Part shown: in pieces, positions 1 to 64,000 of the stretch
How the letters are laid out: each line of letters starts with the position of its first letter
Position numbering within the stretch: position 1 is the stretch's first letter
Source: Cyanophora paradoxa CCMP329
Taxonomy: Eukaryota > Plantae > Glaucophyta
Assembly: GCA_004431415.1 (NCBI GenBank)
Contig: QPMI01000200.1
Span: 1 to 64,000 of the forward strand
Direction of reading: 5' to 3'
Length of the DNA: 64,000 bases
The notes under the pieces: generated by a model
What the model was told of the DNA's origin: nothing
Database searches by the model: none
Seen by the model: the letters and a program-made list of their open reading frames with translations, nothing else
Translations under genes and position numbers: made by a program

Positions 1-1756
1 AACCCTAACCCTAACCCTAACCTAACCCTAACCCTAACCCTAACCCTAACCCTAACCCTAACCCTAACCTAACCCTAACCCTAACCCTAACCCTAACCTA
101 ACCCTAACCCTAACCCTAACCCTAACCCTAACCCTAACCCTAACCCTAACCCTAACCCTAACCCTAACCCTAACCCTAACCTAACCCTAACCCTAACCCT
201 AACCCTAACCCTAACCCTAACCCTAACCCTAACCCTAACCCTAACCCTAACCCTAACCCTAACCCTAACCCTAACCCTAACCCTAACCCTAACCCTAACC
301 CTAACCCTAACCCTAACCCTAACCCTAACCCTAACCCTAACCCTAACCCTAACCCTAACCCTAACCCTAACCCTAACCCTAACCCTAACCCTAACCCTAA
401 CCCTAACCCTAACCCTAACCCTAACCCTAACCCTAACCCTAACCCTAACCCTAACCCTAACCCTAACCCTAACCCTAACCCTAACCCTAACCCTAACCCT
501 AACCCTAACCCTAACCCTAACCCTAACCCTAACCCTAACCCTAACCCTAACCCTAACCCTAACCCTAACCCTAACCCTAACCCTAACCCTAACCCTAACC
601 CTAACCCTAACCCTAACCCTAACCCTAACCCTAACCCTAACCCTAACCCTAACCCTAACCCTAACCCTAACCCTAACCCTAACCCTAACCCTAACCCTAA
701 CCCTAACCCTAACCCTAACCCTAACCCTAACCCTAACCCTAACCCTAACCCTAACCCTAACCCTAACCCTAACCCTAACCCTAACCCTAACCCTAACCCT
801 AACCCTAACCCTAACCCTAACCCTAACCCTAACCCTAACCCTAACCCTAACCCTAACCCTAACCCTAACCCTAACCCTAACCCTAACCCTAACCCTAACC
901 CTAACCCTAACCCTAACCCTAACCCTAACCCTAACCCTAACCCTAACCCTAACCCTAACCCTAACCCTAACCCTAACCCTAACCCTAACCCTAACCCTAA
1001 CCCTAACCCTAACCCTAACCCTAACCCTAACCCTAACCCTAACCCTAACCCTAACCCTAACCCTAACCCTAACCCTAACCCTAACCCTAACCCTAACCCT
1101 AACCCTAACCCTAACCCTAACCCTAACCCTAACCCTAACCCTAACCCTAACCCTAACCCTAACCCTAACCCTAACCCTAACCCTAACCCTAACCCTAACC
1201 CTAACCCTAACCCTAACCCTAACCCTAACCCTAACCCTAACCCTAACCCTAACCCTAACCCTAACCCTAACCCTAACCCTAACCCTAACCCTAACCCTAA
1301 CCCTAACCCTAACCCTAACCCTAACCCTAACCCTAACCCTAACCCTAACCCTAACCCTAACCCTAACCCTAACCCTAACCCTAACCCTAACCCTAACCCT
1401 AACCCTAACCCTAACCCTAACCCTAACCCTAACCCTAACCCTAACCCTAACCCTAACCCTAACCCTAACCCTAACCCTAACCCTAACCCTAACCCTAACC
1501 CTAACCCTAACCCTAACCCTAACCCTAACCCTAACCCTAACCCTAACCCTAACCCTAACCCTAACCCTAACCCTAACCCTAACCCTAACCCTAACCCTAA
1601 CCCTAACCCTAACCCTAACCCTAACCTAACCCTAACCCTAACCCTAACCCTAACCCTAACCCTAACCCTAACCCTAACCCTAACCCTAACCCTAACCCTA
1701 ACCCTAACCCTAACCCTAACCCTAACCCTAACCCTAACCCTAACCTAACCCTAACC

Positions 1757-1797
<41 letters not shown>

Positions 1798-3852
1798 CCC
1801 TAACCCTAACCCTAACCCTAACCCTAACCCTAACCCTAACCCTAACCCTAACCCTAACCCTAACCCTAACCTAACCCTAACCCTAACCCTAACCCTAACC
1901 CTAACCCTAACCCTAACCCTATACTAACCCTAACCCTAACCCTAACCCTAACCCTAACCCTAACCCTAACCCTAACCCTAACCCTAACCCTAACCCTAAC
2001 CCTAACCCTAACCCTAACCCTAACCCTAACCCTAACCCTAACCCTAACCCTAACCCTAACCCTAACCCTAACCTAACCCTAACCCTAACCCTAACCCTAA
2101 CCCTAACCTAACCCTAACCCTAACCCTAACCCTAACCCTAACCCTAACCCTAACCCTAACCCTAACCCTAACCCTAACCCTAACCCTAACCCTAACCCTA
2201 ACCCTAACCCTAACCTAACCCTAACCCTAACCCTAACCCTAACCCTAACCCTAACCCTAACCCTAACCCTAACCCTAACCCTAACCCTAACCCTAACCCT
2301 AACCCTAACCCTAACCCTAACCCTAACCCTAACCCTAACCCTAACCCTAACCTAACCCTAACCCTAACCCTAACCCTAACCCTAACCCTAACCCTAACCC
2401 TAACCCTAACCCTAACCTAACCCTAACCCTAACCCTAACCCTAACCCTAACCCTAACCCTAACCCTAACCCTAACCCTAACCCTAACCCTAACCCTAACC
2501 CTAACCCTAACCCTAACCCTAACCCTAACCCTAACCCTAACCCTAACCCTAACCCTAACCCTAACCCTAACCCTAACCCTAACCCTAACCCTAACCTAAC
2601 CCTAACCCTAACCCTAACCCTACCCTAACCCTAACCCTAACCCTAACCCTAACCCTAACCCTAACCCTAACCCTAACCTAACCCTAACCCTAACCCTAAC
2701 CCTAACCCTAACCCTAACCTAACCCTAACCCTAACCCTAACCCTAACCCTAACCCTAACCCTAACCCTAACCCTAACCCTAACCCTAACCCTAACCCTAA
2801 CCCTAACCCTAACCCTAACCCTAACCCTAACCCTAACCCTAACCCTAACCCTAACCTAACCCTAACCTAACCCTAACCCTAACCCTAACCCTAACCCTAA
2901 CCCTAACCCTAACCCTAACCCTAACCCTAACCCTAACCCTAACCCTAACCCTAACCCTAACCCTAACCCTAACCCTAACCCTAACCCTAACCCTAACCCT
3001 AACCCTAACCCTAACCCTAACCCTAACCCTAACCCTAACCCTACTAACCCTAACCACCTAACCCTAACCCTAACCCTAACCCTAACTACCTAACCCTAAC
3101 CCTAACCCTAACCCTAACCCTAACCCTAACCCTAACCCTAACCCTAACCCTAACCCTAACCCTAACCCTAACCCTAACCTAACCCTAACCCTAACCCTAA
3201 CCCTAACCCTAACCCTAACCCTAACCCTAACCCTAACCCTAACCCTAACCCTAACCCTAACCCTAACCCTAACCCTAACCCTAACCCTAACCCTAACCCT
3301 AACCCTAACCCTAACCCTAACCCTAACCCTAACCTAACCCTAACCCTAACCCTAACCCTAACCCTAACCCTAACCTAACCCTAACCCTAACCCTAACCCT
3401 AACCCTAACCCTAACCCTAACCTAACCCTAACCCTAACCCTAACCCTAACCCTAACCCTAACCCTAACCCTAACCCTAACCCTAACCCTAACCCTAACCC
3501 TAACCCTAACCCTAACCCTAACCCTAACCCTAACCCTAACCCTAACCCTAACCCTAACCTAACCCTAACCCTAACCCTAACCCTAACCCTAACCCTAACC
3601 CTAACCCTAACCCTAACCCTAACCCTAACCCTAACCCTAACCCTAACCCTAACCCTAACCCTAACCTAACCCTAACCCTAACCCTAACCCTAACCCTAAC
3701 CCTAACCCTAACCCTAACCCTAACCCTAACCCTAACCCTAACCCTAACCACCCTAACCCTAACCCTAACCCTAACCCTAACCCTAACCCTAACCCTAACC
3801 CTAACCTAACCCTAACCCTAACCCTAACCCTAACCCTAACCCTAACCTAACC

Positions 3853-3893
<41 letters not shown>

Positions 3894-5690
3894 CCCTAAC
3901 CCTAACCCTAACCCTAACCCTAACCCTAACCCTAACCCTAACCCTAACCCTAACCCTAACCCTAACCCTAACCCTAACCCTAACCCTAACCCTAACCCTA
4001 ACCCTAACCCTAACCCTAACCCTAACCCTAACCCTAACCCTAACCCTAACCCTAACCCTAACCCTAACCCTAACCCTAACCCTAACCCTAACCCTAACCC
4101 TAACCCTAACCCTAACCCTAACCCTAACCCTAACCCTAACCCTAACCCTAACCCTAACCCTAACCCTAACCCTAACCCTAACCCTAACCCTAACCCTAAC
4201 CCTAACCCTAACCCTAACCCTAACCCTAACCTAACCCTAACCTAACCCTAACCCTAACCCTAACCCTAACCCTAACCCTAACCCTAACCCTAACCCTAAC
4301 CCTAACCCTAACCCTAACCCTAACCCTAACCCTAACCTAACCCTAACCCTAACCCTAACCCTAACCCTAACCCTAACCCTAACCTAACCCTAACCTACCC
4401 TAACCCTAACCCTAACCCTAACCCTAACCCTAACCCTAACCCTAACCCTAACCCTAACCCTAACCTAACCTAACCCTAACCCTAACCCTAACCCTAACCC
4501 TAACCCTAACCCTAACCCTAACCCTAACCCTAACCCTAACCTAACCCTAACCCTAACCCTAACCTAACCCTAACCCTAACCCTAACCCTAACCCTAACCC
4601 TAACCCTAACCCTAACCCTAACCAACCCTAACCCTAACCCTAACCCTAACCCTAACCCTAACCCTAACCCTAACCCTAACCCTAACCCTAACCCTAACCC
4701 TAACCTAACCCTAACCCTAACCCTAACCCTAACCCTAACCCTAACCCTAACCCTAACCCTAACCCTAACCCTAACCCTAACCCTAACCCTAACCCTAACC
4801 CTAACCCTAACCCTAACCCTAACCCTAACCCTACCCCTAACCCTAACCCTAACCCTAACCCTAACCCTAACCCTAACCCTAACCCTAACCCTAACCCTAA
4901 CCCTAACCCTAACCTAACCCTAACCCTAACCCTAACCCTAACCCTAACCCTAACCCTAACCCTAACCCTAACCCTACCTAACCCTAACCCTAACCTAACC
5001 CTAACCCTAACCCTAACCCTAACCCTAACCCTAACCTAACCCTAACCCTAACCCTAACCCTAACCTAACCCTAACCCTAACCCTAACCCTAACCCTAACC
5101 CTAACCCTAACCTAACCCTAACCTAACCCTAACCCTAACCCTAACCCTTACCCTAACCCTAACCCTAACCCTAACCCTAACCCTAACCCTAACCCTAACC
5201 CTAACCCTAACCCTAACCCTAACCCTAACCCTAACCCTAACCCTAACCCTAACCCTAACCCTAACCCTAACCCTAACCCTAACCCTAACCCTAACCCTAA
5301 CCCTAACCTAACCCTAACCCTAACCCTAACCCTAACCCTAACCCTAACCCTAACCCTAACCCTAACCCTAACCTAACCCTAACCCTAACCCTAACCCTAA
5401 CCCTAACCCTAACCCTAACCCTAACCCTAACCCTAACCTACCTAACCCTAACCCTAACCCTAACCCTAACCCTAACCCTAACCCTAACCCTAACCCTAAC
5501 CCTAACCCTAACCCTAACCCTAACCCTAACCCTAACCCTAACCCTAACCCTAACCCTAACCCTAACCCTAACCCTAACCCTAACCCTAACCCTAACCCTA
5601 ACCCTAACCCTAACCCTAACCCTAACCCTAACCCTAACCCTAACCCTAACCCTAACCCTAACCCTAACCCTAACCCTAACCCTAACCCTT
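1..5690. repeat. Telomeric array (CCCTAA)n = TTAGGG-type telomere, chromosome left end
   Basis: Continuous CCCTAA repeats from base 1 to about 5689. Variants (CCTAA, CCCTA, CCCTTA) become more frequent inward. Abrupt switch to unique DNA at about 5690. Confidence 0.99.
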
Positions 5691-5711
5691 ACTGTTTGAA
5701 CCAATTTGATC

Positions 5712-5979
5712 TTAGCCCTCAGGCAAGCCCTTGTGCAAGGCCCACACAGGAAATGCTACATGAATGCTGTTTGAGGAATTTCCAACAGGCGAGCCCTCAG
5801 GCAAGCCCTTAGGCAAGGCCCGCACGCCTGCCTGATAGAGCAAAATTCATAGACATCGATTTCGGTTTCGGCCCCTTAGGGTTGCGATTTCGATCTCGAC
5901 GTCGATTTGCCTATCCGACTGAGCCCTTGGAATCGATCGGCGAGAACAGCTATTCGTCGTTGGTCGCGTCTGAAATGCA
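5712..5979 (+). repeat. Dispersed repeat family B, telomere-adjacent copy
   Basis: Shares gcctgcctgatagagc...cgacgtcgatttgcctatccga.gagccc.tgga...gaacagcta...tctgaaatgca with copies at 24.7, 47.7 and 59.7 kb. Preceded by a short direct duplication gccctcaggcaagccctt..gcaaggccc. Confidence 0.8.
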
Positions 5980-6574
5980 TATTATCACAGCCTGTGCGCA
6001 GGACGAGCTAGCGGCCGGTGGCAGGTCTAGCGCGCGCCCGGCGGCGCCTGCGCGGCGGCGGGGTTGCCTAGGTCTGATGAAGCATCTTGCTATTCACCAG
6101 CTGCAGCCTGCAAGACAAGATTCTTCACCCCTGCAGGAAAAAGCGCGGGTCAAAGCCGGCGGCGGAGCACGTCGGCTGCCCCTGCACGCGGGTGCGCGGC
6201 GGTGTTGCACCATGAACGCACCTGGCGCTGCTTGTGCTTGACGTTTTTCGAGCAATATACATAATTCCGCCCTCTCCGATGGACGACGAAGCAGAACTGT
6301 TCGAGGAGGGCGCTCAGCAGCGAAGCGGCAGCGCACTGCTATTGCGCGAATTGGGCTAGCTTCTGTCGAACCTCGCACAGCTTCTTGATCGCTGACCTCA
6401 CTGTCGACACGTTGAGAGTTGGCAGCGAGTGGAGAGGCGAGGCATGGCGCAGAGAGAGGCGACGCAGTGCGGCGAACCTTGCATGGTGCGATCTATTAGC
6501 GGAACGAGCGCTGGGATACCTCCCTGGAGTCGTACCCGTGCGTTGGGCCAGTTCGCACCACGAAGATTTTAGGA

Positions 6575-8427
6575 ATGCCGAGCGCCTTCGTCTCCGGCCT
6601 GCCCGGCCGCTCAGCAGCAGCTGTCAGTCTGCAGGCTCCCGGCATCGCTCACGTGGCGCTTGCGGTGCGGCCATCGCGAGATCGACCTGCGATCGTAGAG
6701 CTTGACCGGCAGTTCCTGGGCTCCAGCCTCCGTCGGCCGTCCACGCAGTTCGTTGGCCGCATAAAGCGTCCTGAGCGCCTGGTAGATGTCGCGCCAGCTC
6801 CGCCACCTGCTTCGCCCCATGCCTCAGCGGCCGTTCTCGTGGAAGAGGTCGCTGCACCCGTCGCGCCACCTCGGGCGCCGCGCGTGGCGCGAAAGGGTCT
6901 CTCTGAGGTGCCTAGGCATTCATTCATGCGAAGACGCGGCCCTGACAGCTCGCAGGATTCCGGTCGGCGCTACTTGCAAGAGATCGGCGAGATCTCGTTG
7001 TTGAAGGCAGAAGACGAGATTGAGCTGGCGAAGCGCATAGAAACGTTTAGAAAGCTGGAGAAGGTTAAAGAGCACATGAAGTGGAAGACGGGCGTCGAGC
7101 CGACAGACGAGGAATGGGCGCGGGTGCGATCTTTTCGCCCGCGAGAAGCGAAACGCACGCAAGGCTAACGAGTACGTCTTTCTGTGCGGCCTCGCAGGCT
7201 GCAGCGCTGAGCGATGCGGAGGAGCTCCGGCACATGGTGCGCGTGGGAACGCTTGCGCGCGACCGGCTCGTGCGCGCGAATCTGCGCTGGGTGGTTGCTG
7301 TAGCGAAGAAGTACCACAAGCGTGCGATCCTTTGCATCTTGCCATCCGTCGCGCATGATGTTGATCTTTGCGCAGAGCGCGGCACGATGAGCATGCAGGA
7401 TCTGATCCAGGAGGTAGCTGATTTGCTGCGCGCTCGTGGTGCGCACGCATGCCAGCCAACGGACCGCGCAGGGCAACATTGGTCTCATCCGAGCCGTGGA
7501 GAAGTTCGATCCGCGTATGGGCTACCGATTCACAACATGTGCGTGCCGAGTCGACCTTTTTGGCTTTTATGGAAGCATCATCACACTTTCGCAGATGCGA
7601 CTTGGTGGATTCGACAGGCAATCACGCGGAGCATTCAGAATTCCTCTCGAGAGATTCGACTTCCGGCACACAGGCATGAGAAGATCAACCGCATCAAACG
7701 TGCAACTGTCGCGCTCTCCAGGGTTCGATATTCTGAAGGGAGTGATATGGTGCTTGTTCTCACAGTGCTGCAGTCGTTGGGACGCCAGCCGACGGAGGCC
7801 GAGATTGCTGAGCACGTTGGCTTGGATCCGTCGCGCATGCGCAAGTTCGTTGAAAGTGCTGGTGCGATATTTAGGGTTCATAAATTGATTCGATGAGGTA
7901 AGTGATCACTGTTCGCAGCAGCTGTGGCTACCGTGTCCCTGGATGTGCCTATTAATGAGTCTGATAATCAAAGCGCCACCATCGGAGATTTCATTCGCTC
8001 GGAGAATGAAGGCCCTGCTGACCGAGTACGCCCGCCTTTTTCCTTCGTGCACGCCGTGCCCTATCTGAAGATCATGCAGGCTGAGCGCGAGTTGATGCGG
8101 GAAAGCGTCGCCCGCACTTTAGCCAAGGCCCTGTCTGAGCGGGAGTACATGGTCCTCCGCATGCGCTTTGGTCTCGATGATGGAGAGCCGAAAACTCTCA
8201 ACCAGGTGCCACTTTTGCCCCGTGTGGCCTCTATTTTCTGTTTGAATTTTCCGTAGGTCGGAGAGACACTTGGAGTGACCCGCGAGCGTGTGCGTCAGAT
8301 CGAGATGAAGGTTTGGAAGTTCGTGATCTCTCTGTGCAGTACTGCGGCTGATGTCAAAGTCCAGGCACTGCGAAAGCTTCGTCGGCCAGGATTCAGCTCA
8401 GCTCTCCGGGACCTGAGTTCCGATTAG
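6575..8427 (+). CDS. Nuclear-encoded, plastid-targeted sigma-70 family (RpoD-like) RNA polymerase sigma factor, multi-exon
   Basis: Transit peptide MPSAFVSG. Region 1.2 RYLQEIGEISLLKAEDEIELAKRI. Region 2 LVRANLRWVVAVAKKY, DLIQEGNIGLIRAVEKFDP, ATWWIRQAITRSI. Region 4 [33 protein letters not shown]. Stop TAG at 8425-8427. Confidence 0.93.
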
Positions 8428-8701
8428 ATTTGTTTCATTAGCGTAATTTTGGGACCAGTACGTTTTGAGGGTTTGAACTTCGTGAAAAGTAGATGGCCAC
8501 TGGTCTCATGTTGGACTGCGAGAGTTCGAGAAAAATAGATGTATAGCTAGATATAACAAGATATCCTTAAGGGCGGAAGAGGGGCTCAAAGGAGCCGGCC
8601 GCGGGGCGGATCGGAGACGACTTAAGCTTCAACCGAACTTTTTTTCTCGACTCGAACCAGCCTGCAGCGGGTGCAGGGGCCGGCCGCCGGCGTCGACGTC
8701 G

Positions 8702-11700
8702 ATGTCACATGAGCGCGAGGGCGCTCCTCGAAGCGCACTGGAGAAGCAGGTAAAAGCGCGCTCGAGGCGCACCCCCGGCCCACACTGATGTCGCGGTGCA
8801 GCGCGAGGGCCTTCCCATCGCCGAATTCAAGCAGGAGATCATCGATGCAGTTCGTGCGCACAAAGTCTGCGTGGTAGTCGGCGAGACGGGTTCAGGCAAG
8901 ACGACCCAGGTCCGACACCGCCCAAGCGTGGCGCTCGTTGCGGTCGAGCCCGAGCGCAGGTCCCCCAGTACCTATACGGCAAGATCCCAGTGTACAAATG
9001 AAATGCCAGCGCTCACACAGAGCGCAGAAGCGGGTTTTGGAAAGGAGGGGAAGATTGGGGTCACCCAGCCCCGCAGGGTGGCCGGTGCACAGCCGCATTG
9101 CAGAAGTATCCGTTTGATTTTGCGCCGAGTGCCTCGCGCAGCGATCTCCGTTGCGCGGCGCGTTGCCGAGGAGATGGGGGTTGACTGTGGAAGCGAGGTG
9201 GGTTATACGATTCGTTTCGACGACCACACTTCCGAGAAAACGGCGATCAAGTATATGACGGACGGCGTGCTCCTGCGGGAGTGTCTCGCGAGTAAGGATC
9301 TCCAAGACTACAGCGTGATAATCCTGGACGAGGTTTTCCTGTTGTTTCGTTATGTCCCTGCTGTTCTTTACGCGCTGTAGGCGCACGAGAGATCAATCTA
9401 CACCGATGTGCTGTTCGGACTTTTGAAGGTCAGCCGGCCGCTTAGCAGCCCTGCACACATGCTCGGTTGCGCTTTGAGAATCCACAGAACTGTGCACGGC
9501 GGCGAGACGACATAAGGTCCGTGGACTCGTAATCTCTGCAGAAAGCTTTATTATCACGTAATTGGACTTCGACAGAGTGGTCATTATGTCAGCAACGCTT
9601 GACGCGGAGAAATTTTCTCGATTTTTCTTCGACTGCCCAGTGCTCAAGGTCGGTATAATTGGCTGATCGTGCATTCTTGGCTTTCATTTAACGTACCCTG
9701 GTGCAGGTCCCTGGACGCGTTTTCGATGTGGCTATCTTTCACACTCGCACAACGGAGAAACCTGCGATTCTTGCACAATACTCTGAGGTTAGCCTACGGA
9801 TACCTTCACAAGCACTAGCTCAATAGAGAACAGGTTCGACCAACTGGAATCCACAATCTGGAGACAGCAGTGAAAACAGTGCTGCGTATTCACTGTACAG
9901 AGCCGCCTGGGCACATTCTGCTTTTCCTCACAGGCCAAGTGCGATTTTCTCAGAAATATGATCTTGTTCGCTCACTGATATGCTTCTAGGACGACATTGA
10001 AAAGGCTGTGCGACGGTTGGATGACCGCGTGCGGAAGCTTGAAGCAGAACGCAAGTACCAGGACTCTAAATTCTACGGGTCCACCAAGTTTTTCCCCTCC
10101 CCTCTCTCTCCTGCTCATGTAAATTTTAGAGATGAAGAGGAAGGAGAGGGTCCTGAGGCGCTACCTCCCCCTGAGATGGACCTGTGGATTCTGCCTGTGT
10201 ACGGAAACATGCCTTCCGAACTGCAGACCCGAATTTTCGACGAGGCACCTCCCCATGTGAGGAAGTGCATCATTGCCACTAATATTGCCGAAACATCGCT
10301 CACCGTAGATGGCGTCGCGTGAGCAACTTATTGTTTGTAACGTGTTTTATATTGTTGATCTCTGCCTCTCACAGATATGTAGTGGATCCAGGATATGTAA
10401 AGCAGAAAATGTACAATCCCCTGTCCGGCATGGACTCCCTTGAAATTGTCCAAATCTCGCAGGTTGGCCTCACTTCTGCTTGAATGCAATGATTGCTCCT
10501 TTCCGAAATCGGCTCGCAGGTGGCAGCAAGTCAGCGTGCTGGTCGCGCAGGGCGCACTCGTGAAGGAAAATGCTATCGGCTTTACAGGTCTGTACTGTAA
10601 CATACATTCATTTCTCTCGGAAAGGTTACCTTGCAGAACAGCAAGTATGTGCACGACACAGAAATGGCTCGTGAGTCGGTGCCAGAAATTAAACGGGCAA
10701 ATCTATCAAATGTTGTGCTCACTCTGAAGGCAAGCGCTTGATCGCTCCTCTATCCTCTTCTGCTCAAATGCTCTTGCAGTGCTTAGGAGTAGAGGATGTC
10801 TTGGCTTTCGAGTTTTTAGATCCTCCTTCACAAGACTCCCTCGTGGATGCTCTGAAGGTGCATTCGTCTGACAGATGGTTTTTCGGCATGAATTCAACCT
10901 TCGCCCACTGAACTCTGACAGCGTTTGTACTTCCTCGGGGCCCTCGATGAGGAAGGATGTGTTACAGAAATGTGCGCCGGATGCTCATTCTAGGTTTAGA
11001 ATCTTTCCCTCAATGTATCTACAGGGGCCAACAAATGGCGTCATATCCACTTGACCCATCGCTTGCTCGCGTCCTTATCGCTTCAAAGGTATCAAGATTT
11101 GTCGTGCGAGCTCACGGCTTCCACTCAGCACTGCGTAGAATCTGAAGTGTCTTGAAGAGGCACTGACTGTGGTGGCAATGCTCTCAGTTGAGAATGGTAA
11201 GTCCAGTCGCTCCCTGTCACTTCGTTTGGTCTGATCCATTCTCTTTCCGCGATAGTGTTTTACAGGTGCATTTTTATGTTATCTTTGCAACAATCTATGG
11301 AGGTGCTAATCTTGTTTCCAACTATCACTGACTTCACCCCTTGCAGACCGTCATCTGGAGGTGGCGTAGGTATGACCTCCGTAGCATGGCTTTTGTTTTT
11401 TTTCTTAACAGTTCGAATGTTCTTGTAGGCAAAGCTGGTCGTCGTGATGATCCGCGATTGAAGGAGGCAGCTGCATGCCACCGCAGCTTTGCAGTGGAAG
11501 GGTCAGATCATCTGACACTGAAGAACGTTTACGACAAGGTCCGCATGCTCTTCTCTCGTCGATGTGTTTGGATCTTACTTTCACGAAATGCAGTGGCTTG
11601 CCAATGGTCGCTCAGATTCCTGGACGAGGCAGAATTATCTGCAGACTCGGGCAATGCGCACAGCACACAGGTGCTCGCTTCGGTGCTTTCTGTTGCATGA

Positions 11701-12713
11701 TGATGTGTCATGACGACCGCAATAGCATACGCCAGCAGTTGTCTGCCATGGCGGCCAATGACACTGCGAGCAAGCGCAATGCCCGCAGGAATCCGCAACA
11801 AGAAACTGAGGAGTGGGACAAAGACAAAAAGGTAATCTGTATCTCGCTTTGCATACCTTTTAGTTCGCTAAGGGATGCAGCAGTCGACAGATGAAGAAAC
11901 ACGCGATGCATCAGAGAGGAAACGGAAACGGAATGACGATAAACGTGATGTGTCAGAAGAGTTCGGCCCTGTCGAGAATCGGGTTCTCATGGCACTGTGT
12001 GAAGGCTTTTACCCCAATGCTGCAGCGAAAGCGGCATATGAAGGCTACATTCCCGTTATAAAGGTAAAACCCACAAGGAAATATGCCCAGAACTGGTCTT
12101 ACTTGGTTGGTGCTGGTGAATGCAGGGTCCGAAGGGCCAGACAAATGTTCACATCCACCCCTCGTCTGCCCTTGCTGAGCTGTATGAGGAAACGTTGTGG
12201 AATGGCGGAAACCCAGAACCGGACTGGGTCATTTTTCATGAGATCATGTCCGTGTTTCAAGTTATCTCCGTTGACAAGGCACTGAATTGTGCTTGTTTCT
12301 GATCAGGTGGACCTCCAAGCCATTCATGCGCCAGGTCTTCCTGCATCTACCTCGTGTCATACGGTTTCTCACACCGAATCTCAGGTATCAGCTGTGAAGG
12401 ATCAGTGGCTCCGCAAGCTTCTGCCGAAGTTGATGACGGCCGACCCAAAAAGGCTCTCTCGCCACACTGATCTGAAGCTAGATGCTATTCGCCGGTGCAC
12501 TTCATTTGAACCACTGATGATGAGGCATGGTTCTCAGGCATCAGCAGGGAGGAGGCAGAAACTGCGGAGAAGGCTAGACTATCAGGCCAAACTGGCAAAA
12601 TCGAAACTGCTGGTGTGAGTGACAGCAAGCCTTCCCTGTCAGCACCATCACGGGAGGAAATCGCCAAGAGTGCAAGGGAGCGTTACTTACAGCGAAAGAA
12701 AGGACTGGCCTAA
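8702..12713 (+). CDS. DHX40: DEAH-box RNA helicase, DHX40-like, multi-exon
   Basis: Motifs [20 protein letters not shown]|AHER split by an intron, [26 protein letters not shown]-terminus [13 protein letters not shown] is typical of the DHX40 subfamily. Confidence 0.88.
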
Positions 12714-13161
12714 ACGCAACGTCAAGGCTACAAGTGTGGGATGTACACTGTCGCAACGGTGGGCTGCAGCAGCAGCGTTGCCCCGGGCCATGCCAAGCCC
12801 ACCAGCGAGCTGGCTGGCTGGGCCCTGCGTTGCCCCCTGAGGGGAGTAATGCACCTCTCCACAGACACTGGCTACAGGTGCTCATTCTCAACGGGGACAA
12901 GGCCAATGCGAGCATCAGACTTGCCCCGATTTACAAGCGCGTCCCCTAGGTCCTGAGTCTGGCCACTGTTGGTGTCTGTGACAGCGACAGATAACTCTGA
13001 TTGTCAAAGCTTTTGGACAAGAACGAAATCACTATGTGGGGACTCGGGGACAGCTGGCAGCTGCCGCAGTGCACCACTGCGATTGCCCCGATTTAGAAGC
13101 GCGTCCCCTAGGTCCCGAGTCTGGCCACTGTTGGCGTCGAGATAACTGCTCCTATCCATCA

Positions 13162-14035
13162 TGCGTTCAGCGTAGACAGAGCTAGCTAGCTGTGTACTAC
13201 GCCTGTCTGGGCTACGCATAGGAAGGTGCGGCCCTCGCCGTTGCCGGCCCGGCCGTTCCCCCCCGAGGCCCGAAAGGGCTCCACCCCCGCACGGCCTAGG
13301 CCGCGCGCGTGTCGTGCGCAGCATCGCGTCGTCGTTCTTGGGCGGTGGGAGTGGTGGTGGAGGGCGAGGGTGGAACTGGGAAAACACCTTTTCGATGCTG
13401 GACGGAATGTGGCCGCGAAACCAGTCTTGACCTGGTTCAACTTTCTTCCAATTGCACGGCATGGTATGCATACTTTCGTCCAACTTTCGTCCAATTTCGT
13501 CCAGCCCGCGTGGTGATTCAGCGTCTCATGTAGCTGGTTCAGCTTTCACCCTTTTTCACTTTGCAAGCTTAAGTTGATCATGGTACCCGGTGACCAGTTT
13601 GTGAAGATCTGGAGTCAGAGTCGGACTTTTGATTTGATTTGGGCTTATGATCGATATCCCCGTCCGACGGTCTGAGAGGGCCGGGATTCACCTTCAACGT
13701 TAACGACCCTTTTGGGGGCTAAGACGTTGTAATCGTAATCGTAATCGCAGATCAAGGACGCCCTCAGGCCTAGCTAATCGACTTCGGTTTCGGTAGTAGC
13801 CGATATCCGGATCCGCCGCGATCCGGACCGGCTATGCATTGCAGCCCGCGTGGTGATTTAGCGTCTCTTTACGGCCAATCTTAACGAGCATCACGGTATT
13901 CGGCTAGCTTTCCGGATCCGGATCCGGCAAGCTAGCATCAATCAAAAAGACGCCCGACCCCTAATCGTTATCGTAGACGTTATCGCGCAATAAGACGTGC
14001 GACCCCGGGCCGGACAGGGCCGTATCGTAATCGTA
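13162..14035. mobile_element. Non-autonomous repeat family A, copy A1 (internally deleted)
   Basis: Starts tgcgttcagcgtagacagagctagctagct. GC-rich body to about 13353, then (ctttcgtccaa)n at about 13435-13503 and taatcgtaatcgcagatcaaggacgcc modules, as in A3 and A4. Confidence 0.8.
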
Positions 14036-14219
14036 TGCGTCTCGCGAAGTCCCCAACCCACGCGCCAACCAGGGACGATATGAAAGAAGTTCAAAACAGC
14101 GAAGTATTATGTGGTAACAGGTACTCTACAGGAGATCGCCCAGCAAGACGACCTCGTGGTCAAAAATTGATCAAGGAGCAAGCGGCGGCTAGGTCCCGCA
14201 GCTTCAGGAAAACCTCCAT

Positions 14220-14933
14220 TTACAGAATGTACTGGAGGAGGAGGTACGCGAAGCCAACAGAGCCCGCGCCGCCGATGAGCCAGCCGCTCACGAAGTCAGA
14301 CCAGCCCTCGCCGGACTCCCAGAGGGTGGCGTCCTTCGACTTCGAGGAGCCAGAGAAGTTCGCCTTGCCGTACAGAGCGAGGCAGGCGGTGAGGATGACG
14401 ACGAGGCCGACGGCCGAGAGCGAGCCGTAGAGGATGCCGCCGTCGGTGTTGCGAAGGGGGCCGAGCTCAACGAACGGGCCGGTGAGGAAGTAGCTGCGCG
14501 GTGTTGTTGAGCAAGAGCGAGCGGAGGCGCAAAAGGAAACCGGCGGCGCACCCGTGAGCCATGCCGATCTCGAGGCCGCGGAGGCGGGGGGTGAGGCCCT
14601 TGCGGTACGCGGGCAGGTTGGCCAGGAGGCCGTTGACGGCGGAGGAGTTGGAGATGGGGGTGGAGAGGTGGCCAATGAAAGCGTCATCGTAGAAGGGCTG
14701 CCCAGAAAGATCAGCGGGCGGCAAAACGAGCGGTGGTTTAACGCGCAACGGACCTTCACGGCGTCCTTAGCCATGCGCATGGTGCTGGCATTCTGGACGT
14801 CGAACGAACGGCGGGCACCGACGATGGCGCGGGCGTTCTTGGTCGCGGCCGGGATCTTCACCGACTTCGCGGCGGTCGCGGGCACGATGGCACCGGTCGA
14901 GGGAACCGCGGGGATGGCAGTGATGAACGCCAT
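14220..14933 (-). CDS. psaL: Photosystem I reaction centre subunit XI (PsaL), nuclear-encoded with transit peptide, 2 introns
   Basis: Transit peptide [10 protein letters not shown]. Mature part has [70 protein letters not shown]. Confidence 0.97.
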
Positions 14934-15638
14934 TTTTTGTCGGTGCGAACTGAGGTGTGGTACGAACTTGGTGCCCGGACTAACCTCTATCAAGGATATC
15001 ACGGCTCTGATTGCCACCCGTACCCTCCTTTGAGGTTGAGGGGGGGTAGCTGGCGCTGCCGCAAGCCTCCGGGAGCGTCGACCGGCATACGTACGCGTCG
15101 ACCACGTCGGGATCGGTTGGAGCTATAGTACAGCAAGCGCTCGCGCGCGCCGCGGCGCGCCCTGTCTGCAGCTGTCTGAGCTCGAGCTCGCGTCTGACGC
15201 GTAGACGCTCGTCTTCGCCTTCTCATTTGTGTTCTTCAACAAATCGGCGGAGGACTTCAACATCGACGGCCTGGTCGCGTGTTTCGCAAATCTTTTCAAT
15301 TGCAAGTTTGGTCGCTTATGTTCCGAAGTTCACCTCGCCGAGAGTCGCGAGCCTGAAAAGCTTGGTGGCTGCGATTCGAAGCGCCCCGCGCCGCCCTGCT
15401 CGTTTTCGCCTTCTAATTGGTATTCTTCAAGGCTTCCTCTTCCCCTCCCGTGGCGTTGGCGCACCGTCCCGCCTGGCGGCCTGCCCCCTCTTGGCCGTGA
15501 CATCAATCAAGAGGGCCGCAGCAGGATCGGAGGTGCTGCCCCACCAGGAAGCGACGGATGTGTGCGACGTCCGCCTTCAAGGCTGGCAGAGGATCAACCC
15601 TATCGACCCCTGCATGGATCATAGCCCCGGCCCTGGTT

Positions 15639-15788
15639 TGCGTTCAGCGTAGAACGAGCTAGCTAGCTGTGTACTACGCCTGTCTGGGCTACGCATAGGA
15701 AGGTGCGGCCCTCGCCGTTGCTGGCCCGGCCGTTCCCCCCCGAGGCCCGTAAGGGGAGTAACGCTCCACCCCCGCACGGCCTAGGCCG
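15639..15788. mobile_element. Repeat family A, copy A2 (truncated after 150 bp, followed by captured gene fragments)
   Basis: Same fixed end tgcgttcagcgtag as the other copies. Similarity stops at ctaggccg (15788). Confidence 0.85.
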
Positions 15789-15816
15789 TACACCTTACAC
15801 CTTGTTGCCCACCCCC

Positions 15817-16048
15817 CAACGTCCGTTGTCCTTACATGCTACACCAGCCCTCGAGCTTACACGGAGAGCACCTGTGATGGCAAAAATCGAGGAGGCGCGC
15901 GCACTTCTTTTCGAAACAGACAAATGGCTGGGCCTCCTGGACGAGGTTTTCCTGTTGTTTCGTTATGTCCCTGCTGTTCTTTACGCGCTGTAGGCGCACG
16001 AGAGATCAATCTACACCGATGTGCTGTTCGGACTTTTGAAGGTCAGCC
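15817..16048 (+). pseudogene. Two fused captured gene fragments: 27-kb gene (27384-27500) plus helicase (9322-9435)
   Basis: 15817-15933 is near-identical to 27384-27500. 15935-16048 matches 9322-9435 over 114 bp, including an intron. Confidence 0.95.
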
Positions 16049-19010
16049 TTCCTTGCTGACAATTGGGGGACATCCACGTATTCGCGACCTGTTATTCTTG
16101 ATCGAAACAGGGCAACAAATGCGCAATAAATTTCCATAAGACTGACCGTTTGCAAAAATGTGACGGAGTGATACTGCACTGAGCCCTGCCCAGAGGGCAG
16201 CATACGCAAAGCGGTGTGTTGCAAGCAATGAGTCTGCCATGCACTCACTGGACAGTTGCCAAGAAGTCGAATTTCGAGAACAGACCTTGCGGTGCCAACA
16301 GGGATGCCACTGTCATGACCACACCAACAACGAGGGAAGTAGTTACCAGGCCTTTGCTCTGTTGTCGAACTGGAATTTCAGAGTGGCGGGCTGGAATTAA
16401 TGGAACTCCCTCACCGACAAAGCAGTGTGAGTAACAAATGGAGATGGGCCAGCTGGGTCCGGAATGAAGTTTCCAACAAAAAGATCAAGGGCATCCTGGG
16501 AGAGATGTGATTCGTTTCACGAACTCACAAAAAGGATTATACACGATCACACCTGCTTCTCGCCATCTTTGAAATTGTTCAAATAGTAACGTGTTGCTGG
16601 AAAAAAAAGTAAAATTCAAGCAGGGTAAACGAGGGGATTCGAAGGGCACACCCGAATTCCAGCCATCTTGCAGAGCACCGCGTGTTGTCCGCTTGCCAGT
16701 CCTGCGCATTGTCAGATATGCATGATAACGCAGAACAAGGTGTAGACACGCCTTGTGTAATCTGTCTTAAGAGCTCCAGTTCCAGAGTATTGCAACGACA
16801 CAGCATCCGCATTGTTTGCCCAAACTGCACTGAAAATAAGCAAGAAAGGTCTATCGTGAGTGAATGCCAGAACAGACGATTTTTGAGGAGCGAGTCAAAT
16901 GCCAAGTGAGACTCGATCTTGTCGCTGCCTTCAAAGATGCCGAACCTCCTTAGCTGTTTCACAAGCATCCTTCTGGCGATAAGGGTCTACCAAAACAGTG
17001 AGGTCGTTTCAGTAACCTGCTCTATGGACCGCATACCTGAACGACATTGGTGCGGTCAAGGCAGTCGATGCAATTGGTGCGGATGACGCCTTTTTGAACC
17101 TTAAGGTGCATTAACAATCCTGGTAGCATGCAATCAGCTCGATTTGGAGCGGACCTCGTTGACGCCTTTGTCCGCCAACAGGTATCCGTGAGAGTCCAAA
17201 TCCGCTTCGATCTTCTCCATGAGCAATGACAGTCGGTCATACCTGAGTGCCGTAAGAGGAAACATTCAAAAGCTGGGCCGATGTGGTTCGAACCGCATCT
17301 TGCGACACTCGTGATGGAAGTCAAAAGCCAGATATCTGGGCCATGTGAGTTTACTACAAACATGAAATCCGTACTACAAACCTCAGTTTGCCCCCCTGAA
17401 GGTCCTTTGCGAGTTCATTGGCATGAAGTCCAAACGCCTCACCTGAATCAGATTCAGGAGCACACGAGAGAGATGCACAGCGACAGATCTACCAAGAGCG
17501 AGCTCGGATCCTTTCTGGTCAATCAGACTAACGCAGACCTGTACAATGCTGAGGTCCAAAGCACTCAAACCAAAAAGAAAGCACACCTGGGCCCCATATC
17601 GCTTAATCTGATCCTCAAAATGGGCTCGGAAAGCTGCAGCCTGCAAGAGATCAACGGCAGCAGCAAAAAGCGAATTCAGTTCCGCACTGTGTTGGAGAAG
17701 ATGTTTATGGCAGGTTTCGGTTTGTACTTCAGATTGACAGACTTTTAAAAAACAAAGATCAGCAAACGAATCAGGCAATGCCAATGACGAAACACTGGAA
17801 ATACCTGGTCCCAGTACAAGGGAATAGACCCACGGGTCTGCACGAGAGATGCTGTCCTGTGTTGCCCATCTGCATCATACAGAACGGCCTGAAATGGATA
17901 ATTCGTTTAATGCATCAGGGAAGATAAAGCACGTTTGGTGATAGCGCACCTGCTCAGTCTCAACGTAATTCGACACGTTTCCACATTCATCGATCCCTCG
18001 AGAATGGTACCTCACACCTTTGAAAAAAATCAGTGGGATGTGTCTTTGCAACTTCATCTGACATTTGAAACGAACCACAACGATGGATACTGCGACGGGA
18101 GATAAGCACAATAGTGAAATCCCGCTTGTTAACAGTGCATGGCTCGATCTCGACAACTTGGCAAACAAAAGAAATGAAAGTGAGCTCAAGCAGGTTGGGT
18201 CAACTGCAACACACGCACATCCCATCATTACTGGCAGCACCCAGGAATCTAGTTCAAGGCGGATAAAATCCCGCATCGCATGTTTGTTCCAGAAGAAGCG
18301 GTCGTCGGCCTAGCATGTGTTATGGAGGCAACATGTGTTATGTTATGGGATGAATGTCACCCTCGTGTGCAGTGGCTTTCCCGCAGGGAGGCTCGACTGT
18401 CGCTGGAGACTCTGAGTGATGTCGAACGTGTACGAGAAGTATAGGCCCATGTCCAGCACCAACTTGATCATGTTCGTGTACCGATGTTCATCGGCGCGCT
18501 GCGACCCATGCGACCCATCTTCGATAGGAACGCCAATCGCAGCGGGCATCTCGCACCTGCTGCTCCGACAACGGTCGCAAATTGCGGCCAAAAGAAAGCA
18601 TCTCCGCGCGCTTGATTCTGTAGATGACATGTTCCCGGACGCGCCCCACCTCCTCCCGATCCGTAATCACAAGCAGGTACGGGCCTGGGCAGGCGTGGAT
18701 AAGAGCTCGAGAGGGCTCGCCGCTCTGCAAGTGTGCACCAGCGAGAAGACGCACGACGCCTATGACGCCGTGGATCGACATGGACGCTGCGACCTTGCCG
18801 GCGAATTCGGCGCCTGCGTACGCGGTCGAACCTCGCATTTGGAACCGATCAGACGCCGGTGGCGCGCGCGCGCAGCGCACCGCCCTTGCGGAGCTCGCCA
18901 CTCTGCCGATCGAGGATGACGCAGGAACCTGGGTGGTGTTGCTGCTCCAGAACGAAGCGTTCATCATTGATGAGCAAGTGGACATCCTCGGAAACGGCCC
19001 CGGCGGCCAT
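16006..19010 (-). CDS. SAC1: SAC1-type phosphoinositide phosphatase, multi-exon
   Basis: N-terminus MAAGAVSEDVHLLINDERFVLE. YFSYTFDITQSLQR, DECGNVSNYVETEQ, catalytic CX5R RTNCIDCLDRTNVVQ, WANNADAVSLQYSGTGALKTDYTR. C-terminal TM segments and NGREYVDVPQL. Confidence 0.93.
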
Positions 19011-19056
19011 CACGCCTCAACCAAGCCAACGCACTGCACTGTACCCCCTGTCGCAA

Positions 19057-19640
19057 TCCTGTTGCAATATTAATTGGGAAGTCAACAATACAATATTCCT
19101 GTTGCAATATTAATTGGGAAGTCAACAATACATGTACATGTGTATCATAGTGTATGTATACGTACATGTATATACGCGTACGTATACGTACGTATACGTA
19201 CGTATATACGTATATACGTATACGTATACACGCGTACTACCGTAGTAGTACTTGAGGAGGTACTATAGCTATAGCTACGGTACTTGCAATTGTCATCGAT
19301 ATCAGGATCCCGGATTGTCCGCGACCAGGCCCATGCCACTATATATATATAGCTATAGCTATAGCTAGCGCTAGCTGCACGGAGCCTCGGAGATCGGGAT
19401 CCCGGAAGTCTGAGCCCTTGACAGCTGCACATGCAGGCCTAGGAGGCGTCATGATCATAGCTATAGCTAACTCGATAAACTAAAAAGTTAGTTTAAATTG
19501 TGTCCCGGAGTCCACTGAGTCCAAATGCTCACTGAGTCAGTGCTGAATCGATATCAGACGCTGGTGTTGCGTCGCGCGAACACTAGCTAGCGCTACGTAT
19601 GCATATATATACATGTATAGACAGTATACTTAGTAGCTTG
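19057..19640. repeat. 40-bp tandem duplication plus palindromic hexamer microsatellites ((tacgta)n, (tagcta)n)
   Basis: tcctgttgcaatattaattgggaagtcaacaataca occurs twice (19057, 19097). Runs of tac-gta-tac and tag-cta-tag at 19140-19375. Confidence 0.85.
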
Positions 19641-20035
19641 ATCATGAGGTGCCCGGCGCCAGCGCATGCGCAGCACGAACGCTGGGCAGCTGGCCATGGC
19701 GAGTGTGGCCAGCTCGCTGCACTGTTGGGCTGGGCCCCCGCGTGGCTGCGTGCGCGTGGCTGCGTCCGACGTCGCAGCTGCGTCCGAAGTCCCGGGGGGA
19801 AGTCAACGTATAGCACACGGACCGGTGCACCGGTGCGCCTGCTCGGCTCGTAGCTAGCTAGGCTGCGATTCCCTTTTCTCCATCAGGGCACCAGTCCCTG
19901 CGGGTTACGCTCTATCCCAAACAGCACGGGTACAGTTAAAGCGCTGAGGTAGGAGGTCCGGCCGCGCCCGTAGCTTAGAAAGAGCACCGTCATCTAAATT
20001 TTCGCTGATCTCACGATCGGAATGTGATCATTGAA

Positions 20036-22313
20036 TCATTTCACTACAACTACAGGGCACTCGAGGTTGTGAACACAGAAATCGCTAACAGATTCCATGG
20101 CGATTCTGTGCCCAGATCAGTTTGTTCGAGTCAAAAGCAGGGCTCTAAGGCTGCATACCTCTGCAAGTTAGACAGAGGTCGCGACCCGACGAATGTGTAG
20201 TCGATACTGTAGAGCTCGGTGTACTCGAGAATTTCGCGCCGCACGTTTCCTGACCGGATCTCGGACACACTATCAACCTGCTCTGATGGTTGGCCAACGA
20301 CATGGCTGTGGTCAACTTAAGGAGCGAACCCCCTGCTCCTTGCATTTCGTTGTGCAGGCCAGAAGGAAGTCTTGCAGGTGTGTCAACTTCACGTCTTGTC
20401 CGCCTGGCAAAGCCTCAAAATTCGAGACCCTTCTCAGTAGCACAACAGAAAGAAGGCGAACCACGCCATACGCAAAGGATGTACATCCGATCGATGCCTG
20501 GGCGAGCCAGGCGCAACGCCAGCTATGCATGGGTCAGGGTTTGCCACTAGTTTTAAGAACTTGGACTTCTAACCTCAAAAGCACGCTCGGAATGCTCTGA
20601 TCCATCGGCTGCAACAAGAAGATTGCGCGACCGTGGCCAGATTGCAGGGCATCCAACTGGTTTAACGACCTGCATTCGGCATGAGGGTTTAATTGAGATC
20701 TCGATGCACACTTCTCACCATCACTGGGCATTCTGCTTGGCGAACAAGGTGCGTGCTTGTGCTTCCGAGAATTATTCTGCAGGATTCGAATCAGCGAGGT
20801 GATTACACAAAGAATGGCGGGTTGCCGACCGCTGGACAATTGAAAGACCCCTGGAACCGACGACCAGGAGATCAGCCTCCTGAACGGCGGCTTCATCAAG
20901 AAGTAGCTGCTCCGGCTGTCCAGTGAGCATCTCAAGTGTGCAATCCACCTGGAGATCACGGATGCACGTCAGATGTAAGTGGCGTTTCCCTAAAATATTT
21001 TCACATACCCCACCCTGCCGACAGAGCGTTCGGCACTTATTCAAGATGGTCTTTGCGACACCGCGCTGTTTCCGCTTGGCTTCATTAATTTTCCCCCAGG
21101 AGGCTACACCGAGCAAGTCTGAAGCCACACGTGTTGTATCTGTCGGCACTTCATCGCGACCAGGGTACTGCGAGAGAGCACCAACCTCAGGCTACGCCTT
21201 CGCCAAAAAAATTGAGTGAAACGGACCATGTAATCGTACAGGGACCCACACCATGCACAAATGATGCGATCTCGTCCAGGAACAGCCATCTGAATGGCGT
21301 GTTCGAGCGCGCAGTACGATGTATCAGATCCATCGACCGCAATCAAGAAGCGCATGCGCTGGCCACGCTGAAAGTCGTTTCTGCATGCGATCCATCAGGG
21401 TCGTTCCTGCAAGGGCCTCAAGCACCACAGCACGTACTCGTCATTTTCGTCGTCATGCTGTGCCCAGAACTGCTGCCACAAGGTCGTGAGCTTCTGCGTC
21501 GCCAGCATGATAGCCTCCGTGAACAGGGGGCCAAGCTTCGCGTATGTAAAGCTGAACAAGAGGTGAGAGCCCTTCGCGGAGCTTTGGGAGCGCATTGCAG
21601 ACCTGAATATGCGTGGAAGAAAGGGGAGAATAGCAACAGTGAGAAGTCCGAGGGCCCAGCCAGTCACAAGCATCGCGACAGCCTGTGCCCAGCTGAAGGA
21701 CTGGCTGGAAATGATGATTGCCGCACACTGCGGCCCGCAAAGCGGCCCCGCAAGCCCAGCCGGCACAGGGTTTGCCTTGCTAAGGCGCCGCAGCGCCATC
21801 ATCGCATCGCCTAGCGACCGCCACAGACGTTCCGCCGCCAAGCGAGACACGTTGCGAGGCGTTGGCCTGGATGTGTGGGCCGTCCGTTCGGCGCGTCGTG
21901 CACGCGCTATCGCAGCTTTCAAGATGACAACCACCAGCTGGAGGCGCGCATCGCCAAGACGCGGCGTCGGATCCTCGAACACGAACTGGGCGCCGTCGCG
22001 TCAGACTGCAAGCGCACGCGACTAGTTCGGAATGCAGGCCGCTCACCGAGGCGGGCGCCGCAGATTCTACCGCGCATCTGAAGCTCAAGGCCGGCGCGGT
22101 CGCCCACCGTGTGCAAGGCCCGCCCGGTCGAGACACGGCCCGGCGCCCGACGATCGCCAGAGAGCTCGAGAACGACAGCTGCGCTGCACGACGCTGCCGC
22201 GCAGAGGGCACGCTCTTGACGGACGGCTCGACCGGGCTGGCGGCCGCACGGTTGAGTAGCTGCCGCTCATTGACGAGCGGGGGAAGGGCCGCAAACAGGA
22301 ACGACGCGGCCAT
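20036..22313 (-). CDS. Tandem universal stress protein (USP) domain protein with putative N-terminal transit peptide and TM segment
   Basis: USP1 MRFLIAVDGSD...DLLVVGSRG...ILGSTSTHLVRQAECPVMV. USP2 NLLVAADGSEHSERAF...SVSDFCVHNLECPVVVVK*. An intron of about 57 bp joins the upstream hydrophobic exon (WAQAVAMLVTGWALGLLTVAILPF) in frame. The 5' exons (MAASFLFAAL) are less certain. Confidence 0.75.
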
Positions 22314-22379
22314 CGGGCCAGGCGTGCCACCGCCGCGACTAGCGGCGGCTAAGCGGCCTACTTTGGGGGTACACGGAAA

Positions 22380-23534
22380 ATGCACGCTAGCTTCGTTGCT
22401 GCAGCTGCGGCGCCGCTGCGCGGCCCGGCGGGCCGCTCGCACATCTCGCGTCAAGCTCAGAGATGTGACCAGAGCCGCGGAACCGTCTCCGCGAGTCAGA
22501 GCCACCAGCCGCCGGCGTCGTTCTTCGACGGCACCCAGTCGCGCGACGCGCTGGCCGCAAGCAGCCGCTTCTTCGTAAACGGCGGCCGCGCTCTCGGATT
22601 CTTCGCGGCGTCGCACAATATCTTCGTAGACCAGTCCGATCTGTGCGCTGACGCTTTCACAGCCGCACGCATCCAGAGCTGCCGCGCTAAACCTCGCATC
22701 TCGCAGCGCCCCGTGCGCAGGACGTTGGACCATGATGCCGATGCAAGTCCCAAAGGTCGTCTACAAGGATCCGAAGGGAGGAGACGCGCAGGTCGTTGAG
22801 CTCTGGGAGCGCTTGTACAAAAGTCGGGTCATCTTCGTCAACAGGGTCCGAATCTGAGGACCTCGCCCTGGCTTGGCTGACAGCTGCGCTCAGGAAATCG
22901 ACGACGAGATGGCGAACCAGATGATTGCTGTGCTGCTAGAGATGGACGCTGAAGGCCAGAGCAACATTTCTATATATATTAACTCCACCGGAGGCTTCGT
23001 CGCATCCGGCCTCGCCATCTATGACACCTACCGCTACATCCGGTCCCCCATCATCACGGTTGCCGTTGGCACCGCAGCCTCTACGGCCTCATTCCTTCTC
23101 GCCGGAGGTGCTTTGCGCAGCATGCGATTTCGTGCCTGCTTATCCTGAGCGGGCGCAGGCACGAAGGGCAAGCGCTACGCCACTCCGCACTCCCGCATCA
23201 TGATCCACCAGCCTCGCGGTGCGCTCTGTTCGCCATCCGCCGTTGAAACCTCTGATTCCGCCCTTCGCAGGCTCAGCGGAGGGGCAGATGACGGATCAGA
23301 TTATCGAGGCTCGTCAGGTCCGGCACGTGAAGGACGAGCTGTACAGCGTGCGTTGAAGTCGCATCTTGTTGTGCTGGTGCAGTGTCTTACTCTAAGCAGA
23401 TGTATGCCGAGTTCACTGGGCAGCCTCTGTCTCGGATTGCAGAGGATATGGAACGCGACAAGTGGATGTCGGCATTCGAAGCAAAAGAATACGGCATCAT
23501 CGACAACGTGCTTCTTCCTCGCGAGGGCAAGTGA
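22380..23534 (+). CDS. clpP: Plastid-targeted ATP-dependent Clp protease proteolytic subunit
   Basis: Transit peptide MHASFVAAA joined via a putative 37-bp intron (22626-22662) to [28 protein letters not shown]. Catalytic Ser (AASTAS), His (MIHQP) and Asp (DMERDKWMS). Confidence 0.9.
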
Positions 23535-23640
23535 GCAATACAAGAGAGCTTACTTGCAGCTTGATGCGACACGCGTTGTCAGCTAGTTGTCTGATTAGCA
23601 GTGTGGGCTGAACTGAGTATCGACAGATGTCGTGGGTAAA

Positions 23641-24240
23641 TGCGTTCAGCGTAGACAGAGCTAGCTAGCTGTGTACTACGCCTGTCTGGGCTACGCATAG
23701 GAAGGTGCGGCCCTCGCCGTTGCCGGCCCGGCCGTTGCCCCCCCCCCGAGGCCCGGAAGGGGAGTAACGCTCCACCCCCGCGACGGCTTAGGCCGCGCGA
23801 GTGTCGTGTGCAGCATCGCGTCGTCGTTCTTGGGCGGTGGGAGTTCCTGCAGGCCGGGCGGGGCCGGGACCCGTCGGTAGCCTGCGGGGGGGCGGCGCAC
23901 GCGGAGGGGGGTCAGATCGGAATTGAAGCGCCCTGAAATCGAAATCGAAATCGAAGGCGCGCACTAGTACTTGGGGAAAGACCATGAAGACCGCATGAAG
24001 ACCAACGCACGCGACTTTCCGAAGTTCGTCCAATTAATTGCAACTTTCGTCCAATTTTCGTCCAACTTTCGAATTCGTCCAATTGCATGGTACTTTCGTC
24101 CAACTTTCGTCCAACTTTCTTCCAATTGTATGGTACTTTCGTCCAACTTTCGTCCAACTTTCAAGTTTCGTCCAACCCCTGATCGTAATCGCAGATCAAG
24201 GACGTCCTAATCGTAATCGCAATCGCAGAAAGACGTCCTG
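23641..24240. mobile_element. Repeat family A, copy A3
   Basis: Fixed end at 23641, body to about 23975, (ctttcgtccaa)n array at about 24025-24176, then aatcgtaatcgcagatcaaggacg modules. Confidence 0.85.
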
Positions 24241-24666
24241 TGTCTCCTGTCTGCTGGCAGAAGTCTGCTGGCGTGGATGTGTCTACTGCATTTCTCTCTC
24301 TCTCTCTCTCTCTCTCAGTTGGATATCCGATGATCGATATCGATAGGTAAATCGACGACGAGATCGAATTCAAAAACCGAGTGTCGAACTTTTTTTTTCG
24401 GAACGTTTAACTAGTACTCGAAATTTGGATCGAAGTCTGTTGCTCTGCCAACGTAAACGAAGGCGTGCAGGCCTTGCGCCCGAGGGCTTGCGCATGCGCA
24501 TCATGGCATGCCAGTTCGCTGCAGCTGCAGCGCCGCTGAGGCGGCAAAGGGAGAGGAATACCAAAGGCCTAGGTGGAGCCACATCGCCTGGTTGTACTGC
24601 AGCTGGCTATGGGACTGGGCTTTGATTTGGATTTGCCAAAGTTGAGGGCACTGCAGCTGATCATGC

Positions 24667-24853
24667 CACGCCTAGTCCGGTAGAGCAACAGAAGGCTTAG
24701 ATTTCGATTTCGACCCCGGGCCCCTCGGTTTCGATTTCGATTTCGACATCGATTTGCCTATCCGAGAGAGCCCATGGATTGCTCGGCGAATATAGCTAGT
24801 CCGAACAGCTACTGGGTTACTCAAGACATCGTGTGAGTCACATCTGAAATGCA
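24667..24853 (+). repeat. Repeat family B copy
   Basis: gatttcgacatcgatttgcctatccgagagagcccatggattgctc...gacatcgtgtgagtcacatctgaaatgca. Confidence 0.85.
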
Positions 24854-24918
24854 CCGTCGAATCTCGTCCAACCTAAAGGCGCCCACTAATATTCCTTGTG
24901 TTATGGCTATCCATGAAT

Positions 24919-26812
24919 CTATTCAAGTGCTTGGAGCTCCTCGGTCTGCCGTTGTGTCGCCAGTCGGTCAATAAACTCATCCAGTGCTTCGCCAGAGAGT
25001 ACAGCCTGAGAAATTGGAAAAACGGTTCTGTAAATTGTCAGTGCAGAATCCAAAGAACCTGAGCACACACCTCAAGACCATGCTTGGTGAACGCGACCCT
25101 GTGGTCTGTCACCCGCCCCTGCTTTCGCTTTAGGACCTGTGCGGAGTGGCATTCTGTTGCAGATTTCATACCTGGGGAAAATTATATGTACGTATCCTTT
25201 CTGACCGATCGCCTGTTCCAATCTGCTTCTTGGAGTGAAGTTTCTACAAAAAGCAGAGCAAAAGTGAACCGCACCTGCAAACGACGTGCATCACGGCGCT
25301 CAGCTTCCAACTGTGTCCGTTGATGTTCATAGAGCCTTGAGCGCAAGATTGACATTGCTCGGGCACGATTCTAAACGCTCCCAAACATTAGATCGTACAG
25401 AGAATTAACAGCAGTTCGAAGTTGGTGTTGCACACCCGGTGCTGAGAACGATCCTCCTGGATGGCCACCACGATTCCCGTGGGTACATGGGTCACACGCA
25501 CAGCACTCTCAGTTTTATTGACGGATTGTCCACCGGCACCACTGCTGCGGAAAACATCGATTCTGAGGTCTCGTTCGTCGATCTTGACGTCCACCTGCAT
25601 GGGATTGCAGAGCCCTAAGCCTTGCCCTGAGAAAACTCTTCAACAGCGCAACACTCTGCACCTCTTCGGCTTCAGGCAGAACCGCAACAGTCACAGTGCT
25701 GGTGTGGACGCGGCCCTGGCTCTCGGTATCAGGTACCCGCTGGACTCGGTGTGTCCCTGATTCAAAACGTAGTCTCCCGAAAACCCCTGGCCCTCGCACG
25801 GAAGCTGTGGCCTCCTAAATGGGTGGCTCAGAACCTCGAATAAAATCTGGGGAGAAAAGAAAATAACCCGGTAGCCTCCAAGATCCGTTGTTGATTCGGA
25901 CATGACCTCGAATCGCCATCCTTGGAGTGCAGCATACTTCTGGTACATCTGGAAAAGTTCTTGGGCGAAGAGTGCTGCCTCATCCCCGCCTGTTCCTGCG
26001 AGGCCGTCGGCTTGAAGCAGGTTTGCTCAATTTCCACGGTGCGCACCAGCTCGAACCTCGATGATCGCACTTTTTTCATCTGCGTCGTCCTTTGGGATAA
26101 GAGCCTGCAGCAGCGCAGCCTCGGTGGCAGAAATCTGCCCTTCACACGAGTTCGCTTCTTCCTCCGCCATTGATCGGAGCTCAGCATCACCCTTGACATC
26201 TGCTGCCATAGCCTGCAAATCAACGAGCTCCTGCTGGTGAAAGGACTGCCTCAGCATTTGGCAAAAAAGTATAAAATTGCTAAAAGCTGTGCGCCTTCAT
26301 CCGGTTGTTAAGAGCGTCCTGTAGCACCACAACCTCCTCGAGCTCGGCTATTTCTTTCCGCAACGAAATGTAACGAGCACCGCCATAGTCGACCTCGCAA
26401 CTGAGTTAGGTCGCGTCGTGGCGAGATCCTCCGCCCACGCACTTCGGCATCGACCGCTGACGTTAACTCGCCATGTCGCTTAACGATTGCTTCGATGCGC
26501 TTCCGTACACCGTCTGAGAGGCTTGAGCGCCGCGCCGGCGCCGGCTGATCCACTGGGCGGAATTGGCAGCTGAGGCGTATCCTTAGGCGCGCCCCTTGCA
26601 CCTATTGGAATCGCGCGTGATGAGGAGCACCGGCTCGCGATGCCTGTCGCTGGTGCAAGCGCCAGCGTGCGCTGCCCGCCTCGCAGACGATGCCAGAACA
26701 GCAGCGAACATCCACCTCGACGCGCTTCCAAGGCGCTGGCAAGCTGCGTGCATGCGCCCGCTCGCGTGCATGCCCGCGCGCTGCCTGCACGTAGAGCAAA
26801 GCTTCGGAGCAT
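24919..26812 (-). CDS. prfA: Peptide chain release factor 1, mitochondrial-type, multi-exon
   Basis: Arg-rich presequence [40 protein letters not shown] (PxT motif), [16 protein letters not shown] (GGQ motif). Confidence 0.92.
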
Positions 26813-26988
26813 AATCCTTGCGTTTGCCGCACGCTGGCGGCGCTTGGATTGGCGGCTACGGCCCGCCCGCGGGGACGAGAGAACAGAGCTTTCAGGATTC
26901 GAACCCGTGGCGTCACCTATCAAAGCGTCGACGCACAACCTAAACGAAATTTAAAGCGCGAAAGGAGCGGGCGTGCCCACCGTGTCAG

Positions 26989-27710
26989 ATGGCGCTCCAG
27001 CAGCTGCAGCGCGCAAATTCCGGTCCGGTTGACATGCAGGAACTTGCGGCTGGAGTCAAAACCGCGTGGGCGGCCACCGTAGCCGGCGCGAGCGCAGCCT
27101 GGACCGCAACAAAGAACTGGTACAACTCCGAATCGGGACAAGCTGCCGTGCAGAAGGTGAAGACGGGGTGCTTCGCAGTGAAAGAGGTGTGTCCTTGATA
27201 AGAAATGAATGAGTTACGGCCGGGCGCGGTCCGATTCAGCTGCAGTCTGATGTTGCAGCCCGCAGAGAGTGGTTTCTGCTAGCGAGGCAGCTGGGCGCGA
27301 GCTGGACTCATCAGCCGTGCTCCAGCACAAATCACGAGAGCTGGCAGTCCTTGTTCGGACTATTCGTGCGCTGTTTCTCGTCGCAACGTCCGTTGTCCTT
27401 ACGTGCTACACCAGCCCTCGAGCTTACACGGAGAGCACCTGTGATGGCAAAAATCGAGGAGGCGCGTGCACTTCTTTTCGAAACAGACAAATGGCTGGGC
27501 TCGGATACGGAGCGTACGATCCTCCTCCCGGTGACCAGCTTCTTCAGGTGCCTGCAGATAGTTTTTTCTGCAGTCCAGATATCGTGTGAGTCATATCTGA
27601 AATGCAGAAAGCTCGTTCTCAACGGAGATCAGGCCGAACGCTTCGCAACTCTCATCACGAGAATTGACCGCTGTATGCTGGACATCCGTGGAATGCTCGG
27701 GAGCTCCTGA
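26989..27710 (+). CDS. Hypothetical protein, multi-exon
   Basis: ATG at 26989 with plausible GT-AG introns joining to ...RCMLDIRGMLGSS*. A diverged copy at 31.2 kb differs mostly at synonymous sites and is joined exactly across intron 27548-27607, which supports both coding status and the intron. Confidence 0.75.
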
Positions 27711-27738
27711 GAAGTTTGCATACTGGACATCCGCGGGA

Positions 27739-28745
27739 TGCGTTCAGCGTAGACAGAGCTAGCTAGCTCTGTACTACGCCTGTCTGGGCTACGCATAGGA
27801 AGGTGCGGCCCTCACCGTTGCCGGCCCGGCCGTTGCCCCCCCGAGGCCCGTAAGGGGAGTAACGCTCCACCCCCGCACGGCCTAGGCCGCGCGCGTGTCG
27901 TGTGCAGCATCGCGTCGTCGTTCTTGGGCGGTGGGAGTTCCTGCAGGCCAGGCGGGGCCGGGACCCGTCGGTAGCCTGCGCTGCGGGTGGCGGCGCACGC
28001 GCGGAGGGGGGTCAGATCGAAATTGAAGCGCCCTGAATTCGAAATCGAAATCGAAATCAAAGGCGCGCACTCGGGGAAAGTGCGAAAGCGCGATCCCTCC
28101 CTGGTCGATTCTGCAGGTCGGCGGAAGCGCGCAGAAGGGGGTCGACGTCAGACAGCGCACGGGAAATCGGGGTTAAGACAGCGCGGCGGGGCGGGCACCC
28201 AGGGGTTCCAATCGATATCCACGCTCCGCGAGGGTAGATTGACGGGCCTCCCAGTGCGAGTGCCTGCACGCGCAGGGTTAAAAATTTACCCGAGGGCACC
28301 CCAACACGGGCGGCGCGCTGGTTCGGCGCGGACTTGCAGCTGGGCGCGCTCGGCCTCGTCGACGTCGGGGAGAAAGTCCAACTTTCGTCCAACTTTCGTC
28401 CAATTTCCGTCCAACTGGTACTTTCGTCCAACTTTCGTCCAACTTTCAGTTTTCGTCGACCGTCGGACGTCCAACCCGTGATCGTAATCGATATCGATAT
28501 CGCAGATCAAGGGAACGCGTACGCGTATACGTACGCCCACTAGCTAATCGTAATCGCAGATCAACAATTGCAAAGCTAAGACGCCCTAATTACGATCGTA
28601 TACGTAATCGCAGATCAAGGACGCCCCAATCGTAATCGCAGATCAAAGCTAAGACGCCCTAATTACGAAGAAGAAGAGTATGTATAAGACACGCCCAAGC
28701 CAGCCGTACGGGTAACGTTAACGAACGTTGATTCGTTAACGTTCG
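27739..28745. mobile_element. Repeat family A, copy A4 (longest, about 1 kb)
   Basis: Fixed end 28 bp after the upstream stop. Full GC-rich body shared with A6, (ctttcgtccaa)n at about 28377-28475, aatcgtaatcgcagatcaag modules, aacgttaacg. Confidence 0.87.
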
Positions 28746-28772
28746 CCCAAACAGGGGTACACAATACCGAAA

Positions 28773-30612
28773 ATGGGCCCGAAGCTTGACCCCAAGGACT
28801 TCATCTTCTCGAAGCAGAAGGGTCAGACCTTGATCAAGAAGCCCGGGAGCATCGATGGGTGTGCCGGCGCCGTGCGCGGCGCGCGCGTATCGTTGCATCC
28901 TTTGACCCCACCGAAGGCAGCAGTTCATCATCGAGGATCTCGAAGACTGCGAGGTCTACTTGTTGGACTGGTCGGCCCAGGTCTCCGTCGACTGCTGCAA
29001 AAACTGCCGCTTCTTCATTGGTCCGTCGGCGTCCCGCACGGCACCCACGACGCGTCCGACCGGCCCCCGTGCGCTCACAGGTCCTGTCGAGGGGTCCATC
29101 TTCTTCCGCAACTGCGACGACTGTGTCATAACCGTTGCATGGTCGGCCTTTCCAGACAAGCAGCCGCCCTTTTCTAATCCGTTGCCGTCACAGCGCTCAG
29201 TTCAGGACCAGGGAGTGCAACCGATGTACGTTGACCTTGTCGGGGTCGCGTGCCCCTACGGTTGACAGCTTTCTGAGCCGGCTGCGCAGGCGATGTCTTC
29301 CTCTTCGCGGGCACGGAGCCGGTCGTCGAGGCATCTTCGAGCATGCGATTTGCGCCATGGTGTGCTGTCTTTCGCGTGTTCGGTTGTTTGCTGCTAACGC
29401 CCACCCCTCGCAGGAACGGGGCTTACCCATGCGCGTCTGCGCACTTTGCCGCCGCAAAGCTGAACCCGGCCGACAACCGATACGCGGCCGTGTTCGACTT
29501 CAACAAAGACGACGACTCCATCCCCATGCCCCACTGGGCCCTGATGCCCGCGGATGAATTCAAGGTTCGACCCGCATCTAATCCGACGCTCGACCACTTC
29601 CTGACAGTTCTTAGCCTGCCGAAGTTCCCCTCGACGGCGAATTCGGTCCTGTTGAGAACCCTGTCTCCGAGGCGCCTGCGTCTGGCGCGCCTGCGGTGCG
29701 ATCCCCTCTTTTAGCTGTCGGCCCGTACTGAGCGAGTTTTCAGGCAACGAGCGCGGACGGCGGCATGATGAGCTTTGATCTTTCTATGTCGCAAGCGGAG
29801 GTGCCGTTCTGCGTGTCGCATTTCGTTTCGAAGCGCGAAATCCGAACCCCCTGCAGGCCGAGGCGATCCTTGCGGAGAGGGACGAGGTAGGGTCCTGTTG
29901 CTTTCCATTGCAAGATTCCACTGAATGATGTGTCGCCCCGCACAGGCTCCGAGCGTCTTCAATGCTCCAGCTGCTGCCAACCCGGTATTCCCCCCCCCCC
30001 CACACACACACACACACACACACACCCTTCTTGCGACCCCAGGGCTCACATTGCAGGCAGGCAGCACCAATCCCCCTTTCGTCGCCATCCTTCTCGAACT
30101 CTGTTCCCATGCCGCCCGTTCACACTGGCCCTGTGCGCCCCACCACCCTGGGTTCTGAGATGCTGTGCCCAACGAGCTCCTTGCAGACGGACAAGGACCG
30201 AGCGGAGGAGGCGGAGAAGGCTCAGCGCAGGTGATTGATACGCCCCGTTGTGCCGCCGCGAGTGCTCATGGTGTTGCAGGAACAAAGGCGAAGAAGAGCT
30301 TCGCAACGCGCGTGCCAGCTGGGAGGACAAGGCTGGCAAGCTCCGCGAGTCACACAAGTGCTTTTTTTTCCGCGATGTCTCTTTGCTCCCAACCGATGCC
30401 CCCATAGGAAGGCGGATCCTGGTCGTTTCGCATCGTACAGCTTTGTACCTCTGCCAAACAAGTGGGAATCTATTTGTGCCCTCATCGACAGTGTCGGTGC
30501 CTCTGGAAAGGCCAAGGAGGGCGAAAAATCGAAGGAAGTGGAGGGCAAGCGTGACGCCTCCCGCCTCCGCTCCCTCCTTCTGAGTCTCAAGCACAACCCG
30601 GCCCGCATCTAG
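28773..30612 (+). CDS. RP2: RP2/XRP2-like TBCC-domain protein with a C-terminal clathrin-light-chain-like domain
   Basis: MGPKLDPKDFIFSK..PGSIDGQQFIIEDLEDCEVYLLD..FIGPVEGSIFFRNC..QFRTREC (TBCC catalytic Arg). C-terminus NKWESICALID...RDASRLRSLLLSLKHNP. Confidence 0.85.
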
Positions 30613-30790
30613 TTAATTTTGAGTACTCAATCAGCATTTGGACAGCGCTGGAGCCTCAAATCAAATCGCAGTCCATTCTTGACTGGACAAATTCGTCGAT
30701 GCTAGAGTCATGACAAATTCGTCGATGCTAGATTTTGAGCTTACGAGCTTGAGATTTTCAAAACTGAAGTGGCCAGTGTGGGATGTTACC

Positions 30791-31188
30791 TGCGTTCAGC
30801 GTAGACAGAGCTAGCTAGCTGTGTACTACGCCTGTCTGGGCTACGTGTAGGAAGGTGCGGCCCTCGCCGTTGCCGGCCCGGCCGTTGCCCCCCGAGGCCC
30901 GTAAGGGGAGTAACGCTCCACCCCCGCACGGCCTAGGCCGCGCGCGTGTCGTGCGCAGCATCGCGTCGTCGTTCTTGGGCGGTGGGAGTTCCTGCAGGCC
31001 AGGCGGGGCCGGGACCCGTCGGTAGCCTGCGGGGCCGAGACAACGCACGCGCGGAGGGGGGTCAGATCGGAATTGAAGCGCACTGAAATCGAAATCGAAA
31101 TCGAAGGCGCGCACTCGGGGAAAGCGCGAAAGCGCGATCCCTCCCTGGTCGATTCTGCAGGTCGGCGGAAGCGCGCACGAGGGGGGTC
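30791..31188. mobile_element. Repeat family A, copy A5
   Basis: Fixed end tgcgttcagcg at 30791. Body truncated at about 31188 and fused to captured fragments. Confidence 0.87.
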
Positions 31189-31383
31189 AATCGAGGAGGC
31201 GCGCGCACTTCTTTTCGAAACAGACAAGTTGCTGGGCTCGGATACGGGGCGCACAATCCTTTTGCCGGTGACCAGCTTCTTCAGAAAGCTCGTTCTCAAC
31301 GGAGATCGTCCGAAGCGCACAGCCATGCGCTTCAGCGATTCCACAATGCCCTCGAAGACAACCTGCGCATGCATTAAGTGCCG
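31189..31383 (+). pseudogene. Captured fragments: intronless copy of the 27-kb gene plus an IF2 fragment (34082-34151)
   Basis: 31189-31314 corresponds to about 27452-27637 minus intron 27548-27607. 31314-31383 matches 34082-34151. Confidence 0.93.
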
Positions 31384-31915
31384 ATGTTACCTGCGGCGCC
31401 ATCGCTGCGGGCGCAGCCCATTATAATTAGCAAGCTGGCTCCCGTAGTCTTTGAGCAGTGGCGCAAAACCTTGAAGGATCAGATGATCAGCCATGCAGGA
31501 TCGAACCTCAAATCAAATCTATAATATTAATATAAGGGCGTCTTAACTTAAAGTTGGCCCGGGCCTGGACCATGGGCGCCGGCCTTGAATTCGAAGGTTG
31601 TACATATATATTGTACCCCCCGTGCAGACCGGTACGGGGGTCACCAGGCGGGCCTGCGAGGCGTGCAATATCCGCGTACACGAGGCTTTAACGTGACAGC
31701 CAGCAAGGTGCGAGGTTTGCGACATCTGCGTACGCGAGGCTTCACCGTACGGCCAGGCGACAGGCTCGAGCCTACATTCTTCAAGCCTGCGGCGGTCAGT
31801 GCGTCTCAGTAGCGCCCTAGTCCGCGACCTGACGAAGGCGCCAGACTTCAGCGACTTCAGCGACTTCAGAGCCTGCGCGTCAGTCTAGACCACGTACACG
31901 CTGCAAGTCGCGCAA

Positions 31916-33207
31916 ATGCTGCTACGTCTAGCGCAAGAGAAAATCCGCGGGCTGGGCCGCTTCTCAGCGCAGCCCGTCGCTTTACCAAGCAGCCCCTCTC
32001 CTGCGGAGCTGTGGACTGCCGTCTCTCGCAGTGACGTTCCTAGGATCGAAGAGCTTCTGTCCCAAAAGGTCGATTTGCTCGCCGCGAACTCCGATGGCTT
32101 TACAGCGCTGCATCTGGCTAGCCAATCCGGTAATGTTCAGGTTCCCAATTTCCTTCGAATTCGAAGTCTTGGTGCTGCATCTGGCCAGCCAATCCGGTAA
32201 TGTTCAGGTTCCTTCGCGTAGGTCACCTCGATGCTGCTTCGGGCAAAACCCGAGCTTGTCAAGCTAAAAAATGTGCATGGTGACACTGCATTGATTATAG
32301 CGTGCAAACAGGGCCATCTGAAGATAGGTGCTCATCTTGCCCTCCATCTTTTTCCGCTTGTAATCTTTTTTCTTTTTCCCCATGCAGCGGAAATGATTCT
32401 TCAGAAGGGGGGCGACCCAAATGCAAGTAACAATTTTAGATCGACGGCTCTCCATGAGGCAGCCCGTAAAGGAGACCACGACATATGCGAGCTGCTGTTG
32501 AACTCCAAAGCCAACCCTCTATTCCCTGACTGTGCGTCTGCTTCGTGGAGCCAGCACACTGTAAAGCCTCACTGTGCCCTTCAGATTTAGGAAACACGCC
32601 GGCCGCGCTGGCGGCCGACGGGGGCCATCTGAAGCTGGTCGAGTTCCTCCTGAAGGCCGACCACACCACTGTCAACGTCAAGAACGCCCTTGGAAACACC
32701 ATCATGCATGTGCGCCCCCAAACCTTGTATTTGGATCTGGACTAGCTGAGGTTCGGGGCAGTTCGCTGCACAGCATGGGTCGGTGGACTTGATGCGGCTG
32801 CTTTTGAGCATTGGGGCATCAGCGGGCGTGAAGAACAACAGGGGCAACACCCCGCTCCACCGCACGTGCCTTTTCTAGCTCCAGAGGCTGGCCACCATCG
32901 ATGCATATGCACAGGGGCAGCGCTCTTTGGGCACGTCGAGGCGGCTAAGGTCCTCCTCGGCGCAAACGCTGACCCCCACACTCAGAACCGTTTGCGACCT
33001 CAACTCTTGCGCTGTGTTAATTCTGACCGCATGGTGCAGAGTTCGAGGAGACCCCGATCGCCCTCGCCATTGAGTACAAGCACCCCGAGGTGCTCCTCCG
33101 TTGGTTTGAAATGCAGGCAGCTGCCCACAAAGTCGCAGGTCGCCGAGCTCCTGCTTAAGTCGTCGAGAAACCTGGCTGCTGCTTCAGAACGAAGCATTCA
33201 TCATTGA
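31916..33207 (+). CDS. Ankyrin repeat protein, multi-exon
   Basis: Repeats GFTALHLASQSGN, GDTALIIACKQGH, STALHEAARKGD, GNTPAALAADGGH, GNTIMH, GNTPLH. Confidence 0.88.
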
Positions 33208-33813
33208 TGAGCAAGTGGACATCCTCAGAAACGGCCCCGGCGGGGGCGGGGGTGGGGGCTTTAGCTTTGATTTGGATCTGAGGCTGGGCTTTCGATTTGG
33301 ATCTTTGATTTTGACTCCACGCTCCTTCTCCCCATCCCCATCCCCCCCCTCTCTCCCCCCCCCCCCCCCCCCCATCCCCCCCACATCGATATCCCTGTCC
33401 CTGCTCGCCCCCCCCCCCCCCCCCCTCCCTCTGCCCCTTCCCGACCCTCCCCCTCTCCCCCTCGCTTGTGCTGCGTACACCCCGTTGATTTGCAATTGGA
33501 GACTCTCGAAAGTTGTGGTTTCAGGCGCTGGAGAGGCTTTCCAATTGATTGATTCAGGCGTTCAGGGGCCATCTGAATACTTCTTCTCTTGGCACGAGCA
33601 TTTGATTCTGAACGGTGGCGTGGTCTGATTCAGCTTGGGAGACATCAAGAGCTCCGCTTTCGAGCTGCCGCTTCCGCATACGACCACCCGCTGATTAGCT
33701 AAGCACTCTAATCAAAGTCCAACCCTCCCGTCAAACCTCCGGGATCCAACCTGAAATTGGGGATCCAATTACCTGAAATCCAACCTGAAATTGAATCGAA
33801 ATCAAAGACTACC

Positions 33814-36800
33814 CTAGGCTGAAGATGGGGCGGTGTTGGAGCCAATGACGCGGCTAGCATCAAGCTTCCGCCGTACAGGATTGAGGCGATAGCACTCGAT
33901 GATATCACCATTCTGTACAGAGGCTGTTAAAGAATGCATTTCAGTGGCAGGGGAGGGGCCTCAGACCTCCCAGGCAGTGAACTTGATGGTGGACATGCCG
34001 CACTCGAGACCCGTGTTGACCTCCTTGACATCATCCTAAGCACATGTGTCATGTGTGCGTGAGAGAGATGAGGGAAAAAACAGCGCACAGCCATGCGCTT
34101 TAGCGATTCCACAATGCCCTCGAAGACAACCTGCGCATGCATTAAGTGCCGCTGTGGAAAACTGCCCCTGGTGCAGCACCTTATCGTTGCGCAAAGTGCG
34201 GAAGTTCGCATTCCGTACAAGTTTGCCCTCCCGAACGAAGAGCCCAGCAATGACGCCCTTCGTGCCAAGCGGGAAGGTCGCCCGGACCTGCTGCGGTTCA
34301 AGACGTGGCAGCACAAAACACGGACAGGCGTGATGGCGTGCCTCGGCTTCTCCGACGTGCTCCTCAACATACTCGGGCTCGAGCATTCCCTCCATCGCTG
34401 CCTCGACTTCTTCCAGCAGCTGCGCTCGACCGCTCGTCCCAGTGCAACATGCGTATTCCGGACAGCAGACCTTGTAAATAATGGAGTACTCCCGGATGTC
34501 CACGTTAAGGCGCTCAGCCGCCTCGCGGGCATCGTTTCCGGTTGCCGCGTTGAACCCAATGATGACCGCCTCTGAAGCGCCAGCAAGGTCGACATCCGCC
34601 TTTGAGATCTGTCGCTCGGCTTCGCCATATGGTGCGCGAGGGAAGGGGAAGGGGGGGGGGGGGGGGGGGGGGGGGGGCGGGCCTGGCCGACGCCGGAGTA
34701 GATGAGGCGGAGGGAAACCTCATTTTGCGGAAGCTGAGAAAGGGAATGGGTGATAGCCTCGAGGGAGCCCTGCACATCCGTCTTAAGGATCAAATTCAGG
34801 TTCTTCAACTCCCCACTCTTCATGCGCTGTGCCATTCCGCTGAGGCTCATCCTGAAAAGCCACTGTCAGGCCACGCACGGTTGGTTCGAAATGGGAGCAA
34901 CGGACCTCTGGGCGAGAGCCATCTTCCGCTCCTTCTCCTCCTCGGCACGTCCCTCTGCCATCATTCGAGCCTCTTTCTCCGATGCAACAACCTGCAGTTC
35001 TCCGTGTCGGCATCACAGTAGTGGGCGAAACCTCCACCCTCTTCACCTCGAATTCCTCGCCAGCATTGGGAACGCCGTTCATGCCCCAGATCTCGACGGC
35101 AGAAGAGGGGCCCGCCGACTCGAGCCTCGCGCGGCCCTCGCCGATAAGCGCGCGGACCTGTTTGATTTTTAGGGGGCAGAGCTTAGGATAAAGCGTGCCA
35201 GGATCACCTTGCCGTAAATTGAGCCGCAGACGACTAGGTCGCCAACGCGAAGTGTGCCATTCTGCACGAGCAGCGACGCCACGGGACCAAGTTGCCGGTC
35301 GGAACGGGACTCCACGCAGGTACCCTGCGTCCGAGTCGGCCGACGTAGGGGAAAGGTTGTATTTTTTTTTGGGGGGGGGGGGGGGGGGGGAGGGGGTGGC
35401 AGAAAATGGGCAATGCACCTTCGCGGGGCGGTCAGGGTTGGCGTAGAGGTCTTCGACATCGGTGAGCAGGACTATCAATTCCAGCAGCTGGAAGACGACT
35501 CAGGCTATTGGATTGGGAACCGGACTCGCAAAGCCTTCCCACCTGGTCGATGCCCTCGCCCTTGAGAGCGGAGATTGGCACCATAGTCGTGTTGCCACCC
35601 CAATCCTCCGCGAGAAGATTGTACTCGCTGAGCTCTTGCTTGACACGGTCCAGGTTTGCTCCCTCCTTATCAATCTTGTTGATCGCCACGACGATGGGAA
35701 CACCAGCTGCCTGGAGAGAAATCAGGGACGCGAGCTCGCGGAATAGGTGGAGTCGAAGAGATGAACCTGTGCGTGCTTGAGGGCCTCAATCGTCTGCGGC
35801 CGTACGCCATCGTCCGCCGCGACGACCAAGATCGCCACGTCCGTCACCTGCTCCACGTTTAGTCTGCCGCGATTCCCCCTCGCTTCGACGTGTACTCCAT
35901 GGGCCGCACCTTGGCGCCGCGAGAACGCATAGCAGTGAAAGCCTCGTGGCCTGGGGTGTCGAGGAAAACTATCTGCTTCTCCTCCCCGCCGACAGTGACA
36001 TCCACTTGATACGCAGAGACGCCCTGTGTAATGCCGCCGGCCTCGCCCGCCGCAACCTTGGTCTTCCGAATGGCGTCCAGCAGTGTGGTCTTGCCGTGAT
36101 CGACATGCCCCATGACAGTTACGATTGGCGGCCGCCTCACCAGATTGTCCAGATCGCTAAAAAGGGTGTGTGAGCCCGACTGTGCGATACAACGGGCCTG
36201 ACCGTCGCACCTGTCATCGAGCATGGCCTCGTTCGCCTTGCCCAAAACAGCGGCCTCCTCCTCCTCAGGCTCCTCAACGGGAATCTGCGAGTGAGGTGTT
36301 AGGACACCCCTCGTTCCACGAAAACTAGCGACGGGAAAGAAAAAAAGAACCTCCAGGTCAGCAGCAACAGACTTGATGGTGTCGATGTCCATCGGCTGGT
36401 TCATCGAAACTCGCAGGCCCCGGAGCACCAGCTTTTTGATGATGTCCGTGACGGGGATCTGCGCAGAATTCTTAGGAAAGAAAACGGATCAGAAGCCACC
36501 GGAGAGGATCACCCCCATTGTATTGGCGAACTCCATCGGAGTCATCGAGCCTGAAATAACGAGCTTATCGGGCCGCTCGGGCTCCGCCTGCCTCTCCAGC
36601 CGACGCTCCCGCTTGGACAGCTGCCGCTTCTCGGACTTTGCTTTCGGCGCGGCCAGCTTCGCCGGCTTGGGTCCCGAGGGCTTCGGAGGGGCAACGCGAG
36701 CGAGAGCTGCTGCCGCGGACATCACAGCTGGCGCCTGGGTGATGCGGACGGGGGCCAAAGCGGAGAGAACACTGGCGTCTTCCTCCTCCTCGTCCAGCAG

Positions 36801-37511
36801 CACATCCTCGTCGTCGTCCTGAACTCGGATCTTCTTTACGGCGTTCTTCTTCTTGTTCAGAGCAGCGCGCGCCAGCTCGGCCTCCTCCTCGTCGTCCTCG
36901 CGCTTCTTGAAGTTCTTCTTGTCGCGAGAACGGGACGGGCCGTCCTTGGGGGGGAAAGGCTCCGCGCCGATCGCGGCAGCCTTCGAGTCAGCGGCTTTCG
37001 ACGCCGCACGCATGCCCGGCGGTCTCACGACTCGCCAGCGCTCCAGGAACAAGGCCCGCGGGCCGGAGTCCCGATCGCGGCTCTGGCCGCTCTTGCCGTT
37101 CGCACTTCCGCTGCTCTGCTCGCGAACCTGAAACGCCTCGACGGCATCCATCGCCTCCAGCCCCAGCACCTCGCCATCGGCTGCGTCGCCGCTGGCCGAT
37201 ATTTCGAAGGCGGGCGTGCGGGCGCACGCCTGCTTAGCGCTGGAGCTGCCGATCGAGACGCCTAGGAAGCTCGAGCGCAACGCGAAGCTAGAAGACTCCG
37301 CGAGGCGGCCGCCGAAGTGCGTTCGCCGGGAGTCCACATATGGCGACCGGCCGGGCTCGGAACCGCGAAGGAGCGCGTGGCTGCTGGCTATCGGGCGCGC
37401 GGCGTTAATATCTCCCCGTTGGACGCCCGCGCAAGGGGTGACGCCGGTGCAGATTGGCACCACGTAGGCCGTCGCATCGCTGCGGCTACCGCTTCCGGGC
37501 GCCCGCTGCAT
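33814..37511 (-). CDS. infB: Translation initiation factor IF-2, plastid-type, multi-exon
   Basis: [77 protein letters not shown]. Long Ser/Ala/Arg-rich N-terminal extension. Confidence 0.93.
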
Positions 37512-37649
37512 GATCGCGCCACAGACGAGAAGTAAGGCCGCTGCTCGCGCGGCTCTGTCAAGTTTGTGATTTGCGCGGGGTACGACGTGTGGTGCTTATC
37601 ACGGGGTACGTCGTTCGTCGGCACCTTGGGCGCGGAGGCCGGCGCGAAG

Positions 37650-40600
37650 ATGTCGAAGGTGAGCTCGCGCTCTTCGTCGCTGGCCGAACGTTACAGTCGC
37701 GCCTCGTCTCGCCCTGGACGCCGTGTCGCCGCGCGTCCCATCTCACGCCGCCCTGCAGTTCTTCGCCGCTGGCAGCAGCTCCGAGAGCGAGAGCGAGAGC
37801 TCTGAGGAGGAGGTTCAGGTGAAGCAGCAGAAGACGACAGCCGGATCGCGCTTCCTTCGCGACGAATCAAGCAGCGATGAGGAGCACGTTAAGCGCGTCG
37901 TCCGGAGCGCGAAAGATAAGCGCTTCGATGCGATGACCAGCGTGATCAAGTCCATGCGCAACCATATCAAGATCAACGACTGGAATGCCATCGCGAACGG
38001 TGAGTGGGCCGCCCTCCCGTCCTCGGTCGCCGCATCGTCGTCGATCGTGCTGCGGGCGCGTCATTCGAGCGCTATCTAGCACTCTACAGCGAGCGCGCTG
38101 CGCGCGCCGCGCAGCTCCCGCGGCGCCGTCCTGATCATACTCCGCACCACGCCCCGCCGCAGACTTCGACGAGCTCAACAAACAACTCGCGAAAGCAAAC
38201 CAGATTACGGCAAAGGAGGGCATCCCGCGCTTCTACATCAAAGCGCTGGTGACGCTCGAAGATTTCATCAAGGCGACCTCCGAGAATGCCGACGCGAAGA
38301 AGAAAATGAGCCCAACGAACGCCAAGTCGTTCAACACGATGAAGCAAAAACTCAAGAAGCACAACAAGCCGTACGAGGCGGACATCGAGAAGTACCGTGC
38401 GGTGCGCTCCACCGCTCCTGTGGGGTTGAATCGCTTTGTATGACGCTCTTTCATCCCAAGAACCCCGACAAGGATGAGAGCGAGTCCGAGAGCGATTCGG
38501 ACAGCGAGGAGGAGAGCGAGAAGAGCGAGAGCGAGGAGAGCGAGAAGAGCGACAAGTCTGACAAGAGCGACTCGGAAAGCAGCTCATCCGAAGAGCCCGC
38601 CCCGAAGCCAGCCGAGAAGAAGGGCATCTCCAAGTGGCTGAAGAAGCCCGCGGCCGAGAAGTCGTCTTCTGTAAGCCATGGAGACGCTTCTCTGCGCATG
38701 CGTTCTCACTTTCTCTCAGTCGGAAAGCGACGACGACTGGTCGGGCTCGGACGAGGAGAGTGACGAGGATGAGGAGGGTCAGCAGGTCAGTAAGGCGAGT
38801 CGGTGGTACGTAAGACTCCAGCTGTGCACATCCGTTACGGTTATAGCTGCTCCGCAGGCTGAAGAAGGCGGACAGTGACGACGAGCGGGGTAAGAAGGGG
38901 AAGAAGGACAAGAAGGACAAGAAGAAGGTCGAGAAGAAACCGGCGAAGAAAGTCCTCTCGGATGCCGAGGGCGACGAGCTCGATGATGACGGCTTTGAGA
39001 AAGCATGCCCCAGTTCTTGCCCTGATTCCGTTCGCTCGCCCTGATTGTCGCATTCAGGTTGGAGGCCCTCCGAAGAAGCCGCAGCTCAAGGCCGAGGAAC
39101 TCACCCCGGAGGCGATCGACAAGCGCCTTAAGGAGATCGTGGCCAATCGTGGCAAGAAGGTACGGAAATTTTGAATCCTGGCCTCGCCGAATCCGTTGCT
39201 GAGAGCTTTTTTTGTCTAGGGCACGGATCGCTACGGGCAGATTGAGGAGCTCAAGGTCTTGGTGCAAGCAGCGAAGGGCCCAGTGAAGCAGTTGGAGGTT
39301 CTGGTCCATCTGGTCGCCTCGCACTTTGATGCCATGCCAATTCTCGCGACTTTCCTTCCCATTCCGCTGTGGAAAGGTTGCTACAAGTTCATCATTGCGA
39401 TGCTGGACCTCCTGGAGGCGAACCCCCAGGTTACCCTTCACGACGAGCACCAGGTCGTCGCGGCGCAGACCTCAGTCTTCGACGAGGAGGATGTTGAGAG
39501 GGTCCGCATCGCCAAACCCCTATGCTTGCAATCACGTTGTCATGCGCTGGATAGGGCGCGGGCGACGGTGATGAGGGCGAGCCCGCTAAGGTTGCTGGCA
39601 ACCTGCTCGCTTTCCTGGAACGGTGCCGCATTCAATGCCTTTGTCGCAAGGTGGGGCTGAATGCTCGGCAGGCTGGATGACGAGATGTTCCGAAGCTTGC
39701 AATTCATCGAGTCCCACACTCAAGACTACATCCAGCGGCTTGTAGACGAGCCTTCCCTCATGGCTCTTGCGGAGCGTGTGCAGCGCTACTACGAGCGTAT
39801 TGGAAATCTCGGCGCTGCTTCGCGTATCGCGGCTCGTCGCATTGAGCATCTGTACTTCAAATTGGTCCGTGATGACAAGGCGAACCCCGTGGATGAGAAG
39901 GACGAGATCAACGCGCCCGTTCTTGCGGCCGTCACGGCATCTGCGGAAGCGAACGCTGTCGTTGCGCGTCTGGCCAAGGTTCGCACCTTGCATTGTGCTT
40001 TCCCGTGCATCTCGAGCTGAGGACATCTTGCAGCTTGTGTATGAGCATGGTGACGAGCGCATCCGCACCCGCACGGTTCGGCCCTTCAATTTTTCTCCTA
40101 TGCACATTCGTCAAGTTTATACGTAGAGCAGATCCTGTGTCACACGTACCATCACGCGCTGCACAATCGCTACACAGAGGCTCGCGACATGCTCCTGATG
40201 TCTCACCTGCAGGCATGCCTGTGCTCCTCGTTCGGTGACTAAACGTTGCTGATCTTTCTCTCCTGTGCAGGACTCCATTCAGCACCAGGACATCTCCACT
40301 CAGATCCTCTTCAATCGCATGATGGTTCAGGTATATATACCTTCATCAATTCAGGAGTTTCCGCTCTTGAAATCCTTCGCAGCTCGGTATGTGCGCTTTC
40401 CGCCATGGCCTGGTGTGGGAGGCGCACTCGGCGTTGGCGGATATCTGCTCCTCTGGCCGCGTGAAGGAGCTGCTCGCCCAGGGATTCACCACGTCGCGCT
40501 ACGATAAGAACCCTGAGCAAGAGAAGGCAGAGCGCAAGCGGCAGATGCCTTATCACATGTGCCTTCCGAATAACCGATCCATAAAGACGGTCTTATTCAC

Positions 40601-41922
40601 CGTGAGCGCAGGCACATCAATCTCGACCTGCTGGAGTGCTTCCATCTCACGTGTGCCATGCTCCTCGAGGTGCCCGCCATGGCAGCATCTCCATACGACA
40701 CCAAGCGCAAGGTGCTTCCGGTTGATTTCAGCTCCTACGCTCAAGCTTGCCATCGCTTACACGAATTGCAGGTCATCTCCAAGGCTCTCCGCCGTGTTCT
40801 GGATGCCGCCGAGAAGAATGGCAACGCTGGGCCTCCTGAAAACATTCGCGACCACATCGTTGCTGCGACCCGCGCGCTCGGCAAGGGGGACTGGAAGAAG
40901 TGCTACGAGCTCATCACGAAACTGCCGATTTGGCGCCTGGTGCAGAACGCAGACACAGTGAAGGCGAACCTTCTGCGCCGCATCCAAGAGGAGGGTCTGC
41001 GGACATACCTGCTCACCTATGGGCGGTTTTACGATGCGCTCTCGCTGGAGCCCCTGGCGGCGATGTTTGAGCTTCCGGAGGCCAGCGTTCACGCACTTCT
41101 CTCGAAGATGATGATCAACGAGGAGCTGAACGCGAGCCACGAGCAGCCCACCCACGCAGTTCTCATGCACCGAGTCGAGCCGTCTCGCATGCAGTTCCTT
41201 GCCCTCCAATTCGCTGACAAGGCCTCTGTTGTCGTTGAGAACAATGAGCGCCTTGTCCAACCCGGCGGCTTCGCTGGCAAATACGACCGTGAGGGCGGCC
41301 GTGACGGCAAGGCTCAAGGGGGCAAGGGCGAGTACCGCGACCGTCAGGTGCGCGCATTTGTGGATGCTCAGTTTGTATGGATCGTCTGATGCATTGGCAG
41401 GATCGGGACCGTGGTGATCGTGGAAACTTCCGTGGTCGTGGCGGTTGGCGTGGTGGAGGTTCGTTTTTGTTACCTCGGAAGCTGCTGCATCGGCACTTAT
41501 CATTGTCTCTCGAAGATCGCGAGGGTGGCTACAGGGACCGTGGGGTGAGACGCTTTGCATCCCTGCATATTTTCTTGCCCTTCTAACCCTCTTGGCAGCA
41601 GCAGTGGGGCGACCGTGACCGTGACCGCGACCGCGAGAACTACGGCAACTTTGGAGCGCGGAGGCAGGGTGGTGGCTTTGGTGGCAACAACCCTGGGAAC
41701 TTCCAAGGTGGTGCTGGTGGCTATGCACGCTCTGGCGAGCAGCGACCCGGTCGTATGGGTTACGGCACTGCGACCTTTGGTGGCCGCTATGGCTTCGCTG
41801 CTGGCGCTGCGTCTCGGGCCACGGACTTCGGTGCAGCCCGTCGCACCACCACCGGTGCTGCTGCTCGCGGCGGGCGCGCCGCTGCACCTCCCGCTTCCCG
41901 CGGTGTGTGGGGTCAGGGTTAG
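37650..41922 (+). CDS. EIF3C: Eukaryotic translation initiation factor 3 subunit C, multi-exon
   Basis: [62 protein letters not shown] domain GPPENIRDH...[13 protein letters not shown]-rich tail. Confidence 0.95.
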
Positions 41923-42699
41923 TCATCCCGTAAGATCTACAGACTTTCCCCACTGTATCCCAATCTTATTCAACCTGCCCTGTTGTGTGCCTTTAATTCA
42001 CGAATCGAAATTAAAGCACTGTGAAGCTTAGTTCACATGAATTCAGAATCGAATTTAAATTAGAGCACCTTAAAGTGCCAGTCAGGAGCGAGGGAGAGGC
42101 CTCATTCCTCAAGAGCGAGGGACAGGCCTACAGCTACTGATGGGGCACATTGGCCAGCTGAGCCAGCTGTAATGATGCACTCCGTAAAATTGCACATTGG
42201 ATGCACTGACAAACTTTTGAAACATCCAATTCCGCTCACCTAGGCCTAGGCACCTTGGGCCATGATTTCAAATTTATGATTCAATGATTGTATCGTACTA
42301 CGGTAGACTCTGGGACGGCAAGCACACTTCGGATCGGAGCTCTGGCATGGTTCCGAAGTTCTGCAGGCCATGGGCCATTGCCGAGTCACTGAGTCGCCGC
42401 ATGCGTGAGCAGGGCCGGGCCGGGTGGACGTCCTTCTGTGTCGCCCGTAATGTGCATTGCGCTCAGCGGCTAGGAATCATCAGCACCCTATCCTATGATC
42501 AGAGAATTGACTCCGAGGCTCAGTGAATTGATATCGCGATCGATATCAGAGACACAATTGCAAGAGCACATCATATGGCATTGCCAAGTTGTCTACTAGG
42601 CTAAGTCTCGGAGACTCCGAGAAAAAAACCTATATATATATAGCTATAGCTAGCCTTTTCAGATTGAGCAGAGCGCACTGATATGATCAATTTGATCAC

Positions 42700-43230
42700 A
42701 GTGATCAAGCTCATGATCACCTTGAATTTTTGACCCCGAGGCTCAGTGAGGGCCCCCGGCCCCAGGCTATTGCCAAGCCTTGAAGTTACCAACGGCGAAA
42801 CGCAGCAGGAGACGGCCGCGGCCGCTCATGCAGTGCCACGGTGATCAACTTGATCAAGCTCATGATCACCTTAATTTTTGACCGTCGGACTCCGAGGCTC
42901 AGTGAGGGCCCCCGCGGCCCGGCCCCGGGCTATTGCCAAGCCTTGAAGTTGCCAACGACGACACGCAGCAGGAGACGGCCGCGGCCGCTCATGCAGTGAT
43001 CAACTTGATCAAGCTCATGATCACCTTAATTTTTGACCGTCGGACTCCGAGGCTCAGTGAGGGCCCCCGCGGCCCGGCCCCGGGCCATTGCCAAGCCTTG
43101 AAGTTGCCAACGACGACACGCAGCAGGAGACGGCCGCGGCCGCTCATGCACTGATCAACTTGATCAATTGCAAGCTCATGATCACCTTAATTTTTGACCC
43201 CGAGGCTCAGTGAGGGCCCCCGGCCCCGGG
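42700..43230. repeat. Tandem repeat, unit about 150 bp, about 3.5 copies
   Basis: Unit tgatcaagctcatgatcacctt..tttttgac..ccgaggctcagtgagggcccc..attgccaagccttgaagtt..gcagcaggagacggccgcggccgctcatgca starts at about 42702, 42851, 43006 and 43161. Confidence 0.92.
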
Positions 43231-43557
43231 CGAAATCGCCTTCCCGCTCTGGTCGCTGCAGAGCTTTGAACGGCCCCGGACCACGGCGCTTGTTGTCCGA
43301 CGGTCAAGCACATCCTCGATGCTGATTGCCTTGTCGATGAGGTTGCGGTACTGTCGATCAAGCTTGTACCAGAGAACCGTTGAACTGCAGCTGACTTGAC
43401 TCGCCGGTGCAAGTCCGCAAGCTTGCTTTCGCTTGCGCCCACGATCTCCTTGAAACGATCATCTCGTGCGCCTGCGCGCGGTCGATACTGTTCTGGGAGC
43501 CTTGCCACAATTTTGTTCACGAAAACCTGCAATCCGATGATCGTGAGTTTTGATTCA
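43231..43557 (-). pseudogene. Captured exon fragment of the LMBR1-domain gene (56096-56397) with three 8-bp insertions
   Basis: Colinear with 56096-56397 except for three 8-bp insertions, one substitution and one extra T (by eye). Confidence 0.95.
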
Positions 43558-43905
43558 TTCCGGACCCCGGGGGCCCGCGCAGTGTCAGCTGGCCCAGTGG
43601 CGGCCCAGCTGGCCAGTACTAGTGTGGATCATGCCATGATGAAGAGAGCGCTGGAAATTAAACGAATCGAAGAATTTCAGTTACAAAATCATTGAATCTT
43701 CTCGAGGAAACAAGCCTACGCGTACGCATCCATGCTTGAAAGTGCTTCAAGTACATGCGCATGGCCATATATATGCATGGGCGGCTGCAGCTGCAGCTGC
43801 CGCAGCTGCAGTGCGTCTGACATCGCATTTTTTTCTGACCCCATTTCTCCCCCCCGCCTCTCCGATTTAAAAAAGCGAGCGAGGAATCGCCGAGGATCCC
43901 GGAGG

Positions 43906-46900
43906 ATGGCGCACCCCGATGAAGACGCGCTCGGGGGGTTGTGGGAGGCAGTGCGCACCGTGGCGAGAGCGCAAGCGCTTGAGCTGACTGCCCGTAGGCC
44001 GAGAACTTCTTGCACGATGATCCCGTCTTCGAAGAGACCCGCACGCCGGGTCATCTCTCTCAGCGCTTCGCCGAAGCTAGCGAAATTCGCTTCCTGTCGG
44101 AGACTAAGGAGAACGAGGCGCGCAACGCGAAGCGCAGCCTCCACATTCTCCGGCCCGCGTCGGAGCTGGATCCGTCCGGCTTCGGCGCTGTGTCCGTGAA
44201 AAAGGAGAGCGGCGCGAAGCCAGCCGTACAGGACCACGTGGAGCACCACTCGGGCATCAAAGTCAAGTGCGCCCTGCTATGCCCAAGTGGCATCGCAACG
44301 CACTGCGCGCTCGGCCTTTCATAGCGCGGCAGGAATCGCGTTCTGTCCTCTTTGCAGATGGACCAGGTGATGCAGGGGCGGCGCCTCGTTCCCCTGCGGT
44401 CCGTCCGATCGGCGGGAACTGGCGGGGACTGGGTTGTCATTGGAGGTTCGTCGTTGATCTGACATCGATAGTCTTTGATCTGCAAGGCTGACTCAGCCAA
44501 GTCGTGGGGGAGAAAGGGGACGCCCGCGAGTCCTCCAATGGAAAGAACTTTGTTATCTGGAAGGTGTCAGGCCGTCAGCCGCTTCCTTCGCGCTGCAGCA
44601 CCAAGGGCTAACAACCCCGCGCTGACAGCTGTACGACCTGTCCGGCACAGCCGTGTCCGTTTTTCTTTTCGGCCGCGCCTACACGGAGCACTGGAAAGAG
44701 GCGTGCTTCACGCATCTTTCTGGTCAGGAAATTCTTTGTGGGTTAACCGAGGTTCGGCCACAGACTGAAGGCTCCCTTGTCGCCATACTCAACCCAAAAA
44801 TCATGGAGAGCCGCGAGAGAAGCGGGGTGGCGTTGAGTGTGTACGAAGGTTCTCAAATTGCACGGATTGGCTTCGTGCGTGGCTGAAATGGAACACTTCT
44901 GCGAGTTGCTGATGGCCGGTGGCAGTCAGCGCAGTTCGGAAAGTGCCGTGGGGTGCGAAAGGACGGGCACCCGTGCAAGGCTGTGGTGAACCGTGACCAG
45001 GGGGATTTTTGCGAGTACCACGTTGCTGGCGAATTTCGCCGCCTTCACACTTCCCGTATGGAGCTCAATGGGCATGCTTTGTCCATGCGCCCGCAGATAC
45101 CACTCCTCTGAACGGCCACGCAGTGTTCGGCCAGCTCCTGGCCGGGCCCAGCCGCAGTCTTTCAAAGACAAGTCGCGCGGAACATTTGTTGTTGATGGTC
45201 TGCACTCCCCTGCTGCTCGTGCACCAACCCTTCTTAAAGGTCATTGGCAGGCGTTACGTACACGTCACAGAAGAGAACGGTACATGTGACACCACCTGCG
45301 CTTTTGGGTGGTTAACGGGCCGCAGGTGATGGGCCCTGACGGCAAAACAACAACGAAGGACACTCTGATGTCCACCATCCGGTGCCTTCTCCGTCTCCTC
45401 GCAGTCTCGCATTCTCGTGACACGGCTGGAAGGAAGGAGATGATCAAAGGAGGCACAGTCGGAAAGCTGTACGTGCAGCGTGTGCAGGACGGCTTGCGAG
45501 GGCCCCTCAAAGCAAGCGACGTCACACCCGCACCCATGCCCGAACCTGCCAACTTTGATATCGGCCCAAGCTCTAGACTATCCCGGGCACCTACATCCGT
45601 TGCTCCTGCCTCTGCTTCGGCGCCCAGCAACCCTGCCCCATCTCGAGCCTCTGCCCCCGCGCCTCGACCCTCTGCTCTCGCCCCTCGGCCCTCTGCCCCC
45701 GCTCCTCGGCCCTCATCCCTTGCTCCTTCTTCCTCTGCCACCCCGCCTCAAGCTCCTTCTTCAGACACGGCAGTTGCCTCGTCCCGACACCCTTCGACAC
45801 CCCTGCATCCACTGCAAGTACAAAGGCGGCTGCCACTAAACAAGCCATCGAGCAGCGTAGGTGCAGGGTCACATCGGTTGGGTATGGCGAATGCGGCCGG
45901 TCACAGTGCAGCGTTGGAAAAAAGTGCAGAAGAGCTTCGGCAGACAGACTTTAGCAAGCTTCTCAGCTCTGGCACCCGGACATACCACTACAGGCCCTCA
46001 AGCGCAGACCTGATGGAGCCGAGGTCCTCCTCAACAACCCGGGGGCCCGCGGATTCGGGTTCGAAATCCTCTGCTTCAAGTCGACCTGCCTCGGGCCCCC
46101 CTTCCACAGCACCGCGAGCTACGCCGGGTTCAGTGTTGACAGGCGAGACACCTCTGCTGGCACGAGATGCTGCAGCTGGCGGGACTGTCGAGATGGATGA
46201 CGACGGGCATGACGCTGGCCCCTTGGTGCTCATCTTTCAATGCCATTCGTGCAAGAAAGAAGCCACTGACAGTAGGGGCAGGCTCGGGCGAAAGCCAAGA
46301 TTAAGCATATGGGTGGAATGCCTGCACCAGAGCAGCAGCTCCGTTCCGCCCGGCCTCGGCCTACAGTTGCGGGGGAGCTGGCCCGTACCAAGAGACCACT
46401 CGAGGCTGCCAAGGGAGAGGAATCAGATGAGTCCATGGTGCGTGGATTTTTTCTACTTAAGGTGTTCTACTAAAGGTTTTCTTTTCTAGAAGTCCCTTTA
46501 GTGGGGTTTCTTCTTTACTAAAGAGCTAGCAGCGGGAGCTCAAGCGACACTTCGGATCAACGGACATCGACAGGGTGCTTGGGGCGAAGAGCCTCAACGC
46601 ACACCTGGCCAAGGCTGTGCGCCTGTAGGGTACAAGGGCGCATTCATTGCCTAACCTGGACTCAGGAGGAGGTGCAACAGCTGGACGCAGGAATGGCGGT
46701 GCTGGAGAAAAAAGACCAACTTGCCCAGGAGATGCAGAAGATTATTTGCATAAAGGCACGTGCTGCCCCTTCCCCTAATCCCTACGATCACCTTACCTTG
46801 CTCATCAGATCAAGGCCTGGCACTGTGAGACGGTGCCCTGTTTGCCTGCACTGCTGCCTTCGTTGACCTTCACACACTTCGTGTCACTGTGTAGTGCGGC

Positions 46901-47311
46901 TACACAAACGAGGCGTACGCGGACTTCTGCAAGCGGCAGAACCATCCCCTGAAAAAAGTGCGGGCCCTTCAAAACATGAACCTTCTGAAAACGTTTTCTC
47001 TGCTCGCATCGTATAAATGGAGGATCCTTGCATGACTGCATGGTGCAGGTGGACGCTGTCAAACGTTTCTTCGATTGCGAAAAGTGCAAGACGAAGAACA
47101 GCAGCCTCAACTCAAGGGCAAGTCCCCCCCCGCAACTTCTCGAGCACAGCATACTGACAAAGAAGTTTGCTAAACCACACAGATAATGAAGGCGCCATGC
47201 AGATTATGCGGACATGAGGCATTCACACGTTCCTCGGCCTACAAGGCGCCGGTCGGCCCCAAGCCAGAAACGTTTTTACCGCGGGGAGAGGAGCGACCCA
47301 GTCTGAAGTAG
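43906..47311 (+). CDS. MCM10: DNA replication factor MCM10, multi-exon
   Basis: OB-fold SSNGKNFVIWKLYDL, VSVFLFGRAYTEHWKE, GSLVAILNPKIM. CCCH finger CRGVRKDGHPC...DFCEYH. C-terminal Zn motifs and ETFLPRGEERPSLK*. Confidence 0.88.
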
Positions 47312-47686
47312 GCCGTCTTTTCGGCGTATGAACTGCACGGCGTGCGGGACCTGCACCGACGCCGTCCAGGTGCCGACCCGACACTGTGCCCCCGCCCGCT
47401 GCTGCGTCTCTCTCTCCCTCTCTGACGAGAGGCCTGGGGCGTCTAGAGCGGACTGGAGATGGAGCACGCGCCCCCGGTCCTGCTAAGGGGGTACTTAAGA
47501 CTTGATCATGAGTCGCCTGCGCGGGTCAACACGCTGTCACTGCGCAAGACGGCAGTCCACAGCTCCGATGTAGGCTAGCAGCTAGCTAGCTGCATCAAAG
47601 TGCGATGCAATCCTACGACACTGGTCCTCTTGGCACTTCCATTTTCAGTCATCCTGTTGAATTCCTCTCCCTGCCGCAGTGCTGGG

Positions 47687-47877
47687 CAAGGCACGCAAGC
47701 CTGCCTGGTAGAGCAATCATTGAATAGACTTTGATTTCGATTTCCGACTACTCGGTTTTGATTTCGATTTTGACGTCGATTTGCCTATCCGAGAGAGCCC
47801 ATGGATTGCTCAGCCTGGGTCCGAACAGCTACTGGGCTAGTCCAGATATCGTGTGAGTCGTACGGTATCTGAAATGC
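47687..47877 (+). repeat. Repeat family B copy
   Basis: gcctgcctggtagagc...gacgtcgatttgcctatccgagagagcccatggattgctc...agtccagatatcgtgtgagtc..tctgaaatgc. Confidence 0.85.
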
Positions 47878-47925
47878 TTCGGATCTAGAGTGGGGCCGAA
47901 ATCTGGTCAATCGAAGCAACTGCTG

Positions 47926-50900
47926 TCATGCTAGCACGCCCCCCATCAACTGCCTGAACCATGGATGCACGAAGCGTCTCGAGGAGAGTGGTAAGTGACC
48001 CAATCGAGTCTGCAGCAGCATGTGCCCTCGCCTCCGCATCCTGTGCGGCCGTTTAATCAAATGAAAGTAAAAAGGCATGAACGACTTGACCTGAAGACGA
48101 GCAACGTCTGCTTTACGGCTATTCTCTGTTGCGGCAAGCGCCGATCTGCGCACAGAGATTCAGGGAATGTAAGACATGCATGGCACTGGCAGTCACCGCA
48201 AGCGGTCCAACTCTCGCGCACTCAAGGCAGCCTGAGCGAGATCAGCTGGTCCCGAATCATAGTTATGCGAACCGTGCACTAACCTGTGCTGCGCTGGACG
48301 CACGAATCTGCTCGAGCTCCGAGGAATGTGCAGACTGGAGGCTGGCCAACTGCTGGTGCAATGAAGACAAGTCACCTTGCATCTGACGTTTCTCCTCTTC
48401 AAGCTGTCGTTTCTCCTCTCGATTCTGCCGAAAATTGAGATCGTTGTCACTTTAGAGATAGATGCGCCTGCCTTGTTGCATCGATCTCGCCACATGTGCT
48501 CAATGCGTACGCTCTCCTCATACGCATCATGTGCCTGGACATGGCAGTCATCAGATCCATCGTGTCTTAGGCGTCTCAGATATAGAGCCGACCTGCTTCC
48601 GCAGTTCTTCCTCCCTCCTGGCAAATTCAGCCTTCTCCCGCTCACGATCCGCACGATGTTCTCGATCACGGTCAGCAAGCTCCTGCCGGTGACATTGCGC
48701 CTCCTGAAACGAGGCATAAGCAAGAAGGCCGCTTGTCAGTGAAAATGTACTTACTAACCTTCTGAAGAAGATCTTCTGCTTCGAGAAGTCTATTCTGCAA
48801 TGTCGCGAGTTCTCTTCTATGAACATCCTGGGACTTGCCCTACCAGGAAAACATGAACATGGGGCGAATCTTTGCAGCCGGAACACGGACCTGCTCAGAA
48901 ATCGCCTTTTCTAGGCTGTTGCGTAGAGATAGTACGAGCTCTTGTTCCTTCGCCAGGGTGGCCTGCAACGGAGCATACACTCAGGGATTTTGATGAAGGA
49001 TGTCTCTTTGAGGTTGGACGGGAGCTCGAGGCTTGGACGTTTTTGTTTTCGATTACGATTTAAGGTTGGACGGGAAGCTTGGGTATCTGACTTTCAAAGA
49101 CACAATCTCACGTGAGGATCCACCGGCACACTGTCGAAGCCTGGCACACTGTACAGGCGCTCAGAAATGTAGCAAGTCGACACAACCGTGTAAGCCCCAC
49201 GAGTACCTCAGCATCGAGAGACAACTTGTCTGCTTTCGCACGCTTCAGCTGCTCGGCAGCTGTCAGGTACTTTGCATTTGCCTGTAGATCGCGTTGGTGG
49301 TAAGCCATTCACGCGAAGAGCCGGACTCGAACCGCTTCTGCCTCTTGTTCAGACGCTTTCAGAAGGTTGGACAGTTCTTTAACCTATTGCTGCACTCAGC
49401 AATACGACACTGAGACTTCAATATGGTCGGACCCTCAGCATTGCCCATTCAACGTCTCTACTTGCTGTTCCTTCTCCCGAGAGTGCTTGGCGTGCTGGGC
49501 ACTTGTAATGGCTGCGGTGGCAGCTGCTTCCTGTTGATAACAACTCAGATCTCAGCATCAAATGTCAAGGTAGGGCTAAATCGAACCGAAATCTGCCTCT
49601 GAAACTCCAACGTGTTGCTCTCGCTTTGTCGTAATCTATTGCACATGTTAATCATTTCCGTCAACTCTTGTGCGGTGCAATTCTAAGAACCTTTGCTGCA
49701 TCTCCCCCAGACTTGCTTTCATCTGGTTCAAGGCCTCTTCTTTGCTCTCCAGAGTCCCCGTCAATCGGGCAATCTGCAAGATATCAGGAAGACTGAAGGA
49801 GCGTGATGTAGCTCAGGCAAACCTCAGTTCTTAATTGTTGCTCGGTTGGTACGAAAGGGCCATTGTGGTGGACACACGGAGTTGACGCGATTTCCGCTCG
49901 AAAAGCGGCAACATCCAGCACAGCTGACTGGCCGTTAACTGCTCGCCTCCTTGGGGTTCGACTGACTGCAGCTCGGTCCTGGGATGTGGATGGCACGCCA
50001 GCACCCGCTGGAGTTGCGGTGTCATCCTCCTCTGAAGCAGCCCTCAGACGCTGTCGTTTGGGTCGCTCTGTCTTCGTTGCTGGAGTGATCACATTATCTC
50101 TCACTGGAGCAGCGTGATCCTCAATTCCCTCGTCGTCTGAGTCAACAATCCTTTTGAGTCGTGACCCCTGTAGGACGAATCAGTACCCAAAAGCAATGCA
50201 AAAAAAATCAGATTAGGTCAACTCTGTTAGGTCTCCCTGAGCCTTCCAACTGAAGTCCTGAAGTGGAGTGAGGCGAAAATAACTCGATCAAGCAACTTCG
50301 TACCTTCAAGAATGGAAAGCTCATCCAGGAAACTGCCACCGCCTGCATACCTGCATGTCCATGAATTAATAGATAACGCTCGACAATAAATAAGAGCGAA
50401 CAATGCACAAACCCGCCAAAAATTACGACAGAGAAACTGGTAAAACCATCTTTGGTACTTGGTAGCACCACAAGCGAGTGAGCTGCTCTTCCCAGTGGCG
50501 TCCGAGAGCCAGAATGCGAGATCTGGCGCCATTGCAGGTGCTCTTTGTGCATCCAGCAGTGAGCAAGAGATCAACATTCAGAAATAGGCATCGGTGCACC
50601 AACATCGAGCACCCACGTGTCGTTCCGACGTTCGTTTTTAAAGCGACCGCCTTGAATCACTGGATGATGTAAGTCACAGCAAAGTAAAATGTGGAAAACG
50701 AGAGACCTAAATAACGCCCACAGACGAAGTCCGAGGCAGCAACAGAGCGACTTGGAGGTTGCATGCCAGAAGACTCCAGAGATGTCCAGGATCCGGACAT
50801 TAAATCATAGCTCCACAGATCGGCAAGCTGTTTAGAGTCCTTATCTCTGCCCGCGTACAAGAGAAGTTTTCCATCGGGCCCTGCAGGAATACAATCAAAA

Positions 50901-51912
50901 AGGGCCTTCCAAATAAGCACCAGGGGCACACCTGCAGCAGTAGAATAGCACCGGGTTCTGGGCACAGCATCTCCCTGGTGCCGCGGAGCCGACTGCCACT
51001 GGCAGAGCGGCTGTCAATCGACAAGTGTGCACATTGAGAAGAACATTTACCCGCCACGTCTTGACATTCAAGATGAAGGGACCTTCGAAAAACATCTTCA
51101 TTACCATCTGCAGGCAAATGAAGTTGTGGGAGCAAACCCATGTGGAAGTCCGAGCCGTCCCAACCAGCAACCACTGCAAGCTGCTGGGTGCTTGCCCAGA
51201 AGACAGCAGAGTGCGCACAAAGTGGGGGGGGGCGGGGGCCTTTCGTCTGAACGACATCCCATCGCCTCTTCTTTAGATCTAAGAGGTATATTTCGCTGTA
51301 GCAGACCGTGTCGTTGCAGCCGCCAATCTGTGTGTGCAACGTCGTCATCAACCATCAAGGCAGAGAGATTCAAACCCATACCAGAAGAAACCGCTCAGGG
51401 CCAATTTTTGTGCAGGTGTGATATGATCTACGGCAAACTCAGGAAGAGAACAAAGAAATGCGTCTTGTGCTTGCGCAGTGACGACCTTGGTTCCGGTACG
51501 TGTCCGCTAAGCACTACGGATTCCCACTCCCACTCGAGAGTATCCAAGACAAACGCATCAGAGAAGCAGACAGTCGAAGTTCCTGCAAGCACCACTCAGG
51601 TTGCAGGATCAAAAAAGCCCCGAACGACACAGAAAGATTGGCACCGCCTCCGAACAAGAGAACTGCAAAAATCGGTATAATTCCGCGCGCTTTCAAGTAG
51701 AACTTGCATGCGCACCTCTTCTGCCATCGCCGAGCTCTGTAAACGAGGCCGCTGCAGAGCGGGGCGAGATGAACGGTCAATAACAAGGACGTGCGGGAGG
51801 GCGGTGCAGCAGCCGCAGCCTAGCTAGACAAGTTCTTCGAGTTACCTGATCGCGGATGCGGCCAAGGATCACTTCTGGGCAGCGCTCGCCAGCGCAGTTC
51901 CTCGTGTCTCAT
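47926..51912 (-). CDS. Kelch-repeat protein with C-terminal coiled coil, multi-exon
   Basis: Kelch-type units VLLFGG, IGG..EIYLLDL..W..GPRPPPLCAHSA, LLLYAG..DLWSYDL, GRAAHS..VVIFGG. Downstream heptad-rich exons (ELADRDREHRADREREKAEF). Confidence 0.7.
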
Positions 51913-52484
51913 CCAGCCACGCGCCGGCGGTGCGCGTAAGGCTGAGAGGGCTTGGGCAGCACTATTATTAATAGCAAGCAAGCAGCCCGCTGCGCTGCGT
52001 AGCTCAACCGTGCATTGGATGCCGCGGGTTTCGATACCCCCCGAGTCCTTCAAGTTGAAGTAGGCCTGCCGCCTGTACTCTGTGAGGAAGGGCCTCCGTA
52101 CACAGTATCCGCCAGTTGCACACAGCCGCGGCGCACCACGCTGGTTTCTAAAGGGACGGGCAGCTAGGCGGTTCCGTTGTTTCAACGAAAGGGTCGGCGG
52201 CGTATCGCTCGGGAAGGAGGGCTGGGCCGCGCTGCGACGAGGCGCGCGCCTCGGAGGGTGTGCGACGAGTTTCAAAAGCTCTCAGCGCCGAAAACCTGAG
52301 CAGCGAGCGGCAGATTGCAAGTAGCGTACGTGCATAGCTCCGTCCAGCGTCTGCAGTCGATTACAGGTGCTCAAACGCCTGCAGGGCGATGCAGGCCCCT
52401 GGCGGCGGAGCGGGGCATGCTCCTCAGGCCCGGCCGGCTTCATCGAACACGTCGAGCCAAGCGGCGAGCCTAGCGCGATCAAAC

Positions 52485-53640
52485 ATGTCTGCGGCCATAC
52501 GCGCCAGAGTGGTGAAGATCGCGACGTGGTGCGGGTTAACCGTATCCAGCCTCGACTTGGTGCAGGAAATTCACGAAACTATTATTTGCGGGTGCAGGCT
52601 CGGCATTATTCACGTCTTTGTGGGTCCGCTTGATTGCGTAAGAGAATATCGTAATCTAATGTACTTCAAGAGCTGAAGAGGAATCTTGCGAATCAGAGGT
52701 CGCAATTCAAATTCCCATCCTTATCGTCAGCTGGGACAGCGATTTCTCACAACCACTCCGAACCTGGATCCTCGTTCGAGTGAACCATTCTTGCTTACAT
52801 TCAAGCTGATGTTCGCGATTGATCTTGATTGATCTTGCAGGCATGCGCTCAAGTTGTCGGAGTTTCTTTTGATCTGGCGGTCTTTTTTTCTCCGGCCCTC
52901 CAAGACTCGAGTGAGGGGAGGGAGCCCAGGGAACATCAGATTTCTTCAAAGCTCAAGCACTCTTTTAAGTTTTGCAGGAGATGTCTAGCGTACTTTTACC
53001 TCGCCTGGTTGGCCACGGGCCTCGTGTGGGTTGTGAGAGAAAACAACCGCAATCTTCTCTACTCGCTTTGCATCGTGCTCATTGCCGTGGTGAGTGGTCC
53101 CACTCTTGCTTACATCACTTGCATTTCAGATATACACACGCGTTATCACTTTCAGACACTGGTGCTCCTGGCACTTCCAGCCATCTTATTGCTTTCAGTA
53201 TGCTTGTGCATGCCACTTGTGATTGTGCTTCTGAGCCGTTTCTCTGAGCACGTTCCGCAACCTGGACAGGCGCGACCTTTTTTGAGCATGCCGTTCTGTG
53301 CATTTCGCTGAATTTTTTCGGTTTTGCAGCAAGCTAACCGAAACCAGATTGACCTGCTTCCTAGTTTGAAGTACGAGGTGGGGATGATGGCGCCCGATGA
53401 TGCCTTGTGTGTCATGTGCCTCGAGGAATACTCGGATGGGCAAACATTAAGAAAGCTCCCGTGTACACATTTCTTCCATCAGGTGCTTCATATCTTCCAT
53501 ATCAACCTAAGCGTTCGACATGCTATTTACAGATCTGGGCTTACCTGTACGTTCAGGCCTGTATAGACAGATGGCTTCTCATCCGATCAAAATGCCCGCT
53601 TTGCAATCGCGATATTGTCGGAGGAGAGATCGAAGTATAG
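52485..53640 (+). CDS. Transmembrane RING-H2 E3 ubiquitin ligase, multi-exon
   Basis: N-terminal TM segments. RING-H2 CVMCLEEYSDGQTLRKLPCTHFFHQ|ACIDRWLLIRSKCPLC. Confidence 0.88.
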
Positions 53641-54407
53641 ACCATCCAGCAATCAAACATCGTGATGGCTACTCTCGTGATCGAAGCATAGGCGCCTCGC
53701 CCTTCACACCACAGCTAGCTATAACTCTGTTTTGGAACCCGGCGACGCCTGACCCGGACCCTCAATGGGGAAAAACAGACCATTGTCAGCCCGCCTGACT
53801 GATCCCTCCACAGCAGAGGGTCAACTACCCCATCTGCAAGACCCCGTCCAAAGGCAGCCTACGCACTGTGTTATGTTGTTGAGAAACTGGAGGTAATTGC
53901 GTTCCAAAGTAGGCCCCGCTGTTCCCGCACCGTGGCAGCGAGCTAGGGACCGTCCCCAAGAAGGAGAGTATGTATAATCATATTTAAGCTTAAGACATGC
54001 CGCCAATCGCAAGCAGGCCTTGGCATTTGGGGGACGTTGGGAGGCGGGGTCCGCGAGGGGCAGGTGCCAGCTGCAGGTCCCAGAGTGCTCTAGCTCGGAT
54101 GCTGCTTTCAGCCGCCATCTCCTCCCACCTGCGGGTCGGGGGCATAGGGCTGGCCATGGTGCGGGTCCTCTGGGGGGTGCAGTTCAGGAAGTCGGAGAGC
54201 AATGTAATGGAGACTAACGTGTGCAAATTAACGTCTCCCCTCCCAACCTACACTCCCCCACCTTCCCCCCCCCCCCCCCTCCTCCCCTCCCCCCCTTCCT
54301 CCCCCCCCCCCCCCTTCCCTCCCCCTCCCTTCCCTCCTCCCCCTCCTCCCCCCTCCCCCCCCCTCCCCCCCTCAATCACATGGTTTGGTACACACACGAG
54401 GATGAAA

Positions 54408-57177
54408 TCATGGGCGTGGCAGCATCGTACTTGCGGGGTCCGTGCCTCTCATACCGACGACCTGGGGCGAGTCAAATGGGCAAAGGAGGGATAGAGGCTC
54501 GGACACCTGCAATAGCTTGTTTGATACTGAGCGAGCAATGTGCCTTGCACTCTCCATTACATTGTCATCCGGGTCTTCGGGTGCCACGGGCATCGGGACT
54601 GAAGCTCGGGGGTTGGATGCATCTGGATCGCCCAGATCACTGCGGCGCATGTTCTCAACGAGCTTGACGGTTGCTTCCGAGGCACGTGGCCTGACAGCCC
54701 ATGAAAACCTGCTGTTCCCTGCCAGAGGGCGCTCCTTCAACACTGGAGAGGCGCCGGTGGCCTCTACATCCAGGGCATCGGACGAAGCTCGTCTGGCGAT
54801 GACAAACGGGGCTGCAGCGAGATGCCCATCTGTGCTCGCAACGGAGGACTCGACTGATGGTGGCCCTGGAGGCCGAAGACCAGAGCTGGTGCCCGGATTG
54901 AAAGAGTTGTGCACAGGACTATAAGGAGGAGCAGAAACCATCGAGACCGCCTCCGTATCAGACGGTGGTGCTGGGGCTGGAATCCCAGCACCACCAGTTG
55001 GTGAAGCAAGACCAATCCCAGCAGCACCAACCTGATCACTAGGGCGCTTCACCTGGAGGGATGCATGAGCTAGGACAATCAAACATACAAATTCCATACG
55101 CAACGCGCTCACATAGAGCTTTTCTTGCGCTGCCCTAGCCTCGCGCCGCTGTCTTGCAGAGCGTACGATATCCCGACCACGGGACATGAGTTGTGCACTG
55201 TACTCCTCATCGACCTGTGTGGAATAAGCGCTTCACGCAAAATACGTTACAGCAAGTGGCACGCCTGCAAAAACTTCAGGCGGAGGTACTCCGAGAGCTT
55301 GCCGAAGGCGCCCAGGAAGGTGAGGAGTGCGGAGATGAGCACAATCGTACACACAAGATACGGAAGCCACGAGTTGAAAGCTGCAATCGCTTCGTCCATG
55401 GGCCGGAGAATAGCCTGCTCGATACAGATCGTGTTACGAGATGGAGCAACTAGAACGCCTTCAGCAGACCTGGTAAGCAGCTGTTTCTCGAGTGATGTTG
55501 AAAAGCGTGTAGAAGTGGAATGTGGATGCCGCAATCACCTAGAGTGGGCTGCGATGAGCACAGGAGACGAGAAGAAGAATACACAGCGCAAATTTGCCAA
55601 ACGACCTTCAGGGAGAGATACGCGTTCATGAGAAGCGACCAACCGTCCGAGTTCCCAGGTAGCAGGTCGTAAGTATTGAAAAACTGCAACTGCTATCAGA
55701 GCCCCGAAAGTGATGTGGAGTTCAACGTATGTAACAGACCTTCATCTTGAAGAGGCCGGCGTGGATGCAAAGGCACATGTAGCTCATGATGAAGATTGCA
55801 AGGAGCTGTGGATGGAGGTTACGATATACAATGACGGAACAGAAGAAGTCTTACGGACTTGCAAAGCGTAGGACGGCAGAGGCTTGGAAATAATCATGGA
55901 GAAGACAGAGATCCCAGCGAACGGCGTAGATGCCTCCGAGGCAAGCATGAGCAACGAGAGGCCCATAAAGAACACAGAGAGTATACGCGAGCCTGAATAA
56001 TCTTAAGGCCTGTGTGACGAATGTGCAGGGGGTTCACGAACCCACGGGTTTGATCCAGCAGCGCCACCACCATTCCATCTTGTCGAGGAAGAGACCGAAA
56101 TCGCCTTCCCGCTCTGGTCGCTGCAGAGCTTTGAACGGCCCCGGACCACGGCGCTTGTTGTCAAGCACATCCTCGATGCTGATTGCCTTGTCGATGAGGT
56201 TGCGGTACTGTCGATCAAGCTTGTACCAAAGAACTGCAGCTGACTTGACTCGCCGGTGCAAGTCCGCAAGCTTGCTTTCGCTTGCGCCCACGATCTCCTT
56301 GAAACGATCATCTCGTGCGCCTGCGCGCGGTCGATACTGTTCTGGGAGCCTTGCCACAATTTTGTTCACGAAAACCTGCAATCGTGAGTTTGATTCACTC
56401 AAGCACGTCGGACAAGCGAACCTGGAGGTTTTGATCGCGAGCCTCGAGAAGCTGTATGTACGCCGACAGCTCAGCAACCAGCTCTTCGAGATCCGAGTCT
56501 GCCTTGTTTAAATTCATTGAAGTGAGCATGACCTGCAGAGTGAAAGTTATGGAATGTGAGAATTCGCGCGCAACAAAGCTGGGCTGTACCTTGTACTCAA
56601 TGCGCTTCAGCCTTGTGCTAAGACTCCCATTGTACCAGAGAGACTTGGGGAAGTCAACAAGGCCATGGCCAAAGAGCACGACGACGAGCAAGAGGTTGAA
56701 GAGGTAGCTAAGCGCATAAATGAGGCCCATAAAGCGGTCGAGTGACATTCGGCCCGTGAAGAGGATCCAGAGGAAGAACGGCGCCAAGACAACAATGCCC
56801 CCGATAAGCCAGATCACGTTCTGTTTCAAAGCGTACATGCATCGCCCACGCCAGTTAAACTCCCCAGCCTGGATGTAATCCGTCATGAAGGAGATGATCC
56901 CTAGTTGGAGGACGATGACAGTCCAGTACACAATGAGCCACAAGGTCGTGAGAATTGTCGAGTTGGCGAGCTCATCGGGAGTAACCTGTGGGACCGCACG
57001 GCCGTCGATAACGCCCTGGAGGTCCACTGATGCGAATGCAACCGTGGAAAACGAAAAGAACCAGCTCGCCGCGACGACAGTGGCAAGATATGTAGGCAGC
57101 CGCGGCTCGCTGTAGTAGAACGTGAGGACACAGCATACGACCGCAACGACAACGATCTCAACAACGAGCTCGATCAT
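54408..57177 (-). CDS. LMBR1-domain membrane protein (LMBRD2-like), multi-exon
   Basis: Multi-TM N-terminus, WLIVYW, DYIQAGEFNWRGR..ALKQN, LFGHGLVDFPKSLW, LADLHRRVK, FNSWLPYL. The 3' end is approximate. Confidence 0.82.
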
Positions 57178-57553
57178 TCTTCAAGATTGAAGGGAAGCCG
57201 TCGTGCGTGCGGGGCGCTGGATCGAGCGTCCACAGCGTCGACCAGGCCGCCTCAAGCTATTCTGGGCGCATGCACTGCACTGTAAATGACTACGTACACG
57301 CCTGTCCGCTGCAGCGCTCCGAATGGCGACGTGCAGCTTCGGTGCAGCGCTTTCTAGCTACTGCACGGCTGCGCGAGCGGCGCGTGTGCTGGGGCCGTTG
57401 CTATGCGCCTCGGTGCAGCGCTTGCGGTTCGACTGGGTGACGCCGACTCGATGCGAGTGCGAGCAGCGCGAGACGAATTTGCACCCGTACCCTGGATGCG
57501 GCTGCTTCGGCGGTGACGTGCAAGCCGCCCACGGCTCAGCGACGTCCTCGGAC

Positions 57554-57823
57554 GGCGGCCTATCGCTCGGGAAGGAGGGCTGGGCCGCGCTGCGACGAGG
57601 CGCGCGCCTCGGATCGAGGGCGTGCGACGAGCCTCGGAGTTTCAAAAGCTCCCAGCGCCGAGGACCCGAGCGGCCCAGCGGCCGAGCAGCGGCCGAGCGG
57701 CAGATTGCGAGTTGCGTACGTGCATAGCTCCGTCCAGCGTCTGCAGCCCCTGGGCCTCTGTGAGGCGATCCCGTTCGGTGAGCGTTTCGGTGTGTGATCT
57801 CAATCTGCAGCGATTGCAGGTGC
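57554..57823 (+). repeat. Diverged duplicate of the kelch/RING intergenic (promoter) region 52195-52371
   Basis: tatcgctcgggaaggagggctgggccgcgctgcgacgaggcgcgcgcctcgga...gcgtacgtgcatagctccgtccagcgtctgcag is shared, with several insertions. Confidence 0.9.
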
Positions 57824-58201
57824 GGCGACTGTCGGCGAGGGGACTCGGGGAGCCGCTGAGCGCGCTATATAGCTAGCGTCGACAATTTGAGAGTGTTCAA
57901 GTACAACTGCAAGGGGCGGCGCCGTGCAGCGTCGACAATTCGGACTCCCGAGTCCGAGTCACTGAGTCTCCGGATCCGACGCTCATATATATGCATGATG
58001 TCCGGATATGATCCGCTGAGTTGCACATTGATAACACTGGCATACTAGCCGGGGACAACGCAGGCTAGAAGCGGCGGTGCTACCTACGGGGGCGACAAGC
58101 CGCGGACGACGCAGGCAGGGCCCTCTGAAGGGGGGCGTGCACTCGTTTTCGTTTTCGTTTTCGTTGTTCGAATTCGTACGTTTCGTTCCTGGCCCAGCCG
58201 T

Positions 58202-58325
58202 GCCAGAGTGGTGAAGATTGCGACTTGGCTGGGAACTTCGGAATATTTCACGTCTTCGCGGGTTTCGCTATTGCATAAATGTTTCGAGCTCAATGAGTCA
58301 GTCGACGTCTTGGAATCAGAGCTCG
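58202..58325 (+). pseudogene. Diverged fragment of the RING gene 5' end lacking intron 1
   Basis: gccagagtggtgaagattgcgacttgg-ctggga..ttcacgtctt joins the exons flanking 52529-52597. Contains an 8-bp insertion at 58233-58243. Confidence 0.8.
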
Positions 58326-58384
58326 AGGTTGCTGTTCAGTACTAGTGTACATATGTATACGTACGAGCCTGGCAGTCTTGATCG

Positions 58385-58953
58385 CGACCGCCCAGGTCCG
58401 CGCTGACCCAACGCGCCGCCTGCGTTGGAATGCCCTTGGGTCAACCCCGCGCGAGCAGGCGCTCGCACTGGGAGGCCCGCCAATCTACCCTCGCGGAGCG
58501 TGGATTGGACTCCGGGAACCCCTGGGTGCCCGGCCCGCCTCCGATTTCGCCTGCGCTGGCTGACCCCCCTCTGCACGCTTCCGCCGCCCTGCAGAATCGA
58601 CCAGGGAGGGATCGCGCTTTCGCGCTTTCCCTGAGTGCGCGCCTTCGATTTCGATTTCGATTTCAGGGCGCTTCAATTCCGATCTGACCCCCCTCCGCGT
58701 GCGCCGCCCCCCCGCAGGCTACCGACGGGTCCCGGCCCCGCCGGGCCTGCAGGAACTCCCACCGCCCAAGAACGACGACGCGATGCTGCACACGACACGT
58801 GCGCGGCCTAGGCCGTGCGGGGGTGGAGCGTTACTCCCCTTACGGGCCTCGGGGGGGAACGGCCGGGCCGGCAACGGCGAGGGCCGCACCTTCCTACGCG
58901 TAGCCCAGACAGGCGTAGTACACAGCTAGCTAGCTCGTTCTACGCTGAACGCA
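58385..58953. mobile_element. Repeat family A, copy A6 (inverted)
   Basis: Reverse complement of the A4 body, ending ...ctacgctgaacgca at 58953. Confidence 0.88.
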
Positions 58954-59368
58954 GGTAACATCCCACACTGGCCACTTCAGTTTTGAAAATCTCAAGCTCG
59001 TAAGCTCAAAATCTAGCATCGACGAATTTGTCATGACTCTAGCATCGACGAATTTGTCCAGTCAAGAATGGACTGCGATTTGATTTGAGGCTCCAGCGCT
59101 GTCCAAATGCTGATTGAGTACTCAAAATTAACTAGATGCGGGCCGGGTTGTGCTTGAGACTCAGAAGGAGGGAGCGGAGGCGGGAGGCGTCACGCTTGCC
59201 CTCCACTTCCTTCGATTTTTCGCCCTCCTTGGCCTTTCCAGAGGCACCGACACTGTCGATGAGGGCACAAATAGATTCCCACTTGTTTGGCAGAGGTACA
59301 AAGCTGTACGATGCGAAACGACCAGGATCCGCCTTCCTATGGGGGCATCGGTTGGGAGCAAAGAGACA
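58954..59368 (-). pseudogene. Inverted copy of the RP2 last exon plus 3' flank (30376-30790), attached to A6
   Basis: Near-identical reverse complement of 30376-30790, giving the same translated ...SLKHNPARI* ORF. Confidence 0.95.
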
Positions 59369-59696
59369 GGCGTAGTACACAGCTGGCAGCTGGCTAAAAT
59401 CGGGGCTCATGATCACGTGCACATGCACTGCGCATGCATGCGCAACTGATCAGGCTTTCAAAGTTTGATTTAAATTTGGATTTGGGCAGCAAACTTTTTG
59501 AAATGGGCTGCAATGCGGATCCGATGATCTCTGAGAGCTGAGGCTGGCCATCGATATCATAGCATGGGGGCAGGGGCTTTATAATTAATGGGGCTGGCCA
59601 TTGAGGCTTAGCCCTCAGGGCCTGGCTGCCGCAGTGCCCAGCTATCGAATCAGTGCTAGCGCTCAGCGGCTGTCCGGCTATCGCTGAGTCGTACTG

Positions 59697-59797
59697 GACG
59701 TCGATTTGCCTATCCAAGAGAGCCCTTGGATTCCTCAGCGGACACTGCTAGTCAGAACAGCTAGTCCAGACATCGTGTGAGTTACATCTGAAATGCA
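59697..59797 (+). repeat. Repeat family B copy
   Basis: gacgtcgatttgcctatccaagagagcccttggatt...agtccagacatcgtgtgagttacatctgaaatgca. Confidence 0.85.
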
Positions 59798-59813
59798 CAT
59801 AACGGGTGATCTT

Positions 59814-62800
59814 CTACGATCTACTGTTATGTGGAGAGGGGGATGGGCCACGGGCACTTGCGACTCGCCCGAGCTTATTTTGGATGCGGGAGATGTATTT
59901 CTGTACGACTGGATCGTCCATCGCAGACATCCCTTCGATCACTTGCCGGAAGCCATTCTGCATTCCACATTTGAGCGAATTGTCAGCTAATGAAAGCACG
60001 ATGAAATGCACCGCCAAGAGGAAATCACGGCATTCATCGTAAGCACAGAAGTTTCCCAAAGAAAAGAGGGCGATTTTCTTTGGGGATCCATCGTCCTGGA
60101 GGTGAAGCGTAAGCCATGAGATGGTATGAAGGGGTGTGACAGCGTGCCTGAAGTGTGTGCATGAGCTGCATCACAGCCCCAGAGCGTAGGAGATCTCCAC
60201 ACAAGGCCGAAGAGTTCCTCACAAGATTCCCGAGGGCACCAGCTGCATTGGCTCGAGTCTTCTCCTCAGAATCCTGGCAAGAGACACATTAGTCCATCGA
60301 TTTGAATCAAGCGAGGATTGTGCAGCTATTGCTAAGCACCTTGAGGAGAATAACAAGGGCAGGAATGCAGGGGCGCAGTGCATCGTACAGGCTGTCATTG
60401 TGAAAGCCGGCATTGCCTGCAAAGAGCTCACGGCGATGACAGGCCGAGCGACCATTGAAGTGCACCGATTGCAAAAGATGCAAACTTTCGAGTGGAGCGG
60501 TCAGGATCCTGACACCTCTCGATGAGGTCGGAGAGAAGGTTGTGCCTGCCAGGGATCATGTGCATGGCGAAGATTACTGCAGAAGAAAACCAAGCAGACC
60601 TCAAAAGAGCATCATAGAAGAAGGCAGAGTGCCGGCAAAGATTGCCCAAGAGGTTGCAAACCTGCAGTGCAGGTCTCAACAACAAGCAGCTACAAAAAGA
60701 AATCCCCCAAATTTGGAACCTTAGCGCGGACTCCTGGGTCGCTGTGATTCAGCAACCGACCAAATGCCTGGTAGAGCTCCGCCCTGCAAACACTGCCAGT
60801 TCGCAACAGAGCACAGACAAGGGGAATACACATCATACTTGTGAATAGGCTCATAATGTTCTTTGGAGATTCGGGCAAGCTGCCAGCAGTCAGTGGAGCT
60901 CAAGCAAAACATATCAGCAGGCGCACCTGGGAAATGATCAACAGAGTATCCACAATTAAACTTGGTGAGCGTGCCGTGTCTAAGAGAGGCCCAAGGATCC
61001 GTCCAGAAATGCCTCCAGCTTGCGAGAATTGGACAGCGAACTGGTTTCCGCCCAGCACAAGCCGCGACAGCAGACCTAGCGGGATTCGCATTAGAAAGGC
61101 CCAACTTCTTATGAAGGTCGCTGCACACCAACGGGCAGATCGGCGTATTCAACGGGAATAAGGGGAAGAGCTGCAACCAGGTGCTGCACAAGCTGCTGTG
61201 CATACATCTCCTGCAGGGATTCCGTGAGAGGTGTTCACAAGTTCAGGAGAAGTGAAATGAATAAGAGGGCATGCCTGCTGCACGGTTGCAAAGAGCTGCT
61301 CCTCAACAGCATTTGCGAGAGGAACGTAGAGGACGCTAACAGCTTGTTGCAAGAGCTGCACTGCAGCTCCTCGGCCATGTGCCGAGGTTCGCCACTGCAG
61401 TATGCGCCTAAGCCGAGCTTCTCTCAAAAGAGCAACCAGAGAGCGGAGAAGGTCGTCCCGCAGGAGGAGTTGGACGGCCCCGGGGATCGGCTGCAAACTC
61501 GTTCAAATTCGAGCCATTCGGGTGCACGAACTGGCGCACCCTGGACACAACATCATACACCGTCTTGACAGCTGTAAGGAGCCCCGAGGGAGAAATTTCA
61601 GATGCGGGGCCGAGTGCCTTGAGCTCCCCTGTGAAAGCATTCAGAGATGCTTGGCCCATGGAGTTCATGAGGTACGAAGGCGCACTGCACAGAAGAGGCC
61701 AAAGGCCTGAATCAAGGATGCGCTCAACTGCAGTTGGCCCACCTCTCGAGATCAGGCGTTTCAGAAGGGCAAGTGGGCCGTCCAAGGCGCCAGTGAGAGG
61801 GTATCCGAAACAGGTGCCTTCCAGACGGGTCATGAGCTGAAGAGGGGATTGTCCAGAGGAATTTCGCAGCGAGAAGAGATCACGAAGAGCAGACAGAAAG
61901 CGGGATTCGATGAGCAATGGCGTAAGAGGGGGCAAAGAGGAATTTGCTTCCGCAGCTTCAACAAGGTGGGTGAGAAGAGCGCAAGCAGCTGCGGCAGGGA
62001 GAAGATGGAATGGGGACTGAGGTGATCGAGCTGAAGGTGATGGGGAAATGACGTGGGCCACAATCCCTTCTGCAGAGGGCCCGAGAACAGGCGAAGATGA
62101 CAGCCGTGCTGCCAGGCCAGGGACCCCCTGACAAGCTGCGGCAAGAACGAGCATTGCACATGCTTGAGATTGTGGTCCCTCTGCATCTGATGGCCGTGCA
62201 GCAATTGCGGCAAGGGTGTCAACTGATGAACCACTCGCAGCAAGCTCCTCCGCGCATCTTGCTGATGCTCGACAAACATGTAGCAGCACCTACGCAAGCA
62301 TCGATACTGGCCTCGCCGAGACGATAGGGAATCCAATCGTGGTTGCACCTGTACGGCTGCAAGGCGGGCCTCTGAGCGAACAAGCTCACAGACTCGTTGG
62401 AGAGCACTGCGCTGCAACAGCTCGTCCGCAACAGCAGATCCAACCTGTAGCCGGATGTTCATTAGGAGACGATCCTTTGGGGCGAACAGATAACGTACAA
62501 CCACATCAAGGGCACGGTCTTGGAGTTCAACTGAAGGCGGAAGAGATGGCCGGGCTGTCTCAGATCCTCCATTCGCCGTGGCTGGGTCATCACGAGGTGG
62601 ATAGGGGAACGGCAGGACATCAACAACAGCACGTGGATTCGCGCCGTTGGCAGGCGGGGTCTGAAGGAGGTGTGCTAACGCCTTGAGAGCAGCAATCGCA
62701 ACGCGATCAGGCTGTTGAAGGCAAGCAACCAGCGTAGATGGTACGCGCACACTGTCTTTATGTCAGTGCAGATTGATCAAGCGTGCTATGGCAAAACTTA

Positions 62801-64000
62801 CGTTGGGTCGACAAGCTGCAAGAAAAGGGGGCGGGACGAGAACACAGCACTGCCTGCCTGATGGAGCAATACCGAGACGCACTGCTTCTTGTTGTGAGAA
62901 ATGCAGTCATTGAGGGTCATGAAAGAATGCTAGGACGCACGGTGAGGGATTCTTCTTGCACAGCAAGTGTGGAATCATGTGGATAAACACAGAGGCGGTG
63001 AAGGAGAGGGAAGAATGCGTTGGCGTAGACTGCGGGAACCGGGGGTGCTCTGAACCCTCCATCGGAGGAGAACGATACCTCTGCCACAACGCCGACACAT
63101 CGTACTACCTCGCAAATGACGTCCGGAGATGCGGCATCCACTGGCACGTTGAGAGCAGCCTTGAGCAGGCATAACAGGAGTGAGGGCAAGTTCGGAGCGC
63201 TGGCAAGCACGTCGAGGGCAGGATCATCGGGAGGCTTGCCCAAGGCAAGCAGGTTCGTGACGAGGCGAAGCACAGAGCACAGGGAAGATTTGTACACCGA
63301 GCCTCCATTCCGCAATCCTTCAGGGGCACTCTACCGATCTGGTTAAACGAGCGCCACATGACTGCCTGCTGGCACGCACCGTGATAAACTCGATGATGCG
63401 CACGCCAAGAGCTCGATCTCTTCGAAGACGTGTGGATCCCGGCTCCTCTTGTGAAGTAATCTCAAATTCCGTCCATTTGTCCTCAGGAGCAGGCTGCGAG
63501 GGTTGCACCACAGCCATGCGTGATGGAGGACTCTGGGCTGGCTGTATTCACGGTGAGACACATGCCGACAGAATGATACGGCGTACATGTGGGAAAGGCG
63601 CACCCTAGAAGTGGCCTTCGATGCAGAGCCTGGTGCATCGCGCGGCGAACCTGAAGGCGCAGCACCCGCAGAGCCAGCACTCGTAGTGCTGACGGTGCGC
63701 GGAAGAGCAGACGACTTGACGCTGTGGGCTCCTGAAGGTGAGGGCGCTGGAGGTGGTGCTGTACCACCAAGGGCCGGAACTCCAGGGCGTCGAGCCACGG
63801 CAGCAGGAGCGGTTCGAGGTGCCTTCGCATCCGTTGCAGGCACCTGCGAGAAATCAGATTCAACAATAGCATAGGGAGACATGCGGCGCTCACAGCCTGG
63901 GGTCGCGCGGGAGAAGAGCGGGGTGCGGCTGATGCTGGTTGGGCGCTGGGAGATGCAGCCGCGGCTGTGGCTGGCTTCCGGACACCAGGGCGTGTGGAAC
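59814..64000 (-). CDS. STK36: Fused/STK36 (TIO-like) kinase, C-terminal ARM/HEAT region; 5' part lies outside the window
   Basis: VRAK.CNLLGNLCRHSAFFYDAL, DLIERCQDPDRSTRKFASFAIG, EEKTRANAAGALGNLVRNSSALC match the Fused-family C-terminal repeats. The kinase domain is not in the window. Confidence 0.82.

Follow-up and report, generated by a model that had tools for sequence, protein, structure and literature searches.

The gene fragments scattered through the 64-kb window (the whole stretch of DNA analyzed) are copies of neighboring gene regions, in part chained to one another, and represent a dense, partly very recent instance of break-repair copying of a type described before. On balance, we favor a scenario in which this patchwork arose when nearby DNA was copied in a repair-type process, some of it probably seeded by one-ended copying of a repeat family, referred to as family A. 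The best reading of the underlying process is repair-mediated duplication, or filler-DNA insertion, via synthesis-dependent repair with template switching.

Copied pieces and their donors

A first-pass annotation had described an intergenic patchwork of captured gene fragments whose donors all lie within the same chromosome end, and had proposed a self-comparison of the window. In this comparison, run as BLASTN, all listed pairs were recovered at 80–100% identity, the main pairs with E-values of 1e-23 to 1e-137, while a match at 58202 alone was weak. Gene assignments were made by searching exons and ORFs individually. The pieces, 67–415 nt in length, are thus copies of neighboring gene regions and are chained, as originally claimed; their donors reside in intact genes (DEAH helicase, IF2, LMBR1, RP2-like, SAC1 and RING), and donor-to-copy distances in the window range from 2.8 to 28.6 kb for all eight donors. 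That all donors lie within this chromosome end holds for what one window can show, as remote donors could be hidden. However, ascertainment hides remote donors but cannot create eight local ones, so that the strong local bias does not stem from ascertainment alone. The spread in identity (80–100%) indicates events of differing age and, thus, an ongoing process.

Repeat family A

Family A is a ~925-base non-coding repeat at ~40–90x single-copy depth. Six copies in the window have an exact boundary in common (13161, 15639, 23640, 27738, 30791 and, inverted, 58953), among them:

13161–13373, plus strand: head of family A copy c1, an internally deleted copy with distal A modules at 13435–13765
23640–24238, plus strand: family A copy c3, internally deleted, both ends present
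27738–28662, plus strand: family A copy c4, the longest (~925 nt), with hairpin head and 11-nt and ~25-nt internal repeats

The exact end bears a 15-bp hairpin located 8 nt from the terminus, while the other end is ragged. Depth drops along the element from ~40–90x to 10x and then 3x, and contigs reveal many differing flanks at the exact end. The termini (TGCGTTCAG... and ...AAGACGCCCT) do not conform to 5'-TC/CTRR-3', and the neighboring bases differ between copies (A, A, T, A, C). No terminal inverted repeats were found in family A, as each copy has a single head motif with no inverted counterpart at the far end, which is unrelated. Likewise, no ORF or protein-coding remnant was found in family A, no Rep, helicase, TnpB/Fanzor or reverse transcriptase (RT) coding sequence was found in or beside any A copy in the window, and a search of positions 5690–64000 against Rfam at gathering thresholds gave no match, placing neither A nor a second repeat family, B, in a known RNA family. 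A 13-nt direct repeat surrounds copy c5 (see below) and a weak, imperfect one flanks c3; for c1, c2 and c4, no flanking repeat of at least 7 nt was found.

Several pieces had been described as fused to family A. Two chains do sit on ragged A ends and an RP2 piece on an exact end, and A is not a passive neighbor: about half of the events lie at A ends, while the SAC1, LMBR1 and RING pieces have no adjoining A. The idea that A always follows the 3' end of plus-strand genes was rejected, as c2 adjoins PsaL on the minus strand.

Two chains extending from truncated family A copies

The first chain (15639–16048) joins family A to pieces of a small gene, X, and of the helicase gene:

15639–15788, plus strand: family A copy c2, the 150 nt next to its exact end; begins the chain
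15789–15816, no strand: 28 nt of filler separating the A and X pieces
15817–15933, plus strand: X copy, = 27384–27500 (98.3%)
15935–16048, plus strand: helicase copy, = 9322–9435 (114/114), preceded by one extra C
9322–9435, plus strand: helicase donor in the DEAH helicase gene

The helicase piece starts with 15 nt of an exon end (..IILDE) and continues through an entire 44-nt intron and a 48-nt exon into the following intron, of which it has 7 nt. When the source of the 28-nt filler and of the chain-side flanks was sought, only chance-level 11–14-mers matched. A 14-nt match between 43555 and 16455 was also judged to be due to chance.

The second chain, starting at 30791, combines family A, X and IF2:

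30791–31188, plus strand: family A copy c5, first 398 nt; begins the chain
31189–31318, plus strand: X copy, = 27452–27547 (90.6%) plus 27605–27641 (26/26) in the alignment; with the intron placed, 27452–27547 joined to 27608–27641
31314–31387, plus strand: IF2 copy, = 34082–34155 (97.3%)
31383–31395, plus strand: GATGTTACCTGCG, a 13-nt direct repeat here in its second copy, the first lying at 30782–30794
34082–34155, minus strand: IF2 donor in the IF2 gene
27384–27710, plus strand: donor X, a small expressed gene adjoining the exact end of A copy c4

In the IF2 piece, a 41-nt exon is framed by 7 nt of intron on one side and 26 nt of the upstream intron on the other. A reading as one exact exon was ruled out, since protein-level reading and an RNA contig place intron at both ends. 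The direct repeat GATGTTACCTGCG brackets A, X and IF2 and ends in the 4 nt with which A begins. This arrangement resembles the target-site duplication of a single insertion, which speaks against a repair reading; transposition-coupled synthesis fits it better than plain repair.

Gene X has a start codon at 27445, a stop codon at 27708–27710 and an RNA-verified 60-nt intron at ~27548–27607. The X copy at 31189 lacks exactly this intron, so that an RNA template is possible for this one piece, counter to repair copying of DNA. However, the last 37 nt of the intron correspond to the exact terminus of repeat family B. Based on this correspondence, the copy was most likely made before the intron arose, i.e. 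the X intron would have been gained after the copying at 31189, and an origin of the copy from spliced RNA was downgraded. Flanking repeats anchored on GCA were not found at family B copies. X is present in both A-linked chains, each time as the next gene piece after the truncated A, which random local sampling by repair does not predict.

An RP2 piece joined to the exact end of a family A copy

At 58954, the 3' end of an RNA-supported, RP2-like gene (28774–30816) recurs in inverted form:

30376–30790, plus strand: donor R, the final RP2-like exon/3' end preceded by 32 nt of the last intron
58954–59368, minus strand: R copy, 415/415 vs 30376–30790, inverted; abuts c6 precisely at its exact end
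58380–58953, minus strand: family A copy c6, inverted, ~600 nt
59364–59384, minus strand: A-head piece of 21 nt (A head positions 27–47), joined to R via 5-nt AGACA

A read contig at 2x single-copy depth begins exactly at 30376, confirming the boundary of the RP2 piece and indicating two copies genome-wide. The AGACA microhomology at 59364–59368, noted previously, is real in the self-comparison. While R is identical at all 415 positions, the adjoining A parts differ by ~4%, and the head variant of c6 agrees with c2 rather than c5. The identity of R next to diverged A argues that R was copied onto an A element already in residence, presumably via A homology on one side and the AGACA microhomology on the other.

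Pieces without adjoining family A

The remaining copies lie apart from family A:

18940–19006, minus strand: SAC1 donor, SAC1 5' UTR plus first 15 codons
33177–33243, plus strand: SAC1 copy (95.5%), antisense, within the last exon of an ankyrin-repeat gene
56096–56400, minus strand: LMBR1 donor, made up of 286 exonic nt and 19 nt of upstream intron in the LMBR1 gene
43231–43560, plus strand: LMBR1 copy, ~99% at aligned bases, with three 8-nt palindromic insertions
52192–52365, plus strand: RING donor, upstream of the RING-H2 gene (probable start 52389)
57550–57755, plus strand: RING upstream copy, 80% with gaps counted, ~93% at aligned bases, with 4-, 8- and 20-nt insertions

The ankyrin-repeat gene is expressed, and the SAC1 piece provides approximately the last 10 codons and the stop codon encoded in its last exon (33137–33347). 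The patchwork is therefore intergenic only in part. The LMBR1 copy is joined inside one unit of a 155-bp tandem repeat (42684–43231). The region 57550–57755 is an older copy of the RING upstream region; the second RING match (52503–52529 = 58202–58228) is the weak one, spanning 27 bases with E ~7e-5 in a restricted search.

Templates, junctions and a working model

Intron sequence is kept in four pieces, i.e. the helicase (whole 44 nt), IF2 (both flanks), LMBR1 (19 nt) and RP2 (32 nt) pieces. Their templates were, thus, unspliced DNA or pre-mRNA, which bears out, in this wider form, the earlier argument that intron retention favors DNA templates. Junctions display 0–5 nt of microhomology and 0–28 nt of filler, with no A or T tracts and no poly(A) tail; within the chains, non-adjacent donors are joined via 1-nt or 28-nt filler or via 1–5 nt of microhomology.

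The copies themselves, their unspliced state, their junctions and their low copy number are observed directly, while a break, the direction of copying, the polymerase pathway and a part played by family A are inferred. A 3' end, broken or otherwise free, would be extended on chromosomal DNA 3–30 kb away on the same arm, would sometimes hop to a second or third template with 0–5 bases of microhomology or slight filler, and the patchwork would then be sealed. The free ends would most likely be supplied by one-ended copying of A or by nicking at its exact end. The first-pass proposal of break repair from nearby templates agrees with the local copies, chaining, microhomology and unspliced state, while element-linked, one-ended copying is a serious alternative for half of the events.

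The closest precedent are vertebrate repair-mediated duplications, of which 824 were described in the human genome; they have a mean length of 162 bp (50–619 bp), closely linked single-copy donors, most less than 5 kb away, two-donor chimeras, filler, microhomology and small deletions (Pace et al. 2009, PMC2671141). Piece sizes, nearby single-copy donors, two-donor chimeras, microhomology and filler are all matched here, and in both cases exons, UTRs and splice sites are duplicated, continuously through time (PMC2671141). Unlike in vertebrates, half of the present events lie on ends of one repeat family, the pieces are in direct chromosomal orientation (with the RP2 piece listed as inverted), and there are ~8 events in 58 kb compared to 824 across the human genome. 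In addition, the donor distances of 2.8–28.6 kb exceed the usual <5 kb of the vertebrate precedent (PMC2671141), which counts against the repair reading.

Templated patches, microhomology-guided switches and patchworks from several templates are also features of filler DNA and polymerase-theta insertions at breaks in plants and animals and of MMBIR insertions, and the 13-nt (31383) and 21-nt (59364) end pieces would fit polymerase-theta templating. Inserts templated by polymerase-theta or MMBIR are typically far shorter and copied from much nearer the break. As an analogue for the whole, polymerase-theta templated insertion, suggested initially, thus does not hold, since the pieces (67–415 nt, 2.8–28.6 kb away) are larger and farther than typical.

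Alternative explanations

The A-linked chains might instead reflect one-ended transposition of A by a rolling-circle/HUH-type, possibly Fanzor-associated mechanism, with the non-A pieces a separate phenomenon; we regard this as a possibility to be held tentatively. With the same reserve, synthesis would start at the exact hairpin end, stop early, switch templates and integrate with a target-site duplication of variable length. The single exact end with its hairpin, the internally deleted copies c1 and c3, the fall in depth with varied flanks at the exact end, and the 13-nt repeat around A, X and IF2, which shares 4 nt with the A terminus, are all in line with such a mechanism. There is also precedent in the Helitron2/Fanzor1 elements CRe-1,2,3 of Chlamydomonas described by Bao and Jurka (2013, PMC3627910), which are 5'-truncated and internally deleted, with one intact end, TSDs of 7–19 bp and, where truncated, "short extra sequences". 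Like these elements, family A has one intact hairpin end, a ragged other end, internal deletions and captured or extra sequence at the truncated end; the 13-nt repeat around c5 may correspond to their target duplications of variable length. However, no Fanzor or Rep gene is seen in the window, there is no T-rich target, only one of six A copies has a strong flanking repeat, with none at c1–c4 beyond the weak, imperfect one at c3, and the extra sequences here are pieces of nearby genes (cf. PMC3627910). Moreover, the chains are single-copy with local donors, unlike mobilized cargo, A copies are not accompanied by the coding sequences searched for, the SAC1, LMBR1 and RING pieces lack A, and R appears to have been added to the exact end of an A copy already resident.

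An element-end-directed activity, i.e. a transposase or an RNA-guided nuclease, could also cut or nick at A termini, after which the ends would be extended on spatially close chromatin; we deem this rather unlikely. If it applied, a selfish repeat would continuously drive local shuffling of exon, UTR and promoter pieces; occasionally, the end of a gene would be rebuilt (cf. the ankyrin gene), and repeat tails would create introns (cf. the X gene).

We consider it improbable that the chains are template-switch chimeras produced by an RT, with a LINE-type enzyme copying A RNA and hopping to nearby RNAs including pre-mRNAs. The 13-nt flanking repeat, reminiscent of target-primed reverse transcription, the combination of one exact end with truncation, and the X piece at 31189 without exactly the RNA-verified intron could be explained in this way. 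Yet, unlike in a LINE-type chimera, senses are mixed (if A is read so that its exact end is 3', X and helicase are antisense, and the reverse reading makes IF2 antisense), four pieces keep intron sequence, the joins carry no A-rich or simple tail and there is a single TSD-like repeat. Later gain accounts better for the missing intron, and the upstream RING region, probably untranscribed, was also copied.

It is very unlikely that A is a cargo-carrying transposon of the Pack-MULE/Pack-CACTA or classical Helitron type that captured fragments and then moved. As in such systems, chained gene fragments with introns and in both gene orientations adjoin a repeat, and one direct repeat of 9–13 nt flanks a chain. 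However, the defining features are absent: A lacks terminal inverted repeats and its two ends are unrelated, its termini are not of the 5'-TC/CTRR-3' type, chains replace element ends instead of lying between them, and each chain is single-copy and unamplified, with all donors linked. These systems, also named as analogues in the first-pass annotation, are thus dismissed.

Finally, assembly chimerism can hardly account for the joins: although repeats adjoin several of them and the read check covered one stretch only, DNA contigs from two independent short-read runs 12 years apart, X1 (2012) and X3 (2024), bridge five junctions at single-copy depth (X–X', X'–IF2, IF2–flank and both ends of the SAC1 piece; contigs spanning 31198–31363 and 31354–33349), and the pieces are short, lie within unique sequence and have diverged to differing degrees. 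Read contigs for the X, R, IF2 and SAC1 pieces have a depth of ~2x single-copy, and the chains are at single-copy depth (contigs, 31198–33349 checked), indicating that they were neither amplified nor moved on.

Possible consequences of local copying

If the window is typical, short proximal copy-and-paste would be a major source of new sequence in a compact, intron-rich algal genome, moving exons, splice sites, start regions and promoters over a few kb. It may also explain part of the many small duplicates that Price et al. (2019, PMC6704402) reported for the published assembly. One expressed gene, encoding the ankyrin-repeat protein, has already had its end rebuilt by a copied piece, and the tie to A ends provides a concrete handle on the origin of the breaks. 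As two copies, helicase and R, are 100% identical to their donors, the process should be visible in culture lines.

Copies of neighbouring genes next to a telomere

CCCTAA telomere repeat makes up the first 5,689 bases of the window; a copy of the dispersed repeat family B lies within about 120 nt after this 5.7 kb tract (1-5979). The DNA beyond it is gene-dense, with many GT..AG introns of 44-81 bases, and in its short introns and tight gene packing it matches the published C. paradoxa genome (PMC6704402). Pfam, applied to single ORFs or exons rather than to joined spliced models, recognised genes for a plastid-type sigma factor, a DEAH helicase, IF2, LMBR1, SAC1, a further LMBR1 exon and PsaL, while an RP2-like gene, an ankyrin-repeat gene and a RING-H2 gene were read directly from translations. 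Long C-rich low-complexity tracts occupy 33320-33465 and 54235-54373.

The first-pass annotation had listed fragments of such genes copied into nearby spacers. BLASTN self-comparison of the window recovered every donor-copy pair, although a 27-base match at 58202 is weak; the other pairs show 80%-100% identity, with E-values from 1e-23 to 1e-137, and the copies lie 2.8-28.6 kb from their donors, which lie in exons of conserved genes that keep the reading frame. Some pieces are strung together in two chains and the others are single insertions; in the list below, A is a non-coding repeat of ~925 bases and X a small expressed gene:

15639-16048: chain 1; A positions 1-150, a 28-base filler with no more than chance-level matches, X 27384-27500, one extra C, helicase 9322-9435
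30791-31387: chain 2; A positions 1-398, X 27452-27547 fused to 27608-27641, IF2 34082-34155
33177: single SAC1 piece
43231: single LMBR1 piece
57550: single piece of the RING upstream region
58954-59368: single piece of the RP2 3' end, inverted

Two pieces, the helicase one at 15935-16048 and the RP2 one at 58954-59368, are 100% identical to their donors. Each of the seven pieces without a link to A has the same orientation as its donor, although these are too few independent events for a test. The patchwork observation is confirmed, and represents a known kind of process that is unusually dense here. The copies do sit in spacers, as the term "intergenic" implied, but for the SAC1 piece, which lies within the last exon of the expressed ankyrin-repeat gene.

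Unspliced templates and an intron in gene X

The helicase piece keeps a 44-base intron in full, between the exon for ..IILDE and that for AHER.., the IF2 piece a 41-base exon flanked by 7 and 26 intron bases (supported by an RNA contig), and the LMBR1 and RP2 pieces 19 and 32 intron bases, respectively. Intron retention in these four pieces shows that their templates were unspliced. The exception is the X copy in chain 2, which lacks exactly the 60 bases that are spliced out according to RNA contigs. The final 37 bases of this X intron are the exact terminus of family B, whose copies (5812-5979, 24667-24853, 47685-47878 and 59689-59797) all end ...TCTGAAATGCA, with divergence starting immediately beyond; moreover, the chain 2 copy is the second oldest (~91-93% identity). 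Given this terminus and the age of the copy, it appears considerably likelier that the donor acquired its intron afterwards than that RNA was the template. The RNA-verified 60-nt intron (within 27545-27607) is a candidate gain by repeat-tail insertion, for which the older exon pair copy (31270-31300) would provide a built-in "before" state. The X RNA contig (27605-27749) stops 12 nt into the adjoining A copy c4 and DNA contigs (27574-27767) reach 30 nt in, so that the X transcript may have its 3' end in the A head.

Read support and copy number

Read contigs (DNA and RNA) were examined over 27350-33349. Single-copy-depth DNA contigs from a 2012 and a 2024 run span 31198-31363 and 31354-33349; they bridge three chain 2 junctions (the joint inside X, X-IF2 and IF2-flank) and the SAC1 piece at either end. 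A contig at twice single-copy depth starts exactly at 30376, confirming the boundary of the RP2 piece and its two genomic copies, and the depth of the X piece is likewise about twofold. Throughout these 6 kb, and leaving aside family A with the short repeats inside it, extra depth always has a partner within the window to explain it, a modest but genuine check on the concern that only donors inside the window could have been seen.

Family A and its tie to the patchwork

Six A copies share an exact boundary, with a 15-bp hairpin 8 bases inside it. The longest extends to ~28662, the point where copies c3 and c4 diverge, and a search of it found neither an ORF nor an inverted terminal repeat; c1 and c3 carry internal deletions. 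Summed contig depth over the first 200 bases of A is ~40-90 times single-copy in two DNA runs, a figure that is not a copy number, and drops along the element, while several different flanks join the exact boundary in DNA contigs. These features make family A a dispersed element that is invariant at one end and ragged at the other. A 56-nt stretch is duplicated locally (12921-12976 and 13083-13138; 94.6%) at a distance of 22 nt from the exact end of c1. Read with their exact ends as 3' ends, A (27738-27810) and B (24790-24853) both close with a hairpin and then TGAA(C/AT)GCA, possibly a shared recognition tail; the family B copy that was folded forms a weak hairpin.

Both chains start at the break-off point of an A copy. 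X follows a truncated A directly in each, and the X gene lies immediately against the exact end of copy c4. A 13-base direct repeat (30782-30794, 31383-31395), the last four bases of which are the first four of A, brackets the whole A, X and IF2 array and may represent either a duplicated target or a further templated patch. The RP2 piece is identical to its donor at 415/415 positions, while the adjoining A sequence is ~4% different and carries the head variant of c2, which indicates copying of the piece onto the exact end of another A copy that was already resident. At its opposite border the piece is sealed to a 21-base A-head fragment through AGACA, the microhomology already noticed at 59364.

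Proposed copying of nearby DNA by repair

In the overall pattern, the pieces are short and unspliced, their donors are local, chains with filler and microhomology occur, and the chimeras have not been amplified. We somewhat favour repair-type copying, as described in vertebrates (PMC2671141), as the best explanation: nearby DNA would be copied by repair synthesis as short unspliced pieces and joined via filler or microhomology. With donors drawn at random from a genome of ~100 Mb (PMC6704402), we infer fewer than 0.1 expected local pairs even if all spacer DNA here were inserted. Eight were observed, so locality is not an artefact of a single window. The proposed repair by sampling of nearby templates is partly supported.

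The A-linked half of the events is strikingly like the one-ended Helitron2/Fanzor1 elements of Chlamydomonas, which are truncated and internally deleted, keep a hairpin end intact, show variable target duplications and carry additional sequence where they are truncated (PMC3627910). One-ended copying by such an element would be a tentative, rather doubtful account of these events: family A has the structural signature, but a flanking repeat occurs at only one of six copies. A link between the patchwork and one repeat family is possible and testable. Reverse-transcriptase chimeras, misassembly and the suggested analogue of cargo-transposon capture fail specific tests.

Consequences for an expressed gene and marks in the LMBR1 copy

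The SAC1 5' piece lies antisense in the last exon (33137-33347) of the ankyrin-repeat gene and supplies its final ten codons and stop; which member of this pair was the donor is inferred rather than demonstrated. Only about three substitutions set the LMBR1 copy (43231-43560) apart from its donor (56096-56400), together with three 8-base palindromic insertions that follow one stereotyped pattern, XYZ-C-revcomp(XYZ)-G-XYZ, where XYZ is GTC, AAC or ATC. In the 155-bp tandem repeat next to the copy (42684-43231), an insertion of the same type (GAC) distinguishes units from one another.

Follow-up and report, generated by a model that had tools for sequence, protein, structure and literature searches.

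Stereotyped 8-bp and 6-bp palindromic scars in intergenic DNA of Cyanophora paradoxa: probable excision footprints of a CACTA-like DNA transposon

The window analysed here, a stretch of 64,000 nucleotides from Cyanophora paradoxa CCMP329, begins with ~5.7 kb of CCCTAA telomere repeat (positions 1 to ~5689; TTAGGG-type, the C-rich strand being the one read, and a few variant units occurring towards the inner end), and therefore represents a chromosome end, with unique sequence starting at ~5690. Nuclear genes for plastid-type proteins lie near this end, with sigma-70 region 3, PsaL, and IF-2/EF-G-like domains encoded at 7081-7896, 14220-15017, and 33927-35478. The PsaL exon is 98% identical to C. 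paradoxa PsaL, the next best match being that of Cyanoptyche (45%). Part of the plastid-type IF-2 gene region is enclosed by a poly-C-rich tract (33332-33455) and a poly-G-rich tract (34638-34686), which lie ~1.2 kb apart on the same strand and form an imperfect inverted pair.

The window also contains an LMBR1-like gene and a second, non-functional copy of a fragment of it. The two copies (A and B), and the three short insertions, or scars, by which copy A differs from copy B, are as follows:

43231-43557, + strand: copy A, a non-functional copy of an LMBR1 gene fragment, defined by alignment, self-BLAST, and scar collapse.
43295-43305: scar 1, GTC-C-GAC-G-GTC, where copy B has one GTC; present in the Logan contigs of runs X1 and X5.
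43375-43385: scar 2, AAC-C-GTT-G-AAC, where copy B has one AAC; present in the Logan contigs of runs X1 and X5.
43532-43542: scar 3, ATC-C-GAT-G-ATC, where copy B has one ATC; located in the intron-derived part of the fragment.
56096-56397, - strand: copy B, the source within the LMBR1-like gene, defined by Pfam LMBR1 matches and translations.

The duplicated segment was originally described as an exon, and proves instead to be a gene fragment that crosses an intron-exon border. Matching the Pfam LMBR1 profile exon by exon places profile positions 3-208 in the ORF at 56395-57177, and positions 237-352 in the ORF at 56034-56477, the latter match extending up to the last residues of the ORF, with a predicted 46-nt intron of phase 0 (56376-56421, GT..AG) joining ...ARDQNLQ to VFVNKIV... 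in the product. Copy B comprises 280 nt of exon interior (56096-56375) and the last 22 nt of this predicted intron, and since the profile match runs below 56096, the duplication covers the exon only in part. A retrocopy of a splicing intermediate was considered as the origin of copy A, as one border seemed to lie at a splice site, and was rejected, with the LMBR1 profile match crossing that border and so placing it inside the exon. Copy A is a recent copy of the fragment, made at the DNA level. No record was found for the exact LMBR1 ORF, and an eIF3c-like ORF gave no match above 55% identity.

Pairwise alignment of 43131-43657 with 55996-56497 limits the homology to 43231-43557 of copy A (327 bp) and 56096-56397 of copy B, and the comparison of these two segments, which the original prediction had proposed, yields exactly three gaps of 8 bp, one mismatch, and one indel of 1 bp. 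At each 8-bp gap a triplet XYZ of copy B appears in copy A as XYZ-C-revcomp(XYZ)-G-XYZ. The sole mismatch lies at 43372 (G in A, A in B), 3 nt upstream of scar 2, and the 1-bp indel in a T run at 43548-43551; scripted removal of the exact motifs from the A/B pair leaves this mismatch and the 1-bp gap and nothing else, so that the earlier count of one substitution and one 1-bp indel stands. Copy B, with its intact open frame, represents the ancestral state, and the 8-bp events are thus insertions in copy A. The chance that a random 8-bp insertion obeys the rule is ~4^-8, and its observance by 3/3 insertions in copy A is therefore not a matter of chance.

The region is contained in 24 sequencing runs from a single organism. 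Logan contigs of runs X1 (2024) and X5 (2019), at most one of which can be the source sample of the assembly, match 43231-43534 exactly, including scars 1 and 2, and a 4301-letter contig spans scar 3 without gaps in 4/4 runs examined (X1, X5, X18, and X19, the last dating from 2012); contigs of this kind speak to presence only, and not to absence or rare alleles. Calls in X18 and X19 in which the 8 bp seemed to be left out were considered as polymorphism and rejected, being copy B aligned on copy A, as evident from the base at 43372 and from the sequence that continues beyond, both of which are those of B. The scars are no artefact of assembly. An origin of small palindromic insertions in assembly or long-read sequencing can appeal to palindromic artefacts known from some library preparations, though to nothing specific here, and is given next to no credence, with short-read contigs of the 2012, 2019, and 2024 runs holding the scars exactly, and with scars that tandem units have in common by inheritance and that decay by substitution.

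The form seen in copy A recurs across the window. In the 58.3 kb outside the telomere, exact XYZ-C-revcomp-G-XYZ motifs number 50, compared with 1.4 ± 1.2 in 200 dinucleotide-preserving shuffles (maximum 6), which, together with the alignment, upholds the claim of three 8-bp insertions made by one rule. The 15 other linker-letter pairs occur 0-3 times each, and the direct-copy control XYZ-C-XYZ-G-XYZ occurs once, against 1.3 expected. When the middle triplet is left free (XYZ-C-N3-G-XYZ), 162 occurrences are found compared with 80 expected (76 vs 78 for the G..C control), the excess being made up of the 50 exact motifs and 27 two-of-three reverse complements. The exact motifs represent 33 different triplets, and all 50 have a middle triplet that exactly reverse-complements the flank, a palindromic (P-type) flank copy at the junction. 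The motif form is its own reverse complement, reading C-then-G on either strand, and the C and G linkers of this 8-bp class are invariant and have no template in the flanks. No target-site motif was detected around the scars, and the alternative junction XYZ-CG-XYZ shows no specific enrichment (111 vs 78, with a GC control of 119 vs 90). Copies of the 8-bp motif that are one letter off are also in excess (81 vs 40 expected), which implies older, decayed scars and long-term accumulation, with a rough mean age of ~0.07 substitutions per site.

A spacer-less 6-bp form, XYZ-revcomp-XYZ, is likewise abundant, with 166 occurrences compared with 18 expected, corresponding to 112 non-dinucleotide loci. 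Versions with 4- and 5-nt arms are almost all tetramer or hexamer microsatellites of the (AGCT)n type, the arms of the scars being fixed at 3 nt. Palindromic hexamer arrays, (GTATAC)n, (CTATAG)n, and (ATCGAT)n, are found at 19150-19470, 28487-28533, and 42631-42652, and are what repeated 6-bp scars at one triplet would build; kb 19 alone accounts for 38 six-base motif hits.

The fixed dimensions of the scars bear on an origin in templated insertion, by polymerase-theta-type end joining or replication template switching, in which a 3' end snaps back, copies a few bases, and rejoins. Such snap-back copying is well known to leave short inverted insertions where breaks have been repaired, and could supply the spacer-less 6-bp form, which needs no foreign nucleotides. 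However, it would be expected to vary in length and template position, against the fixed 8 and 6 bp and 3-nt arms observed, and would leave the two invariant, untemplated nucleotides of the 8-bp class and the exact duplication of the triplet on both sides in every case to be accounted for; we judge templated insertion to be an improbable source of the scars.

The two linker bases are also coupled. If a base were gained or lost independently at each end, the counts of 8- and 6-bp scars would predict ~170 mixed 7-bp forms; the two mixed forms were found 15 and 11 times, with ~5 expected of each, and are no more enriched than other single-letter controls. In addition, the ratio of 8-bp to 6-bp loci varies by region (chi-square 24.9, df 7, p = 8e-4, with tandem-array copies inflating the kb 42-43 count). 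The scarcity of mixed forms and the regional variation together point to two classes of element, or to two modes of concerted cleavage, and not to noise at individual ends, and argue against untemplated addition of C at free ends. Among the single-linker controls, the greatest enrichment is that of the triplet-revcomp-C-triplet form and its mirror G form (23 and 10 vs ~5 expected). A 7-bp insertion of this type, CCG-CGG-C-CCG, is present at 42911-42917 and 43066-43072, being common to two tandem units, and could be a 6-bp scar with a slip in the C run.

Scars are clustered at kb 13, 15, 18-19, 24, 28, 42-43, and 57-59, in intergenic DNA, with gene bodies free of them. Stop-free stretches of at least 150 aa make up 49% of the DNA, yet hold 9/50 eight-base and 39/166 six-base scars. 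The densest patch surrounds copy A and includes a tandem array:

42200-43800: intergenic scar hot spot, containing copy A, the densest patch by motif counts.
42755-43199, + strand: tandem array of a 155-bp unit (2.8 copies by TRF), which partial units widen to 42676-43231.

Exact scars occupy 344 of the 1600 bp of the hot spot (~21%), with ~20 eight-base and ~17 six-base scar loci in kb 42-43; hot spots in general have one scar per 40-80 bp. The units of the array differ in the scars they carry, GTG-C-CAC-G-GTG being present in one unit, GAC-C-GTC-G-GAC in two, and CAA-TTG-CAA in one. Scars nest and iterate, with nested ones also found in the 155-bp units. At 42880-42900 and 43035-43055, overlapping GAC-C-GTC-G-GAC and CTC-C-GAG-G-CTC motifs share one base, the inner scar being present in 4/4 tandem units and the outer in 2/4, which orders the events relative to amplification of the array.

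This distribution is of consequence for the view, offered as one option in the original prediction, of a mutator acting on duplicated DNA, and for a repeat-directed, RIP-like mutator that would recognise duplicated DNA and disable the extra copy by frameshift insertions. In favour of the latter, 3/3 scars of the A/B pair fall within the redundant copy, and the functional gene is free of them; the lack of scars in copy B is, however, attributable to selection on its intact reading frame. Most scars lie in single-copy intergenic DNA, filling patches of it throughout the window, and young duplicates can be scar-free, as in an 814-bp repeat pair of 97.5% identity with 16 mismatches and no scars. 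Duplicated DNA is thus not the preferred substrate, and a RIP-like mutator is very improbable.

The proposal that insertions outnumber substitutions holds, on a small sample (3 of 4 events), for the hot spot in which copy A lies, and does not extend to the rest of the window. Scars and substitutions stand at 3 : 1 between copies A and B, and at ~4 events to 4-8 mismatches among the tandem units, whilst retroposon-like repeat pairs show 0-4 scars to 16-35 mismatches, the ratio outside the copy A hot spot being ~0.1-0.5. More broadly, the rate at which scars arise in non-coding DNA is of the same order as that of point substitution.

We consider that the three insertions in copy A were probably left by the excision of a cut-and-paste DNA transposon whose insertion duplicates 3 bp of target and whose termini are 5'-C...G-3', similar to those of CACTA/CMC elements; these footprints would have formed through flank hairpins and microhomology joining, and are local examples of the wider class of scars. 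The sequence shows the scars themselves, with their polarity, uniformity, excess, and distribution; from their form we infer the transposon, its flank hairpins, and a nick offset of 1 nt. Insertion at a triplet XYZ would give XYZ-[C...G]-XYZ. At excision, each strand would be nicked 1 nt inside the 5' end of the element, and the flank 3'-OH, ending in XYZ-C, would attack the opposite strand exactly at the border between element and flank, freeing the element and sealing each flank as a hairpin XYZ-C-Z'Y'X'. Opening of the hairpins at least 3 nt from the tip would leave two 3' tails, the left one ending in Z'Y'X' (top strand) and the right one in XYZ (bottom strand), and as each tail derives from one copy of the target duplication, the two would always be complementary. 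The tails would anneal over 3 nt, and filling of the gap opposite each C with G would produce XYZ-C-Z'Y'X'-G-XYZ, the product being uniform since the longest available microhomology would always be the same. The spacer-less 6-bp scar would arise by the same reaction from a flush nick, probably made by another element family or in another cleavage mode.

At 3/3 sites in copy A the triplet that occurs once in copy B flanks the insert, as a target duplication would, and both the empty state (copy B and some tandem units) and the footprint state are present in the window; no full site was seen there, nor any site with a full as well as a scar state. The hairpin-footprint reading made originally is partly supported, in that it fits the fixed arms, the paired C...G, the strand symmetry, the nesting, and the depletion of scars in coding DNA, the transposon itself being postulated from these features. 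Counting against a transposon is the density of scars in hot spots, which demands very many cycles of insertion and excision that leave few resident copies. To our knowledge, hairpin chemistry has never been demonstrated for the CMC superfamily. Biochemical work has demonstrated flank hairpins in the hAT, Transib/RAG, and MULE families (PMC5499845), CACTA elements are defined by duplications of 3 bp and by CACT(A/G) termini (PMC4423477, PMC6379663), and repair of mPing excision sites is steered by microhomology from the target duplication (PMC4561436). The C-then-G linkers would fit the CACT(A/G) ends of CACTA elements (PMC4423477), the comparison being with published ends.

Consistent with the earlier statement that no responsible element or enzyme is visible in the window, repeat, terminus, and Pfam searches of it returned no candidate, intact or partial. 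Exact inverted terminal repeats of 9 nt were accompanied by a 3-bp duplication in 40 of ~3000 pairs in the window, the 1-in-64 rate expected by chance; no duplication accompanied any CACT(A/G)...(C/T)AGTG pair with matching 20-mers; an inverted-repeat search of the window found poly-C/poly-G tracts and microsatellites only; and a Pfam search found no transposase domain in any of the 18 ORFs of at least 200 aa. A repeat family with members at 13162, 15639, 23641, 27739, 30791, and 58953 (minus strand) was rejected as the source element, with its one fixed end and variable truncation being retroposon-like and not of the terminal-inverted-repeat type, and two other small repeat families were rejected for want of terminal inverted repeats, the repeat families of the window looking either retroposon-like or fragmentary.

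Copies of the fixed-end family lie at 13162-13352, 15639-15788, 23641-23965, 27739-28333, 30376-31189 (fixed end 30791), and 58396-59368 (minus strand; fixed end 58953), and are 92-98% identical, with few scars and a stem-loop-like inverted repeat in the fixed end. The family resembles a retroposon of LINE/SINE type that is truncated at its 5' end and is seen here from the opposite strand. A short family of ~180 bp (5812-5943, 24679-24854, 47685-47877, and 59697-59798; 77-84% identity), which has no clear terminal inverted repeats, has copies that differ by scars, such as AAT-C-ATT-G-AAT at 47715.

The scars might instead be the work of a host or domesticated hairpin-forming nuclease, transposase-derived or RAG-like, which would cut open non-genic DNA with a 3-bp stagger and no inserted element, the ends being sealed as hairpins and the C supplied by a dC-adding activity. 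The want of an element in the window and of a detectable target motif would both follow from this, as would the extreme and patchy density of scars at 42.2-43.8 kb. However, untemplated C at two independent ends should yield many mixed 7-bp forms, none of which is specifically enriched, and the paired, invariant C...G matches the residue to be expected from element termini. A 3-bp stagger that duplicates the triplet bears the signature of integration, RAG/Transib elements make 5-bp duplications, and the regional variation in the 8:6 ratio is as expected for different element families. We regard such a nuclease as unlikely, and likewise its stronger version, a host-encoded system making intergenic DNA and palindromic microsatellites, in which a dedicated or domesticated hairpin nuclease would cut open, non-genic chromatin again and again, each time with a stagger of 3 bp. 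The paired C...G, the arms fixed at 3 nt, and the exact duplication of the triplet are better explained by excision of a transposon than by any rival.

If transposon excision is indeed the source, C. paradoxa would preserve, as in an archive, a great number of repair products of one and the same transposition reaction, and would offer a first detailed view of cutting by a CMC/CACTA-type transposase, with a nick 1 base inside the element, flank hairpins, and joining guided by the target duplication; we know of no biochemistry as yet for the excision cutting step in the CMC superfamily. Excision scars could then be a leading class of indel, arising at ~0.1 to 3 times the rate of point substitution in the non-coding DNA of the window, supplying up to a fifth of intergenic patches, seeding palindromic microsatellites, and frameshifting stray gene copies. 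For annotation, collapsing the scars restores the ancestral sequence, and aids the detection of repeats and paralogues in the C. paradoxa genome.

A full-text literature search found no published description of the scar, in Cyanophora or elsewhere, with the C. paradoxa genome paper (PMC6704402) and methylome paper (PMC12344493) mentioning DNA transposons or repeats and not footprints. Literature on footprints, hairpins, and CACTA elements yielded only the variable footprints of plants. A close likeness is to the footprints of CACTA/En-Spm/Tam1 (CMC) elements, which share with the scars a variable 3-bp target duplication and an empty site with inverted target bases, and whose element ends of C...G the linkers of the scars would match (PMC4423477 Table 1; PMC6379663). 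Published plant CACTA footprints are variable rather than uniform (PMC6379663, PMC4423477), with multiple variants even in single plants (PMC6379663). In contrast, one product dominates in Cyanophora, always retaining what would be one nucleotide of the putative element per side and a full 3-nt inverted copy, and the scars make up as much as ~1/5 of the DNA in intergenic patches.

A hairpin model for the excision of plant transposons goes back to Coen and colleagues in the 1980s. Hermes nicks 1 nt outside the element and RAG nicks flush, the nick suggested by the scars lying 1 nt inside. The proposed nick, flank hairpin, off-centre opening, and palindromic additions resemble those of hAT, Transib/RAG, and MULE elements and the P-nucleotides of V(D)J joining (PMC5499845), whereas those elements make 8-, 5-, or 9-bp duplications and leave diverse junctions. 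As in mPing (PIF/Harbinger), two copies of a 3-bp duplication would supply the microhomology for uniform repair (PMC4561436); mPing repair restores the original sequence, however, whilst here the microhomology would lie between inverted P-type extensions, giving a uniform gain of 6 or 8 bp. Polymerase-theta end joining also leaves short inverted copies of flanks at repaired breaks, using 2-4 nt of microhomology, and may perform the final joining step, but unlike the Cyanophora scars its products are not of one arm length and lack invariant foreign nucleotides. Compared with hairpin-type excision footprints described to date, the scars of C. paradoxa are new in being uniform, in falling into two discrete sizes, and in being abundant enough to shape intergenic DNA.
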